From Elsinoe ampelina (taxonomy: Eukaryota): 64,000 bases of DNA. The stretch lies in the NCBI GenBank assembly GCA_010093995.1, contig ML992501.1, forward strand, positions 640,227 to 704,226. Reading direction: 5' to 3'. How positions within the stretch are numbered: the first letter of the stretch is position 1; every line of letters begins with the position of its first letter. The position numbers and the translations under genes were made by a program. Shown piece after piece: positions 1 to 64,000 of this stretch. The notes below the pieces were generated by a model that was not told the DNA's origin, searched no databases, and was given only the letters and a program-made list of their open reading frames with translations.

Positions 1-3000
1 TAGTTCGTTAAAGTAATAGTAAGTACTAGCTATTATAGCTAAGTCTACACGTCTAACAAAGGCTACTTAGAAGGCTTTATATATCAAAGAACTCCTAAAG
101 CATTTACGCTACTATATGTAAGTAATTAATTAATAAGTACATCTAGCGCGTACTAAATCGCCGTCCTTGCATTAGTACTTTCTTTCCTCTAGTAGCCTAC
201 GTGCCTAATTTAGTAGCTCGCTATTCTCTAGCCCCTTAGCTAGCTATTCGTAGTAGAGCATCTCGCTTACTATTCGTGTAATGTTATTACAACTATAGTA
301 GAGCGCCTCTCGGAGCTATACGTATATTAATAAGTAATTAGCTTTAGCTACGTAACCTACCTTACTAGCTATAACTACAGAAGAGTATTCGCCTATAGTT
401 CTCTATAGATAAAGTACTAGTAGCTAGTTACGGACCGAGCGCTAGTACTATATAATTCGTAGAAGTAGCTATTAATCGTCTAATGTTAGTAATATTGTAT
501 TATAATCTACTCCGATAGCTATACTTACACGTAGATTGTTATATACCGCCTCGAAAATATCGAGATACTAGTTTAGTACGTTCTATTGCCTCTGCTTTAC
601 TATCTTAACTAGTATAGAGGCTAACGTTAGGCTATTCTCGTTAGGTTATAGCTCCCTTAAACTCGGATCGAGAGTAGTAATGTCTAATTTATACCTTCTC
701 CTTTGTCTTTAATATTATATTTATAGCCTACGTAGTTAGCTTAGTCTCCCTTAATGCTAAAGCCTTACTCTACTTTATTCTAGTTAAAATGACCTAAATT
801 GTTATCTTCGGAATACTTATTAGTCTTATAGTCTAAGCTATATAGGCGCTAACGTGCCTAAGACATCTTAGTTCGTAATAGTTCTAATAAAGAGGTATAT
901 AGGTATAAGAGAGTTAGTAAGGTAGGCCGGAATAATGTATACTATAAGAGGGATAGATAGTTATCTTATATACGTTATAGTGATTTAGCGTTAGTTTAAG
1001 TTAGATAATAGCTTAGTTAGGTATTTAAAGTACGTAACTTTCTTTTAATTAGAATTAGTTATATCTACCTATACTCTAAGGTGATCTTAACTAGTAAGGG
1101 TATTAAATTAGACTTGTAGCTAGGTCTAACTCGTAGAGTGCTAATTACTAGAAGCTAAACTAAAAAAGAAAGCTACTCGAACTTACTTAAACTAAATACT
1201 TAAACTAAATATAGCATTTGTTATTAGGTTAAGCAACAATTAGAGTAGAAATATGTAGAGAAAAATCATAGATTAAACTTAGACTAAGTAATTATATACT
1301 AATTCGAAAGACTATAGAAACTAGCTATTATATATATAGATAGGTAGCATAATTTATATAGTAGCTCCCTTATTAATTATGTTAGTAGTCTCCCCTTTGC
1401 TAAGTAGTATATCTTCTAAGTGCTAAAAGCATTAATCGCTTACTATCTCGCTGTCTAGGGTGTCCGAATAAGACACGCTAGATAGAGTAGCTTATCTTCT
1501 ACTAATTATGTCGCAATAGAGGGCAGGCGTCGATTAGCTATTAGTAACTATATATAGTAATAGTAGAGTAGCACTATTAGTATAGCGTCGTGTACTCTTA
1601 TTTAATTCGAATAAGCCCCTTAACACCCTACTAGTAAGGTCCGTAGAGGCGATACTAAACGCGTAAAAAGCTTTACTAATATACTTCCTAAGTATATTAT
1701 TCTCTCGCTAGAGTTGTCCGATTAAGCTTATAATCTTCTCCGCTATTAATCGTAATTAGCCTACTTTCTACTAAACAAGTGTAATGTCTTTCTCTAGAAG
1801 TTACTATCTATTAAGCTATTTAGGCTACTAGGTCCTATATCGCTTTTACTAGCTACCGACGTAATTATACTCTTCTTCGTATATATATAGTAGAGAGCTT
1901 CTAATTTAAGCCTCTAGCTAGTTAGGGAGACTATTAGAAGACTATACTTTAATACCTAAACAGATAAGAGAAGCCTATATACTTAATCCTATAGTCTAGA
2001 TATTAGCTACTAGAGAAACAAGGTTAGTATAATCGATATCTATGCTTAGGAGCCTAGCCGAAAGATACTAATAGACTTAATAGATTAATAGTAGAAGGAT
2101 AGATAAGTAATTCTAAAGGGCGATTTAGTTAAAAGGCAAGGAAGAATAAAGCGTAGTAAACAAACTAAAACTCTAGGGTTTAGTAGTAGGTATAGCTTAG
2201 CATAGATTACTCTACTACTTTTTAGTTCGACTTAGTCTACTACTAGACTATTCTCCTTTATACTTGCTTCGGCTAGATACTTTCCTTAATCTTGTTACCT
2301 TATTAGGATATAAAGAGGTAAACTATATAATATCTTAGATAAGATAATAGCCTTAAACTAGATAGTATTCTCTATTATAGCGAAATACGGCGTTCTATTA
2401 TCCTTCTAACCTATGACATTACTTTACTTATTATATATATAGTGGTCCGTTATAATCGATATTACTCTTAGCTAATCGAACTTAATATCTATATCCTCCT
2501 TAGACATAGTAGTTATAGCTTTATAACGTGTAAGTAGAAGATCTCTAATCGAGTAGATAGAACGTATCTCTCTATCCTTACAAACTACTAATAGCATATC
2601 GTCTAGTTAATTAGAGAGTAAAGGCACTTATAATTATAATTAGCAATCCGAGGATTTGTTTAAGGTAAGCGTATTAGCACTGTTCTACGCTCCTTTAGGC
2701 TTATATAATCTTAAGTGTAACTATACCCGCTAACGTCTAAAATTGGTACTTATCTTATAGACGAGAGCATAGAAGGCAGCTTAACTGTCGCTATTCTCTA
2801 AGAGCTCTATCGTACGCCGAAACGTGTACCGAATATTATTACTGTCTAGTACTACTAGAAGTACCTTCTTCTCTAACCTTCTCCTATTAGAAATCGACCT
2901 AAATGTTCTTCTAACTATGCTTTTGCCTATTATAATATCCTCTAAGAGACTATATAAGTCTCTATAGCCTTTATTGTCGAGAGCGAGGGCTTACTTAATA

Positions 3001-3284
3001 GCTTCGATTAAGTATATTACTAGTTAATAAGAAGTAGATATAGGTGTAGCTATAGAGGGGAAGAGAGAGGTAGAGGTAGAAGAGTAGCGATATAGGTAGC
3101 AATTTAGTGCAAGTGTTACTTACGATAGATAAGCCTTAGATCTTAGTTTACTTACGAGAGAGGCATACTAGAATTGTACTTAGTTATAATTAGTTAGCCT
3201 AAACTAACACTTATAGAACTATAAAGTTTAACGTGCTAAACTTTATCTCCTCTTAGTTTTGTCGTATACTTATTACGTAGCGAC

Positions 3285-4075
3285 ATAACTATATTATAAA
3301 TACGATTTGTAATAACGCCTTAGTTCGCGCTCTTCGCTTATACCGACCTAAACGTAGGCGTTAGCGTCCCTAGTGTAACCTTTTCTCTCCTCTCTATCCG
3401 ACCTTAATAATAGCTAGCTATCTATTATAGCGGATTTCTGCGCCTAGTATACTATAATTATTAATTGTTATATATACTATAGCGACTCTAATATTTACTC
3501 TCGCCTCGTCGTTGCTACTACTTCTAATAGTATCCTCTATACTAGCTACGTCGTGTTTGTAGAATTAACTACTACTAGTACCTAGTAGTTACGCCGGAGT
3601 AAATCTATTATAGTATACCTCTCTATCTTGCCTACTACGCCGCTGTAGGCTTAAGAGTGCATAAGGAGACTCCGACACCTCTTTCCCTCTCTCTACTACT
3701 ACTACCCTCTATAGCTTCCTTTATACTAGCTACGTATTATTAGTAGAATTAGCTACCGTCTCTACCTAGTAGCTACGACTAAGCGAATCTATCGCGGAGT
3801 ATCTCCTAATCTTATAGATAGCGCTACTAAGGGTTCTAGTATATGCAAAGAGAGTAGAGAAGCTAGTATTTACTAGAGATTACCTACCTTATAGTATAAG
3901 AATATTAAGGGGAGAATTATAGAGAAATAACTAGTATAACAAAGAGGAAGAGATAGAGGCATATTGTAGGCAAAGATACGTCTACTACCTCCTACTAGAT
4001 AGTAGCTTACTATAGAGAGTATTATAGGCAAAGCTATATTAGTAGTATTCTCTTTTATAATTGCTTTTATAGTAG
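3285..4075 (-). repeat. Repeat R1 copy A (~790 bp; probable RIP-inactivated minus-strand ORF with an internal ~185-bp duplication)
   Basis: Colinear with 10866-11655 at a near-constant offset of ~7,580 (atacgattt at 3300/10881; ttgc at 4061/11641); differences are mostly transitions. Coding strand is inferred. Confidence 0.9.
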
Positions 4076-4887
4076 GGTTTTATTATTAGTAGCGCTTTGT
4101 TATAACTTTCTCGCGTTAGTAATGTACTTCTTTCTATATAGATTATATACCTATTACTTTAATCCTTCTCCTCTAACTAGTAAATAAAATCTCCTTGTCT
4201 AATACGTATAAGTATACTATATATCTTTCTTTATTCCTTATTATTTATCTTGTCTCTTATCTACTATAAAGACATTAAGGTTGTTACTTTACACAATAAT
4301 ACTCTTTATTAAATAGTCCGCTAGCTGTTTAGAGCATATATAACTTCGTATATAGTACTAATATATAAGTGTTTAGCATAGTTAATTACTTCGATACTAA
4401 TTTTCTACAATAATTAGTACTTATAACATTCTCTAATAGCTGCGTTTTGTTTGCTTACTTAATTTACGCCCTATAATATTTGTTAGTAGTAAACTAACTT
4501 ATTCACTTTTAGTTCTAGCATCGACCTAATATTAGTAATTGTTACGTGTTACTATTAGCACGTATAAAACATAGACTTAGTTAACCTAGTTCACTTTTAG
4601 GTTAAGGCCCGAACTAGATCTTAGTTATAAGTATACTACTTACTTCGGTATACTATCTTAAATACAAATTTTATTATATTTAAGAAGTTACTACTTACTT
4701 TCCGCGTAGCATTTTAATATTATACTAAGTAGTAGGTATTTATAATTGCTACTATTTACTCTATAGCGCTTAACTTACTACGCTTAGTTCTTAGCTATAT
4801 AATCTTAACTCCTCTAACCTTACCTACCTTATACGACGCCTTTACTAGTAGATATTCTTATACTTATTAAATATATATAATAGTACT

Positions 4888-7800
4888 ATACTACCGAAGA
4901 TAAAGAAGCTAAAGGTCGCTACTAAACCTATAGAAAAGATTCTACTTAACAACCTTATGCTAGCTCTTGTTAAGAATATACTTTATAATAATAATGTTAG
5001 TAAGAAATCTATCTAATTCTTCTTTAATTAGAACAACTAGTAATACTCTACTACGTTCGTAAGGATAAAGGAAACAATCTTAAAAGTCTTTATAGAATCT
5101 AATATCAAAATTGAGAAATAAGATAGAAGCGAGTTATATAATTCTAAGGTGCTTAAAGCACACCTTAAAATTAAAACTAGGCTACTAAATAGCATACCTA
5201 ACGATTTCTAGCTCTTCGTCGACTAACTAGATTAGAAAGATCTAGACTAGTTCAAGGAGAACTTATAGACTATAGTTAATATCGATAAGATAAAAGCTAT
5301 ATAGCGATTATTCCGAAATACTATACAATTAATAAGAGTAAATCTCCCGTCGGTTAAAAGGGAAAGGACAACGTCGCTAGGCGAAGAAGGTACCTAGAGT
5401 CTATATCCTTTAGCTACCTTGTCTATATAGACACTAACGCTCTCCTAAGTAAGAACACTATCCTCGGAGAGACGTATAACTCGTGTAAAGACAGGCAATA
5501 AGAGATTAGATTTGTATATATAGCCTTATTATAGAATGTTTAGCTTTAACTAGGGGCTAGCGTCTAATCGTGTCTAGATCGATATCAAATTTGCTACGAT
5601 CTAGATTATAGAGGTTATTAAAGTAGATACTATCTCGTATCTAATATTAAGAAAAAACATCTACGTCTATAACTTAAGAAAGCCTAGTGCCGGCAAGGAC
5701 AAGAATTGTTACGTTAATTACTACATTAGTAAGCTTAGGTAGATCCTTAACATTAGAGATAATTACCTCTAACTCTACTAGCTTGACATATATAACTCTA
5801 TATAAGTCTTCGCTATTAAAGACTCTTTCGATCTAGACGCCGCTATTACTAAGCATATTACAACTCTTATCTCTAGTACCTACGAGATCTTTCTCTATCT
5901 TACTTCTTCTATAGCATCTATTAAAGATCTTCTCGACTTTATACGAAGTAAGTTTACCTCTTTCCTATTTATCTATATATACTAATACTTATAGATAACT
6001 CTTATTAATATTGTAGTAGCTAGTAACTACTTTCTATAGCTAAGGCTACTATAGAAGAGAACTTAGAAGTGTTTCTTACTCCTAAGAAGCTTCGCTTTAT
6101 AGACATTAACACTAATAAGAAGCGTAAAGGAGATTAGTAGAAAGAGAATATTATAATATAGAACGTTTAATACCCGTAATAGCGACTAAACTACTAAAGG
6201 CAAGAGCGGCGATACTACTATATTTTATTTGCTATTACATTATTTATAAAACTATTTAGTTCTTAACTAATAAAGTTTTATTTAGCTTATTCTGCCTCTA
6301 AGAGGCTATAGCCCCTATAAATCCTGCGATTTCCGTTATTGTTATTAGAAGCAAACTTACTCGATAGTCCTACGACTATAGCTAGACAGATTCTAACTGA
6401 CTTAGCAACTTAGTTCGGGGTGTAGTTTTACTTTATACAGTTTTAGAAGAATATAGCTCCTTCTCCCCTACTAGAAGAACATAGCCTATTTAGACTATAG
6501 TATATGCTACTAAGGCACTATCTATGTTCCTACTACTTTAATAGCTTAAAGAATATTATATAAGCTACTATATACCTAAGGCTAGCTATCTATCTAAATA
6601 AACGTAATCTCTCGGAGCTCTCTAATACCTCTCCTAAGTTCTACTTTGTTACTAGTGACTTTCTATAGCTCGCCTAGCACGCTATAACGTATTAGAGCGA
6701 AAAGAGCAAGTCTAAGAAGATAACGACTTACTTCTACTAACACGAGATTAATATTAGCATTAAAAAAGTAATATGTTCTTAATATTATTAATAATAGAAA
6801 CGAAGCGATGCTACTATAGATACAATAGACTAGGGCGTTTAATAATAAGCGAAACAAGTTAGTAGAATAAAATCTTGTCCCTTATTATAGTAGAAGTAAT
6901 AGTACAAGTTTTAGTTCTATACTAAACTTAGAGTTAACTAAATTAAATAAGAATAGTATAGTGCTATAAAGGAGCACGTAGGCGTTACTACTAATATAGT
7001 TATTAGGCTTTACTCTTGTATACTAGCGAGGTTTACACGTAGTATACTTAGAAGTTAATAAAGAATTCTTGCCGACTATTATTAGTTCTAGCTGCCACCT
7101 CCTAACAAATAGCAGAGACACTTTAGGTTAGGTTACACCTCCTAACTAAGTATAAACTTAAGTTAGTTTAGTTAGCCTAAAACTAGAAACAAACTTATTT
7201 TATATTAGAGTAGATAAGTCCTTTAAGGGAACACTATAACGCCTAGCTATCTTATGCCCCTTCTCGTTAGGCAATTACTACTTAGTATTAGTATAGCTCT
7301 ACCGACTATATACGTAGGTTTAGTATTAAGCTTAACATTTAATATAAGGTTAATTATACCGAGAGAAAGGAATTAGATACCTACTACTTAACGAAGGTAG
7401 CTTCGATATAGTAGAGCTAGTCTCTATCTATAGGCAGTAAAGACGTACCTATTACAAAGAATAAGAGAGAATAAACTAGACACGATTTAACTTAATATTA
7501 CTATGTAATATAATAAGAAGTAGCTCTCTACCTATACGAAGGTAACGTAAGAATAGTTAAAGCCTATTACGGCCCCCTTTTCGTAAATATAATAGTCACT
7601 TCTTATTTCTAGTTTAAAATCTTCGTATTAGTCCCTATATAGATAGCTAGACTTCTATTTATTCCTCTCGACATGTATCTTGACCTAATTATAAAATATC
7701 TAGTAGCTACGCCTACTTTTATATCTTATTAGGTTCGAGATATTCCTAACTAGGACTTTAAAGTTTTAATTAAGGATAGATATCTTATTTCTTTAGTAGC

Positions 7801-9300
7801 ACTATATATATAAATCGCTTCGTATATAGGGGAGTATACCTTAACTACAATTATAGAGACGCTATATAGGAGAGAGTAGCACGGGATAATATCTATATTT
7901 AACAAGTAAAAGGAATCTAGAGGTAATTATACTAGATGTTGTTACGAGCTTACTTTATTTACTCTACTACCCCGCTAGTATAGAAAGAGTAATAACATTA
8001 ACTAACATTATAGTAGGGGCTATAGACACTTCTTAGACTTTATACCCCGAGCCGAAGCGGTAGATAAGCATATAGCTAGCACTATACTAGATTAGGAATA
8101 TAAGGCCTTTATATTATTATCCTCGAGATTATAGAATAGAAAGCCCGTAGTTAGAAGACTAAGAGGTAGTAAGAGATTATTCGTACGTATAACTCTATAG
8201 CACTAGTAGTAGCTATAGTAGTTAGTTTAACTTAGTTAGTCTAGTTCGGTCGTTACTAATAAGAGAGCTATATCTATAATAACTTAAGAGAATTCCGAAT
8301 AGCTAAGCTATTAGGATTAGTAAGGGCACTAAAGTCGTTATTATTAATTATAGAGAGAAGTCTATAGTAAGCTACGTAGGCATTATTAAGGTAGCTATAT
8401 CGAAGTAAACTTACTTCGAGAAGGCTACGCTAGTTAGTTTATAACTAGGAATAGCATATAGTTCTATAACAAGTAAAGTACTAGTGCTTTCGCCTTAATA
8501 GTGTAACTTTGCTTAATACGAAGTTAGTATATAGATCTAATTATTATAGTAGGCTTCCGACAGTGCCTTAGAGAATATAACATTCGCTAGCGTAGATATA
8601 ATAATAGCGTTTATACTTAAGCTAACTATACTATCCTATCGGCCGAAGAAGTAGGTTAACTATAGCTACGATATACTAACAATAATATAGAAGGTTATAT
8701 AAGATAATATAGCGAAGTAAACGAACTAAAAGCGTACGTCACAAAAACACTTTTCGTAGGGAGTTAGGGAATTAGGTTTATTGCTTAGGATTGCGTTGGA
8801 AAATCCTAAAAGAGTTATATTACCTTACTATTTTTCGTACTATTTTCGCGTTTTTCGCGATTTTACGTGTCTATTTAGAGTAAATTTACTTTCCCTATAT
8901 ATTACCATAAACTAGAAAAAATTCTGCATTTTTTAATATATAGCTTGCTTACATAATACTACTCTAAATACTAGTAAATAAGGTTTTAAACTTTAAGTCT
9001 AATTCTAAAAATAATCTAGTTATATTACATAAGCAAATTATATATCAAAAAACGTAGAATTTTTTCTAGTTTATTATAATATATAATATATGCCAAGAAA
9101 CTCTAAATTGAAAGCAGGAAAGTAGAAAAACGTAGTTCTGATTCACTTCTAAGCACTTCTAAGCAAAAAAACCCCTAGGTCCATTTCCAACGCAATCTAA
9201 TGCAATCTAATGCAATTCCCCACGAAAAGTGTTTTCGTGACGTAGTTGTTTAAACTAATAGAGGAGTAATAGCAAATTATTAGTTTATCCTTGTTAAGAT
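4888..9300 (+). pseudogene. RIP-inactivated, diverged SNF2-like gene, module A (interrupted near its 3' end by a MITE)
   Basis: Patchy similarity to 12557-16550 throughout (5006~12668, 7767~15502, 8205-8260~15955-16015 including a shared GT..CTAAT..AG intron-like segment, 8682~16431). Catalytic motifs are not clearly recognisable in this copy. Confidence 0.6.
8737..9242. mobile_element. 506-bp non-autonomous TIR element (MITE / fold-back), TA target-site duplication
   Basis: TA|CGTCACAAAAACACTTTTCGTAGGGA ... TCCCCACGAAAAGTGTTTTCGTGACG|TA; extra inverted arms at ~8789-8802/9184-9197 and 8897-8958/9023-9084; absent at the homologous position of module B (~16,470). Confidence 0.88.
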
Positions 9301-9744
9301 TAGTTAAGGGAACACTTGTAATTTTCACCTAAAAAGTACTAGTTTTAGTTTAGCGAACTAATCGACTACCTCTAATAAATTAACTATAGGTATAAACGAC
9401 CTAACGTTATATAGCTAAGGTATCTTTGTATATTACTATTACTATTTTTTCGTAGAGGCTATTTATAACTAACTTATTATAATACTAGTAACAAGTTAAG
9501 ACACGAGATAGCAAGAGCTATAAATCGTTTACTAGCTAAAATTATTATACCTACGCGGCACTTCCTGTTTTACAATTGCTATAAAAGCCTCTACTAAGAA
9601 TAATAGCGCGACAATAGCTAATTAAGTATAGTATTTAATATTGTTCTTAAGTAAGAGACAGCCGACAAACTCTATTACCTAGATATATTAGAGTAAACTC
9701 TGTCTCGATATGTCTAGTACTATAGCGTAGATACAATTTTAGCT

Positions 9745-10252
9745 TTAGTCCGCTAATGCTATACGATAGCTTAGTCCTATTAGCTCTACTACGAATTACA
9801 GTAAATAAGAACTAAACTAAGCAACGAGGTAGAAACGATAGCCTATAGCTAGCGTAGAGTGTCCTTCTCCCTTTGCCTACTATATAGTATAGCATAGCGG
9901 ATAATCCTCTTAGTCTCTTTACTAACCTCGACCCTCGACCTCTAGTACGTAGAACGGATAGTAATAGTGACAATAGGCTTGATAGTAACGTGTACAAGAA
10001 AGAGAAAAGCATAGATAAGGTTATAATAGAAGGTACACACGAGGAAGAGTAAGTAATTATAGCAAGTATAACTAGTAGCACGTCTATAGAGCGGAGTGCT
10101 AGGAGGTTATCCTTATCTAGTAGAGCTATATCCGATTATACTACGTTCGAGATAGTAACTAGTATACTAGCTAGTAGCGAGGAGTTAGTAATAGATATAG
10201 TTTATTCTTAGTTTATATTAACTAATCTTATTTAGATCTCTCTAAGTCTATA
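9745..10252 (+). pseudogene. Repeat R2 copy A: truncated 5' exon of Plavaka transposase
   Basis: Closely similar (mostly transitions) to ~16998-17503; similarity stops just after the intron acceptor, whereas copy B continues into the transposase core. Confidence 0.8.
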
Positions 10253-10865
10253 ACACATTCTTCGCCCCGAGCGATTAATAAGATATAGCTTAGCTAGGGA
10301 CCCTTAGCTTAGCGCTCTAACGTTTAATAAAAGGCAAGCTACTAACTTAGATAGATAATTTTAATTCGAGTTAGGTCGTTATAGTAGAAGTGTCTTCTAG
10401 TAGAATATACTTACTACAGACTACTAGCCCCTATATAATGTTCTAATAAATCTACTTCTACCTACGTAAGGGTACTAAAGATACATCTAAGTTATATATA
10501 TAAAGGCTATAGTAGTCTAACTAATAGTAAAATAGTGTTTACTAGTAGAAAGCTTACTTAGCTTAAATTTAGTAGTGCAAATTGTTGCTTTACTCTATCT
10601 CTAGCATGTTATATATAGTAGTAGTAGAGGGCGGCTAGTAGGGGACGGCTAGTAGTTTATTATGTTAAACTAACAATTTCTTAGTCCTCTCTCTCGAAGT
10701 TTAAGAATAATCTAAAATTTCGACCTAACTAGATTAAGCACTCCTCAGAACTTAATTATATAATACTATCTAATTATGTTCTTCTCTAAAGTTAGGTATT
10801 ATATGTTTAGAGACTTATAATCTTTATAGTATTATAAACGCGTCGTAAACTCTGTTTATAGTAAT

Positions 10866-11655
10866 ATAACTACATCGTAGATACGATTTACTATAACGCC
10901 TTAGTTTACGCCCTCTACTTATACTAACCTAAACGTAGGTATTAGCGTCCCCGGTATAATCTTTTCTCTCCTCTCTATTTAACCTCGACAATAGCTAGCT
11001 ATCTATTATAGCGGATCCCTCGCCTAGTACACTATAATTATCTATTACTATATATACAATAGCGACTTTAATATTTACTCTTATATTACTATCGCTACTA
11101 CTTCTAATAGTATCCTCTATACCGGCTATGTCGTGTTTATAGAATTAACTACCGCTAGTACCTAGTAGTTACGCCGGAGTAAATCTATTATAGTATACCT
11201 CTCTATCTTGTCTACTACGCCGCTATAGGCTTAAGGGTGTATAAGGAGACTCTAATACCTCTTTCTCTCTCTCTACTACTACTGCCCTCTATAGCTTCCT
11301 TTACACTAGCTATGTATTATTAGTAGGACTAGCTACTGTCTCTACCTAGTAGCTACGACTAAGTAAATCTATCGCGGAGCATCTCCCGATCTTACGGACA
11401 GCGCTACTAGAGGTTCTAGCGTATATAAAGAGAGTAGAGAAGCTAGCGTCTACTAGAGATTACCTCCCTTATAGTATAAGGATGTTAAGGGGAGAATTAC
11501 GGAGGAATAACTAGTATAATAAAGAGAAAGAGACAGAGGAATATTATAGGCAAAGATACATCTACTATCTCCTACTAGATAGTAGCTTACTATAGAGAGC
11601 GTCGTAGGTGAAGCTATACTAGTAGCGTTCTCTCTTGCTATTGCCTTCCTAGTAG
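10866..11655 (-). repeat. Repeat R1 copy B
   Basis: Direct repeat of 3285-4075. Confidence 0.9.
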
Positions 11656-12556
11656 AGCTAGGCGAGGAATAAAGCGCATTTGTAATTATGTAGAATATAC
11701 TATTAACTGCCTATTCCGCGGAATATATAGCCTTTACTCTACCCTACTACTCGATTCTATATATAGCAATTATAAAGTCTAGATAATTAGATAGTAGTAT
11801 ATTACTTTCTTTATTCCTTTACTAGCATCTATAAGCTATACTATATGCTATATATACTATGCTCTTTATTCCGCTATAGACTACTAACTACCTTCTATTT
11901 GTGTTCTATTACTATTGTCCTTCGTATATAAATACTAGTTTCGCTATCAAAATATTGTTTAATTATTTTATATTAACTACTACTATATTCCCTCTATTTA
12001 TTAGACTATTATTCCTTAAGATCTACCCTAAATACGATAATAGTATCCTTAGTGCGTACGACATGTAAAATAAAAGGTAACTAAGTACACGGACTATAGT
12101 TACTCTTAGTTTAGTGTCTAAACTAAGTAATCTACTATTATATATACGCTATATCTAGTATACTACTACGTGCTTAGTTTAGGGCCTGACCTAAGTCGAC
12201 TAAATTTAAGTTACTTCTCTCCTTAATTACTTTAGTTTACCTTTATTTATACTCTCTTATATATAAATAAATAACTTATATAGCTCTCTAGTATTTCTTT
12301 AACCTCTTTAATCTCTCTTTTAAGCGCTTTTTACTTAAATATCTCCTCTTTAGTTAAGTCTTAGTTAGGTATATATTACGAAGTATATAGACCTACTACG
12401 TTAATAAATTCTCTCCTTAATTCTTCTAAACTTATAAATATATAATACCTTTATAGAATCTCTTCTTTAACATCTATTATACCTACTTAACCTATTTACT
12501 AGATATTATTCTAAGCTTTATTTATAGTATATACTAAGCTTATAGACGTATATAAT

Positions 12557-15500
12557 ATGTCTAAGAATTAGCCTAACGGCGCTAGTATAGCTACTAATAA
12601 CATTCTACTCTACGAAAGACCTCCTATAGAAATTTAAGCATAGCTTAATAAAAACCTTAAGATTAAGGGATTCTTCCTTAAATTCTTTAACTAGGACGAC
12701 AACTAGTACGCCGCCGCATATGTAAGAGCGTAGGAAGAATATAAGAATACCTATATAGTTCTAGAACTTAAATATAAGAAACCTTAGAATAGCAACGTTA
12801 ATATAACTACGATTATAGATAACATCGAAACTTCCCTATAATACTCTTAGGATAACTATACGAAGATCTTCTTTTAAAGACTATACTATTAAGACTAAGA
12901 CTAGTTTAAGAGGAACGTTAGAAACTATAACGATATATCTAGTTATAATGTTATTAAAGATTTTGTCCTTACTATTAAGGCGTAAGAGCTTAGGAATAAG
13001 AAGAATTAGACTAAAGTAGACGAGAAGGCTTATTCTAAGAAGTACATTAGAAAGCGCCTCTCTACTACCTAGTCTAATAGTAGACTCTCCGAAAGATTAG
13101 AGACTTCTATACTTAGTAGCGAACTTATAGGTATAGATATTAATTACTACACTAGTTAGCCTATACGTTAGTAGCAAATACTAGAGGACATATCTCGTCT
13201 AGTCTAGAGCATTATTAATAAAACTATTATCGACTTTATAATCGTCGAGTAATTAGATATTAGCCTAGGTATAATTATAAAGAGAGGATGTTTATGTCGT
13301 CTATAGGCGTTTAGTCTAAGAATTTTAAGGTTATATCCGGGGGATTATAATTTAAACATATATAGCCTTAACGATATTAGACTATTCCTAAAGGAGAAGA
13401 AGTTAGTTAGTAATAATATTATCCTTATATAGATAGATTATATAGAGCTATATAATATTCTACCTATCTTAGATAACTACGACCTACGTACTACTATAAT
13501 TAACTATGTTAACTCCCTAGTCGAAGGTAGTAATATAATCTTTATCTATCTTACGCCTAGTATAGATCTAGTTAAGAAGCTCCCCGAAGAAGTACTTTAT
13601 AAGTTTAACACTTAGTTCGACTTAGGTGTATACTAATATACTTAGTTAACTCTCTTTAGTATTGTAATAGTTAAAAGCTATCGACTCTAGTCTAGGAGAA
13701 AGAGGAAGAGAAACCTCTAGCCCCTCTATCTCCGGCTAAGCGCCTACTACTACGTAAACCTACTCCTAAGAAGTAACCTAGCTCTCTACTACCTAACAAG
13801 GATAATACTACTATTAACTATCGTCCTACTCGGGTAATAGAAGACAAATACTATAAGTAATGCCGAGATAGTAATTAGTATCCCTTTATAATTATACCTA
13901 GTAAGGAGCAAGTAAGGTACTATATTCCGTTAGTCTCTAAGACGCTATCTATACCTATTCTAGCGCTTGCAACTTGCACATTTAATAAGACTCTTAGTAG
14001 CTCGAACTTTGTTAAACTTTATACTATAAACGACAACGACGACGAGTAAACTAGTAATAATCTAGCTAACTAAAGCTTTATCCCTATAGGCACTAGAATC
14101 GATTACTAGTCCGAAGAGTTCTAGGAGAAAGTCTATAACTTTATAGGCTTTAAGAAAGACATCTACTTACCGAACGCTAGTATATAGTGTTTTAGTTAGA
14201 ATAAGAAGTATCTAGTCGAGGTAGCATAGATATACTTAGCGCTTATTACACTTAAGAAATACCTCGAAGGCTACCTAGCATTTATATTCGTATATAAGAT
14301 AAGATTTAGAAAGACTCTAATAGGACTCTTCTTTCTCTTACTAATTTAGAACTTAAATAAAAAAGTTATCTAGGATGCTAACTATACTACTATACCTAAG
14401 GACAAGTAGAGTAAGTACCGGAAGGTAAAGACACTAGTTAACGAGCTATAGCTAGATGTCGCTTCTATAGATACTATTAGCTATAATCTAATTGTTAGCG
14501 AATTAAACGTAATAAAATAGTAGGCGTAAGAGATATAGAAGTTTATACCTAATATAAAGGTTATTCTATACTAGGGGAGAATATTCTAAGCTATATAAGA
14601 ATATAAGTATAGCGACGTATATAACATAGATACTTTAATTCGCAAAGAGGATCTACCTATAGGCTACTACTAATAGGAGTCTTAGCCGATAGATAAGTCT
14701 AGTAAGCCTATCGACACTATTATAGTCTTATAACTAGTTAATATACGTAAGCGACACTCTTAGACCTTATAGATAAATAATTAGTTCTTCTTTACTACTT
14801 GTAATACTATAATCTACCGCTTCCTTAGTAAGAATAACATAAATACTAAGGATTAGAACTTTGTTCCTAAGGGACAAGAGAGAAAGCTAGAGTCTAAACC
14901 TATAAACTAGGCCGCTATTATCTTTAATAAGTTCTATTAGGTCACTAGCTAGAAGACGTAGACCTAGTGTTATCTAGGAATACTGCCGGGGAGGCCTTTT
15001 ATACTAGGTATAAGTAGGACACTATTTATTAAGTGCTTAAACGTAGTAGCGTTCTTAATAGCGGCTATATATAAGGACTTTAGATTAAAAAAGCTCGATA
15101 CGAATAGAAGTAGAATAGGAGAATTTAACAAGAACTATATCTATAAATCTAAGTAGGAGCTAACTAAGGCTAAGAATAATAAACATTAAGTAACACCGAA
15201 GACAACACTAGATAAGACTTAATAAGCTATCGCTAATAAGCTTAACTTCTAAATAGTATCGGACTATGCCTTCGTAATTAACAAATAGTATAAGGCAAAT
15301 AACAACTCTAGTAAGTTTAATAAAAAGGAAAGTATATAGTTTATAGAAGAGATTATAGCAATAGTTAGTAAATAGAGTACTATCCTTACGAATATTCTTA
15401 TTAAGATAAACATAGACTATATCTAGAAACCTTTCGATACTACTCCTAGTCTACTAGCTATTAGAGTCCTACTATATTTTACCTTCGACCTAGAGATTAC

Positions 15501-16550
15501 TATTAAGGATAAGTATCTTTATAGTCTTATAAATACATAGAAGAAGATTAAACAGGATATAGATAAGAGTATATAAGAGGTAATTAACAGGTAAAAGGAT
15601 AAATCTAATAAGCCTAAAGTAACATTAGAGATAATCCTTAACAAGAAGACTAAGGAGCAAATACTAAGCCTAGTTACGCCGCTACTACTTTTCTCTATAT
15701 TTCTCGCTCTTATAGATATATTCTAGAACAATCCCGCGGTTGTAGAAGAGTTTAGCGACTTTACTATTAAGTTTATTTACGAAATTATATATAACTCCTC
15801 GGAGATAGCGCTATAGTAGCATATAGACAAGATCTACGCTAGTCCTTAGATAAAGGTCCTTTATAGTGTTATTTCCGAGATTATTAAGTAGAACATCTCC
15901 TATTCGAAGGAGCTAAAGAGGCAAGTAATTGTCTATACATTTACACCGTTAGTGCTAGTAGTTGCTATAATAGTTAGTTTAGTCTATTTAGTCTATTTAG
16001 GTCATTACTAATAAGGGTATAGTATCTAAAATGGCTCGAGAAGCACCTAGACGGCAAAGCAATTAAGATTAATAAGGATGCTAATATAGTTATTGTCTAC
16101 TATAGAATAACATCTATACCTACCTATATAGACATCGTCGACATAGCTATGTCTAATAATACGTTTATCGAACCTAATAGGCTAGAAGGCTTAAGGATCT
16201 TAATTGCCTAGAGTAGAGCTATTAAGACTAGTCTTAATCTAAACCGCTTTAATACTATAATCTTGCTCGATATAGCGTTAGTATTATAATCTGTCCTTTA
16301 GTGTCTAGCTTAGGTCTATAGGAATATTAAGTCTTAGAAAGCTAACTACATAGAGGCATTTATAATAAAGCCGACAGCTCTATTCTATAGGCCTCTAGAA
16401 TAGCTTAATAGTAGATAGAGTAGGCTATCGATGATATAGAAGGTTATCTACGAGGAAATAGAGAAGTAGAGAGCAAAGATCTAGAAACTTTAACAAGCTA
16501 TAGCGAAGAAGAATATAATTGTTATAGATAATAATTAAGATTACTAGATA
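12557..16550 (+). pseudogene. RIP-inactivated SNF2-family (SF2) helicase/ATPase, module B, with a long N-terminal region or separate upstream ORF
   Basis: After reversing transitions, in one frame: motif I FMFAHEMGFGKT (14281-14316), Ia LIVGELNVIEQWAQEIQKF (14488-), II IIFDEFHQ (14917-14940), III MSGTP (15010-15024); downstream helicase-C-like TGLNLxxFxTxILLD...QCLAxVHR (~16228-16322). Confidence 0.85.
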
Positions 16551-16997
16551 ATAGTCTAACTATATTACCTAAAAATGCAATTCTTTAGTTTAGCAGACTA
16601 ATTTAGTTCCCTGTATATGTTAAACTATCTTTTAGATTACCTAATATAATATAGCATCTAAACGTTTTCTACTTTCTACTATTACTAAAATTTAGCCGGC
16701 TAACTCTAACTACGAATTTAGATCTTAAGCGATAAACACGGATATACTAAGGCAAATTAGTAAATACTTAGCCTACAGGAAGATTATATAATCTAGTAGA
16801 GGCCTTATCTAATATCTGCTATATTACTAGAGAAGAGAGCTACTAATAAGTAACATAGCGTAAGTCTTACTAGAGTAACATAGCAATAGACATCTATATA
16901 GAGACGACGCTAGTAACAATCCTCGCTTGTTTAATAAGGGAGAGTGCTTACTATCTAATAAAGGCTAACGAGGTAGTATTACTAGTAATATACAATA

Positions 16998-19900
16998 TAG
17001 TTCGCTAACGCTAAATAACTTACTAGTCTACTTTACTCCGCTACGAATAATAGTAACTAAGAATCGAACTAAACACTAGAGTAGAAACAAAAGTCTATAG
17101 CCGGCAGAGAGTGTCCTTCCCCCTTTGCCTACTATATAGTATAGTATAGTAGACAATTCTCTTAGTCTCTTTGTCGACCTTAACCCTCGACCTCTAGCAC
17201 GTAGAACGGATAGTAATAGTAATAGTAGGCTCGATAGCAACGTACACGAGGAAGAGGAGAGCATAGACGAGGTTATAATAGAAGGCATATATAAGAAAGA
17301 GTAAGTAATTACAGCAAGTATAACTAGTAGCACGTCTATAGAGCGGAGTGCTAGGAGGTTATCCTTATCTAGTAGAGCTATATCCGATCGTACTACGTTC
17401 GAGATAGCTACTAGTATACTAGCTAGCAGCGAAGAGTTAGTTATAGACATAGTTTATTCTTAGTTTACGTCGACTAATCTTGTCTAGATCTCTCTAAGTC
17501 TATGATATATACACCGACACTAACGATAAACTAAATTACAATTAGTTAGGCGAGACTTAACTAAAGGAAGCCTTTATTAGCGGCATAGACATAGGTCTTG
17601 CCTAGTAGCTTATAAAGGAGAAACTTAGTAGAGCCGCAATTATATAATTGCTTAAAGACCTACGTATATAACCTCTAGTAGAGAGCCTTAGTTAGCGAAC
17701 TACGAATAAACTAATAGAGAAGATAGAGAATTTAGATACGGGCGAGAGTATTAACGGCTAGTAGACCTTAAGCTTTATACTAAACACTAATTGTAGGCCT
17801 AAAAGACACACGTTCTAGCATCTAGATATTCTTATAGCGATACACTTCTTACTTAGCTATTACAGTTTCGTAGTAGATATAGACTATAGCCTATATAGAG
17901 TCTTTATAGAAGCTGTCGAGAGTAAGCCGCTACGACAAGTATATACTAAAATAGTAAGTAGCGACTAGTAGTAGAACATATAAAAGCGACTTAGGATACT
18001 AGGGGCTACTATTATTCTATTAATCGTCGCGAGTAATTAGACCTAGGTAATAAACTATTAAGGAGATCTTGTAGTATATACTGTCTATCTATTATTAGGT
18101 AACCTAAAGGTAGAAGTACGTAATAGTAACTACCGGCTAGGGTAGTTACTAATTAGCTTACTTTCTATTATTAAAGATAGTAGTAATGTCGTTAAGGAAA
18201 AGACCTACTACACTTACATAAAGAAAATCTTTAACGCTGTTATTAATTACTACTTAAGAGAGAGCGAAACAATCTCCTATACGGATAGAAAGAGGTAGAG
18301 GTACTTCCCTATACTCGCTGCTATACCTACGGATTACACCGAATAGGTTACTATAACCGGTGTAAAGTTACTATATTATTATATAAGTTGCCTAATCGGT
18401 AAGGACGAAAGAGAGGACCTAGTAGTTACTATACTATTCCGAACTTACTACTCTACGTAGCGATAATAGCGCTTATAGAGAGAAGTACATAAGAGTTAGT
18501 AGTAGAGTAAGAAGATAGATATAAGCTCTTAAGTTTATATAGTTAGTTACTTTACGTAGGATCTTCTATATACTAATATTTACTACGCGATAGTACTAGA
18601 TATTCTATACTAACTTCTTAAAGGCGTTTTAATATACGTCTTATACTAGACTCGAAAATTGCTCTAGGATTTAATACCTATATAGAGATTACGACAGTAT
18701 ATAAAGGCTAGAGAGACTATATAGCGAATAGGCTACTAGCGCTTAGTAAAGGAGATTATACTTAATATTATTAATAAGCGTTTCGATAGTATACTAGTGT
18801 TTCCTAGCATCTAACACTTCTCGTACTACTTAGCTATTAAGCAATAGACAGGTTAAGAGTAGAAGAGTATTATACGCTAGATGCTCCTAGTATTTATACT
18901 ACTACTTGAGAAGGTTAAGGCGCCTTAAGCTATTAAGTTTATACGCGTACTAGTCGACTTTATATTACTAGTAAACTATAAGACCTACAACGATAATATA
19001 CTCTAGTATATTAACCTTGCGCTCTTTAGAATAAACAAGTATAAAGAAACCTTCTAGGCCTATCGTAGTAATAGAAAAGAAGAGAGCAACTTTAACTTTC
19101 CGAAATAGCACTTAATAATATATTTTTTAAAGGCTATCTATGATTTTAGAGTAGTTACTAGCCTTGATTCTAATTATTTAGAGCACAATTATGTACGCTT
19201 TATTAAGGACGCCTTTAAACTTATAAATAAGAAGGCTAGATAGGAAGACTAGGTTACTACTTATAACACTAAACTAGCAAATATATTAGTAGTATTTAAT
19301 AACCCCTCGAAGTTAGTTAGGCTATCGGCTACTAAACTAATTAAGATCTAGAGTACGCTAGTTAGCGTAAGTAATATAGTAAATGTCACTTCTTAGTTCG
19401 GCTAGCCTAGCGCTAAGAGGGGAGCTATATAGCGTATAGTAAGAGAACTAGAGGCGCTTATTAATATACTACCTAGGCTATTACTATAGCAAGTAATAGC
19501 AGTGTTTGTCTACGAGGCTCGTTAAGGTATAGCTAATATAGGCTCTAACTTAAGAACTAAATACCCTAATTAGTTTAATGCTAAACTAGATCCTAATAGA
19601 CTTAAACTAGATTCTTCTCGGGTAAGTAACCTCTACGTTAAGTTCTACTATTCTTTAAAGTATAAGAAACTATTCGACTATAATCCTAATAATCCTAATA
19701 CGGACGAATAAGACTTTATCTAGTACATAACTAAATAGTAAGGGATACGTAGTAATAAGAGGCAAGACTAGCTCTAGGTATAAGAATAGACAACGAATAA
19801 TAAAGGCACTAACGGAGCATTACCTAATAGCCTATAAGGTAAGTTACTAGCTTATATTATATTTATAATAACTATAGAGAATAGCTTCTAGTCTAGCAGA

Positions 19901-20281
19901 TCGGGCCGGCGTTAACGCCTATACTATATAGAAGCGCTAGTAGATCTATATTAGCCTACTCGGCTAGATAGAGTAGCTAATCGAGAGTATAGCATAACAC
20001 TAATTAAGCCTTAGACAAATCGACGCGCGTAAGCTAGACAGAACACTCTTACTAGTAGGCGTGTCTACTCTACCTTATAAATCTACTATAGTATCTATGT
20101 CGTGCTAGTAGATAAAATAAAGCTATACGGCCGGATATATATTAATAACATAGCCGACTTTAACACATATAACATACTATAGAATAAGTTATAGAAGTCT
20201 AAATAGCTCTACCTAGCTAAGGCTTCGAAACGAGAGAGGTTAAGATCTCTAGGCGTAGTTAGCAAGCGTAGTAGGCATTAA
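16998..20281 (+). pseudogene. RIP-inactivated Plavaka transposase
   Basis: De-RIPed single frame: VYTEMVSGDWWW (17939-17974), GATIIPLIVASDQT, VYLSLGNL, CADG...FPILAAxxADYTEQ, DILHQLLKG (18599-18625), QWTGQEQK, FNFPKWH (19091-), SEHNH; preceded by an acidic exon and a probable intron at ~17436-17487. True start codon not determined. Confidence 0.9.
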
Positions 20282-20559
20282 CGAAGCTAGAGTACTCCTT
20301 TCGTAGCTAGAATAATTATCTCTTACGTTAATAGCCTAACGCTTAGGTACACTTAGGTTAACTACTAGACTATATTAGGTAGGCAGGTTATAATAACTTT
20401 TGTAGGTATTACTCTAACTAGTTAGTTTACACCTATATGTTATTAGGTTAGTCCCTAAACTATATAGGGTTTATAGCCTAAGGTGCCTTATATAGTTTTT
20501 ACGCTAAAGAGTTAGTCTATTCCTTTACTAATTATAATAGCTTAGGAAATTATAGCGAG

Positions 20560-20920
20560 GCGTTATAGAAGTTAGTCTTTAAGATACTTAAGACATACTT
20601 TAAGTATTTAGCAACAGTAGTAAAAGGCTTAGGTTAGTAAGTTATCTTTAGGTTAGTTTTACTAACGGAGTTAGCGGTCTAAGAGGAAAGTTTATTCTCT
20701 ATAATAAGTTTACTAATAAGACTCCGATATAGACGATAGTACTTTACTCTATTTGCTATTATATCGTAGGGATCTACTCAATACTACTAGAGCAGTTACT
20801 AAGGACTTATTCCTTTCTATCTAACGGACAAGATCTATAATAACACTAGCTTAGAAGACCCGCTAGAGAATATTCTTATTAATCTTTATATATATACTAT
20901 ACGCAGGAAACGAGTTAAGG
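20560..20920 (+). pseudogene. RIP-inactivated BTB/POZ-like gene fragment 1
   Basis: De-RIPed DKIYDNTGxEDPLENILIDLYIY (20827-) resembles the IYxxTxxxSPLRRxLxDxY tail of fungal BTB proteins; boundaries approximate. Confidence 0.45.
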
Positions 20921-22139
20921 AAGAAGCTACTCTTTAGTATAGCGAGTAGCCTCTTCTTTGTCCTCTAAAGCCTCCTCTGTATCTATATAGGTTATAAGTA
21001 TTTCCTTATAAGATTATTAGTGTATAATATATATACGACAAATCCTGTCTATAAGATTGCATACTAGATTATCCTATACGCGCTATTACTACAACTACTA
21101 CTTAGTAGTAGTAATAGTAGAGCGGCGGGATATAGTAGGAAAAAGTGTTATTATATTTACCTCCGAGAGGGGAATACTCTCTTTCTCCTCTATATCTTTC
21201 TCTTTGCTCTCTACTATAGTAAGGTATACTATAACCGAAGCTACTACTACTACTTCCTCTATAACTACTATTACTCGTATATAGCTATAACTATAGATTA
21301 TTACTAGAAGCTTAGTACGCGTTAGAGTAACCTTATCTTTAACATATAGTAATAAAGTGCCGCGATCTTAACCCGGACACTACCTCTATTACCTCTCCGA
21401 CAACTGCTATAACTAGCGCCGAGAGCTAGTAAGGCAAGAAGCGTACTACCCCTACCTTCGCTAGTGTCTATAGCTATACTAGTATTAAGCTCGGCAAGGT
21501 AGAGGAGAAGAGTAAGAAGTAGAAGAAGCCTCTTATTATTACTAATTACCTCCTTACTAATAACCTTATAGATAGGTAGTCGGGGTAGATCTTAAACTTC
21601 CTAGAAAGAGTATTTACTTCTCCGCTATAACTGCCTTTAAGCTGTCGTTTAGACTACTATGTCCTTAGTACTATCTCCGGGGCTACTTAGACACTATACT
21701 AATGTCCGTTAGACCTTACTTTTCTAGGTAGTCTTTCGTAGCTCTAGAATTATCCTTCTAGTAGATATACTATTCCGTGTTAGTAGACGAGGGATTAGCT
21801 TAGCCTAAACTAAATGTCTATTACATTTCCCACACCTGTCCGTGTTAGTGTTAATCTTCTTAGAATAGGCTATAGCCTCGCTACTATAGCTACTATTAAC
21901 GTAGTATATCTAGCTTCTATTATTATTCTCTTCCTATATTACTAACGACTTCTAAGTACTAGAACAGGTCTATAGGTATTTATACTTAATGTCGTAACTA
22001 TACTTAGCTATAATAATTAAGTCCTTCTTAGGAAAAGCTTTCTTATATCTATAAGCCTAAGTTATAAATGCCTCTCTATAAGCTTATTTTATATTATTAA
22101 TAATATAGGCCGCTAGATAGTAGAACTTGTAGGCTATAG

Positions 22140-22495
22140 AGTAATAGAGGCGCTTTTTGTTAGTGTTAACCTTTGTCGCTAGCTATATAGTTACGCGAAA
22201 GTACTTATCTTTAGAGACATCTAATACCTTAATAGACAACTAAGTAGAGACGATAAAATAGAGTTAGAATAAGTATATATTAGTTTAGGGTTTTATGTTG
22301 TAAGCTAGAGAATAAGGTGTATAATGTCTACTTTCCTATTATAGTAAAAGCGCTTCTATACTAAGCTTTAATAATGTAGAGTATATACTTTCTCTCTATC
22401 TAGCGGACAAGATCTATAATAATACTAGCTTAGAGAGCTCTCTCCGGAAGATACTTATTAATTTCTATATCTATTCTAGTCGTAGCAAGTAGAGC
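22140..22495 (+). pseudogene. RIP-inactivated BTB/POZ-like gene fragment 2
   Basis: 40-bp match (2 mismatches) between 22395-22434 and 20816-20855; reads DKIYDNTGSESSLRKILIDFYIY; boundaries approximate. Confidence 0.5.
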
Positions 22496-22515
22496 GTTTA
22501 TCTAATCTAAGGCAC

Positions 22516-22587
22516 GTACGGTGCGTTTAACTAAAATTAGGTAGGTATAGTGCGTTTAACTAAATTTAGATAGGTACGGTGCGTTTA
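22516..22587 (+). repeat. 29-bp tandem repeat, ~2.5 copies (GTACGGTGCGTTTAACTAAAATTAGGTAG)
   Basis: Units begin at 22516, 22545 and 22574. Confidence 0.85.
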
Positions 22588-23963
22588 TAGCGACCTAACG
22601 TAGTTAAACTTAGTTTAATACGGAGAAACCTAATATTCTAACTCCCTACGCTTAGGACTTTCGTAACGTAGCCTCTTCTATAGCTTTAACCTTATAAGTC
22701 TCTACTACTAGTAAAGGTTATAAAGTTTATAAAGGCTATAAGAATTAAGTAGCTCCTCTATCTTAGTCTCTTTCTTAGCTACGAGTGTCTTAAGTATACT
22801 CTCTTCTACCTCCTCTTCTTCTATAAACCGGCTCTTAGCTAGTAGCTAGTAACGCTAGTAGAGTTACTTATTACTAGTACTAGTATTAGAAGGCTTATAT
22901 AAACTAGATAAAGGTCTCTAGTAAGAGACTTACTACTAGAGGCTATAATAGTTAAGGAGGGAGAGAGAGTTAAGAAGTTAGCTAAGGAGGTACTTAAGGA
23001 GGTACTTAAGGAGGTAGTATAATTAGATAATAAGGTAATCTATAAGAGCTTAGAGGTTAATCTATCTTAAAGGCCTTAAAGAGTAATAGATAGAGGTATA
23101 CTATACTACTAAGCTTAAGGTTAAGCACCTTGTCTATTTATACTAATATAGCAATTTAGACAAGCAAAACTTAACTAAAGTACTCTCTTAGTTAACTAAT
23201 AGAGTGCTTTAGTTAGCTAATTTATCTATTATAGTTTACACTAAAAGCTTGTTAAATTAGTCTATCTCTACTAAGATCGACAAACTGAAAGGCGGTGAGG
23301 AGCCAGCTAAAACGGCCTAATATTGTGGATGACTGAACCAGCTAAAGCCCTTTTTTTTTTTTAGTGAGGAGGGTCTGGATGCACAGCCTCACGATTGCTC
23401 GAGCGGAATCTGTGGCGTTAGGCACCAGCCACATCTGCCAACTTTGTGTCTCCGTCGCAAGTGACACTCGAAAGAAGACTGGCAAACATGACGACGTCGT
23501 CTCTGCGTAATTTCTCCTGCTGCTCGAACTGATACTCTTCATGTTTGAAAGCAGCGTACTCATACCTACGACACTGAAGAATCACCCTCGTTGATGATCC
23601 AGCAGAACTCTACGCATGTCCATCACATCGTTGCCGCCCGAAACAACAGTCTCGGCCATTCAGACCATGCCATGTCACTTGACCGCTGCTTAGCCACTCT
23701 TCTGGACTCTGATTCGTCTGGGCGACCTCCCACCGCGACAACCCATCAAAAGGCCGCTCGCCTTTCTTTCAACATTCTGTCTCTTTATCCCCTGTGATCA
23801 GGAAGAAAGACGACTTGAACGTTACACAAAGCACCGGCGTTCTGATTTCTTTGTTGGTCACGACACTCCTGTGGCATAATTGGCGCCTGCAAACTTGACC
23901 TACAATCTACCATATTTGAAATTTCGATCTAGGCAAATATCATCACATACTATTCATAACATC

Positions 23964-25358
23964 ATGCCTGGTCTCCAGACCGTCACATACGTCACAAAAG
24001 GCAACAAGGTCGTCAAAACTGGCAAGACCTTGAACAGCGTCTGGAAAGATGCACAAGCCGCATACAAGGAACGCAAAGCTGAGATTAGAGCTGTACGCAA
24101 GGCCGACATTGACGAAAAGCGAGCTCGACGTGCCCTAGAGCGTCTTGAAGTAGACGATGATGATCTAGAGTCTCTCGCTTCTTCACGTAGGTCATCAAAT
24201 CCACCCTCACCAAGGACGAGCACACAAATACACCGCAAACCAGTTCCTCCGAGCCGACCACATGCTGAACGAAGACACACTGGAAGCTCTACCTCATCAA
24301 GGCGAAGTGATCGTCATTCTCCTCGGTCGCCTCGCCATCATGGTCCATCACGTCTGCGATTTGAAGACCACCTTTCCACTCCACCAAACGAAGGTGCTGG
24401 TATGGAAATGGTTCGCAGGAACACGGATGGTCAGATCCCGTCATTACATTCGAGACACCATCGATCTCGACCTCACTCGACTCGATCTGCTTCGATGACC
24501 GAGCTGGAGATGTCACTCGCATATGGCGACCTGCCAGATGAGGAACGCCCATCGAAAGCTCTGCGCCGCACGACTGAAGAGAACGAGCTGCAAAATCAGG
24601 TATCGAAACTGCAACAGCTGCTGGACGAAGCGAATTGTCTGCAACATTCTGCTGTTGCCATGATCGATCAACTGCAGAAGAATCCTGACCAGCTTGCGGC
24701 TGTTGCCCTCACGCTTGGTGAGATCTCCACCATGGTCACCAAGATGGCACCTGCCGGGCTTGCATCTATGAAGACTGCTTTTCCTGCCGTGTTCGCCCTC
24801 CTGGCCTCTCCTCAATTCATGATCGCTGCCGGTGTAGGTGTTGGTGTCACAGTCATTGCTCTCGGAGGATACAAGGTCATAAAGAAGATCAAAGCCAAAA
24901 AACAAGCCAACAAAGAATTGGACGAGGAGGAAGCAGCCGAGGATGAGCTCCAAGAGATCAGATCAGATCTCTCCAGAATAGAAGTCTGGCGGCGAGGAAT
25001 CGCAGACGCTCAAGCAGATAGCGTTGCTACCAGCGTAGACGGTGAGTTCGTCACCCCTGGGGCGAGCAAGCGATTGCAGGAAGAAGGTCGACTTAAAGAG
25101 AGCGATTTGAAGAGCACGAAAAGCACGAAAAGCAAGAAGAATAGCAGCACCAAAGTCAAGGACAAGGAGAGAGAGCGACGCAGGGAGAAGGCGAGGAAGA
25201 AGAGCCGACAAGATGACGAAGAGAGCGTGTTCGACAAGGGCAAGGCACTAATCAAAGATCCAAATGGGATCAGGAGTCTGTTCAAGGGACAAGGAAAGGA
25301 AGCCCGAGCCAAGTCTAGCATGATAGATACACATGTTTCTCCTTTGTACAGCGCCTAG
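23964..25358 (+). CDS. Hypothetical fungal protein with coiled coil, one hydrophobic segment and Lys-rich C-terminus
   Basis: Long ORF with first ATG at 23964; hydrophobic stretch FMIAAGVGVGVTVIALGGY followed by a basic run. Confidence 0.8.
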   Translation: MPGLQTVTYVTKGNKVVKTGKTLNSVWKDAQAAYKERKAEIRAVRKADIDEKRARRALERLEVDDDDLESLASSRRSSNPPSPRTSTQIHRKPVPPSRPHAERRHTGSSTSSRRSDRHSPRSPRHHGPSRLRFEDHLSTPPNEGAGMEMVRRNTDGQIPSLHSRHHRSRPHSTRSASMTELEMSLAYGDLPDEERPSKALRRTTEENELQNQVSKLQQLLDEANCLQHSAVAMIDQLQKNPDQLAAVALTLGEISTMVTKMAPAGLASMKTAFPAVFALLASPQFMIAAGVGVGVTVIALGGYKVIKKIKAKKQANKELDEEEAAEDELQEIRSDLSRIEVWRRGIADAQADSVATSVDGEFVTPGASKRLQEEGRLKESDLKSTKSTKSKKNSSTKVKDKERERRREKARKKSRQDDEESVFDKGKALIKDPNGIRSLFKGQGKEARAKSSMIDTHVSPLYSA

Positions 25359-25599
25359 TAGATACCATATCATGCACATACGTAGTAATGAGAAATGACC
25401 GAACCCTCATGCAACCTCCCGAACCCAGATCGTCATGATCGACCAAAAGTTGGAGAAATTGGAGATCCCTCTGCCGTTCAACCACTCTATCAACCACCCT
25501 CGACCCTCATCCCTCGCCCATCCCTCGATCTCCTATCTCCTCCCTCATCCCTATCTACCCACCATCCTACCGTCAACCACCCAATCACCCTCAGCAATC

Positions 25600-26523
25600 A
25601 TGACCACCACAACAATCACCCTCGACTCCATCGCCTACCACACAACCCTGCACCTCCCCACCCCCTCCTCCCTAGCCCCCCACCCCCCCACCGCCCCCCT
25701 CATCACCCTCTCCCACGCCCTCATGGCCTCTCCAGCAATGTGGTCCCCCCTCCTCCCCCCCCTCCTATCCGCAGGCTACCGCGTCCTAACCTACGCCCAC
25801 CCAGGGCACTCCCCCACCGGGCCCCCTCCCACCTCCACGTCCACCTTCATCCACTTCGACACGCTCACCTCCCACCTCGCGAGCATCATCCGCCACCACA
25901 ACGCGACCTGCTTCGCGCCCGCGCGCGCCGACCCCGCGGCGTGGCCCGACGTCAACGCCGCGACGCTGGACGACCAGGACGTCTTCGCGCTGATCGGGTG
26001 TTCCATGGGGGCGGTGCTGGCGCTGCGGTTCGCGCAACTGTGGCCCACCAAGGTCCAGAGGGTGGTGGCGGTGGGGGCGCCGGGGTTGACGTCGCTTCCG
26101 CGGGCGAAAGGGGCGTGGGATGAGCGGGTTGGCATGTTCGAGAGGGATTTGGCAAGGGGGACGGAGGAGTTGGTGGAGCAGACGGTGGGGAGGTGGTTGC
26201 CTGGTGATGAGGAACGGAGTGTGAGAGCGAGGGAGCTGGCGAGGGGGATGACGAGGGGGTGTGGGCTGGAGGGGTATAAGGCTTGTGTTGGGGGGATTAG
26301 GGCGTATGATTATACTGAGGAGCTGGGGAGGGTGAGGGCGAGGACGTTGGTGGTGGTGGGGAGCAGGGATGGGGCGGTCGGGGAGAGGGGGGTGAATGAG
26401 GATGTGGCGAGGAGGACGGGGGGAAGGTTCGTTTGGTTGGAGGGGGCGGGGCATTTGCCGCCGATTCATATGCCGGAGGAGTTTGGGAGGTTGGTGGTGG
26501 AGTTTTTGGAAGAGGAGGGGTAG
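25600..26523 (+). CDS. Alpha/beta hydrolase (3-oxoadipate enol-lactonase-like)
   Basis: SHAL oxyanion region, HPGHS, nucleophile elbow GCSMG, GSRD acid, GAGHLP catalytic His. Confidence 0.85.
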   Translation: MTTTTITLDSIAYHTTLHLPTPSSLAPHPPTAPLITLSHALMASPAMWSPLLPPLLSAGYRVLTYAHPGHSPTGPPPTSTSTFIHFDTLTSHLASIIRHHNATCFAPARADPAAWPDVNAATLDDQDVFALIGCSMGAVLALRFAQLWPTKVQRVVAVGAPGLTSLPRAKGAWDERVGMFERDLARGTEELVEQTVGRWLPGDEERSVRARELARGMTRGCGLEGYKACVGGIRAYDYTEELGRVRARTLVVVGSRDGAVGERGVNEDVARRTGGRFVWLEGAGHLPPIHMPEEFGRLVVEFLEEEG

Positions 26524-26592
26524 GGGATGGAAGACGAGATGGAGTGGGAGAAACGGGCTGGGAAGATGGAAAAGGGGTATATGGCCGTAATG

Positions 26593-28906
26593 CTACATGC
26601 GTCTGAAAGTGTTGCCACTTGCACTCCGGCGAGCTCCTCGAGATTGGTGCCGACCGGAATCTGCTTCATTGAGATCTTCTGCCCGCGGCCGCTGTTTCTT
26701 CTGAGGCCGCGAGGGGGCAAAGGTGACTTGCTTCTCGCCAACCACGCCGCCACCGGTGCGATTTTGCCGGGGGTTTGACTTGTGGGAGAGGTCGGAGGCA
26801 AGGGCGCCAAAGGACTGGTCCCTTCGTCGGGGTTGTGGCTTGCTATTAGACGAGCTGACCAGCATCTTCGGTCCGGCTTGTGGTGGTCCTCGTCTCTTGC
26901 CTGCTTTTCCGTAAGAGGAAGCCGAAATGCGATTTCGATCGTCGCCCTCTTCATCCTGTCCTCTCCTCTTCCTCTGCCGCGAAATGGCTGCCTCATCCTC
27001 ATCTTGCTGATCACTTTCCGAATCTGAAGAATCCAAGCCTCTCCGCTCCTCCAACTCTTCTTGCTCTGCTGCCGTGAGACCTCGCTTCTTGACCTGTCGA
27101 TCTGTCCCATTAGGCACTGAAGATGGATTGAGCATAGCGAACTCCCGCGATGACTCATCAATCTCGAAATCTTCGTTCTGGAACAGACCCGAGAAACGCG
27201 GATCGACCAGCGTCTTTTCCGTGACCTCTTCGTCGGCGTCATCTGCCATTCTGGTGTCTTCATCTCCATTCGCCTCAGTCTTTGGCTCATCACCGCCCTG
27301 TCGTAGTACCCTCCTAGCCTTCCGTCGCTCATTTGCCTCGTCCCTGGCAAGCAACTTCTCCGCGAACTTCCTGTTGACCTTGACTTTAACAGCCTTGGAC
27401 CCACGAATCCTGCTCTCCCTTTCCTTGGCAATCTTCTCTTGAATGCTCTTCTCCCGCTCCTGCTCGAACAGTAGTGGATTACTGATCAGCTTGGCTTGTT
27501 CGTATAGCTTCTGTGCAACAAAATATCCATGCATATATGGACGCAACAAAGAAGTCTGGCCGACCAAGTGGTCCATGTTAAGCTCGCGTAGCTGCTGCAT
27601 AGACAAGAACTTGTAGTTGTCGTAGACTGTCCCAGAAGTTCCAAAGCCATTATTCTTGTATGCACTCGGGTCGTCCGCATCCTCTGCCATCTCCTCCACC
27701 AAGTTGTCCAGGAATGCGCACCATCGTGGTGCAGGACCAAGCTGTGGAACGAGGAAAGAATGCTGTTGTCGCCCCTCGTTTGCAGTAAGAAACATACCAG
27801 TGTTTGGCACCCATTCGACATGATTCAAGTCAACAGCTGGTTCTACCGAAGTCCAAGCGTCGCCTGTTTCGGCATCCCAGATCTTGATGTTCCTCTTGTC
27901 AGCCGACATGACCTTGTCGCTCACATGTGCGGAGTCTAGGAAGCGCAGGTTCTGGATAGGCTCATCGTAGCCTTGCTCCTTTTGTAGTAGCGGTACTGGT
28001 GATCGTAGGTCGTAAATACTGACCAGACCTGTGGAAGTGCCTGCTGCCAGCCTCAATCCAGATGAGTGGAATTCTAATGCTGAAATCTCTGGACGTAGAG
28101 CGTTGTCCAGTGAGTAATGTTGTGGTTTGGCCAAGGTCGCTACACGACTCTTGCTTCTCGGATCCCAGAACTCTACGGTACCCAGCGAGGTTCCGAAGGC
28201 GAGCATGTTATGTGAATTCTCCGCCACTGCCGCAGCATTGACGGCTCCGGTGTTGATACCTCCCTGTAGCGAGCCAGCGCCGACAGTCTCCGTGTCATCG
28301 CCACCAACGTCGACCTCGTAGCCTTTCATAAATCTGCCTAGCTCAAGATTGAGCCTGAAGACTTCACCATTACCGTTCTCGTTGACACCGACAGCCGGTA
28401 CGAGAGCCTCGGCAGACTTGTTGACGTAGACCAGGTCCCGGCCGTAGCGAGGTATCCGGACAGCATAGTGAAGATTTCCCTGGCCTTGAAATTCCAGGAA
28501 CCGATCCGATTGAAGGTGCAGTGATTTTGTATAGTCGCTAGATAATAAGACGAATTTTTGATTAAGCGAATTTGTGTGGCGTGCGAACGACAGTGATAGG
28601 TGTGGCAAATAGTGCACATGGATTTGTGGCTTATATGTGCCTGCCAGACATTAATACCTGTTATATAGTTGCTTGCAATGTATATTTACCAGTTGACATC
28701 AACCAGTCGCCATCTTCACTGACCCTCACGCATGAACTCGCCTCCTCAAATTCAAAGTCCTGCAACAACTCCACTCGATTTGCGTACTCGGGATCCTTCT
28801 TCAAACTTCGCTTCCGCTTTCGAGCCAGCCATTCCGGTAAGGGCCGCGCAGTCGAAGAGCCGGCGATGGTATAGACCGGCACTGAGTCGGAACTCGTGAG
28901 CTTCAT
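26593..28906 (-). CDS. ENP2: Ribosome biogenesis protein Enp2/NOL10 (WD40 + NUC153), one intron ~28641-28689
   Basis: VYTIAGSSTARPLPEWL, RVELLQDFEFEEAS, spliced MSTG/TYKPQIH, LGPAPRWCAFLDNLVEEM, DPRFSGLFQNEDFEIDE. Confidence 0.95.
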
Positions 28907-28990
28907 CTGCTTCAGATGGTGGCGTAATTGTGAGAAGGCTCAACTTGTGAAATTCTTCGAATCTTTCTTCGCGACGATTATTAGACTTTT

Positions 28991-29254
28991 CGCTAAAAAT
29001 TTTAGCGCCGTCGATCTGCCGAGCGCCACAAAATCGGTCTGAACTCCGCCTTGTTTATTGACGACTACACGAAAGGCTCCATTGTAATGACAGTAGAGAC
29101 ATCGTTCTTGCCTTACTTCGGAACTGCTACACAGCAACCATAAAGTACTGAAGTTCTCTCATCGTTCATCGCCACTCGCTGCTCAGGAAGCATTAATACC
29201 ACGAGGGCTGCTCACGTCATCGGATCGCTACAGCATTTACAACCATGATGAGCT
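28991..29254. promoter_or_regulatory. Divergent ENP2/SNF2 promoter with RRPE-like and PAC-like motifs
   Basis: Palindrome CGCTAAAAATTTTAGCG (28991-29007) containing AAAAATTTT; CTCATCG (29158-29164) and GATGAGCT (29247-29254); upstream of a ribosome-biogenesis gene. Confidence 0.5.
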
Positions 29255-29283
29255 TATAGCACGGCGAATATCGGGAAATCATC

Positions 29284-32200
29284 ATGGCCAATGATAGGCC
29301 AAACGTCGGTGGTGCTCCATCAAACCCACATTCGAACAGTCAAAACCAACCGCCACCACCATCTGGGCCAGGCATTCAGAAGGCAACAACAGCACCAATC
29401 CATGCATCAACTGTCCAGCCACAATTCGGGCAGGCTAGTCCGCTCAGAAACCCTCTGAAGCCTCAGCCTAATATCTTCAAGCCGAATCCCAAGCGACCCG
29501 AGCATCATAGACCCAATCCTCCTGTCTTCTACAGACCTGGCCAAAAGCCTCTCGCTCCTGCACAAACCTTTCCGCAGCAGGCACCGTCATCGAAACCTCA
29601 GCAGCCGTCGTTCGGCCCATCTTCTAGGGAAGGATTCTATCTACCAGGCAAGAAGCGACAGGAAGTACCGGGAGCAATCGCGAGCACAGCAATCTCGGCA
29701 GACTTCTTCGAGATATCGAGGCCGGCTAATGCGCCAGCGAGGACGATTGTTCCAGCCACAAAACCGACTTTCTCGTCGCTGGGTCCAAAAACCAATTTCT
29801 CTCCCTTTAAACCTGTGGGACAACGGAGCAGTCCAATCGTAATCGATGATGATGATGACGGGTTCAACCCGGATGCTGCGTTCAAGGATGACAAGTTTGG
29901 AGCACTCGATCCATACATGTACGTTGATCCGAGCAAAGCGGGCGAAGACATCAAGGCCTTACTCGAAGGAGCCTTTGATGATGACGAGGACCGGCCAAAG
30001 ACTAGACTGCGAAATCGTGCCAGAAAGCCGGCACCTGACAAGCCAAAGAAGAAGACCCTGGCTGATAAGCTCGCCAATCTTGACGTCAAAGATAGCTCGT
30101 CGGGAGACTCGGAGGCAAAGGAGGACGAAGGTGACGATGAAGAAGAGGATGGTACTGTTGAAGGCATGGCAGTGAAGCTTCTACCACATCAAGTCGATGG
30201 AGTTTCCTGGATGCTCGACAAGGAGATCGGAGAGCGAAAGAAGAATGGAGTACTCCCGAAGGGTGGTATACTGGCAGATGACATGGGCCTTGGAAAGACG
30301 ATACAGTCCGTTACATTGATTTTGACAAATCCGCGGCCGCCACTAGATGCAAAACCGCCCGAGGGTACAAAACGGAAGATGCCAGGAAAAGAAGTCGGGA
30401 AAGGCACGCTGGTGATCGCTCCGCTTGCTCTCATCAAACAGTGGGAGGCAGAGATCAAAACCAGAGTCTCGCCTTCCCACGCACTCAGAGTCTTGGTTCA
30501 TCATGGCTCAAATCGGACCAAATCCCATCTCGAGCTTAAGAAGTACGATGTGGTTATCACAACATACCAGATCATCGCATCGGAGCATGCCGGCTCCTCA
30601 GATCACGACGAAGGTATCAAAGTTGGCTGCTTCGGGGTCCACTGGTACCGCATCATCTTGGATGAAGCACACAGTATCAAAAACCGAAGCGCAAAGTCGA
30701 CACAAGCTTGCTGCGCTCTGAAAAGCTGGTATAGATGGTGTTTGACAGGCACGCCCATGCAGAACAATCTGGATGAGCTGCAGAGTCTCATCCACTTCCT
30801 CCGAATCAAGCCCTACAACGAGCTGTCGCATTGGAAGCAGCAAATTACTGCTCCAATGAAGAATGGTAAGGGTCAATTTGCTATCAAGCGTGTTCAGTAC
30901 TTCTTGAAGGCTTTCATGAAGCGACGCACAAAGGACATCTTAAAGCAAGAGGGAGCCCTGAATTTCGGGGGAAAGAAGGATGTGGATGGAAAGAAATCTC
31001 AAGGCATGCAGATCGTGAAGCGCGAGGTACAATCCGTCATCTGCGATCTGGACGACTATGAGCGAGAGTTCTACGACAAGCTGGCACAGCGCGCAAACGA
31101 CCGACTGCAAGACATGATGGGTGGCGAAAAGACTGATTACATCGGAGCGCTCGTGCTGCTGCTTCGTCTGCGCCAAGCATGCAACCATCCTCAATTGATC
31201 AAGTCAGCCATGGCAAAGGACAAAGATGCACTGGCGACTGCTGGCATAGGAGGGTCGCAGTCACCAACCAAGGCTTCGGCGAAAGACGATGTCGATGATC
31301 TAGCGGATCTGCTCGGCGGTCTGGAAGTAAAGACAAAGACATGCGACGTGTGTCAAGTCAAGCTTGATCCCAAGCAGGCCGAGAATGGCTCTGTCCGTTG
31401 TGAAGACTGCGAAGCCGATCTGAGCTTGACAGAGGCCAGACAGAAGAAGACAGTTTCACGCGGTGGAGGCAAGAAAGGTAAGCAGCCTGTCGCCAAACGT
31501 CGGCAACCACGCAAAGTCATCGAAGACAGCGATGACGAGGACGAAGAAGGCGAGGGAGACTGGCTAGTATCTCCTGGGTCACAGCACCAGAACCTGGGCA
31601 AGGCAGGAGGCACTGACGACGAGGATGCCGAAGGCGGCGGCGACACTCTTGGCTCGATCGACTCGAACACAGACTCGGAAGACAGCGACGACGAAGTCCG
31701 CGTCCGCAAACCCGGACGTCGCTCCACCCCCCGGACCTCGACCCATTCAACCTCGTCCGACGGATCCTCCGGCCATCCCACGCGCCGCCTCACCTTCAGC
31801 TCCGACTCGTACCCCTCGACCAAAATCCGCCATCTCTTCCGCATCCTCACCACCGAAACCCCCAACCACAAAGTCATCGTCTTCTCCCAATTCACCACCA
31901 TGCTCGACCTCATCCAACCCCACCTCCAACACGCCCGCATCCCCTTCGTCCGCTACGACGGCTCCCTCGCCAACCCCATCCGCGAAGCCGCCCTTCACAG
32001 CCTCCGCACCGACCCCTCCGTGCGCGTCCTCCTCTGCAGTCTAAAATGCGGCTCCCTCGGCCTCAACCTCACCGCCGCGTCCCGCGTCGTGATCGTGGAA
32101 CCCTTCTGGAACCCTTTCGTTGAAGAACAGGCCATCGATCGCGTGCATCGTCTCAACCAGACTGTGGATGTGAAGGTGTATAAATTGACGGTCAAGGAGA

Positions 32201-32544
32201 GTGTGGAGGAGCGGATCCTCGAGTTGCAGGATAAGAAGAGGGAGTTGGCGAAGGCGGCGATTGAGGGGGGCAAGACGGTGGGGAAGTTGAGTATGAGGGA
32301 TTTGTTGGGGTTGTTTGGGGGGCAGTTTGATCAGGTTGGGACGGAGGAGGGGGCGGGGGTGGGCGCGGATGGGAAGGCGGCGGGGAAGGGGTTGTTGGAG
32401 GGGGTTGCGGGGAGGGGGCCGGAGAGGGGGACGTTGGTGGTGCAGAACCAGGGGCAGGGGCAGAGGCAGGGGGTGTCGGATGTGAGGAGGCAGGAGAAGG
32501 GTGGGAGGGGAAGGGTGGAGGACCCGGTCTTTGGGAGGCGATAA
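29284..32544 (+). CDS. SNF2-family helicase/ATPase (Rad5/16-Uls1-TTF2-like group)
   Basis: GGILADDMGLGKT, IILDEAH, CLTGTP, LLRLRQACNHP, reduced CxxC..CxxC, VFSQF, GLNLTAA, QAIDRVHR. Confidence 0.95.
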   Translation: MANDRPNVGGAPSNPHSNSQNQPPPPSGPGIQKATTAPIHASTVQPQFGQASPLRNPLKPQPNIFKPNPKRPEHHRPNPPVFYRPGQKPLAPAQTFPQQAPSSKPQQPSFGPSSREGFYLPGKKRQEVPGAIASTAISADFFEISRPANAPARTIVPATKPTFSSLGPKTNFSPFKPVGQRSSPIVIDDDDDGFNPDAAFKDDKFGALDPYMYVDPSKAGEDIKALLEGAFDDDEDRPKTRLRNRARKPAPDKPKKKTLADKLANLDVKDSSSGDSEAKEDEGDDEEEDGTVEGMAVKLLPHQVDGVSWMLDKEIGERKKNGVLPKGGILADDMGLGKTIQSVTLILTNPRPPLDAKPPEGTKRKMPGKEVGKGTLVIAPLALIKQWEAEIKTRVSPSHALRVLVHHGSNRTKSHLELKKYDVVITTYQIIASEHAGSSDHDEGIKVGCFGVHWYRIILDEAHSIKNRSAKSTQACCALKSWYRWCLTGTPMQNNLDELQSLIHFLRIKPYNELSHWKQQITAPMKNGKGQFAIKRVQYFLKAFMKRRTKDILKQEGALNFGGKKDVDGKKSQGMQIVKREVQSVICDLDDYEREFYDKLAQRANDRLQDMMGGEKTDYIGALVLLLRLRQACNHPQLIKSAMAKDKDALATAGIGGSQSPTKASAKDDVDDLADLLGGLEVKTKTCDVCQVKLDPKQAENGSVRCEDCEADLSLTEARQKKTVSRGGGKKGKQPVAKRRQPRKVIEDSDDEDEEGEGDWLVSPGSQHQNLGKAGGTDDEDAEGGGDTLGSIDSNTDSEDSDDEVRVRKPGRRSTPRTSTHSTSSDGSSGHPTRRLTFSSDSYPSTKIRHLFRILTTETPNHKVIVFSQFTTMLDLIQPHLQHARIPFVRYDGSLANPIREAALHSLRTDPSVRVLLCSLKCGSLGLNLTAASRVVIVEPFWNPFVEEQAIDRVHRLNQTVDVKVYKLTVKESVEERILELQDKKRELAKAAIEGGKTVGKLSMRDLLGLFGGQFDQVGTEEGAGVGADGKAAGKGLLEGVAGRGPERGTLVVQNQGQGQRQGVSDVRRQEKGGRGRVEDPVFGRR

Positions 32545-32819
32545 ATGATGATAAAGTTTTGGGATAGGCGTTTTTGAATCGATGCATGTGTTCCGTCAGT
32601 CCTTTGTCCTCTTTGTGCATGTCGTTCGCGCGACATCAAATGGAATTTGCTAGTTTGTTTGATTTGCTGGAGTGGCGAATCACACGTTGACAGGGTCAGT
32701 GACGGTCATACATCACATTTGATGACAAATGAACATGTTCGTCCGATGCATTCGGGCCTGCTCTATCGACTCGCGGGCTCAGAATCGCCGATATCCTTCG
32801 TCTTTGTACAGAAAATTGC

Positions 32820-33750
32820 TCACTTCTTTTGCTCTTCGGGTTTCGGCTCAGGTTTCGGCGTAGGCAGCTTGAAGGCCTCAGGAGTCCTATTATGGCCCTC
32901 TCCAATTTGTTCCCAGGCGCTGGAGCCGCCCTCAAAATTGCGAAAGGCCTGCGTTAACTCAAGAGGTTCGACGACAATCCTCTTCTTCTCCTCGTCGTAT
33001 CGAATCTCGGTATACCCAGTGAGGGGAAAGTCCTTGCGAAGAGGATGTCCGTCGAAGCCGTAGTCCGTCATGATGCGGCGCAGATCAGGGTGGCCGGTGA
33101 AGAAGACACCGAAGAGATCGTAGACCTCTCTCTCGTACCAATTTGCTCCGTCGTACAGGCTACAGATCGAGGGGACAGGAGTTGCTTCGTCCGCGTATGT
33201 CTTGACCCTGATTCTCGAGTTGTGCCTCACGCTCAGCATATTGTAGACGACCTCGAAACGCTGGTCACGCGTGGGATAGTCGACTGCTGTGATGTCGGAG
33301 ATCTGGGTGAACTCGGCGGCTGTGTGGTACTTGAGGAAGGAGAAGACCGGGATGACGCCCGAGGGGGGGATATAGATCGTGAGCTCGTCCTTCCAGACGG
33401 AGAATTGCTGAATGTACTTTGGTAGACATGAGAGGAGATATTGGCCGTAGTTGTGGAGTGCTTCCGACTTTTCCTGGAACTTGTCTGTTGGGTTGACGAT
33501 CGGGGCTGAGAGGGGTCCTTGAGCATCTCGTCGAGCATGCTGTAGATAGCAGTCAGTTCTGGACTCTCTTCTAGTCGGCGATATGTCCTTGGTGTAGACT
33601 GACCCTCATGTTTGGGAAATCCTTTGCTCCTGATGCCAGCTCTTTTGCCCGCAATACCGTAACGCTGAACGGTCTGGCATTTTGGACTTGCTTGGACGCT
33701 CCTCGCGCCAATGCCCTGCAGGATCGCGACAGTACTGGCTGTAGTGACAT
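32820..33750 (-). CDS. NDUFS3: NADH:ubiquinone oxidoreductase 30 kDa subunit, intron-containing
   Basis: [43 protein letters not shown]; presequence-like first exon; intron near 33540-33603. Confidence 0.95.
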
Positions 33751-34122
33751 TGTGGTCAACTGTCTGGTTTGATTGTCAATGCGTCGACTGCTCAAGGTCG
33801 AGCAACTGAAGTCATTGGTTCATGATGATGTTCATTGGCTCGGGGAAAGTCTTGGCGCATCCCGGCAAGCAGAGACTCTGATTGGCTGATGAAGCTGGAG
33901 CAGCTATTCTTGCGGCCCTCCTGCCTACGGCATTTGCTCCTCCTAAAACTCGCCATCTACTTGGGCTACACATATTTTCACGGCTGGCGTTGTGCTCTGC
34001 ATTGTTTCAGAAGCGTTCCTTTTACTCCGTCGACAAGACACCTAACGACAACCTGCATTCTCCCACTGTGGCCCCGCGCCTTTACACTTTACAGCATATT
34101 CACAAAGTTCACAACCACAACC

Positions 34123-37100
34123 ATGTCTCGAACGCTACAAGATCAGTTCATCGACGACGACGAGGAAGAGACGTGTCCGCTCTGCGTCGAAGAGTTTGAC
34201 CTCTCAGACAAAGGCTTCAGACCATGCCCATGTGGGTATCAGGTATGTCGATTCGCGTACCACCCCTCCAACGGCCAAGATTCTGACCCGCGATAGATAT
34301 GTCAATTCTGCTATCACAATGTCCGGACCAATATGAATGGTCTGTGTCCGGCATGTCGAAGACCATACGAAGAGTCCAGCATCGAGTTTCGAAAACCAAG
34401 CGCAGAAGAGTACGCCGGTCCTGGAATGTTAAAAGCTCACAAGGTCTAACATATTCACAGGGAAGCAGCTTGGAAGGCAAAGCAAGCAAACAAGCAAAAG
34501 AAGACTGCTGTGGCTCAACAAAAAGAAGTACTCAAACGAGAAGCCGACACCGCGAATAGGAAGCACCTGGCTGGCCTCAGGGTCGTGCAAAAGAATCTCG
34601 TCTACGTCACTGGTTTGAGTCCTTCGGTACAAGAAGATCGCCTGCTGGAAACTCTTCGCGGCCCTCAATATTTCGGGCAGTACGGCAAGATTGTCAAGAT
34701 TGTTGTTAGTAAGGCAAAAGACAATCAGTCCTCAGTCGGTGTGTACGTCACATACGCACGAAAAGAGGATGCCGCCAGTTGTATCAATGCTGTGGACGGA
34801 TCCCAGAACGGCGAGAGGACTCTTAGGTGCGCACATCTGACCTTGCAAGCTCTGGATCAGTAGCTAACTCCTCTCAGGGCTCAATTCGGCACCACCAAAT
34901 ACTGCTCTGCTTACTTACGAAATGAACAGTGCCAAAATCGGAATTGTATGTTCCTACACGAGCCAGGTGAGGACAAGGACAGCTTCACTCGTCAAGATCT
35001 CTCGTCAATGAACGTTGCCTCGACCCAGCAGCAGCCTTCGTCCTATCCTCCGAACCAACCTCCGCCGCAATCTCAACAGCCTGTTGCCGCGGCCCGTCCA
35101 GAATCTACAGCACCATCAACCATTTCTGGTGAGTCCGGGCCAGCATTGCCCTCCACGGCATCATGGGCATCGAAACCGTACCCGCCTTCGAGGAGTGTCA
35201 GTCGAGCTGCCACCGCAACCTCTGCAAGTCCTGCACTTACAAATGTCCAACCTGCCCAGCCTGTGCCCGAAGAGCCGGCGCCGTCGAGTCTTACTACGAC
35301 CCAACCGGAAGAGCCTTTACCAACAGTTGTGGCTGAAGGACCGCAAACAGAAGAGCTACAACCTGTTCGGGAGGCCAACCCGTTCGTGGACTTTGTTCAT
35401 TCCATCATGACGCAAGATCTGCTAGACGTTGCCTTTGACACATCATCATTCACGGAAGAGCACAGGAAGGTAGCGGATCATATGCCTTGCATGATCGACC
35501 CTAGTGGAGGCCGCAAGCGGCGTCTTGCCAGGACCAGAATTGAGGAGGAACAACAACGGCGACTCGAGGAAAGAGTCGCTCAAGAGGAGAACGAGGAACA
35601 ATTACAGCGTAGTGGCAGTCTACAGCTTGGGGGCGAACCAGATGATCCAGCACATGGACAACAGCACGCGATACAACCACCTCAGTCCGGCGGTGGTCAG
35701 GATCTTGACAACGAGTTGTCGCAACTTAATCTCAACGCTCGTGGGATGACGCCGGCGCAACAACAGCTGTTACTTCAGCGCTTCCAGAGTTCCCCATCGC
35801 AACAATCTGTCGGAAGCCAGCAGGCTGGTTTCCAAGGACAGTTCGGCCAGGCAAATCCTCCCGGCCATGCCAGAAATGTGTCGCGCTTCTCATTCGCCAA
35901 TGAATCTTCGGCTGCTACGTCGGTAAAGCCTGTGGCCAACTCCAAGCTTATGCAACAGCAGTCAGCTATGATGCCGCCGCAGACTGGTAACGCCTTTGGA
36001 CAGCAACCATTCTACACAAGCACTGTCTCCGGTCCTCCACCAGGGCTCAAGACAACTGGAACACCACCTGTCAGTGGTGGTGGTATGTTTGGCCAGGGCC
36101 ACGGATTCGCCACCAGTGGACTAGGGTACGGAAGCAACATGCCGAGCAGGAATTCTAATGATGAGATGATGAGGGAACTCTTCCGCAGACGGGATCTGGG
36201 AGGACAGGACGCCGGTAAGCGTGAGTACATGTCTTCTTCTTTGTCACATACTTCAGCAAGCTCTACCCCGACAGCAGCACCTGGCCTCCTGAATTTCCCG
36301 TTCCATGCACAGAATGCTTTCCAGGATGCGAGCTCCCAAAAGTCCAAGAAAAAGGGGAAGAAGCACAGACACGCTAACACTTCCTCCTCCGGGGGTGGTG
36401 TAGGTGATGTAGCAGACCCAAGCATCTTACAAGCACGTCTGCATCAGGGAAATACGCTTGGAAGTCAGGGTAGCTACGGTGGTCAGAGCTTCGGTTTGCC
36501 TTCTGCCATGCATGGCGGAGGCGGTTTGGGGAGATGGTAGACGCAAGCAGTAGCAGCAGCACGGTAGCCAGGGCTTTTCGATTGAGCGATTCTGCAAAAA
36601 AAGACTTAGCGACAAGAGGATCGTTGGCAGGCAAATCCGACTAGATACCTCGGGAGTTTGGGAGCTTTTCAACAGGGGATACCTCAGTAATGCGTATCAA
36701 GAAGAGACGCTTGGGATCTTAATCACGATGGCATTGATGTGCCTAGGATGTCACAGTCGTCTGCGGCCTATCATCACGTTCTCGTCCCTGGCTCTTCTTG
36801 TACGTACACTATCTTGCCTGATCTACAAGGAATGATAGATTGACAAAGCCAGTTTATCTACACCAGACATTCAATTGCCTATGTGACGAGAACGTGATGA
36901 GCCTGCATTTGAGACCTTCTGCCCTGATCTGCTGTTACTGTTGCTGTCGCTACTGCCGTTGCTACCACTTCTTTCATCACGCATCGAGTTAGCTATTTAC
37001 TCTCAGCGACTAACTCATCGGTAGAGACCATCAACCAAGCCGACGATAATGATCCATTTGGCACACCAAGCGCGACGCCGTCTCAGCAGCAGGGAGAATT

Positions 37101-39156
37101 TCCATTCCGAGGCAGATCTACTCCCACGATCCCTCCCGGTCTGGAGGGCCTGGGACAGGTACCTACCGGTCAGTCCGCGGCTCAGACAAGCCAGACATCT
37201 GGTGTCGTGAAGCCAGCAATACCAGCTGTGCTGCAAGCTAGGAGTGCTGCAGGATCACGTAAACCATCCATTGCATCGCTGTCTTCCCGACCCGGCACGC
37301 CAGGCATCAGATCAGCCACTGAGGAGAAGAAAGTTGTAGCTGCGGAACAAAAGGAGCCGGCTCAAGCTTCCGTAGAGAAGACCGCGATACCAGATACTCC
37401 AAAGCCGGTGGTGCCGAGCACAGTCCCGACAATTGCCACGCCAAAGAAGACGCTTCCGCCGACCAAGACCGCTGAAGCACAAGCGACGCAGAAGCCGGAG
37501 GTGGCAACGCAGTCTTCCAAGACAATAGTGAAGGACCAAGCGACCAAAATCTCCGATGTCACTCCAGTAGCGACTCCAACAAAATCGAAACTGCCAGAAA
37601 CTCCTGTGAGCAAGGGCAAACAGGACCCGAAGCAGTCTACGCCCAGCACTTCTCTAGATAGTGCCAAACGGAAACATCCTGGTAAGATAGACATCACTGT
37701 GGCTGTGACCCAGCAGGAGGAGGCCATCAAACCAAGCGCTGTGCCGTCAGCCGCAAAAGCCACGATTCCGGGCTCTCCGTTGGTATCATCAAGACCTGCA
37801 AGTCCTGGTTTTGCTGAAGTGGCGGGCAAGAAGAAAGTCAACACGATCAGAATTGTCAACACTCCTCAGCCTGCTCCGATTATCAGCACTCCATTCGCTG
37901 CTGCAGTTGCCAAATTACCTTCTCGAAACCCCAGCATTGCTTCTGCCAATCCGCCAGGCACTCCTTCCAGTGAACATATCAGCGACACTGTCTCCTTGAC
38001 TTCAGCAAGCATCTCTCGGCCACACTCGCCGACAGGCTCAGTGCCTGGTGGCATTGTGGGATCGGCACCAGTATCGAGATCAGCTGCTGCAAAGAAGCGT
38101 GAGCGTCAACGCAGACAGCAGGAGCAAGAACAGAAGGTGGCAGAGGCGGATACAGTCGCCGATGAGCCGATCCAAGAGGCGATCACGAGTCACAAGAGAT
38201 CGACCAAGAGCAAAGCTACTGCGTCCAAACCCAAGCCAAAGCCAAAGGCTGAAGCTGCTGTACCTATTGCGGCGACTGATGCACCGTCACCACAGGTGGA
38301 TGCTCCAGCGGCTGACGCTCCACAAGCCAACCGCGGCATAAAGCAGTCCACCAAACCAAAGCAAGTCGAGACAAGCGCTCCGCCAGTAGACGACAACAGT
38401 CCCGCAAGTCTCATCCGCGAGGCCCAAAAAGTCCTCCCTCCCTTCATCGCCAAAGCCCTCGACGGCTTCTTCTGCACAGTCGCCCAGAACAACGCCGTCT
38501 ACAAACCCACCCAACCCATCACAGCCGCAGACATCGACACGGAGCGCACCTTCCTCCGCCACCCACCCGCTCCCTTCGAGCACAAGACCCTCAACCGCCT
38601 CCTCAAAGACGGCACCCCCTTCCGCTACGGCGGCGGCGACGACCGCATCTGGTCCCAAGGCTGCGTCACGCCCGACGGCGCCCACCTGCGCTACCTCGAA
38701 TCCGAGCTCGAAGAACGCTACTGGCAACTCGAGCAAGACTTTGCCCACATCCCGCAAAGCTGGCGGTACAAGCCCGACCGCACCCGCAAATGGAACGGGG
38801 TGAACATCTACGACGAACTCCCCTACGTCGACCTCGAGACGCTACGGGCAGAGCTGGAGAACGGCGGCGGCCGCAGACGGGAGGCCAACGCCATGGAGAA
38901 GGCCGTCGAGGAAGGGAGCAAGAAGGGGAGTTTCCTCGTGGGCAACGCGGAGGCGTACATCAATGAGTTTGTGATGCCCGTGGTGCGGGATCGGATGAGT
39001 AGACCGGGACAAGAGGGGAAGACGGAAGGCGAGGAGAAGCGCTCGTTGGAGGAGATTGAGAAGGCGTTGGTGCTGGCGAGGAAGGTGGCGGAGCAGAAGG
39101 AGGCGGAGTTGAGGAAGGTTATCAAGAAGAATAGGAAGGTTGTGGGGTTGGTTTAG
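34123..39156 (+). CDS. NOT4: CCR4-NOT E3 ubiquitin ligase Not4 (RING, RRM, C3H1); long isoform, with a short isoform ending at 36540
   Basis: CPLCVEEFD..FRPCPCGYQ/ICQFC, LRVVQKNLVYV, YFGQYGKI, AQFGTTKYC; short introns ~34243-34297, ~34410-34460, ~34827-34877; long intron 36215 or 36221 to 37024 joins in frame to the 37207-39156 ORF. Confidence 0.9.
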
Positions 39157-40032
39157 TGGGGGGGGGGGGGGGGGAGCTGTACTTGTAGTGATGGGAAGGG
39201 GATGGGGTACTGGCTTCTTGTACATATATTTGGAGCTGGACTTGGACGATAGGGACGATAGTCTGGAAGATTGCCGGTCATCGCGGCCTCCTTCACCCAT
39301 GTACCAGTGTCCCTTACTGGGATTTTCTCCCGCTACTGACGTCCTACAAAGGCCTCCCGTGTGTGTTCTTTCCCTCTGGCACAAACCTCCTGTCATTTCG
39401 TGATGGCTGCGTCTTCGTGGCGTCGCGTTGCGTCCGGACACGATCCGCTCGTCTGCATCTCCTGCCAATTATCTCGAGTACTCCCCCTTCTTCCGTACTG
39501 GACGCAGATCTCGAGGCAGCGAGGGAGCAATTTCCTGATCAACGCCCTGGGACCGGTGGGGTTTCGTGCCGTTGCTCAAGGCCGGCGGCGCGGAGGGACA
39601 GCACGGGTACCGGCAGGGAAAGGATATCGGTCTTCACCGTCGTGTCGAGCGTGATGGCCAGTCTTGGGGGCCAGGATCGCATGCTGGCGTATGGGGATGT
39701 GGCGAGTCCGTACGTGGCGAGTAAGGCGGTGCTGAATGCATTCGTGCGTAGGGTGGGGTTGGAGGAGGAGTGGTTGGGTTGCGTTTGTTTTGCATCCGGG
39801 ACTGGTGGTGACAGATAGACTGTGGACCCTGAGGCTGTGGGGGTTATTCTAGCGGAAGAGTCGGTGGGGGGGGGGACGTTGGAGCAGGTGGATGTGGCGG
39901 CGGAAGGGAGATGGGTGGGATCTTTGTGGGGTGGGATGGTGTGGAGAAGTCTTGGTAGGAGATAGGGAAGGAGAAGAGGGCGGTGAGAGGGCAATGATGG
40001 AGATTTGGTAGACTGGTATACATGCGAAGTGT

Positions 40033-43000
40033 CTATGATTTCTTCTGCGCTTGTGCTTGGGATGATGATCCGGGTGCTACCAGGTCGACGTGCTCGAGAG
40101 CTGCTCGGTTGAGTCTGGCGATGACTTCTCTGCTGTCTCGATCGAGCGTCGCTGGTAGTGGCAGCTCCTGCAGGGCATTCTGGATGAGCTGCGTGGCTCG
40201 TTCAGCTGCCATCTTGGTCGTGACTTTTCCATCCTTGGCACTGAAGCCATGTGTTCCAGCAATTGCGCCTTGGATGGCCTGAGCGGCTGCTGCCTGCAAC
40301 GCCGCCGAGCCCTTCATAGCTAGACTCTGAGGCATATCCTTCCGTCTGAGTCCGACTTGACCCTTGCCGTCCATGAATGTTTCGTAGCCTTGCGTGTCGA
40401 GAACTTCTTTAGGCACCTCAGCAACAGGATTGATGCCTTTGAGGGTAACCGTACCGCCTTTGAGCGAACCGATCTGCTCGTTGAATTGCTTTGCCATTTT
40501 GCTGATGACTTCAGCGTTTTCTGTGTTGCCTTCGACGGCAAAGCGAAGACACATGATTGCATGCTCACGAATGTATGGGTTGTGCTCATCGTGGCGACAG
40601 CAGCCGACCAAGGCTTCAAGACCACCATATTGGCGCACTTGATCCTGGACGGTCTTGTTCTTCCAGATCAAAGATGAAAGGACCAGGACAGTGAGTTTCT
40701 TCAGATTCCGCCATTCAAAGTCAGAGGGTTCATCTTGTGCTTCATCAGGATATGCGGCTTGGTCGTCGGCCGGCATAGGCGGAATGCTGTTATCGCCAGG
40801 CACGTTGAGAGGCGGTGGAGGCGCTGGCGGAGGTGGTGTAGGAGCACTATTGCTGTGAACCTTGGCTGCAACGGCTTTGGTGTGTGCGCTACCCATCAGA
40901 CCTGCAGCTGCTGGTATGACCTTGGCCGCTTGTTCAAGCAATGTCTCTGCCTGTTCCTTTGCCACGGCCTTGCCAGGGGCGGGGAGCGGTACACCCGCGT
41001 TGACCTTGGGAATAGCGCCTTCGAGCTCTTTCAGCATTGTAACGAGTTCGCTTGCTACCTGCCATTTAGCCATGATATCTTTCCAGCTTTGTTCTTCGGT
41101 AAGGACCGCGAAGAACTCCAAGTATTGGTAGACGCCTTCATACATGCGCTCCATGTCCCATAAGTTTAGTGGAAAGTCTTCGGGCGGAGCCATATTGTCG
41201 TGTATCTTGCCTTGCAAGAATATGAGAGCACAGGTCTGGGGCACAATTCTTCGTCTGAACTCCATGAAAATAAAGTTGACCACATGAACCTCAACCGGAC
41301 TTGGCTCTGAGACATGACCAGTCTCAAGCAAAGTGTTCTTTGATATCTCGGCTCTTGCTCTGAAGATGTTGGTCAGAAGCTTCATGATCACCGCCTGGGC
41401 TGGAGATATTATGTCCTTTGACCTGGACTTGCTGTAGCTGCCATCCGCGTCCGTCCGGAACACAGCATGATTTTCGGCAGGGTCATACTCTCGAAATGCG
41501 TGGTATGCGTACGGTAAGTATCCGTTGACCAGAATGCTCTCGAGAATCTTGACCATGAATTTGAAGTATAGCTCCTCTTCTCGGAGGTCCCACGCAGCGA
41601 CAAATATGAGTAGCTCTCGCAGCAGATTGCGACCATTTTCTTGTGCTAAGAGTAAGTGGCAGCGCTGTGTATGCATGTCTATCATGGCATTGACCTGCTC
41701 CACTGTCGCATTCGGTATTGCTTGAGGCACCAGTCCAGACATGATCATGTTGGGGAGGATCTCGATTTCGCTGGGACCGAGAATCAAGGGAACGTCTGTA
41801 AGGAGTCCTCGTCCGTCCTCAGTGGAGCCATGGTACTCTTCCTCTTCCTCCTCCTCATCGTCATCGACGTCACTGTCTTCATCGCTAGGTAGAATCGGAT
41901 TGGCGGCAGGTACTGGATCTGGCCGAGGCTGTTCAGGTGACGATAGGGCCGTGATCCGCTTCATGAGATCATCCTTGCCAGCTTGTAGTTGTCGCTTCGC
42001 GGACATGGCAGAGAGCCAAACCTTGAAATTGTCAATCGGTTCCGGGCTGACCCTTGATCGACTTGGTGGAGCCATGTCTGTCCTGTCCCTATAGTCCGGA
42101 CCACCTTTCAAGTCGCGATGTACATCCCTTTCAATAGCAGCCAGACGTCTGACGACCGGATCGGTTCTGTCTACACCAAGAATAGAACATGCCGACTCCT
42201 GCAATTCCTCGAATCTTTGCTTATCTTCCTTGTGCTCGAGATAACGTTTCCTCCATCTCTCACGGTCTCCGTCGTTGAAGCCATTCATCCAACTGTCCCG
42301 CAAGCCACTGCCGACATCGTCTACATCCATCTCACGCCCTTCCCATCTCGCAGCCACGGACCTCACGAACAACCTGAAAGCGTTCCGGCTAATATCATCG
42401 CCACGCAGAAAGTCGTCCCATGGATCGTTCGGTCCAGAGAGTTTTGCCGTGGAGTCCGCCAGGCTCATGTCACCCATCTTCTGGGCTATGCGATGGGTAT
42501 CGCTGTCTGACATAGACCGCTGTGGTTTCTTGGCCATGATCAAGGATACGAACTGGTCCGCTTCCACCTCGTTCTCGGTAAAGAGTGAGTCGTGCTCTCT
42601 GTAGACACCAGGAGGATCTCCATTATCGAACAGCGACATCCAAAGCAGCAACTTCCTCTTCTCATTCCTCGCGGACAGGTTGTTCAGAAATTGCAGCGAA
42701 GTGATGAGGAGCTTTTTGTATGCGCTCACGACTGCTTGCCAACGTTCCTCGTCTCCGGTCCCAGCATCTCCATCGTACCCACGAGCTGTCACTCGTACGC
42801 AGCAGTTGATGAGCTTGAACATTTGCTGGTCGAAGCCGCAGTCTGCGCAGAGGTTCTGAACCTCTTCTCCAGCCGTGAGAACATTTCGAGTGATCGCAAC
42901 GAGATCGTTGAGTCGTTCAAGGTCCTGATACAAGCCAGGGTATGCAGATGCGATCAACGTGCTTGACGTGGTCTCGTAATCAACCGAAGAAGGGTCCCAT

Positions 43001-43317
43001 TGTTGGAAAGACCGTCTCTCAAGAGAGGTCACCGCCGCTCGGAATACTGCTACTATCTCTTCCCAGAAGGGTCTGTGTGTGCCAATAGCCACCCGTATGT
43101 AGCTCTTCAGGCCTGTCAAGCGCAGAGTCTCCTTCACGACGCGAGTATCCAGGTCTCTCAGAGTCGACTCTTTCATATACTTTGGCGACTTGAAGTGGAT
43201 CGCATATGGTGTAAAGGCCAGTCGAATGAATGTTGTGTAGACCTTGTGGTCGACTTCCGGCTCATCCTCTTCCAGGACCATCGCGTGGGAGTCACCGTTG
43301 TCCATTTCCGCAGCCAT
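40033..43317 (-). CDS. Ataxin-10 domain protein (Ctr86-like)
   Basis: 1094-aa ORF with C-terminal VQDQVRQYGG..CCRHDEHNPYIREHAIMCLRFAVEGNTEN. Confidence 0.85.
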   Translation of the reverse strand: MAAEMDNGDSHAMVLEEDEPEVDHKVYTTFIRLAFTPYAIHFKSPKYMKESTLRDLDTRVVKETLRLTGLKSYIRVAIGTHRPFWEEIVAVFRAAVTSLERRSFQQWDPSSVDYETTSSTLIASAYPGLYQDLERLNDLVAITRNVLTAGEEVQNLCADCGFDQQMFKLINCCVRVTARGYDGDAGTGDEERWQAVVSAYKKLLITSLQFLNNLSARNEKRKLLLWMSLFDNGDPPGVYREHDSLFTENEVEADQFVSLIMAKKPQRSMSDSDTHRIAQKMGDMSLADSTAKLSGPNDPWDDFLRGDDISRNAFRLFVRSVAARWEGREMDVDDVGSGLRDSWMNGFNDGDRERWRKRYLEHKEDKQRFEELQESACSILGVDRTDPVVRRLAAIERDVHRDLKGGPDYRDRTDMAPPSRSRVSPEPIDNFKVWLSAMSAKRQLQAGKDDLMKRITALSSPEQPRPDPVPAANPILPSDEDSDVDDDEEEEEEEYHGSTEDGRGLLTDVPLILGPSEIEILPNMIMSGLVPQAIPNATVEQVNAMIDMHTQRCHLLLAQENGRNLLRELLIFVAAWDLREEELYFKFMVKILESILVNGYLPYAYHAFREYDPAENHAVFRTDADGSYSKSRSKDIISPAQAVIMKLLTNIFRARAEISKNTLLETGHVSEPSPVEVHVVNFIFMEFRRRIVPQTCALIFLQGKIHDNMAPPEDFPLNLWDMERMYEGVYQYLEFFAVLTEEQSWKDIMAKWQVASELVTMLKELEGAIPKVNAGVPLPAPGKAVAKEQAETLLEQAAKVIPAAAGLMGSAHTKAVAAKVHSNSAPTPPPPAPPPPLNVPGDNSIPPMPADDQAAYPDEAQDEPSDFEWRNLKKLTVLVLSSLIWKNKTVQDQVRQYGGLEALVGCCRHDEHNPYIREHAIMCLRFAVEGNTENAEVISKMAKQFNEQIGSLKGGTVTLKGINPVAEVPKEVLDTQGYETFMDGKGQVGLRRKDMPQSLAMKGSAALQAAAAQAIQGAIAGTHGFSAKDGKVTTKMAAERATQLIQNALQELPLPATLDRDSREVIARLNRAALEHVDLVAPGSSSQAQAQKKS

Positions 43318-43514
43318 GTACCAGGTGGAGGCCGAGAAACATGTCCGTCACAGTGATCCATCCATGCAGCTTGATTGAGATGAGAGGAAGCTGCACTTTT
43401 CTTAGATCCGACGTAAGTCCGAGACATATGCGAGACGTGCCACTGTTGACTACTCTGCTCTTTCACATCCTGACTCCAACCATGACTTGATGCTCCGCCA
43501 GCGGATGTGGACTG

Positions 43515-44788
43515 ATGGAGCTTCTGCATAAGATAGCGATAGGCGTTGGCCTGCTATCCTTTTTCACCTTTGTGGTACTTTTCGGGCGACTGCCTGGTCT
43601 GAGGTGGAGCACGCGACTCATCGTGTCGATATACATGCTGACCATGTGTAGGAAAACGCCGATCGGATTCCTTCAAGTCTTCTTGGTTGACTATTTACCT
43701 CGTGTCTTCAATGAAGTCGATCAAAAGATCACTGGAGGCCGACTTGCTCGCGTTCTGCTTCAGATGCGTGACTATCTCTTCTTCAGGCGGAACCCGATCG
43801 TAATGGTTGGTTTATTATCTTCTAGACTGTAACTTGTTGCTCATTCTGGTAGGTCATCTTTCTTTTCATCCTCTCAGGTGCTTCATTCATGTTTCTCCAC
43901 GCCACATGCCATCTCTTGACCGTCGCTCAAATCCTCCCAATACCAATCCTTCTACTTCTTCCTTACCTCTTCACGTACCTGTGCGCCACCGACACATCTC
44001 ATTTCATAGCAACCTCCAATCATACGCAGAGCTTGATAGATTATCCCTACGACTTTGTCTTGTATCATCCGGCTCAGGAATGCAAGACATGCCATATACT
44101 AAAGCCCGCACGTTCGAAGCATTGCTCCTTGTGCGATCGCTGCGTTTCCCGATGCGACCACCATTGCCCTTGGGTGAACGCCTGTCTCGGACGGACAAAT
44201 TACCGATACTTTCTCCTCCTCCTTCTGTCTCTACCAATTCTTGAGATGTACGGAGCATATCTGGGCTACACCATCCTCTCACCGCACCTCAACTTTGCAC
44301 CTCTACAAGGCAAGCCTTTCTTCTCCCTTCTCTACTGGAACACTCTTGCCCGCATCTGTATGATCGCCACAAACCGCGGCGGTCTATCGATAGCAGGGGT
44401 CTCCATTCTCGCAGCCACCACAGCCCCACTCCCACTCGCCCTCCTCAGCTACCACATCTACCTCATCTGGGCCGGCACAACCACCAACGAGAATGCCAAA
44501 TGGGGCTACCTCCAAGAAGACATGGACGATGGCTTCGTCTGGCGGGGCAAACGAAGCGAAGTCCTCGCCCTCCGCCGCGCATTGAAGGGTCCTTCTAGCG
44601 ACCCACCCGAAGAACAATGCAAAGACTGGCCCATCGACAGCGACCAAATCGTCGTCCGCACCCGCGACGGCCTCGCCCCACGCGGCATGGAAGACGTCTA
44701 CGAACAAATCTGGAGTCTCCGAGGCGTAGACAACATCTACGACCTCGGCTTCTGGGACAACCTGACCTACATCCTACGCGGCCGCTAG
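43515..44788 (+). CDS. SWF1: DHHC palmitoyltransferase Swf1-like, two 5' introns
   Basis: FVVLFGRLPGLR/KTPIG N-terminus, YPYD..LY, CKTC..KPARSKHC..CDHHCPW, TTNE, NIYDLGFWDNL. Confidence 0.9.
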
Positions 44789-45304
44789 CTCTCTCACTTC
44801 CCTCTCACCTCGTTCACATGCCAAAAACCCTTTCCCCTCTTACCTCCCCCATTACCCCTCTCACATTCAGCTCGCTCCCCGTCTCGAACCCTCACCCCTT
44901 CCTCCCTTTCACATGCTACTTTCTGTCCATAAAAGGGCAAAAAAGGTGACGGGCCCAGCCACCCTTAAGGAACAGATCAACCCTGGCTGTTGAAGGCAGG
45001 AGTCGATGAGACCTATCCCCTTCCGTCCTAGCCCGCGACCGAACCAGCGAAATGGCGGCGAACACCACACCGGGGGTGAGACCCAAATCGTTTAGACTGG
45101 AAAGTGGAAGAGCTGGGACATCTATTCATGGGGACAAGGGGACAAGGGAGGGGAGGGGGGTATATGTAGCTTACTCCAATTCACATGCTCAGGCCGAAGA
45201 CTTGGTGATTTTTGCGGATCGCACTTGGCTTGCAGGAAAGGAGAAATGGAAGTCGCGCTGCATGTCGCCTGGTTTTTATACATTTCCCTTCGGTATCTGA
45301 TCGT

Positions 45305-47032
45305 CTAATCGTCCCCTCCTCCCCCGATATTCCCACCTGACGTCTGCGCCTTCTTCGCACCGCAAATGTCATCCACCCTCAGAAGCAAACACGCGCTTTC
45401 CACCGCCGTCTTGATGCTCTGCAACTTGACAGCCTGGGGCTCCCACACCCCCAACTCGTGCATATCCACCACCTTGCCGAGATCGCCATCGATGCCCCAG
45501 CTGCTGTTCCCTTTGCCCTCTGCGTGCTTCGCTCTCAACTGTGTCAGGACTCTGATCGGGCTGTTTCCCGAGTTTTGGATTAGAGTGCGCGGAATGACTT
45601 CCATGGCTTCGGCGATGGCGCGGTACGGCCACTGCGCGACGCCCTCGACGCTTTTGCTGAGTTGTTGCAGGCGGACGCTGACGGCCATTTCGGTGGCGCC
45701 GCCGCCGGGGCTGAGGAAGGGGTGGAAAACCACGTTGCGGGCGACGCTCATGGCGTCGAGGAGGTTGCGCTCGATTTCGTTGAGGATGTCTTTGCTGGGA
45801 CCGCGGAGGAGCATGGTGCATGCTTTGGGGTTTTTGCATTTTGTGAGGAAGGAGAAGTATTCGTCGCCGATTTTGCTGATCTCGAAGAGACCGCATTGTG
45901 TGCCGACGTCGGAGTCTTGGAGGTCTTGGACATTGTTGACGATGGTGGCGCCGGTGGCGCGGGCGATGCGGTTGTTGTCCGTCTTCCTTACTCGGCGGAT
46001 AGCGGTGATGTTGTGCTTCAGGAGAAAGTGCTGGGCGAGGTCGGAGACACCCTTCTCTGTGATGACGAGGTCGGGCTTGACGGCGATGATGGCATCACAC
46101 ATGGCCTTGACCTGTTCTTCCTCGATCTGCAAAATTCGGTTCCAGTCTTCCTCTTTACTGATTTCGATGTTGGTTTGTGATTCGCCCTTCTTGTATTCGA
46201 GTGTGCAGTCGAGCAGGACGATGCGAGGGTTCTCGATGCGTCTTCGCATCTTTGGATGTGTGATGTCCTTGTTCAGCATGACGCCATCGAGGACGGTAGA
46301 GTCCTCAATATCTCCACCAGGAATCTTCTCCACTCTTGCGTATCGCTTGATGTCCACCTCCTGCTTGCCGCCTCCAGCGTCGAATGAAACAGTTCGTACA
46401 GCAGTGAGTGCGAGCTTGCACATCATGTCCGACCATCGCGAGACAAATTTTGTGCCTATCGATGAAGAAATGAGCTTGTACATCTGCTTGTCGTCCGAGG
46501 TATCCACCGGTACCGAAACGTCTTGAATGATTTGCAAGGCGTCTGACAATGCGCGCTTGAAAGCCTGGATGATGACGACTGGGTGGATATTGCGCTCGAG
46601 TTGTGGTAGTGACAGAGCGAGGATCTCACCTGCCAGGATGATGACTGTGGTAGTTCCATCGCCGACTTCTTCATCCTGTGTCCGCGCAAGCTCGATCATA
46701 CTCTTTGCAGCTGGATGTGCCACCTCAATCTCCCTTAAAATAGCATGACCGTCATTCGTGAGGACGATACCTCCCATCGGATCCAGTAGCATCTTGAGCA
46801 TGGCTTTCGGGCCCAAGCATGATCGGATGATGTCTGCTACGCTGGAAACTTGTTAGCAGTTGCTAGTGTGTCGAAGCCTAGGTCTCGCACGTCTTTGCAG
46901 CTGTGATATTTGACATTTGCGCCTTGCGCCCGAATTGCCTCTCGCCAGTAGGCGTGTCTGTGGTAGGTCAGCTAGCTATTATTTGGCGTGCAGTCGAGCT
47001 TTAATACTCATAACCACCACCGGGGCCTGCAT
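45305..47032 (-). CDS. CCT3: T-complex protein 1 subunit gamma, with 5' introns
   Basis: MQAPVVVM start, LGPKAMLKMLLDPMGG, GDGTTT, VDIKRYARVEKIPGG, EYKKGESQT. Confidence 0.97.
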
Positions 47033-47743
47033 CTTGAGGAGAGTTCGTCAGATCTATCAGAAGAATTTATGTATGTCGCTTGGTCGCAAATCAACGGTGT
47101 TGTAAGCAATGCTGCTCTGTTCTGTGTGGGTATCGGATGTGGTGAAGCTCTTTCGATATATTGCCTGAAGCATAAATTTTGGCAGCCCTCACGTGTTTTC
47201 GCGCGTCCGCAGAAGTGAAGAACCGGAGCTTGGGCCAACCGTGGAACTTCCCTTTTGCGGCGTCGTTCCGCGGTCGATCGCAGCTTTCCCGGCTGACTTT
47301 GACAAGGTTTGTCTCTGCTTGGAGCACGAGTCAAGACAGACGCTAATCCCAAAAAGACGATAGTTCGCAGTCCGACGACGATCCTGAGAGATCCCGCCAG
47401 CCACTGCGAGACGGCCCTCGCTGGTCTTTGACCAAATGCTGGTTCTCCTTCGACCACAGACTTCACTTCTTCTTCCACCTCCCCTTTGCCCGCACGTGTC
47501 GCATGATCCCACGACATCTCTTTCGATCAATATTCATCCTTGATTGATTCGCATACTTCACCACCGCTTTATTGCACAATCTCTCTTGTCTAATACCTGT
47601 ATCGGCCCGCAGCAATTCGCTTTGTTCGCGAGCATCGCCATCCAGGGTCTTGGCGCGTCGCTACATGCTCAGCAGCGAGAGCGAACCGCAGACAGTATAA
47701 CATTGTTTGAGAACTAATCCCCCACTATCCACAGACAGAGACT

Positions 47744-48706
47744 ATGCTGCCATCGCACATGCTCACTGATTCACCCACAATGGTTGTCGCTCCAGTACCA
47801 GACCAATACTTCCACGATGGCCATTATCGCCCCGCCAGTGGTCTGCCCACGCCTCCTCACACGTCCAATGGCACCAATCAACCATCGTTTCCACCTACTC
47901 CCAGTGAGGGTGCCATCGCCGGTCGAAAGCGCTCCCGAGGCGATATCTATTCTCCAGAAGATGAGCATGTCGATGGCTCGATGATTGCCGAGCAAGTCGC
48001 TCCTCCACCCGCTCCTAGAGGCGAGCCCGTGTACGGTCCTGGAATGACTTTAATCTATCCGAATCATCTCTCCGGTCACTACAGTGCTGATGCTTCCACT
48101 CAGTCAGGCACTTGGGTAGAGGAGAAAGCAGAGCAAGCCACTGTCCCAACTTTCCGCCCCATCATGGCCACCCGCAAGTCCCAACGCCTTGATTCTACAG
48201 CCTCACGTCTCGATGATGTCGCAGCCATTCTTCAGTCAACACCCCGCGCTCCTGGTACCGAACCTCTTATCGACGAAGCTACGCGCATGCTTGGCATTTC
48301 ATGGGTCCGCATGGATGCCAGCGAGACTTCGCAGATCAGTCAGAGAGCGTATACCCGCTGGATCGATCGACACTACCCTCACCTCACCAATGTCGAAGTC
48401 TGGTTCGAGAACAGTGCGATTCCTGGCTATCTGGGTAAGGCGACGAATACCACCAATGGTCTTGAGGAGTACTACCTGTGGTCACTCGACCTCCACCAAG
48501 CAATCCTCGTTACTCGCAACCCCAGCGACCTCATCGTCAAACTCAGTCAGCCACAGATGTCGCTGTCTCAAGCCACTGAGACTATCCGAGCTGATGTCGA
48601 GCCCGTCGTCGAAGCTGCAGCTGCAAACGCCGCCATTGTCCACAACGATCGCTTCATTACCGAGCCTGAGCCTGCCGCCTCCGCTGGTGGTATGGACCTG
48701 GACTGA
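47744..48706 (+). CDS. Hypothetical fungal protein
   Basis: 320-aa ORF with coding-like composition (GEPVYGPGMTLIYP, SQSGTW-like, LGISW); an upstream exon is possible. Confidence 0.75.
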   Translation: MLPSHMLTDSPTMVVAPVPDQYFHDGHYRPASGLPTPPHTSNGTNQPSFPPTPSEGAIAGRKRSRGDIYSPEDEHVDGSMIAEQVAPPPAPRGEPVYGPGMTLIYPNHLSGHYSADASTQSGTWVEEKAEQATVPTFRPIMATRKSQRLDSTASRLDDVAAILQSTPRAPGTEPLIDEATRMLGISWVRMDASETSQISQRAYTRWIDRHYPHLTNVEVWFENSAIPGYLGKATNTTNGLEEYYLWSLDLHQAILVTRNPSDLIVKLSQPQMSLSQATETIRADVEPVVEAAAANAAIVHNDRFITEPEPAASAGGMDLD

Positions 48707-49129
48707 CATGCATGATTTTCAAAATGGCGACCCATCTTTCCATCGGAAAATCAACAAATGCTCCGCCATGTTGCTTTGCGGCGTTCTCGAGCCACCGAGG
48801 TTTGTGGAGTTCAATGGGTTGGGCTGTGGGTAGTCCTGATGGGAAAGCAGTCGGGCGTGACTTGCTCTGCGAGCTTCCTGCTCAAAAGTCCTGTACTATA
48901 GATTACGATATGCATGCAAAATATTATGATTTATTCAAAATATATTGCCTGCTTCTGCGATTTTGACAAGAGCGAACCATGTTGTCGTAGACGACGCGTG
49001 CTTGTGACGTGGTCGAAGGAGGAAGGGGGGGGGGGGGGGGGCTCACCCCTTGGCGGGCCGCTTTGAAATCATGCTCATGCCTCACACTTCCACTCCTGCT
49101 TCCACTCATACCCCTCACAGGCGTGCAAG

Positions 49130-50341
49130 ATGCGCTTCATCTCGCTTGCCCTGCTCCTTGTGAGCTCATACCTCGTGGCCGCAACATCCACCCACACATC
49201 CAATTGGGCTGTCCTTGTCTCTACCTCACGCTTCTGGTTCAACTACCGCCATCTCGCCAATGTCCTCTCCCTTTACCGCACCGTCAAACGCCTGGGTATT
49301 CCGGACAGTCAGATTATCTTGATGCTGCCGGATGACATGGCATGTAATCCCCGCAACACTTTTCCCGGCGCGGTTTTCAACGACAAGTCGCGCAATCTCG
49401 ACCTTTACGACGACAAGGAGGCGGAAGGTATCGGCGGCATAGAGGTCGACTACCGCGGACATGAAGTCACAGTCGAGAACTTCATTCGTTTGCTGACCGA
49501 TCGCTGGCCAGCTGACTACCCAAGGAGCAAGAGGCTGATGACGGACGAGAGGAGCAATATCTTGATCTACATGACTGGACACGGCGGGAACGAGTTCTTG
49601 AAGTTCCAAGACGCCGAGGAGATCAGCAGCTTCGATCTGGCGGACGCATTTGAGCAGATGTGGGAGAAGAAGAGATACAATGAGTTGCTGTTTATGATCG
49701 ACACTTGCCAGGCCAACACAATGTACGGCGCATTCTATACCCCGAACATTGTGGCTACCGGAAGCAGCGCATTACACCAGAGCAGCTACAGTCACCATGC
49801 GGATCAGGATGTCGGAGTGGCAGTCATTGACCGATGGACGTATTACAACCTGGAGTTTCTTGAGACTTTGGTCACGAGCACGAGCAGTAATGTCACCATC
49901 GGGGAGCTCTTCGACAGCTACGATCCAGTCAAGGTTCACAGCGATGCAGGAATTAGGTATGATCTCTTCAAGGGAGGAGAGCCGGAGGCAAGAAAGAGGA
50001 GGGTAGTCGATTTCTTCGGCAATGTACAAGGAGTCGAGGTTGACGGAGAAAAATCGAAAGATTCGCTGGCCGATCTAAAGAAGGATCTCGATGCATTGAG
50101 GAGGCTGGTGGAGAGGCAGCAGGAGGCTCTCAAGGACTTTCAGGATCCTGCCCCTGCGCCAGTCAAGGAAGATGCTCCAGCAAGCGAGTCGAACGTGGCC
50201 AAAACGGACGGTATAAAGGGATATCTCAAGGGCGCATTGACAACAGATGGCAAGTCAGAGTGGACTGCGCAAGCTCGAGGCATGGGCATTCTCGCAGGTG
50301 TGGTCACTCTGTGGGCGGCTGCCAGTATGCTGGATCGCTGA
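49130..50341 (+). CDS. GPI8: GPI-anchor transamidase catalytic subunit (C13 peptidase)
   Basis: Signal peptide, HTSNWAVLVSTSRFWFNYRH, YMTGHGG, FMIDTCQA, C-terminal hydrophobic segment. Confidence 0.97.
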   Translation: MRFISLALLLVSSYLVAATSTHTSNWAVLVSTSRFWFNYRHLANVLSLYRTVKRLGIPDSQIILMLPDDMACNPRNTFPGAVFNDKSRNLDLYDDKEAEGIGGIEVDYRGHEVTVENFIRLLTDRWPADYPRSKRLMTDERSNILIYMTGHGGNEFLKFQDAEEISSFDLADAFEQMWEKKRYNELLFMIDTCQANTMYGAFYTPNIVATGSSALHQSSYSHHADQDVGVAVIDRWTYYNLEFLETLVTSTSSNVTIGELFDSYDPVKVHSDAGIRYDLFKGGEPEARKRRVVDFFGNVQGVEVDGEKSKDSLADLKKDLDALRRLVERQQEALKDFQDPAPAPVKEDAPASESNVAKTDGIKGYLKGALTTDGKSEWTAQARGMGILAGVVTLWAAASMLDR

Positions 50342-50360
50342 AGTGTGCATTCGACAATTA

Positions 50361-51448
50361 TCAACCCGACTTGAATGTCTTCATCGCCCGGTCTACGCCG
50401 CTCAGCCAACGCATGACCTTCTGGGTACCGTACGGTAGCACTGAGAGCCACTCGATGCAGTCTGCGTAGAAGGGCAATGCGATCACTCCGCTCTGCCCAG
50501 CGTCGATCTTGGCCACGATCGCTTGAGCAAGATCGATTGGCTCTACGACCGGTCCCATGAAGCTGCTTGGTGTCTGCACACCTTTGAACAGTGGCGTTGA
50601 CAGCTGACCTGGCTTGACCAGTATCGTCTTGATCTGATCATGACCTGCGTCAGCAAGCTCGGAGCGCAGCGAAGTATGCATGGCGATCAGACCAGCTTTG
50701 GCAGCCGTGTAGTCCGACAATTGCGATGCACCAAGATCACCCAAGACCGACGCAACAGTCACCACGGTCCCGCTCTTCCTCTCAATCATCCGGGGCAAGA
50801 AGGCACGCAGCATGTAGAAATGCGACAAGAGATTGACCCGAAAGTTCTTCTCCAGCGCCTTGGACTCAACCTCCAACAACGTCTTCCCATTAACAATCCC
50901 GGCATTGTTGATGAGCACAGTCGGCGGTCCCAGCTATGATCATCAGCCACACTCCCTCCACAATCACAATAGAATTGAAATCCACTACGTACATCCTTCT
51001 CCACCCGTGCCCTGACCTCTCTGACCGCCTCTTCGTCCCCCACATCCACCCTATAAAACCTCACTCCTCCATCCTTCTCCCCCTCCCCGCCCTCGTAGAA
51101 CGGCCTCACATCCAGCACCGCAACCCCCACCCCTCGCATCGCGTACGTATCCGCTATCACTCTCCCCAACCCACTGCTCCCCCCTGTTATGAGCACGACT
51201 TCTTCCTCCCAGTCCACCTCGCGGGGTGAGCCCCATGCGATGCGCTGGTCGATGCGCCAGAGGAAGTAGAGGAGGAGGGAGAAGAGGAAGAAGCCGAGGG
51301 AAAAGGTGTCGAGCGGGGACCAGGTGTAGCCGAGAGCGAGGCGGGAGAGGGTGAGTGACAGGGCGAGGAAGGGGAGTTGGCGCGATTCGCGGGCGAGGAA
51401 GTCGATGCTTAGGAGAGGGGGGTAGGTTGGGCGGCGGGTGGGGGGCAT
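50361..51448 (-). CDS. Membrane-anchored short-chain dehydrogenase/reductase (Tda5/RDH-like), one intron ~50935-50990
   Basis: ITGGSSGLG, INNAG, catalytic YTAAK; N-terminal hydrophobic segments. Confidence 0.9.
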
Positions 51449-51647
51449 TGTGGTTGTTGAGGGAGAGGGAGGGAGGAGGTGGTCGTGAGGGTGGAGATAT
51501 TGGTTGCTTCGGTCTGAAGTTGGAAAAAGGTGGGGCATTCTGAGCATCGGTTTGGGATGCTGCATTTCGGCTGGGAAGGGACTTCGTGCTAGCGACCATT
51601 GCATTAATTATTCTTTTGTGTGAGCTTGAGGTGTAGTGGACGGGCAC

Positions 51648-52358
51648 ATGTCGGCGAGCGTCGATACAATACTGCAGCATGAGAAAGTACCAGATCCGAC
51701 GATAGTCACGCCACGACTGAGGCTGCGACCTCCTCGGCCTGATGATCTGGATTTCATGCACTGGCTGCACTTGTCACAGGAGGCGACGAGATGGACGTGA
51801 GTACTCTTCTTGTCGACCAGTCTCTGCCGGATATGGTCGGGATACAATTGAAGCCATGCAAACATTCTTCGTGCCTATTCCGATGCCTCTTTCACGCGCG
51901 TACTTTGGACACCTCCACAAGTCTGAACATCACACAGGCCCTCAATCCGCTCCAAATCCCTCCCAGACACAGAGAAGCGTCTAGCAATGATGCTATCCGA
52001 ACACCCGCCCCTAGTCCACATGCTGGTAGTCGAGCTCCTCCCGACCACCGACCGTCCTGAGCCCTTCCCTATAGGCACCGCTGGTTCCTTCCGCCCCGCC
52101 GAGCTGGGATATGGCTTCCATCAGGACTACTTTGGCAAAGGCTACGGGACCGAAGCGGCGCTGGCTTATTGTCATTGGTTCAGAGCACAGTACCCTGGCG
52201 AAAGGATGATTGGGAAGACGTTTCCCGAGAATTTGGCGAGTGTGAGGGTGTTGGAGAAGTGTGGGTTTACTGCAGCGAGGGAAGGAGAGAGGGAGGATTG
52301 GCCGTTGGATCAAGGGGGAGGGGGGACTTGGATTGATAGGACTGGTGATGTGAAGTGA
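51648..52358 (+). CDS. GNAT acetyltransferase (RimJ/RimL-like), intron 51797-51937
   Basis: TPRLRLRP in exon 1; GTGAGT..CAG intron joins in frame to ELGYGF..YFGKGYGTEA..ENLASVRVLEKCGF. Confidence 0.88.
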
Positions 52359-52717
52359 GGTGTGTTACGAGTGCTGTAGATGCAATGTCGGCTTCGTTGC
52401 TGCACAGGTGGTCGAAGCAACGGTGACAGGGCAATCAGCTTGATATGCGGCATTCTCTACGAAGTGATATGACCTGGTATTGTCGAGGACGACAATGCAT
52501 CGGGGGAAACAAGGTGGCTGGCAATGGGTGAGTCGATCTCTATTGTAGTCTTTCACCTGGCATGTGAAAGGCGGCCCGGTATATATCTCGTTTCACCTTC
52601 TTCCACTCTTCTTCTCCTTCACCTCACACGGACTCACACACTCTTTCACTCACTTCAAATCTCTCTATCGACACGCTGGGTCAATCATCTTCGTCGCGGA
52701 GATCGCGCAGTACAGCC

Positions 52718-54241
52718 ATGGATACAAACGCCACACCTCCCCAAGGTGGAATCCACCAGACTCCACCCAACTCGACCAGTATGGTGATGAGGAGAGGAGG
52801 TCAGGCACTAGTCCTCGACGCTCACATGGGTGGACCAGTTGCTGTGGACAAGTAAGTTCTCTCCAGACTCGTAATATCTTTTCACTGCTAACAAGTCAGC
52901 ACTACCGACACCGCTGTCGTCATTGAGGTGGAGCATGATTCCTTCAAGCTCTCCGCCCGCCTCCTCCGGGAATACTCAGCGCTCTTCGAACATCTTCTTT
53001 CGGACACCTGGAGGGAGCCTAAGAAAGCGCAGCAACCCATCAAGTTCCACAAGAGCAAGGCTGTGACCTTTGAGCTCTTCGCCGACTGGCTCAAACATGG
53101 CACTATCTTCATCTCCCCAGCGCGTAGTATTGTCAAGCTTCCCTACGTCTTGCTTTTCAATGCCGTCGTCTTGGGCCAGACCCTCAGCGCTCCGAAGTTC
53201 TGCAACTTCATCATGGATATCATTACTGCCAAGTTCGACGCTGGCCATGCCCCTGACAAGATTCTACCAAAGATCGCCTATGAGGGTACCCCACCTGGCT
53301 CTCCGCTGCGTCGCATCTTAATTGACGTCTACGCTTACCGCGGAGGTCACGTCTTTGTGTCGGATCCTGCTTGCCAGGTCTACATTCACAAGGAGTTCCT
53401 CACCGACCTGGTCTGCGCGCTCTACAACTTGCGCGATACCCAACATGCTACCCAGCCCTTCCCATTCAGTCTGCAGACTGCAGGTTGCAAGTACCACAAC
53501 CACGGTCTGCATGGAAGTGGAGACTGTATAGGCCCGAAGCTGCCCGACGCCAGCGAGACCGAGGACCATCCCATCACCGATGCCCCTCCAGCGACCTTGC
53601 TGCCAGGTCTCACCGATGCCGCCGAGGCTGTCATCACGCCCACCATGAGCTGCCATGCCTCCGACACCAATAATCCTGGCACTGGGAACTACGTTCGCGT
53701 CACCAACGGATCATATGGTCTTATCGAAGAGGTCCCAGACGACTATGTCCCCCGCCGTATCAATCGTCCACCCGTTGAGCGAGACTTGACTCCATTCGAC
53801 TCCTTGACTCCGATTACGTCCCGCCGCTATAACAAGGATGCCGCAAACAACACTCGCGACTCCGGCATGGGTGAGTCTTTCATCAGCAGCATCGCTCCTC
53901 AGGACATGGGGCTTACTCCGGCACGCAACAACTCCGCATCTCCTTGCCCCGCTCCTACCAATGCTGCTGCTGCTGCCACCCTTGGCGCACCGCAGGACAC
54001 TCCCCAGGAGCACCTTCCGCCTCCTACTATCAAGCGTGAGCGCGACGCTGAGGGCGACACCGAAGACCCCACCAACACCCCCGGCGGCGTGTCTCTCAAG
54101 AAGAAAGCCAAGAAGCGTCTCACCCCTGCTGAGAAGGAGGAGAAGAAGCGCCTTCAGGAGCTGAGGCTCAAGCGCATGGAGGAACTCAAAGCTCAGGGCG
54201 GAGCGTCCCTCGATCAGCCGTTCGCGCTGGACGACGACTAG
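52718..54241 (+). CDS. BTB/POZ-domain protein with disordered basic C-terminus, intron ~52851-52899
   Basis: LLREYSALF, FELFADWL, SPLRRILIDVY, CKYHNH; GTAAGT..GCTAAC..CAG intron. Confidence 0.8.
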
Positions 54242-54895
54242 TCACGGCCACGGCCCCCTCCCTCAAGCTCACCACGCCCGCCTCCGCATCACCATTCGTT
54301 GCTTTCAACCATGCATTTCGATACCACCAGCACTTTTCTTTTCATTCCACATTTCAAGCTCGACGTTGAGAGCAGCACTTTGCGACATACCCCCACGACC
54401 GGCCTGATCATCACCATCAGCCAACCGTAACTGCGTACAAGAGTTGACGCCTAGACGAAAGGCCTCTCGACTTGTCTGGATTGCCTTCAATGCTTTTACT
54501 GTTTCTGCTTCTTTGCTTTTCTCGCTTTCTCATCTTAACTCCCACTCGCGCACAAAATACAAAAACAAGCTGTTTTTCGGACGGACACACTCAATTCACA
54601 AAGCGCAGAGAGGATGGATGATCAAAAGTACCATAGTACACTGCCTCTCCGGAGGGCCAATAGCTAAAAGTTCTTGCTTTTAATACAATACATGCATTCG
54701 TCACTACCTACCCTTGTCTTCAGGTGCTTTCGTATGCATAAATCCTCAGTCATGGACTGCCTGAACCGGCGTCCACTACACGGACCGCGTTACTCCAATC
54801 CAGCAGACCCCCTCCCCCTCCCCATCCCGCACCGCAACCCGCCCCCACCCCCCCTTCCTTCCCACTCTCACCCACCGCCCCTCAGCAACACCACC

Positions 54896-56314
54896 CTACC
54901 TCGCCGCCGACCTCGCAAGATACACCCCGGCCGCCTCCCTCACACCTTCAGTACCCCACACGCCCCCCTCGCCTCCTTTCCGCATACTCTTCGGCAACGG
55001 GGCATCCTCGCCGTGACCCCTCCCTCCTTCGGCCAGGAAAATCTCCAGGTCGCGCTTCTGGCTGCCCACCCAGCGCCGCACGAAACGCACCGGGTCCTCG
55101 CTGAGCGAGGTCAGGAATTTGTGTTTCTGCGTTGCGCGCGAAATGGCTTGCACAATGACCGCGATGTCGGCGTCCATGTCCTGGATCTCGCGCAGTTTCG
55201 CGATGTGGGTCGTGTCGGTGGCGAGTTTCTTGATGGCGGCGTCGAGCGGGGAGGGGAGCGGGACGAGCACGTCGTAGATTGTTTGTGCCGAGGGGAGGGA
55301 GGTGGCAGGGGAGAGGTAGTCTTTGTCGAGACGGACGGTGTAGGGGAGCTGGATGGGGGGCAGCTCCGTGAGGTGTCCTTGGGTGAGGATTATTTCGCGG
55401 AGTTGAGGGAAGGTGAGGACTTCGAGGCCGAAGATGCTGCGGAGGGAGTCGTCGCAGATGAAGCGCCGGTGTTCGTCGTCTTCTTGGAGTTGGTGGTGGC
55501 GGACGTAGTCCCAGATTGCGCCGAGGACGGTGGCGGTGTCGGCTTCGGTGAGGCAGAGGAGGGAGGCGAGGGGTGCGGAGAGTTTGTAGCGGGGTGGTTG
55601 GTGGTCGCGGAAGAGGGAGATTGTGATGTTGATTTCTTCGTCGCCTTTGCGGGTGAATTCGAGGGTGTCGAAGCTGGTCTCGGAGGATGAGGGCAGACGG
55701 GGCTTGTTGGGGTCGCTAGGGTGAGATGGTCGTTTCCATTCTATGGTTGATACGCCGTCTGATTGTAATGAAGCTGGTCGGTCAAAGTCGATCTTGATAG
55801 CGCGGAAAAAGTCTGAGAAGCGCGTCCGCGAGATCTTGTCCTTTGTCTTTGCCTCTGAGCTGTCATCCTCCATCGCATCGTCTTTCGTCTCCTCCTCAGT
55901 CGGGTTGTCCAGTAATCTGCCTTCAATCTTTACTCGATACGTCGCTTGGCTGTTGTCCGCCAGATCGAATGTGTCGTTGTCTTTGCTCTCCTCCATGATT
56001 TGCCACGGTTGCCCCTCGGCAGTGTTGCTGATCCACACGCGCAAGGTTCCTTCCGACTCTGTTCTCGATCGATACGGGTCTGTGAGGTCTAAACGCTTCT
56101 GCATCATTGTCGCATCCAGTCTTCGTTCCATCTCTCGCAGCTTCTTGTAGCGCTCGACACCATCGCCTATCGTACATTGCGCGACATCGTCGGGGATGTT
56201 CCTATCTGAGGGTCGTTGTAATATCCGCTGCTGTGTCTCTCGCTCTTTTCGCTTCACGGCTTCTTCTTGCTGCAGCCTTTGTCGAAGTGCTGCCTCGTTC
56301 GGTGGTTGCGCCAT
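54896..56314 (-). CDS. SNF12: SWI/SNF-RSC complex subunit (Snf12/Rsc6/Ssr3; SWIB domain)
   Basis: PSDRNIPD, ERRLDATMMQKRLD, LRVWISNT, IEGRLL, IWDYVRHHQLQE, SQKRDLE. Confidence 0.92.
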   Translation of the reverse strand: MAQPPNEAALRQRLQQEEAVKRKERETQQRILQRPSDRNIPDDVAQCTIGDGVERYKKLREMERRLDATMMQKRLDLTDPYRSRTESEGTLRVWISNTAEGQPWQIMEESKDNDTFDLADNSQATYRVKIEGRLLDNPTEEETKDDAMEDDSSEAKTKDKISRTRFSDFFRAIKIDFDRPASLQSDGVSTIEWKRPSHPSDPNKPRLPSSSETSFDTLEFTRKGDEEINITISLFRDHQPPRYKLSAPLASLLCLTEADTATVLGAIWDYVRHHQLQEDDEHRRFICDDSLRSIFGLEVLTFPQLREIILTQGHLTELPPIQLPYTVRLDKDYLSPATSLPSAQTIYDVLVPLPSPLDAAIKKLATDTTHIAKLREIQDMDADIAVIVQAISRATQKHKFLTSLSEDPVRFVRRWVGSQKRDLEIFLAEGGRGHGEDAPLPKSMRKGGEGGVWGTEGVREAAGVYLARSAAR

Positions 56315-56804
56315 AGGATGTCCATAGCCTGCCGAGTGTTAGCTTTGGTACGATACGTGGACGAAAGCGACCGCAACGACTTCAAAAAGCCATTGTCGGA
56401 TCGCTTTCTTCAGACTTACCAGGATTGCGCCCACCGCGCTGCTGCGCGTAGCTACGCGATTGCTGCATTCTGGAGTCGATATCCGGTCGTAGGCAGGTCG
56501 CAAGAAAGTTGTGAGCGTGATTGTAGCGAAGACTATGAAGAATCGGTGTTTCGGATGCGGCGATGGTAACGCAGCCCAAATGCAATTGATGAAGCTGGAC
56601 GACCTCGCGGTATGCTTAGGGTTAGGGTCCAATCCGACCGCATATGCTCCGCCAGGAGGACGACGGCTTGCATATTTGTCGTGTTACATTCGCCGCATTT
56701 CTGGAGACGATTCTAGTTCCGAAAACCGGCCAGCGAACTCAGGAGCCCGCACGGTCGAACGTGAGATTCGCCAGATTTGTGATTCTCATCCCAGTCTGCC
56801 ACTC

Positions 56805-58217
56805 ATGACGGCACAGGTCGACGCCGACGGTTCGGGCGGCAATGGTCAAATTGAACAAATCATCCGGTGTCGACTTGGCGCTTCCGAAGGAGATCATCCG
56901 GTCGACATCAAGTTCGAAGCTGGATGCATCGCAGATATAGCCTTACATTCCACGGGGACATCACAGGAGCACCCGACAAGCCAGCATGCGCAAACCCGTT
57001 ACCTTGACGCAAACAATCGACTATTGGCTCCATCCCTATGCCATCCACATGTGCACTTGGACAAGGCATTCATCCTTGGTCATCCAAAGTATAGTCATCT
57101 GCGAGTCAAGGATGGCACGTTTGACGAAGCAATGAAACAAACCAGTGAGGCAAAGAAGATGTTTGAATTGGAAGATCTCCTCACTCGAGGACGGAGATTG
57201 ATGAAAGAGAGTATTCGAGCTGGCGTCTCACATATGCGTGCGTTTGTGGAGGTAGATGAGATCGTCGGATTGAAGTGCTTAGAAGCAGGCACGACCTTGA
57301 AGCAAGAGTTTGCGGATCGTTGTCATGTACAACTATGCGCATTTGCCCAATTGCCTCTAAAGCCAAACGATCCTGCTGGAGACAAGATTCGCCAGCTGAT
57401 GATGCAGGCACTCTTGCCAGAGCACCATGTCGATGCTATTGGCTCAACTCCATACGTGGAGACCGACGTGAATGGGCAGCAGGCAAACATTGAATGGCTT
57501 GTTGACCTGGCTGTGAAATATGACAAGCACTTGGATTTTCACCTGGACTATAGCGTAGATCAAGGGAGCCCAGCCATGGTTCACCACCTCCTGCAGGTCC
57601 TGAAAGACCGTGATTGGACCTCGAAGTCGAACAAATGCATCACATTAGGGCATTGCACGAGACTAATTTTCTATTCGGACAAAGATATCCACCAGTTACG
57701 CACCGAGATCGGCGATCTCCCAGTGTCCTTCGTCGGGCTGCCCACCTCAGACTTGTACATGATGAAGACTGATCCGTCTCTCCGACTACATCAAAGCGAG
57801 CTTCGGACTACGCTTAATGTACCAAAGCTGATCAAGGACTTTGGAATCAATGCTGCAATCGGTATAAACAACATTGGCAACGCATTCACACCTTACGGCA
57901 GTTGCGATCCCCTTTTCTTGGCCAGCATTGCCACAGGCATCTATCAAACCGGCACCGAACAGGATGCGAGGCTGCTCTACGAATGTGTGTCGAGTCGAGC
58001 GAAAGCTGCGATAGGGCTTGGAGACAAGGCAGACCGCAGCTCCTATACATGCACCCTCCAGCATGGAGACGAGGCTAATTTTGTGCTGTTCCCAGCAGCA
58101 CCAGGAGATTTCGGGAGCGAGCAGAGTATCGAGGGTCAGATCTATTACTACAACCAAGACGGCAGACAGGTCTTCTACCGCGGTCAACTGATTACGCAGA
58201 TAGATCCATTGCATTGA
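56805..58217 (+). CDS. Metal-dependent amidohydrolase (cytosine deaminase-like)
   Basis: PSLCHPHVHLDKA, DFHLDY, TLGHCT, NNIGNAFTPYGSCDP; first plausible ATG at 56805. Confidence 0.88.
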   Translation: MTAQVDADGSGGNGQIEQIIRCRLGASEGDHPVDIKFEAGCIADIALHSTGTSQEHPTSQHAQTRYLDANNRLLAPSLCHPHVHLDKAFILGHPKYSHLRVKDGTFDEAMKQTSEAKKMFELEDLLTRGRRLMKESIRAGVSHMRAFVEVDEIVGLKCLEAGTTLKQEFADRCHVQLCAFAQLPLKPNDPAGDKIRQLMMQALLPEHHVDAIGSTPYVETDVNGQQANIEWLVDLAVKYDKHLDFHLDYSVDQGSPAMVHHLLQVLKDRDWTSKSNKCITLGHCTRLIFYSDKDIHQLRTEIGDLPVSFVGLPTSDLYMMKTDPSLRLHQSELRTTLNVPKLIKDFGINAAIGINNIGNAFTPYGSCDPLFLASIATGIYQTGTEQDARLLYECVSSRAKAAIGLGDKADRSSYTCTLQHGDEANFVLFPAAPGDFGSEQSIEGQIYYYNQDGRQVFYRGQLITQIDPLH

Positions 58218-58861
58218 CACCGTTCCATGGTACCACAAGGTCTAGTACACCTTCTCTTAATGTATAAAGCGAATCAATGTTCGCGTCTGTCAATCTGCTG
58301 CAGGTAATGTAATTCCATTATCTCCTATATCTAATGATGCTCCCGTGGCTACCACGAAGCCAAAGGACGACAGTGGCAACATGATATTCCACCGGCCTGC
58401 CAACACCGATTATACAGTGATAGTATTTTTCGATAATTGTCTATCACGGCGGTTTGATGTTGATCTAATCATTCTGAATTGCTTCGATGATTGTTTTTGC
58501 TGTAGAGGATCTGCGGCCACAATAGGCTGGCATGTCGCTATGGGCAACTTTTCAGCATCACTGTCACATGTCAGAACCACGACAATGAGCTCGTGACGTG
58601 TCACACTGCCAATGGTTAGGTAAAATTGCACGTAAAATCCTGCTTGCAAGCTCGTCGATACGCACACTCGATATCAGAATTTTGCAGAGCTTCAAGCTTC
58701 ATCCAGCTACCAGCGAGCACCTACCAGATACACAAGAACCACCACAATTCAACACTCTCAAACGCATCCAAGAACTACTGACTACCCTCCAGATCACCCT
58801 GACTTACCAACTGCTCGATCGCTGCTTGCTGCGCTCGCTACTGACTTTGCTTGCTTTAAAC

Positions 58862-59811
58862 ATGTCGCACACCAGTGAGACTAACAGCACAACCAGAGAC
58901 AATGTATCCTTTCCTACCAGCATAGACGACCATCACGACGAGCTCATGGCATCTCTTTCGGCCGACACAATCATATTCGGCACTCGCCGTATTCGCACTC
59001 CTGCCACTCTCCCTGCCTTTGCGACCGTCCGTGGCACCCTCACTTCTCACCACGCCACGCCATCCTTCCCGCATGCTGCCGCAACGACCCCATACCAGCT
59101 CGATACTGCCAGAGACCTGTCCGCCGTCTCACCCGAGCTTCACTCAGAGCTCACAGCAAGCCTGGCAGCCGACACAATCGTGCTTGCCACCCCTAGTAGG
59201 CGGCAGCAAGGTACTACCAGACTGGCTTACCATATATGACCTCGGCTAACAATGGCACAGCTCCCAGCATCCCGGCGGCACCCCCCCTCGCCTCTCCTCT
59301 GCGCCCAGCGCACACCTGGCTGGAGGGCGTCCGCCAATACTCCGCCCCCTGCCACCGCCAGGTGGAGGGCCACCTCCGGGCGCACGAGGAGGGGCAGGTC
59401 ACAGCCCACCAATTCGTCGCCCGCATCTTCCTCTCTCTGCGGCACCACGGGCTCCTCCGCCTGTTCCCGGCCTTCGCCAACAACTTCCTCCCCCCGGAGT
59501 GGAGGTCGAGCGGCGAGCTTCACCGCATCCTCTCCGCGGGGCGCCGTCGTGGCCCTCCGCCGGGGGAACTCGTCGCTCGTCTCCCTCCGGGCGTTGGGCA
59601 CCGTCTCTTGGCCCAACGCGCCGTGGCTGGTCCGGCGGTGTTTCGTACACCGCGCTTCGGGCCGTACGGTGGTGGGGGACCGGGGCGGGTGGGGGGCGAT
59701 GAGGCGGAGCTGGAGTGGGTGCTGAACTGGGTGGCACCGGTGCCGGTCGTCGATCCGGGGGCTGTGAGGCGGGTGTGGTGGGATATGCGGCGGCGCTTGT
59801 TGGGGTTTTGA
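58862..59811 (+). CDS. Hypothetical protein with internal repeat and a PAH-like helical domain, intron 59211-59260
   Basis: GTACTA..GCTAAC..CAG intron fuses ORFs 58598-59239 and 59236-59811 in frame. Confidence 0.65.
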
Positions 59812-59874
59812 GGGGGGCGAGGGAGTGGGGAGAGGTATGAGGGAGAAGGGGTGGTAGTTCTTGTATTTGTACGA

Positions 59875-62206
59875 CTACAAGTGGGGGACCTTGGCGCTGG
59901 CGAGAGCGAGGGAGAGGATGCTGAACAACCCCTCGCCCAAGATCAGACCGCTGGCGAGGATGATGACGGGTGTCTCACTTCTTTTCTTGTATCCACACCA
60001 GTACCAGCTCAAGAGACCGCCAATCGTCCTCGCCAGGGTAAAGGAAGGGGTATTATACATGCCTGCGACAGATCAGCATTGGCTTTTTTCGACTTACGAC
60101 ACGACATCACTCACCGACTGCGACTGCAATACCGCCAGGCACAAAGTCCTTCCAGAACTTCTCTTTCCCATATATCCGCATCACAGTAAAGACGGTAAAG
60201 ATCACCGCAGCACCAGCAGACCATTCCGCGGCCTTCTCCGGCAGTCCCTGACCAGTGACCAATCTGGCAGTGAAGACCCATACATATCCCGTCGGCACTT
60301 GGAACATTCCTCCCGGCACTTCATACACACTCGTGTACAGCTTATACACAGCGGCACTTACGACAGCACCAAATGCACTTCCCAATATCTGGCCATAGAA
60401 CTGAGCCTTCGGACTCGCACCAAGCAGATGTCCCGTCTTCAAATCCTGCAGCAGATCACCAGCCTGGAGAGCCCCAGACTCACTAATGGCACCAGCGATG
60501 AGGTTGATGATAACAGCATTCTTTGACCCACGAGGAGTGACCAGAGCAAAGGCAAGCTGGACAAGCTTACTTATTCCCGACACTGGATTCAAATCTGTTT
60601 CGCCGAGAGCGCGCACCCCCATGATGGAGAGGAGGAGAGCCAGAAGTAATGCGAGGAGGGTGAGAGGAAGCGGTATCAACCCAGCAAAGGTGTAATGGAC
60701 GGCGAGGACACAGACCAGTAAAGAGAGTACCAGACCAACAGAAGTCACACGGGCTCCAATGAGGTGTTCAGGAGGCGCATCAGGTTCTTCATCGTCGACA
60801 GGTTTTTTCACAGAGGTCCTGGTTTCATCGGAGGAAGAGTCAAAAGGTAACGAAGAGTAATCCTTGAGGCGGTCTGGGCGAACAATGCGGTGGAGGTCTT
60901 GACGAAATGTACCACGGCGATAACTGTCACGAATAGAAGGACCATGTTGCCGGACGAGGTTGATCGTCGGCCGAAGAACCAGCCATCCAAGACTGATGAT
61001 TGCATCCGCGAGCATGATTGCCAGACTGACCCATACAATCCATCCTTTGCTGCCTTTCTCCCAATCGCTCACAGGTCCGGGAGCCCAGCCTTTGTGCTTC
61101 GCCAGTGGTGATAAGATACCCCATCCAATGACCGCACCGAGCAGCATGTTCAGTGTCGTGGCGGGACCCATGATGATGCCTTGTCCAATGTATGCAGGAG
61201 AAGGATTTAGCGTCCATAACCAGGTGTTAGCCAGTTTCATGCCCAGAATAGGAATATCACGAATCTGCGGAACAAAGTAGCTGAACACCGTGTACCCAGC
61301 CGAACCTCCAAACGACCCGACCAGCAGCTTGATCTGCATCTTCCAGTCCTTGAACTTCTCTTGCGCGCCTACAGCCTCCTCATCAGACACCCTCCCCTGA
61401 CCCTCCCGCCCTTGCTCCCTCTCCGCCAACAGACTCTCCCCCTCCTCGCTTGTCCCATCTCCTCTTACCCCTTTCCTTCCTCCATCCCGCTCATCCATAT
61501 CGATCACCCCCTTCTCCCCCGCCCCATGCAACACGGAAATCATCAACGCCGTCGCCGTCCCCGAAGGAAACTTCAGTTTCTCCCTAATAATCACCTCCGT
61601 CCTAAGCGGCACCGCGAACAGCACCCCAAAGAAACACAACCCCGTCGCCCAAACCATCAACTTCCCCAACCCCAACTCCAACCCCGTCTTCCCATCCGGC
61701 GTCTCCTCCTCTTTAAGCAAAAACTCCAGCGCCGGTATCACGCCCACGAAACCACACCCCAACGGCATCGTCCCCACCGAGCTCGCGACGGTCTGTATCA
61801 GCACGTTCTCCACCGGCGTGAAGGGGAAGCTGAGTAGTGGCGCCACGGCTTTGAAGTATGCGAAACCGAGGAGCGCGCTGGGCATTGCCATGCCGGATAT
61901 CCAGCCTGTTTGGAGGCCGAAGTAGGTGTTGGAGAAGGCGATTATGATGCCGATTGCGAGGCCGACGAGGAGGGAGCGGAGGGTGAAGTTTTGGGGTTGG
62001 GAGGCGCGGGAGGCGAGGACGGGGGAGGGGGAGGAGGGGGAGGAGGAGGATGAGAGGGTGCCGATTTGTGATCGGTGTGAGGGGGTGCTCGGGCTTGATG
62101 AGGAGGGGGAGGATGAGGAGGGGGAGGAAGATGAGGAGGGGGAGGAGGGCGATGAGGAGGATGAGGATGACGAGGGGGAGGAGGGGCCGCCCCGGTCTGG
62201 TGCCAT
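59875..62206 (-). CDS. OPT-superfamily oligopeptide transporter (YSL-like clade), intron ~60063-60112
   Basis: NTYFGLQTGW, FTPVENV, KFPSGTATA, LGETDLNP, DLKTGHL, ASGLILGEG; poly-Ser/Pro N-terminus. Confidence 0.93.
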
Positions 62207-62994
62207 GGTGGTATGGGGCTTGCTGGGGGAGAAGGTTTGGAGGGGATATGAGGTTGCCAGGTTGAAGGATCAACCCATTGCTGCTATGGGGAGGGTATAG
62301 GCTAGCGCGGTGGAATGAGATGTCGTGATTGACGCATTGACGCCCGTGTTTGCACTGTTTGCATTAGCTGGTAGGAATACCCGAGCACCACAGACAGACC
62401 CACGACACTGTGCTATGGATACACTCCATCGCGATGCATGGCGCTCTCATACCCAATATTGAGCAGTGATCGATGATTGAGTTGGTTATGTGCTTGCTTA
62501 CACAATACTGTGCGTATGCCTTATCTCTGTTACTGTTGATCCCGAACGCTGTGGTACCTGCGCTGGAAATCACACCACAATCTCTTCAAATCCGACGGCG
62601 AGCGGGACGACTCTGAAATGGGTCACAGACGGTGAAGGCGAGACGATGACAAGACTCGTATGGGCGCGGCTCATTAGAGTATAGTTCCTCAGCAGGCTCA
62701 GCGGCTCATTTCCAAGTGGGATCAAAGTTCGCGACATCGTTGACGCTAGCCTGCTATCATTATGATTGCCAGTCCAGGCTCGCTAAGATCAATGATAATG
62801 CCACAACTATTCACGACCGTTCACAACGTGCCAGCCTGGTCGTTTCAATGGTAAGATTCCAGCAATTAACTCGGTCAATCCATGCGAGGGCCCGATACTG
62901 CGTATATATGGTCTACATGTATCGACATGTGAATGTTGTTCTTCACTACTACTTCATAGCACACTGCCATAGATCCGCCGTATTCCCAGCCGTC

Positions 62995-64000
62995 ATGCAG
63001 TGTATCTGGGTGCAATTCTTGTTGCTGGTCCTGGCTGTATCTTGCTGTGCTGCTAAGACGCCCTCGAATGCAGGTGAGTTCGGCAGGCTTTGTTTTTGGT
63101 GCAACAGGATTGATTATTCCAGCCTGTACCAAGCTTGCTACTCAGATAGCCGAGATAGACGAGAATGTCACAAACCCGAGATACTATTGCAACTACTATC
63201 TCTCTGCGTACGCCGCGATTGGTCCCGTCTCAGGAGAACAACACTGACATTACCGCAGGCCGCGCACGAGAAGTCCTCTTCCTGACATCAATGCTGCCAC
63301 TATGAAGCAAGCATGCCAATGTGTCCTCCGTCGAGCTGGACAGAAGAAGGTCAGAGCGTTGAGATCGTATCCTCTACCACAGCCTGGGAAGAAATATCCT
63401 TGTGATCAAAGATACGCTAGAGACGTTCGCGCTGCATTCGTCGATGCATCGTCATTCTGCAACTTTTACGGCGCCATGTCAGTCCTCCTTTCCTCTTCCA
63501 TGATCCTGGCTTACTGTGTTACAGTCCGCGCGCCCTCTCTCCGATCATCGGACGCTCTCCTGTACAACTCATTGCAGGCTGCAAGTGTATTATCAATCCT
63601 CCAAAGTCTTCTTCCAAGACTACAAGTCTGACCACACGATCAACGACTACTAGTCTGAGTTTGAGCGTAACCTCCCGTACAACTACAGACAGTGTACCTT
63701 CGGTACAGCCAACTTCCACTACGTCAACTACATCTACCACTACATCAACTACATCTACCACTACTTCGACCACTACTTCGACCACCACCTCGACCACTAC
63801 TTTGACCACTACTTCGACCACTACTCCGACCACTGCTCCGAGCACCACATTGACCACTACACCAATTACCACTTCAAGCACTACTTCAAGCACTACTTCA
63901 AGCACTACTTCAACCACTACTTCAACCACTACTTCAAGCACTACTTCAAGCACTACTTCGACCACTACTTCAACCACTACTTCAACCACTACTTCAACCA
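62995..64000 (+). CDS. Secreted Cys-containing protein with Ser/Thr-rich mucin-like repeats (multi-exon, truncated by window end)
   Basis: Signal peptide MQCIWVQFLLLVLAVSCCAA, GTGAGT donor at ~63074, two Cys modules, then a Thr-rich tract. Confidence 0.7.
63715..64000 (+). repeat. 12-bp coding minisatellite (ACCACTACTTCR; TTTS/STTS)
   Basis: More than 20 degenerate units running to the window end. Confidence 0.9.

What the first reader, a model, noticed from the sequence alone, without database searches (positions are those of the whole stretch)
3285..22600. Relic of a candidate large Plavaka transposon carrying a SNF2 helicase and BTB cargo
Seen: after reversing transitions, the block yields a SNF2 ATPase with ordered motifs directly upstream of, and co-oriented with, a Plavaka transposase, plus a divergent unknown ORF (R1) upstream and two BTB-like relics downstream. 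The order R1 - SNF2 - Plavaka 5' exon occurs twice. Known: Plavaka transposases are fungal DDE-type enzymes often found in clusters with chromatin-related genes, and RIP targets repeated DNA. Inference: the SNF2 gene is a fixed component of a multi-gene mobile element, possibly remodelling chromatin for transposition or anti-silencing. I do not know of a described Plavaka+SNF2 element. Termini and TSD were not identified.
Basis: partly seen in the sequence, partly recalled or inferred. Interest (0 to 1): 0.85.

Follow-up and report, generated by a model that had tools for sequence, protein, structure and literature searches.

The report
Dead Plavaka transposon carrying SNF2-like gene
A mutation-riddled fungal jumping gene of the Plavaka kind sits here next to the wreck of its own SNF2-like motor-protein gene, and the same gene pair is found intact in the yeast-like fungus Aureobasidium, so the two genes most likely travel together as one mobile element.

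Summary
Window 1 to about 23,400 is a RIP-mutated, AT-rich block. A Plavaka transposase relic is certain: 17,522-20,251 (+), one frame, 71 stops; Pfam E=4e-25 and phmmer E=7e-98 on the raw translation. The SNF2 claim fails every standard scan of the raw translation. A RIP-aware codon-likelihood alignment, tuned on the transposase, recovers an SNF2-like ATPase core at 14,098-16,556 (+), about 1 kb upstream and co-oriented. It scores 104.7 bits against a general SNF2 profile (shuffles 46±4, 0 of 80 reach it) and 247 bits against a three-member family profile (shuffles 70±10). That family comes from Aureobasidium pullulans. There the SNF2-like gene and a Plavaka transposase carry consecutive locus tags on contigs of matching length in two assemblies, and form one fused gene model in two more. 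The roughly 7-kb unit (R1, SNF2 region, 520-bp block) is duplicated at DNA level, but copy 1 matches no SNF2 profile. The two downstream repeats are real; their BTB identity is unsupported. No termini or TSD were found. A relic at 2,715-3,011 (-) matches a small ORF divergently upstream of the SNF2 gene in an intact metagenome copy. Function is inferred, not shown.

The parts
1..23400 (.). RIP-mutated AT-rich block that holds all parts below
   Evidence: GC 0.27-0.37. RIP indices TA/AT 1.7-2.2 and (CA+TG)/(AC+GT) 0.18-0.61. GC and TpA excess return to normal between 23,201 and 23,600.
2715..3011 (-). Relic of a small unknown ORF ('ORF-X'), divergent from and about 1.4-1.5 kb upstream of the inferred SNF2 start of copy 1
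   Evidence: RIP-aware alignment to L195 ORF 6198-6758(-), residues 34-132: 52.7 bits against a shuffle maximum of 21.5 (6 shuffles). In L195 that ORF starts 1,420 bp upstream of the intact SNF2 ORF. It has no Pfam family. The Atlas search gave only 'hypothetical protein' clusters scoring under 0.9.
3225..10270 (+). Repeat unit, copy 1 (left edge fuzzy, 3,132-3,225): R1 region, degenerate SNF2-homologous middle, conserved 520-bp block
   Evidence: Self-alignments. The ends are 76-85% identical to copy 2; the middle is about 55-60% identical with many gaps.
3241..4365 (.). R1 region, copy 1: the best-conserved part of the repeat, with no recognisable coding content
   Evidence: 85.7% identical over 791 nt to 10,866-11,655. 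tblastn matches in all three + frames. The Pfam scan was run only on the copy-2 counterpart (10,701-12,500) and gave 0 families.
5719..8717 (+). Copy-1 counterpart of the SNF2 region, recognisable only through copy 2
   Evidence: tblastn 5,719-6,060 to 13,361-13,711 (E 1.5e-9) and 8,106-8,717 to 15,858-16,466 (E 4e-21). SNF2 profiles score at null level: 44.7; 89.4 against 78.8±6.4; targeted tests p 0.31 and 0.69.
8836..9145 (.). Imperfect palindrome inside copy 1, within extra DNA that copy 2 lacks
   Evidence: Inverted repeat arms 8,870-8,963 and 9,018-9,111, 77% complementary. Reverse-strand self-matches. Copy-1-only gaps lie at 8,699-9,337.
10271..10804 (.). Spacer between the two repeat units, with no match to anything tested
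   Evidence: Alignment scores to 20,200-23,700 and to 1-3,300, on both strands, are 32-38 against a shuffle mean of 36.8 and maximum of 48.
10805..17520 (+). Repeat unit, copy 2: R1 region (10,822-11,987), SNF2-like gene, conserved 520-bp block (16,987-17,550)
14098..16556 (+). Relic of a divergent SNF2-like ATPase core. The frame changes between 15,972 and 16,032. There are 59 in-frame stops in 781 codons.
   Evidence: General SNF2 profile chain score 104.7 bits against shuffles 46.2±4.4, maximum 61.8 (0 of 80). P0151 alone gives 84.5 bits. The family profile gives 137.8 local and 246.8 chain bits against nulls of 25.3±2.1 and 69.7±9.7. Two non-SNF2 helicase controls score at null level.
14290..14316 (+). 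Motif I (Walker A). It now reads VYKIRFRKT; the aligned relative reads AHDMGLGKT. Seven of the nine positions are identical or explained by C-to-T or G-to-A; of the other two, K/D is not explained by RIP.
   Evidence: Alignment and reading frame. The RIP compatibility is my reading of the codons.
14488..14622 (+). Motif Ia block, the best single SNF2 signal
   Evidence: 32-35 bits with two different SNF2 profiles. 0 of 120 and 0 of 60+60 shuffles reach it; Gumbel p about 0.0015.
14926..15027 (+). Motif II (NKFY, aligned to DEFH of the relatives) and motif III (ISRTLF, aligned to ISGTPF)
   Evidence: DEFH and SGTPF are invariant in the six-sequence family alignment.
16191..16322 (+). Motifs V-VI of the C-terminal helicase lobe
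   Evidence: 33.0 bits against a shuffle maximum of 29.7 (0 of 60). A 43.6-bit block in the family chain.
17522..20251 (+). Plavaka transposase relic: a single frame with 71 stops in 910 codons
   Evidence: Pfam PF18759 E=4e-25. phmmer best E=7e-98. 754 bits against a 10-homologue profile, positions 165-1047 of 1057. 272 aligned positions are identical to the consensus and 204 more are reachable by reversing RIP, out of 867. Stop count.
20306..20914 (.).
   Evidence: Aligns to 21,958-22,493 with score 158 against a shuffle maximum of 102 (15 shuffles). The core 20,810-20,909 is 78-80% identical. No Pfam family.
21958..22493 (.). Downstream diverged direct repeat, copy b

Best explanation
This is a RIP-killed copy of a composite DNA transposon of the Plavaka lineage (a DDE transposase related to CACTA/EnSpm). 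Besides its transposase it carries, about 1 kb upstream on the same strand, a gene for a highly divergent SNF2-like ATPase. It probably also carries a small divergently transcribed ORF about 1.4 kb upstream of that gene. In this window the part upstream of the transposase (a 1.2-kb non-coding-looking region, the SNF2 gene and a 520-bp block) is present twice in tandem. The first copy is the more decayed.

Shown: the transposase relic; the SNF2-like relic with its order and strand; the duplication; the RIP signature; and the recurrence of the same SNF2-family/Plavaka gene pair in four A. pullulans assemblies.

Inferred: the two genes are mobilised together as one element, because a transposase gene has no fixed chromosomal home, so a conserved neighbour at 30-45% protein identity is best explained by co-mobility. 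Also inferred: the ATPase helps the element, most likely by remodelling or opening chromatin at the element or target, or by countering silencing. Other Plavaka and related elements carry TET/JBP, SET or methylase cargo. Here nothing works any more: both genes are riddled with stops.
For: Transposase. SNF2-like relic: general SNF2 profiles; family profiles; controls: two non-SNF2 E. coli SF2 helicase ORFs score 50.1 against 50.0±6.7 and 48.6 against 56.3±5.1; general SNF2 104.7 against 39.1±3.1; family 239.4 against 54.8±5.8.

The RIP model was tuned on the transposase only. It raises that score from 611 bits with no RIP to 750-776 bits.

Linkage elsewhere. A 'longer' search with Plavaka protein P0003 returned 1 protein among 4,960 candidates: P0151, 1,972 aa, with Pfam Plavaka plus SNF2-rel_dom (domains rechecked). 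D6D04_10663 (SNF2-like) and D6D04_10664 (Plavaka) are each reported on a contig of 10,591 bp. D6D19_10185 and D6D19_10186 are each reported on a contig of 9,626 bp. Fused models are D6D27_05451 and D6D29_06941. blastp shows the fused models are the SNF2-like protein (aa 1-1390) followed by the transposase (from aa 1434).

Intact single-exon SNF2 ORF of 1,465 aa in L195. ORF-X synteny. SNF2 affinity of the intact relatives: Pfam SNF2-rel_dom at 30-37 bits, over the cut-off, in 7 of the 8 family members that were scanned (P0153 scores 23.7, under the cut-off). 13 of 14 weak PDB profile hits are SNF2 remodellers.
Against: No terminal inverted repeats, Plavaka-type termini or TSD were found. Inverted-repeat scores were 54-60 against a shuffle mean of 52 and maximum of 73, so the element's limits are not defined and co-mobility is not demonstrated.

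None of 47 other Plavaka homologues scanned (47 of the 150 listed) carries an SNF2, Helicase_C or BTB domain. The SNF2 link is therefore confined to one sub-lineage.

In the one intact DNA copy I could read (L195), the SNF2 ORF is followed not by a transposase but, 965 bp later, by the start of a second SNF2-like paralogue 32% identical to the first, and then by the contig end. Adjacency in A. pullulans is inferred from consecutive locus tags, equal contig lengths and fused gene models; the DNA was not seen.

Intact relatives match only positions 1-88 of 290 of Pfam SNF2-rel_dom, and Helicase_C only below its cut-off. 'SNF2-like' is safer than 'SNF2'. Copy number in this genome is unknown because no genome is held. 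Function is entirely inferred.
Confidence: 0.75

Rival explanations
1. A host gene pair rather than a transposon: a domesticated Plavaka-derived gene and an SNF2-like partner form a conserved cellular locus. In this genome the locus was duplicated and then destroyed by RIP.
For: The intact SNF2 ORF in L195 lies beside ordinary host genes (MFS transporter, Piwi-domain gene). Each protein cluster is recorded on one contig only. No termini were found.
Against: RIP hits repeated DNA (established knowledge), and the whole 23-kb block is mutated. The A. pullulans genes lie on short contigs of 9.6-18 kb, and the L195 contig ends 1.5 kb after the SNF2 ORF, as assemblies do at repeats. The transposase relic keeps the D, C(2)C, H(3)H and E layout in RIP-compatible form (read against passages of PMC12730594). 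The nearest transposase relatives are scattered, fragmentary gene models.
Confidence: 0.1
2. Chance neighbours in a transposon graveyard: the SNF2-like unit is a separate repeat, or a decayed gene, that merely lies next to an unrelated Plavaka insertion.
For: The repeat unit ends at about 17,520, exactly where the transposase homology begins. The unit therefore behaves as a separable module. Copy 1 has no transposase after it. In L195 the SNF2 ORF is not followed by a transposase.
Against: The same order and strand (SNF2-like, then Plavaka) recur in four A. pullulans assemblies, with proteins only about 30-45% identical to the window's relics or to each other. That is very unlikely for independent neighbours.
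Confidence: 0.07
3. The SNF2-like signal is an artefact of permissive 'de-RIP' reading of AT-rich DNA.
For: Standard tools see nothing in the raw translation. Copy 1 scores at null level. A bacterial-only profile gave only p of about 0.0015 local and 1 of 100 shuffles for the chain score.
Against: The log-odds model has a RIP-matched null. The general profile scores 104.7 bits against 46±4 (0 of 80), while the minus strand scores 46.2 and non-SNF2 helicases are at null level. An independent family profile gives 138-247 bits. Family-specific motif variants (DEFH, SGTPF) appear in RIP-compatible form at the right spacing.
Confidence: 0.02

Closest known systems
Plavaka DNA transposons (CMCT clade: CACTA/EnSpm-Mirage-Chapaev-Transib and relatives), including TET/JBP-carrying Plavaka of Agaricomycetes (PMC12730594, passages read)
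   Same: The transposase is homologous to Pfam PF18759. A single long transposase ORF sits beside an accessory gene with a chromatin- or DNA-related activity.
   Different: The accessory gene is an SNF2-like ATPase, not a TET/JBP dioxygenase. That paper contains the word SNF2 0 times. The published termini (TGT..ACA, or CATCA..TGATG with 2-3 bp TSD) were not found here. The host is a RIP-competent ascomycete; the nearest relatives are from Aureobasidium and Polychaeton.
Giant Plavaka elements of the red alga Bostrychia with accessory genes PAG1-3 (bioRxiv 10.1101/2025.02.11.637652, passages read)
   Same: A multi-gene Plavaka element whose cargo is predicted to act on DNA or chromatin (N6-adenine methylase plus SET; ParB-like plus 2OG oxygenase), and thought to help the element.
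   Different: The cargo differs. The single mention of SNF2 in that paper concerns host gene families, not the element. The kingdom differs too.
[quoted passage not shown] (passage read)
   Same: A eukaryotic DNA transposon said to encode an SNF2 helicase beside its transposase.
   Different: I could find no description of these elements. A whole-word search for Enton, Inton and transposon found only that one relevant paper among 5. Their superfamily and any relation to Plavaka are unknown to me.
Cellular SNF2 remodellers (CHD1L/ALC1, Rad54, ISWI, DDM1, INO80)
   Same: The family profile's only PDB matches are to these: 13 of 14 hits. Helicase motifs I to VI are in order.
   Different: The matches are very weak (E 0.003-1). 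Pfam SNF2-rel_dom is matched only over its first 88 of 290 positions, and Helicase_C falls below its cut-off. There is a long insertion between the two lobes and about 640 residues of unknown N-terminus. An AlphaFold2 model was unusable at pLDDT 34.

Membership tests
Plavaka transposon | Transposase homologous to the Plavaka family (Pfam PF18759) | tested here: met
   E=4e-25 and 89.2 bits on the raw translation. 754 bits under the RIP-aware model against 10 homologues.
Plavaka transposon | [quoted passage not shown] | tested here: met
   In the alignment the order is DY.E ... CtlC ... HaltH ... fEakH. The window reads DYTE ... YISC ... HLIIY ... LEHN. The changed C-to-Y and H-to-Y are RIP-type. 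Which residues are catalytic is my reading, not a tool result.
Plavaka transposon | Termini 5'-TGT..ACA-3' or 5'-CATCA..TGATG-3' with 2-3 bp TSD | tested here: inconclusive
   No inverted repeat above chance between the left ends of the repeat units and 20,200-23,700 (scores 54-60 against a shuffle maximum of 73). RIP and the lack of other copies or an empty site prevent a real test.
SNF2 family ATPase | Helicase motifs I, Ia, II, III, IV, V, VI in order on one strand | tested here: met
   The chain alignment covers profile positions 3-453 of 456 across 14,004-16,511. Motifs were read. This holds for copy 2 only.
SNF2 family ATPase | Match to Pfam SNF2-rel_dom (PF00176) over its cut-off | tested here: inconclusive
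   The relic's raw translation gives no hit at E<=10. Intact relatives score 30-37 bits (cut-off 24.9) in 7 of the 8 scanned, but only over profile positions 1-88/91 of 290. P0153 scores 23.7, under the cut-off.
SNF2 family ATPase | Helicase_C (PF00271) C-terminal lobe | tested here: inconclusive
   Intact relatives score 16.6-18.5 bits, below the 23.5 cut-off, in 3 of the 8 scanned. The relic matches motifs V-VI of an SNF2 profile at 33 bits.
SNF2 family ATPase | Closer to SNF2 than to other SF2 helicases | tested here: met
   Two non-SNF2 E. coli SF2 helicase ORFs score at null level, while SNF2 profiles score far above it. By map position the two ORFs are probably RecG and Mfd; those names are recalled, not checked. 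13 of 14 PDB hits are SNF2 remodellers.
BTB/POZ domain | Match to Pfam BTB (PF00651) or a BTB profile | tested here: not met
   0 families at E<=1 in six stop-as-X frames of 20,401-23,700. A RIP-aware test was not possible: no BTB reference was found (0 of 3 viral records searched, 2 of the 5 loci not held).

The most novel reading that the evidence does not exclude
A sub-lineage of Plavaka transposons in Dothideomycete-type ascomycetes carries its own highly divergent SNF2-like motor as a standing part of the element, together with a small divergent ORF. The motor would open or re-set chromatin at the element, helping excision and integration or opposing heterochromatin-based silencing. This would be the first characterised chromatin-remodeller-type accessory gene of a fungal DNA transposon. 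Intact, testable copies exist in Aureobasidium pullulans.
Probability: 0.3. Interest if true: 0.8.

Novelty: new variant of a known kind. Interest (0 to 1): 0.6.

Why it matters
Accessory genes of DNA transposons are rare. The known ones (TET/JBP, SET, methylases, VANC-type anti-silencers) all point to elements manipulating the host's epigenetic defences. A transposon-borne SNF2-like ATPase would add ATP-driven chromatin or DNA translocation to that toolkit. It could be tested directly, because intact copies of both genes exist in a culturable yeast-like fungus.

There is also a method point. A codon-likelihood model of RIP, tuned on one gene, recovered a gene that Pfam, phmmer and PDB searches could not see. 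That may be useful for other RIP-mutated regions.

The copy in this window is a dead relic and has no function of its own.

Tried and rejected
1. Raw stop-as-X translations against Pfam gave nothing for the SNF2 regions, the downstream region and R1. Against PDB they also gave nothing.
2. The word-index protein search with the RIP-mutated transposase translation found nothing: 0 of 7,999 candidates. The index-free phmmer search then worked.
3. Stop-density mapping of frames was uninformative.
4. Nucleotide alignment of the two copies in the middle is unreliable: 340 blocks and 730 transversions in 6,407 columns.
5. A bacterial-only SNF2 profile gave only marginal support: local p about 0.0015, and 1 of 100 shuffles reached the chain score. 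It was replaced by a broader profile (10 bacterial plus 61 viral sequences) and then by the family profile.
6. An earlier reading of motif III at 15,322-15,438 was dropped. The spacing and the family alignment place it at 15,010-15,027.
7. Terminal inverted repeats, and spacer homology to the right-hand region: nothing above chance.
8. Further Plavaka-like segments elsewhere in the block, including the end of copy 1: none above null.
9. DNA-level comparison of the window with L195 was uninformative even for the SNF2 core.
10. Other L195 ORFs (Piwi-gene pieces, ORFs upstream and downstream of SNF2) against the window gave no clear hits apart from ORF-X. Two C/T-rich upstream frames gave borderline scores that I put down to composition.
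11. The AlphaFold2 model of the SNF2-like core had pLDDT 34, so no fold search was run.
12. The Atlas search for ORF-X returned only unnamed clusters scoring under 0.9.
13. Earlier notes of this scan: nothing.
14. Iyer et al. 2014 (PNAS), which named Plavaka, is not held. I could not check whether it mentions SNF2 neighbours.

Full report
**Setting.** The first 23.4 kb of the window is AT-rich (GC 0.27-0.37). It carries a strong RIP signature: TA/AT is 1.7-2.2 and (CA+TG)/(AC+GT) is 0.18-0.61, against 0.4-0.8 and 1.1-1.5 in the rest of the window. The change back to normal composition falls between 23,201 and 23,600. To the right lie ordinary genes: a 492-aa ORF with no Pfam family, then an alpha/beta hydrolase. 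No whole genome is held for this window, so copy number and other copies could not be examined.

**Transposase.** Read with stops as X, the + frame of 16,901 matches Pfam Plavaka (PF18759) at E=4e-25 over 17,705-18,631. An index-free phmmer search of 17,600-20,050 against 1.84 billion representatives found 760 proteins at E<=1e-3. The best were P0001 (7e-98), P0002 and P0003. I scanned 47 of the 150 listed hits with Pfam. 45 carry Plavaka, none carries SNF2, Helicase_C or BTB, one has Peptidase_C48 and two have DUF6830.

**RIP-aware method.** I built a profile from 10 Plavaka homologues and scored the window with a codon log-odds model. In this model an ancestral C may read T and an ancestral G may read A. 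The rate is high in the CpA/TpG context and low elsewhere, and the null passes through the same mutation model.
- The transposase scores 611 bits with no RIP term and 750-776 bits with rates of 0.6-0.8 and 0.05-0.1.
- The alignment runs 17,522-20,251 in one frame with no frameshift.
- 272 positions are identical to the consensus and 204 more are reachable by reversing RIP, out of 867 aligned positions.
- The frame holds 71 stops in 910 codons.
- The D ... C(2)C ... H(3)H ... E layout described for the clade (PMC12730594, passages read) is present in RIP-compatible form (my reading).
This gene served as the positive control. It fixed the parameters (0.7 and 0.08) before they were applied to anything else.

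**SNF2: standard searches fail.** Pfam at E<=1 or 10 found nothing in three frames of 12,501-17,600, nor in the two regions I had eyeballed. phmmer against PDB found nothing at E<=10. The claim therefore rests on reading through RIP, which can create motifs at will, so a null model was needed.

**SNF2: general profiles.** I obtained SNF2 references that owe nothing to the window.
- 30 bacterial loci carry full PF00176 matches (reached through). A profile of these gave one local hit, the motif Ia block at 14,488-14,577. It scored 32-34 bits, 0 of 120 dinucleotide shuffles reached it, and Gumbel p is about 0.0015. The chain score was reached by 1 of 100 shuffles. That is marginal.
- I then added 61 of 80 viral SNF2 loci to 10 bacterial sequences. 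The broader profile gave two hits above all 60 shuffles (maximum 29.7): motif Ia at 14,488-14,622 (34.9 bits) and motifs V-VI at 16,191-16,322 (33.0 bits).
- With cheap long gaps, one collinear alignment covers profile positions 3-453 of 456 across 14,004-16,511 on the + strand. It scores 104.7 bits against shuffles of 46.2±4.4 with a maximum of 61.8 (0 of 80; Gumbel p about 5e-8). The minus strand scores 46.2 and copy 1 scores 44.7.
- Controls on 13,001-17,000: two non-SNF2 E. coli SF2 helicase ORFs score at null level (50.1 against 50.0±6.7; 48.6 against 56.3±5.1). E. coli RapA alone is borderline (62.7 against 51.3±6.8).

**Linkage elsewhere.** A search for longer relatives of Plavaka protein P0003 returned one protein among 4,960 candidates. 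It is P0151, 1,972 aa, named 'hypothetical protein D6D27_05451 [Aureobasidium pullulans]', with precomputed Pfam Plavaka and SNF2-rel_dom. My own scan places SNF2-rel_dom at 663-777, a weak ResIII match at 887-961, and Plavaka from 1629.

Searching with its residues 600-1560 found three proteins among 7,935 candidates: P0151 itself, P0152 (95% identical) and P0153 (45% identical, a JGI record).

The cluster look-up gave the following.
- P0152 is D6D04_10663 and Plavaka protein P0004 is D6D04_10664. Each is reported on a contig of 10,591 bp.
- D6D19_10185 (SNF2-like) and D6D19_10186 (Plavaka) are each reported on a contig of 9,626 bp.
- D6D29_06941 is a second fused model, 2,292 aa.
P0004 is the fourth-best hit of the window's transposase (E=1e-69). 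blastp shows the fused models consist of the SNF2-like protein (aa 1-1390, 88-92% identical to P0152, P0161 and P0162) followed by the transposase from aa 1434 (86-98% identical to P0004 and P0157). The order and strand match the window. The adjacency is inferred from locus tags, contig lengths and fused models; I could not read that DNA.

**The relic belongs to that family.**
- P0151 alone aligns to 14,098-16,364 over its residues 621-1390 at 84.5 bits, against a shuffle maximum of about 30.
- A three-member family profile gives 137.8 bits locally, against 25.3±2.1 with a maximum of 29.5 in 15 shuffles. The chain score is 246.8 bits, against 69.7±9.7 with a maximum of 101.3 in 20 shuffles.
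- Family-specific motif variants reappear in RIP-compatible form at the right spacing. AHDMGLGKT reads VYKIRFRKT at 14,290-14,316. DEFH reads NKFY at 14,926-14,937. ISGTPF reads ISRTLF at 15,010-15,027. DEFH and SGTPF are invariant in the six-sequence family alignment.
- The frame changes between 15,972 and 16,032. There are 59 stops in 781 codons.
- The family's roughly 640-residue N-terminus is not detectable in the window.

**How 'SNF2' is the family?** The family is divergent.
- Intact members match Pfam SNF2-rel_dom at 24-37 bits and only over positions 1-88/91 of 290. ResIII and DEAD matches are weak, and Helicase_C scores 16.6-18.5 bits, below its cut-off.
- A family profile against PDB gives 14 weak hits (E 0.003-1), of which 13 are SNF2 remodellers: CHD1L, Rad54, ISWI, SMARCA5, an archaeal Snf2/Rad54 helicase, DDM1 and INO80.
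- An AlphaFold2 model from six sequences was unusable at pLDDT 34.
'SNF2-like' is the safe name.

**The duplication.** Clear homology runs from about 3,225 (weakly from 3,132) to about 10,270, and from about 10,805 to about 17,520. The ends are well kept: 85.7% identity over 791 nt and 84.3% over 510 nt. The middle is about 55-60% identical with many gaps and transversions. It is tied together by translated matches at 5,719-6,060 to 13,361-13,711 (E 1.5e-9) and 8,106-8,717 to 15,858-16,466 (E 4e-21).

Copy 1 holds extra DNA with an imperfect palindrome at 8,836-9,145. It matches no SNF2 profile, even in targeted tests.

The right edge of the repeat coincides with the start of the transposase homology at 17,522. 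The 534-bp spacer at 10,271-10,804 matches nothing tested.

**An intact copy.** One metagenome locus, L195, is the end of a 76.6-kb contig. It holds an uninterrupted 1,465-aa SNF2-like ORF at 8,180-12,577, which is P0162. Its GC is about 0.5 with no RIP. Upstream lie MFS transporter and Piwi-domain genes.

The 186-aa ORF at 6,198-6,758 (-) starts 1,420 bp upstream of the SNF2 ORF. It has a RIP-mutated homologue in the window at 2,715-3,011 (-), scoring 52.7 bits against a shuffle maximum of 21.5. The Piwi-gene pieces have none. By my arithmetic the spacing to the inferred SNF2 start of copy 1 is about 1.5 kb, so this divergent arrangement is shared.

Downstream of the SNF2 ORF, L195 keeps about 70 residues shared with the fused A. 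pullulans models. It then carries, at 13,542-13,868, the start of a second SNF2-like paralogue 32% identical to the first. No transposase follows before the contig ends. This runs against a simple invariant 'SNF2 then transposase' order. It also echoes the tandem SNF2 units of the window; I cannot explain it.

**Downstream region and BTB.** 20,306-20,914 and 21,958-22,493 are diverged direct repeats, with alignment score 158 against a shuffle maximum of 102. Their core of about 100 bp is 78-80% identical. No Pfam family, BTB included, is found at E<=1. I could obtain no BTB reference for a RIP-aware test. Since SNF2 was also invisible to Pfam, this absence is weak evidence. The BTB reading is simply unsupported.

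**Ends.** No inverted repeat above chance links the left ends of the repeat units to the right-hand region. The published Plavaka termini could not be recognised.

**Literature.**
- A full-text search for 'Plavaka' found 20 papers.
- PMC12730594 contains SNF2 0 times (passages read).
- The Bostrychia preprint mentions SNF2 once, in another context.
- A search for SNF2, EnSpm, transposase and fungi together found only that preprint.
- PMC3627910 states in one sentence that SNF2 helicases occur in 'Inton and Enton' transposons. Nothing more on these could be found.
- PMC10799480 lists SNF2_N among host-TE fusion domains in fungi but does not mention Plavaka or CACTA (passages read).
- Iyer et al. 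2014 is not held.
Within what I could search, an SNF2-carrying Plavaka element is not described.

**Verdict.** This is a dead, RIP-mutated Plavaka element with a partly duplicated 5' half. Its SNF2-like accessory gene is real and belongs to a small, divergent family that is linked to Plavaka transposases in Aureobasidium. Co-mobility is the best explanation (about 0.75) but is not proven, because no ends are defined. A role in chromatin opening, transposition help or anti-silencing is inference by analogy with other Plavaka cargo (about 0.4).

Noticed in passing
L195:13395-14060 (+), especially 13542-13868: Only 965 bp downstream of the intact SNF2-like ORF, where A. pullulans gene models continue into the transposase, this contig instead carries the start of a second SNF2-like paralogue, 32% identical to residues 584-699 of the first. 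The contig then ends. This echoes the tandem SNF2 units of the window.
   Followed up: partly
window 2715-3011 (-) and L195:6198-6758 (-): A small ORF of unknown family lies divergently about 1.4 kb upstream of the SNF2-like gene in both places (52.7 bits against a shuffle maximum of 21.5). It may be a third gene of the element, or the first exon of the neighbouring Piwi-domain gene in L195.
   Followed up: partly
window 8836-9145: An imperfect palindrome (arms of 94 nt, 77% complementary, 54 nt apart) lies inside about 250-350 bp of DNA that copy 1 has and copy 2 lacks. It could be a small insertion or a foldback.
   Followed up: no
window 4001-5000 and 12001-13000; L195:7001-8000: The stretch just upstream of the SNF2-like coding region is pyrimidine-rich on the + strand in all three places (GC skew -0.17 to -0.33, negative AT skew). 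This gives borderline, probably compositional, cross-matches.
   Followed up: partly
window 1-2700: This is also RIP-mutated AT-rich DNA with no match to any profile used here (Plavaka, SNF2, L195 ORFs). It is probably another decayed repeat.
   Followed up: partly
P0126 (1656 aa): One Plavaka homologue carries a Ulp1-type Peptidase_C48 domain upstream of the transposase domain. Two others carry DUF6830 downstream. These are other accessory modules in the family.
   Followed up: no
window 23880-25358 (+): The first non-RIP ORF to the right of the block (492 aa) has no Pfam family. The next ORF (25399-26523) is an alpha/beta hydrolase.
   Followed up: partly

Follow-up and report, generated by a model that had tools for sequence, protein, structure and literature searches.

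Strand-asymmetric blocks in the Elsinoe ampelina window

The analyzed window, a 64,000-nucleotide stretch of the genome of the scab-type fungus Elsinoe ampelina (GenBank assembly GCA_010093995.1, contig ML992501.1, positions 640,227 to 704,226 of the forward strand), contains discrete blocks of extreme strand asymmetry, typically of about 1 kb and located near one end of a gene, in which the DNA is almost G-free and then almost C-free. We read these blocks as the fungal gene-end skew (a sense strand rich in C early in the gene and in G late) in an extreme version that is either present or absent, and we tentatively favor the explanation that a strand-asymmetric bias in mutation or repair, following transcription units, left them as scars.

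The skew was profiled in 300-bp windows and switches were detected with an antisymmetric filter of half-width 300, which placed C-to-G centers at positions 25960, 32159, 38846, 39584, 45558, 51236, 52152, 55092, 59628, and 61815. All nine C-rich to G-rich switch points listed in a preliminary description of this DNA are real and were recovered with offsets of at most about 60 bp (refined centers are given below with the individual blocks); of the switch placed there at 45.0-45.6 kb, the center at 45541 stands, whereas the '45.0' end corresponds merely to a small positive blip (+0.14 at 45000-45299). The top filter score was 225, compared with maxima of 82 among 200 mononucleotide shuffles and 127 among 200 shuffles with 30-bp chunks; all 10 centers scored above every mononucleotide shuffle, and 7 of the 10 above every chunk shuffle. 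Strong G-to-C extrema (n = 11) were detected as well, but each lies 296-731 bp from a C-to-G center, which makes them the outer borders of those blocks. The strong features thus comprise 10 C-to-G switches and no free-standing G-to-C switch (binomial p = 0.002), and the polarity noted previously, always C and then G, holds for 10/10 strong features in the window.

Each half of a block spans about 450 bp, with skew extremes near ±250-275 bp from the center and the mean skew returning to about 0 by ±475-575 bp. GC content climbs to 0.63-0.66 at the center, where CpG density is also highest, a composition that would fit a divergent promoter of the CpG-island type. The 10 features fall within 37 kb, about one per 4 kb, with the closest two 0.9 kb apart, and about half of the genes in the window carry a block (9 of the 18 do not). 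No motif shared by the nine block centers was found, nor were any look-alike stretches found in the other genomes compared.

The blocks, to which no strand is assigned, overlap genes of diverse function, and the gene identities proposed in the preliminary description agree with Pfam (hydrolase, SNF2, RRM of NOT4, TCP-1/CCT, short-chain dehydrogenase, SWIB of SNF12, and OPT). Block 1 (25460-26600; C half 25460-25996, G half 25996-26600) spans an entire alpha/beta-hydrolase gene (+ strand, ATG 25600, stop 26523) as well as roughly 140 bp of upstream sequence and the 69-bp spacer that precedes the following gene; its fourfold-degenerate skew is -0.70 and then +0.82, flanked by values of -0.66 in the upstream 160 bp and +0.73 in the spacer. 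Block 2 (31690-32650), with the C half extending to 32164 and the G half thereafter, occupies the 3' end of an SNF2-family helicase gene (+ strand, stop 32544; fourfold skew -0.78, then +0.81). Block 3 (38300-39300, center 38846) lies at the 3' end of a long + strand gene that opens with a NOT4-type RRM (stop 39156; fourfold skew -0.73, then +0.33). The spacer between this gene and the convergent ataxin-10-domain gene (39157-40032) has an overall skew of +0.31, contains a G17 run at 39157-39176, and includes a noncoding tail, G-rich on the + strand, at 39584-40032. Block 4 (45305-46100, center 45541) covers the 3' end of CCT3 (- strand, stop 45305), where synonymous choice is altered, as had been claimed, despite the high conservation of this chaperonin (fourfold skew -0.41, then +0.76).

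Block 5 (50850-51640, center 51223) is located at the 5' end of a short-chain dehydrogenase gene (- strand, ATG 51448) and includes noncoding DNA on both sides of the switch, namely, an intron at 50934-50992 (skew -0.60) and a 5' UTR-like part (+0.57). Block 6 (51940-52450, center 52131), smaller than the others, lies in exon 2 of a GNAT acetyltransferase gene (+ strand, stop 52358). Block 7 (54700-55800, center 55100) is found at the 3' end of the SNF12/SWIB gene (- strand, stop 54896), and its side that is C-rich on the + strand extends across the spacer at 54242-54895 (skew -0.40). Block 8 (58650-59950, center at about 59652), weaker and lopsided, lies over a small expressed gene to which no family was assigned and which is covered by an RNA contig at 58711-59451; the RNA contigs are unstranded and were recognized as RNA by their skipping of five introns. 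Block 9 (61250-62330, center 61815) is at the 5' end of an OPT transporter gene (- strand, ATG 62206), with fourfold skew of -0.86 and then +0.78 and a 5' UTR-like part at +0.59.

Silent and noncoding sites

Across the eight blocks with a known reading frame, fourfold skew ranges from -0.32 to -0.86 in the left half and from +0.33 to +0.82 in the right half. The preliminary description had proposed checking whether the skew vanishes at fourfold-degenerate sites; in this test, it is strongest exactly there. Outside the block, the fourfold skew of the same genes is close to zero (-0.02 in SNF2, -0.04 in SNF12, and 0.00 in OPT). Noncoding DNA is skewed as well, including one intron (-0.60) and five UTR-like flanks (±0.57 to 0.73). 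The maximum at fourfold sites, together with the skew of the intron and UTR-like flanks, points to a bias acting at the DNA level rather than to selection on the proteins.

When fourfold sites were pooled on the G-rich strand, 704 of the 1007 were G, followed by C (126), T (110), and A (67); all three other bases are depleted, A most strongly, which fits a change of 'anything to G on one strand'. GC3 reaches 0.57-0.90 in the blocks vs 0.50-0.62 elsewhere in the same genes, constituting a local silent-site GC peak of the kind expected of recombination hotspots and GC-biased gene conversion, and the GC content of the noncoding block parts is just 0.42-0.62. G-run lengths in the blocks follow a geometric distribution, indicating that the enrichment is independent of sequence context; growth of G runs by slippage is ruled out by the same match to the geometric expectation. 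G-quadruplex motifs occur on the G-rich strand, mostly in the matching halves, 13 on the + strand and 6 on the - strand, in line with the previously suggested quadruplex potential on both flanks. The possibility that blocks are inverted repeats or hairpins was rejected: the best alignment of the left half to the reverse complement of the right half beat all 30 shuffles in just 3 of the 9 blocks, through short low-complexity matches.

Association with gene ends and transcription

The six block centers that fall in long genes are each 204-391 bp away from a coding end (p = 0.002). The switches had been described as independent of gene orientation, which is trivially true, given that the pattern is its own reverse complement, but the blocks do depend on gene position. 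A strong 5' C bias of the coding strand was observed in the hydrolase, dehydrogenase, OPT, and GNAT genes and in the gene at 58.7-59.9 kb, and it is weak or absent in several block-free genes. A 3' G bias of the coding strand, continuing into spacers, characterizes the SNF2, NOT4, CCT3, SNF12, hydrolase, and GNAT genes and the gene at 58.7-59.9 kb; in the DHHC, BTB, and ataxin-10-domain genes, the last 300 bases are slightly C-biased in the sense direction.

At 6/6 convergent junctions, the G side runs on beyond the stop codon in the direction in which the block-bearing gene is transcribed, and the stop-to-stop spacer has the sign of the sense-G side of that gene; in 5/5 cases, skew of the same sign fades into the last 300 bases of the convergent partner. 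Thus, the G side tracks the direction of transcription beyond the coding region. Seven of the nine centers are within 1 kb of a convergent junction, and six of seven such junctions have a single block, at the 3' end of one gene; neither the GNAT block nor the 5' block of OPT is at such a junction. Stop codons of convergent pairs are as near as 20-70 bp, and one RNA contig covers both GPI8 and the dehydrogenase gene. A rule of exactly one block per convergent junction was considered and dropped, because the 6/7 observed here are not significant when counted per 3' end: blocks are present at 6 of 14 convergent and 1 of 4 tandem 3' ends and are not more frequent at the former.

Comparison with known skew patterns

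In unicellular fungi, the sense strand is C-biased at the 5' ends of genes and G-biased at their 3' ends, and fourfold sites, UTRs, and amino acids are all affected, according to McLean and Tirosh (2011, PMC3315797). The blocks in the window resemble the pattern in that account in having C early and G late in the sense direction, in involving fourfold sites, in extending into UTRs, and in shifting amino acid composition. However, the earlier pattern, as presented there, is a weak average gradient along whole genes that affects fourfold sites no more strongly than the remaining positions, and its GC skew shows an inverse correlation with GC content, whereas the window has separate blocks, each about 1 kb long, in which fourfold skew reaches as much as 0.86 and GC3 is raised. 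Furthermore, the long genes of the window do not shift in skew gradually from one end to the other through an intermediate middle: the C half and the G half abut at one end, and the remainder of the gene is neutral. Just half of the genes are affected. We know of no accepted explanation, since 2011, of the weak yeast version of the gene-end skew. The pattern described here is ten times stronger than that in yeasts and is switched on or off gene by gene, which makes its cause experimentally approachable. Full-text literature searches yielded no description of such blocks in Elsinoe or in other dothideomycete nuclear genomes; among the matches listed for GC skew in dothideomycetes, nearly all concern mitochondrial genomes and none nuclear skew blocks.

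Beyond fungi, Ginno and colleagues reportedly found GC skew and R-loops at CpG-island promoters and at the 3' ends of human genes, with the 3' G skew linked to termination. The blocks in the window share with the human CpG-island skew a GC-rich and CpG-rich center flanked by G excess on the outward-running strand; unlike it, their center is inside coding sequence, 200-390 bp from a coding end.

A proposed transcription-linked strand bias

Under the explanation that we favor, RNA polymerase II would slow down and terminate and leave the non-template strand unpaired, for instance, in R-loops; abasic and other lesions on the exposed strand would escape repair and be bypassed with insertion of C opposite the lesion, such that any base on the exposed strand would tend toward G. 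In yeast, Rev1 and Pol zeta insert mainly C opposite abasic sites, and loss of RNase H raises T>G changes specifically on the non-transcribed strand (PMC6063437). Such mutagenesis would turn bases on the exposed non-transcribed strand to G, with a rise in GC and a stronger effect under R-loops, a prediction shared with the explanation favored here, but the demonstration in that report is confined to a reporter gene in repair-deficient laboratory strains. In the window, the G half would be the zone where the transcript of the gene itself, or else a putative short sense transcript, terminates, and the C half would be the termination zone of a putative opposed transcript of about 1 kb that starts or ends at the same gene-end chromatin gap. 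Because G-rich RNA favors R-loops, the bias would reinforce itself, which would explain the all-or-nothing character of the blocks. To our knowledge, transcription-associated abasic-site mutagenesis has never been shown to shape genome composition.

The transcription-linked explanation meets several difficulties. Transcription of the gene itself passes through the C half too, where the sense strand is G-poor, so that a simple conversion of the non-template strand to G fails there unless the termination-zone assumption is made. A model of mutation alone does not predict so low a GC in the noncoding block parts, compared with GC3, unless these parts are under constraint or belong to the tapering margins of the blocks. 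The symmetry of the blocks and their central GC peak would be explained equally well by a point source at the center. The nine genes of the window that have no block were also counted against the transcription-linked model.

A more specific version, speculative and on balance improbable, is that each block is a self-reinforcing 'skew island' produced by two opposed transcripts that end back to back. The unpaired strand of each termination zone would be driven to G by insertion of C opposite unrepaired lesions, the G-rich RNA would produce more R-loops and lock the state, and one gene would win the whole convergent junction. If this were the case, silent-site composition would be a readable, million-year record of polymerase II termination and cryptic antisense RNAs, and a natural case of translesion synthesis rewriting codon usage and protein composition.

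Alternative explanations

The preliminary description attributed the switches to a bidirectional strand-asymmetric process, such as fixed replication origins or recombination or resection hotspots. A strand-asymmetric process at the DNA level is borne out by the fourfold maximum and the skew of the intron and UTR-like flanks; fixed origins and free-standing hotspots are not, given the ties to gene ends, the lack of a center motif, the loss of skew within about 450 bp, the 10 features in 37 kb, and the behavior of the G side at 6/6 junctions. Recombination hotspots are a weaker rival to transcription-linked bias, and an unlikely one. The centers would be fixed meiotic double-strand-break hotspots, with GC-biased gene conversion lifting GC for some 0.5 kb to either side and the antisymmetric skew arising when resected DNA or heteroduplex is repaired in a strand-specific manner. 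The blocks are indeed kilobase-scale GC3 peaks symmetric about their centers, and their density of about one per 4 kb is close to that of hotspots in yeast. Such peaks can be inside genes, as can the hotspots of another dothideomycete, Zymoseptoria tritici, where 1435 of 2578 are reported in exons (PMC5844332). The protein imprint of the OPT block, restricted to the window species and E. batatas (see below), could reflect hotspot birth and death, but the hydrolase block, unlike that of OPT, is common to the family. Gene conversion alone does not create an asymmetry between G and C, whereas the blocks keep to gene ends and track the direction of transcription. The passage of the G side beyond the stop codon at 6/6 junctions is not predicted by a symmetric point source, and a symmetric break accounts neither for this nor for the ties to coding ends; the centers also have no shared motif. 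Moreover, by our reasoning, the best-known single-strand effects at a central break, that is, loss of C from the 3' overhang or insertion of C opposite its lesions, predict the opposite polarity. As for fixed bidirectional origins, with the skew being the usual G excess of the leading strand, the C-then-G polarity on the + strand is that of the skew jumps at bacterial origins and in human skew domains, and the two sides of the blocks are symmetric. Those jumps, however, extend over tens to hundreds of kilobases, whereas here the skew lasts for hundreds of base pairs in coding sequence at gene ends and, gone within about 450 bp, neither sign persists over a replicon. Known fungal origins are far sparser than 10 per 37 kb, let alone 0.9 kb apart, and the centers, which have no motif, fall within coding sequence rich in GC, for example, that of CCT3 and of the SNF2 helicase domain, and are anchored to gene ends. 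Origins are therefore unlikely, indeed the least probable of the explanations considered.

Collision of convergent RNA polymerases is a doubtful candidate, less credible than hotspots. Here, the non-template strand of stalled queues would lose G, for example, through guanine oxidation, and become C-rich, with the switch marking the collision point. The proximity of 7/9 centers to convergent junctions, the single 3'-end block at 6/7 of these, the closely spaced stop codons, and the RNA contig across GPI8 and the dehydrogenase gene all suit this model. Yet loss of G to T or C would leave the rise in GC unexplained, and the most depleted base on the C-rich strand is T, not G; the GNAT and OPT 5' blocks are not at such junctions, and counting per 3' end reveals no convergent excess. 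We give very little credence to selection on RNA or protein, acting, for example, through a C-rich start that lacks structure or through pairing between the two halves over a long range. By prediction, C halves on their own fold weakly (-0.16 to -0.20 kcal/nt vs about -0.30 in four control stretches), and whole blocks are predicted to fold more stably than shuffles in 4/4 cases, by 1.3 to 4.6 sd. We treat these differences as a consequence of composition and not as evidence of function. Against such selection, the skew is carried by silent sites in the hundreds, by an intron, and by sequence that lies past stop codons, the structure is the same at 5' and 3' ends and alike on both strands, and the halves have no in-register complementarity beyond that due to composition.

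Imprint on proteins and age of the blocks

In the blocks, one base reaches about 70% of silent sites on one strand, which, together with the rewritten proteins, indicates that a local mutational force overrides codon preference and part of the protein constraint. Models that assume one composition per genome, for codon usage, dN/dS-based selection, or gene prediction, will misbehave in such genomes. In the hydrolase, Pro, Thr, Ser, and His abound in the first half of the protein, and Gly, Arg, Glu, and Val in the second; this imprint is found in 4/4 Elsinoe/Sphaceloma orthologues, indicating that the position of the block has long been stable. The imprint of the OPT block was observed only in the window species and E. 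batatas. The composition of the SNF12 protein is identical in all 15 fungi compared and accordingly says nothing about the age of the SNF12 block. Polarized amino acid changes (6 in the hydrolase and 20 in OPT), too few in number, have no clear direction. The window proteins are nearest to those of E. batatas. Contigs of relatives aligned to the window gave 1245 differing sites, and the DNA of one relative is colinear over 12 kb in 8 pieces, with 1046 differing letters.

Skew blocks in the gene-dense part of the window

All skew switches listed in the preliminary description were recovered by a 300-bp profile and an antisymmetric filter, with refined C-to-G centres at window positions 25996 (hydrolase gene), 32164 (SNF2), 38846 (NOT4), 45541 (CCT3), 51223 (short-chain dehydrogenase), 52131 (GNAT), 55100 (SNF12), 59652 (gene at 58.7-59.9 kb) and 61815 (OPT), along with an extra minor centre at 39584. 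The filter score peaked at 225; mononucleotide shuffling (200 runs) never gave more than 82, and shuffling of 30-bp chunks (200 runs) never more than 127. All 11 strong G-to-C switches lie 296-731 bp from a block centre and thus represent the outer edges of the same blocks, so that 10 C-to-G switches stand against no free-standing switch of the opposite sense (p=0.002); the constant C-then-G polarity claimed earlier therefore holds in the window. In the mean block (n=9), each half spans ~450 bp, the skew is greatest at ±250-275 bp and changes sign over ~100 bp, and GC content reaches its maximum, 0.63-0.66, at the centre. Comparison of the nine centres revealed no common motif, alignment of the C and G halves yielded no real inverted-repeat complementarity, and G runs were not clustered beyond the expectation from composition, that is, the G enrichment is context-free.

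The blocks reside in gene-dense fungal DNA (GC 0.545) that extends from ~23.9 kb onward and directly adjoins an AT-rich part (1-23,800; GC 0.33) nearly devoid of open frames, with only two of at least 90 aa. The dinucleotide indices of the latter part (TpA/ApT, 1.90; (CpA+TpG)/(ApC+GpT), 0.29) carry the signature typical of repeat-induced point mutation. Our gene models were built for this single 40-kb gene-rich stretch from open frames, Pfam matches and five RNA-supported introns. Pfam bears out the previously assigned names (alpha/beta hydrolase, SNF2 helicase, NOT4 RRM, CCT3, short-chain dehydrogenase, SWIB/SNF12 and OPT transporter) and adds NOL10-type, 30-kDa complex I subunit, ataxin-10-domain, DHHC palmitoyltransferase, C13 peptidase (GPI8-type) and GNAT acetyltransferase proteins. 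The nearest public proteins are from Elsinoe batatas (BLASTP identity of 78% for the hydrolase, 92% for OPT and 97% for SNF12), followed by those of E. fawcettii, E. australis, Sphaceloma murrayae and Myriangium duriaei. The GPI8-type and dehydrogenase genes converge with just 20 bp between their stop codons (50341-50361), and a single RNA contig covers both, so their transcripts must overlap. An open frame on the strongly C-rich + strand (63421-63999), which continues beyond the end of the window, encodes a long Thr/Ser repeat (TTSTTTSTTT...), possibly a mucin-like wall protein.

A DNA-level bias tied to gene ends

The skew is a bias at the DNA level rather than a product of protein or codon selection. 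The preliminary description took loss of the skew at fourfold-degenerate sites as its refutation, but the skew persists and is indeed strongest at these sites, ranging from -0.32 to -0.86 on the left and from +0.33 to +0.82 on the right in the eight blocks with known frame; outside the blocks, the fourfold skew is -0.02 in SNF2, -0.04 in SNF12 and 0.00 in OPT. GC3 is 0.57-0.90 in blocks vs 0.50-0.62 elsewhere in the same genes. When fourfold sites are pooled, with each half read on its G-rich strand, there are 704 G, 126 C, 110 T and 67 A (n=1007): A, C and T are all depleted, A most, and the silent-site composition reads as "any base to G on one strand." One intron (50934-50992), whose splicing RNA contigs confirm, has a skew of -0.60, and the flanking stretches before three start codons and past two stop codons show skews of ±0.57 to 0.73. 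Pro, Thr, Ser, His and Leu abound in the first half of the hydrolase, and Gly, Arg, Glu and Val in the second, so the skew is strong enough to alter proteins. Selection on RNA structure is an unlikely cause, given that the intron and the DNA past stop codons are skewed as well. Folded as single RNAs, blocks 25460-26600, 31700-32650, 54750-55750 and 61250-62330 are predicted to be 1.3-4.6 sd more stable than shuffles; this predicted stability arises from long-range pairing between the C and G halves, and each C half alone is predicted to be nearly unstructured.

The position of the blocks is linked to that of genes. The switches had been described as independent of gene orientation, which is uninformative for a pattern identical to its reverse complement. 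In each of the six long block-bearing genes, 204-391 bp separate the centre from the closest coding end (p=0.002 for all six being this near an end if placed anywhere in those genes), at the 3' end in SNF2, NOT4, CCT3 and SNF12 and at the 5' end in the dehydrogenase and OPT genes. In three short genes, those of the hydrolase and GNAT and the one at 58.7-59.9 kb, the block spans the gene entirely; 9 of the 18 genes have no block.

The G side also follows the direction of transcription. At all six convergent junctions adjoining a block, the sign of the stop-to-stop spacer skew is that of the sense-G side of the block-bearing gene (+0.73, +0.10, +0.31 and +0.26 for + genes; -0.13 and -0.40 for - genes), and the last 300 coding bases of the partner gene show a faint skew of the same sign in five of five cases. 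Beyond NOT4, the G-rich zone continues for ~1.2 kb until it meets the convergent gene's stop codon. Hence, the G side is not symmetrically bounded but extends along the transcription of the block-bearing gene, an asymmetry not predicted by a point source (origin or break) at the centre. Directly after the NOT4-type stop codon, a run of 17 G (39157-39176) opens an 876-bp G-rich spacer. An open frame on the + strand in this spacer (39192-39818) has a dehydrogenase-like YVASKAVLNAF stretch, lacks a Pfam match and may be a decayed gene remnant.

Possible origin of the blocks

The explanation that we tentatively favour, at somewhat less than even confidence, is a strand-asymmetric mutation or repair bias that follows transcription units, with the blocks most likely being a form of the fungal gene-end skew of McLean and Tirosh (2011). 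As described there, the sense strand is C-biased early and G-biased late in the gene, with fourfold sites, UTRs and amino acids affected (PMC3315797); in the blocks, the order and the site classes are the same. In the window, however, the amplitude is different, the skew forms discrete two-part ~1-kb blocks with raised GC, and in long genes the block occupies one end with the remainder neutral, so we count the pattern as a variant rather than as plain gene-end skew.

The preliminary description had proposed replication origins or recombination/resection hotspots. Hotspots with GC-biased conversion at the centres would account for the symmetric GC peak and, taking hotspot density in yeast as a guide, for the density of blocks. 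Intragenic hotspots exist, as in Zymoseptoria, where 1435 of 2578 are reported in exons (PMC5844332). Nevertheless, this origin appears rather unlikely, as it leaves both the anchoring of centres at gene ends and the directional G tails unexplained. Collision of convergent polymerases is less probable still: seven of the nine centres are near convergent junctions, but two blocks are away from them, and neither the GC rise nor the most depleted base fits. Replication origins have a very slim chance of being the cause. Bacterial and human origin skews have the same polarity as the block switches, but this is the sole common feature; the skew does not last beyond 450 bp, the blocks are too closely spaced by the measure of yeast origins, they occupy coding sequence near gene ends, and their tails are directional.

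For a transcription-linked bias, a possible chemistry comes from yeast, where Rev1/Pol zeta bypass abasic sites, chiefly inserting C opposite the lesion, and where removal of RNase H, which means more R-loops, is reported to increase T>G in a transcribed reporter, with the effect specific to the unpaired, non-transcribed strand (PMC6063437). Such bypass would yield just the any-base-to-G change that the block composition suggests. We infer that it would act chiefly at sites of polymerase II slowing and termination. The G half would accordingly mark where the gene's own transcript, or a short sense transcript, terminates, which fits the G tails beyond stop codons. The C half would be the termination zone of a putative opposed ~1-kb transcript sharing the same gene-end chromatin gap, the weakest step of the mechanism. 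R-loops are favoured by G-rich RNA; more G-rich RNA could thus bring more R-loops, a self-reinforcing state that would make blocks on-or-off.

Age of the blocks

To gauge age, we used an index of the G-vs-C content that the amino acids imply for codon positions 1-2. For the hydrolase, the gradient (second minus first half) amounts to 0.91 in the window; the three full-length Elsinoe/Sphaceloma orthologues give 0.90, 0.77 and 0.90, and a partial one gives 0.59. Of five distant homologues, four fall at 0.23-0.37 and one at 0.64. Being common to the Elsinoe/Sphaceloma orthologues, the gradient indicates an old, stably placed block. At the GC-rich centre of this block (25870-25940, + strand), a ~22-residue insertion (HNATCFAPARADPAAWPDVNAA) is present only in Elsinoe/Sphaceloma orthologues. 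SNF12 protein composition is identical across 15 fungi, so its block is purely synonymous. The OPT index goes from -0.31 to +0.27 in the window and from -0.18 to +0.26 in E. batatas. Among 13 other fungi, including E. fawcettii, E. australis and Sphaceloma, the first segment ranges from -0.09 to +0.23, with the gradient absent, and the second from +0.06 to +0.17, below both. This protein composition suggests a younger OPT block, an age that it establishes only in part. The Ser/Pro-rich N-terminal segment of OPT (61815-62206, - strand) has 130 residues vs 89-122 in 14 other fungi, and read contigs break inside its repeat (62009-62060).
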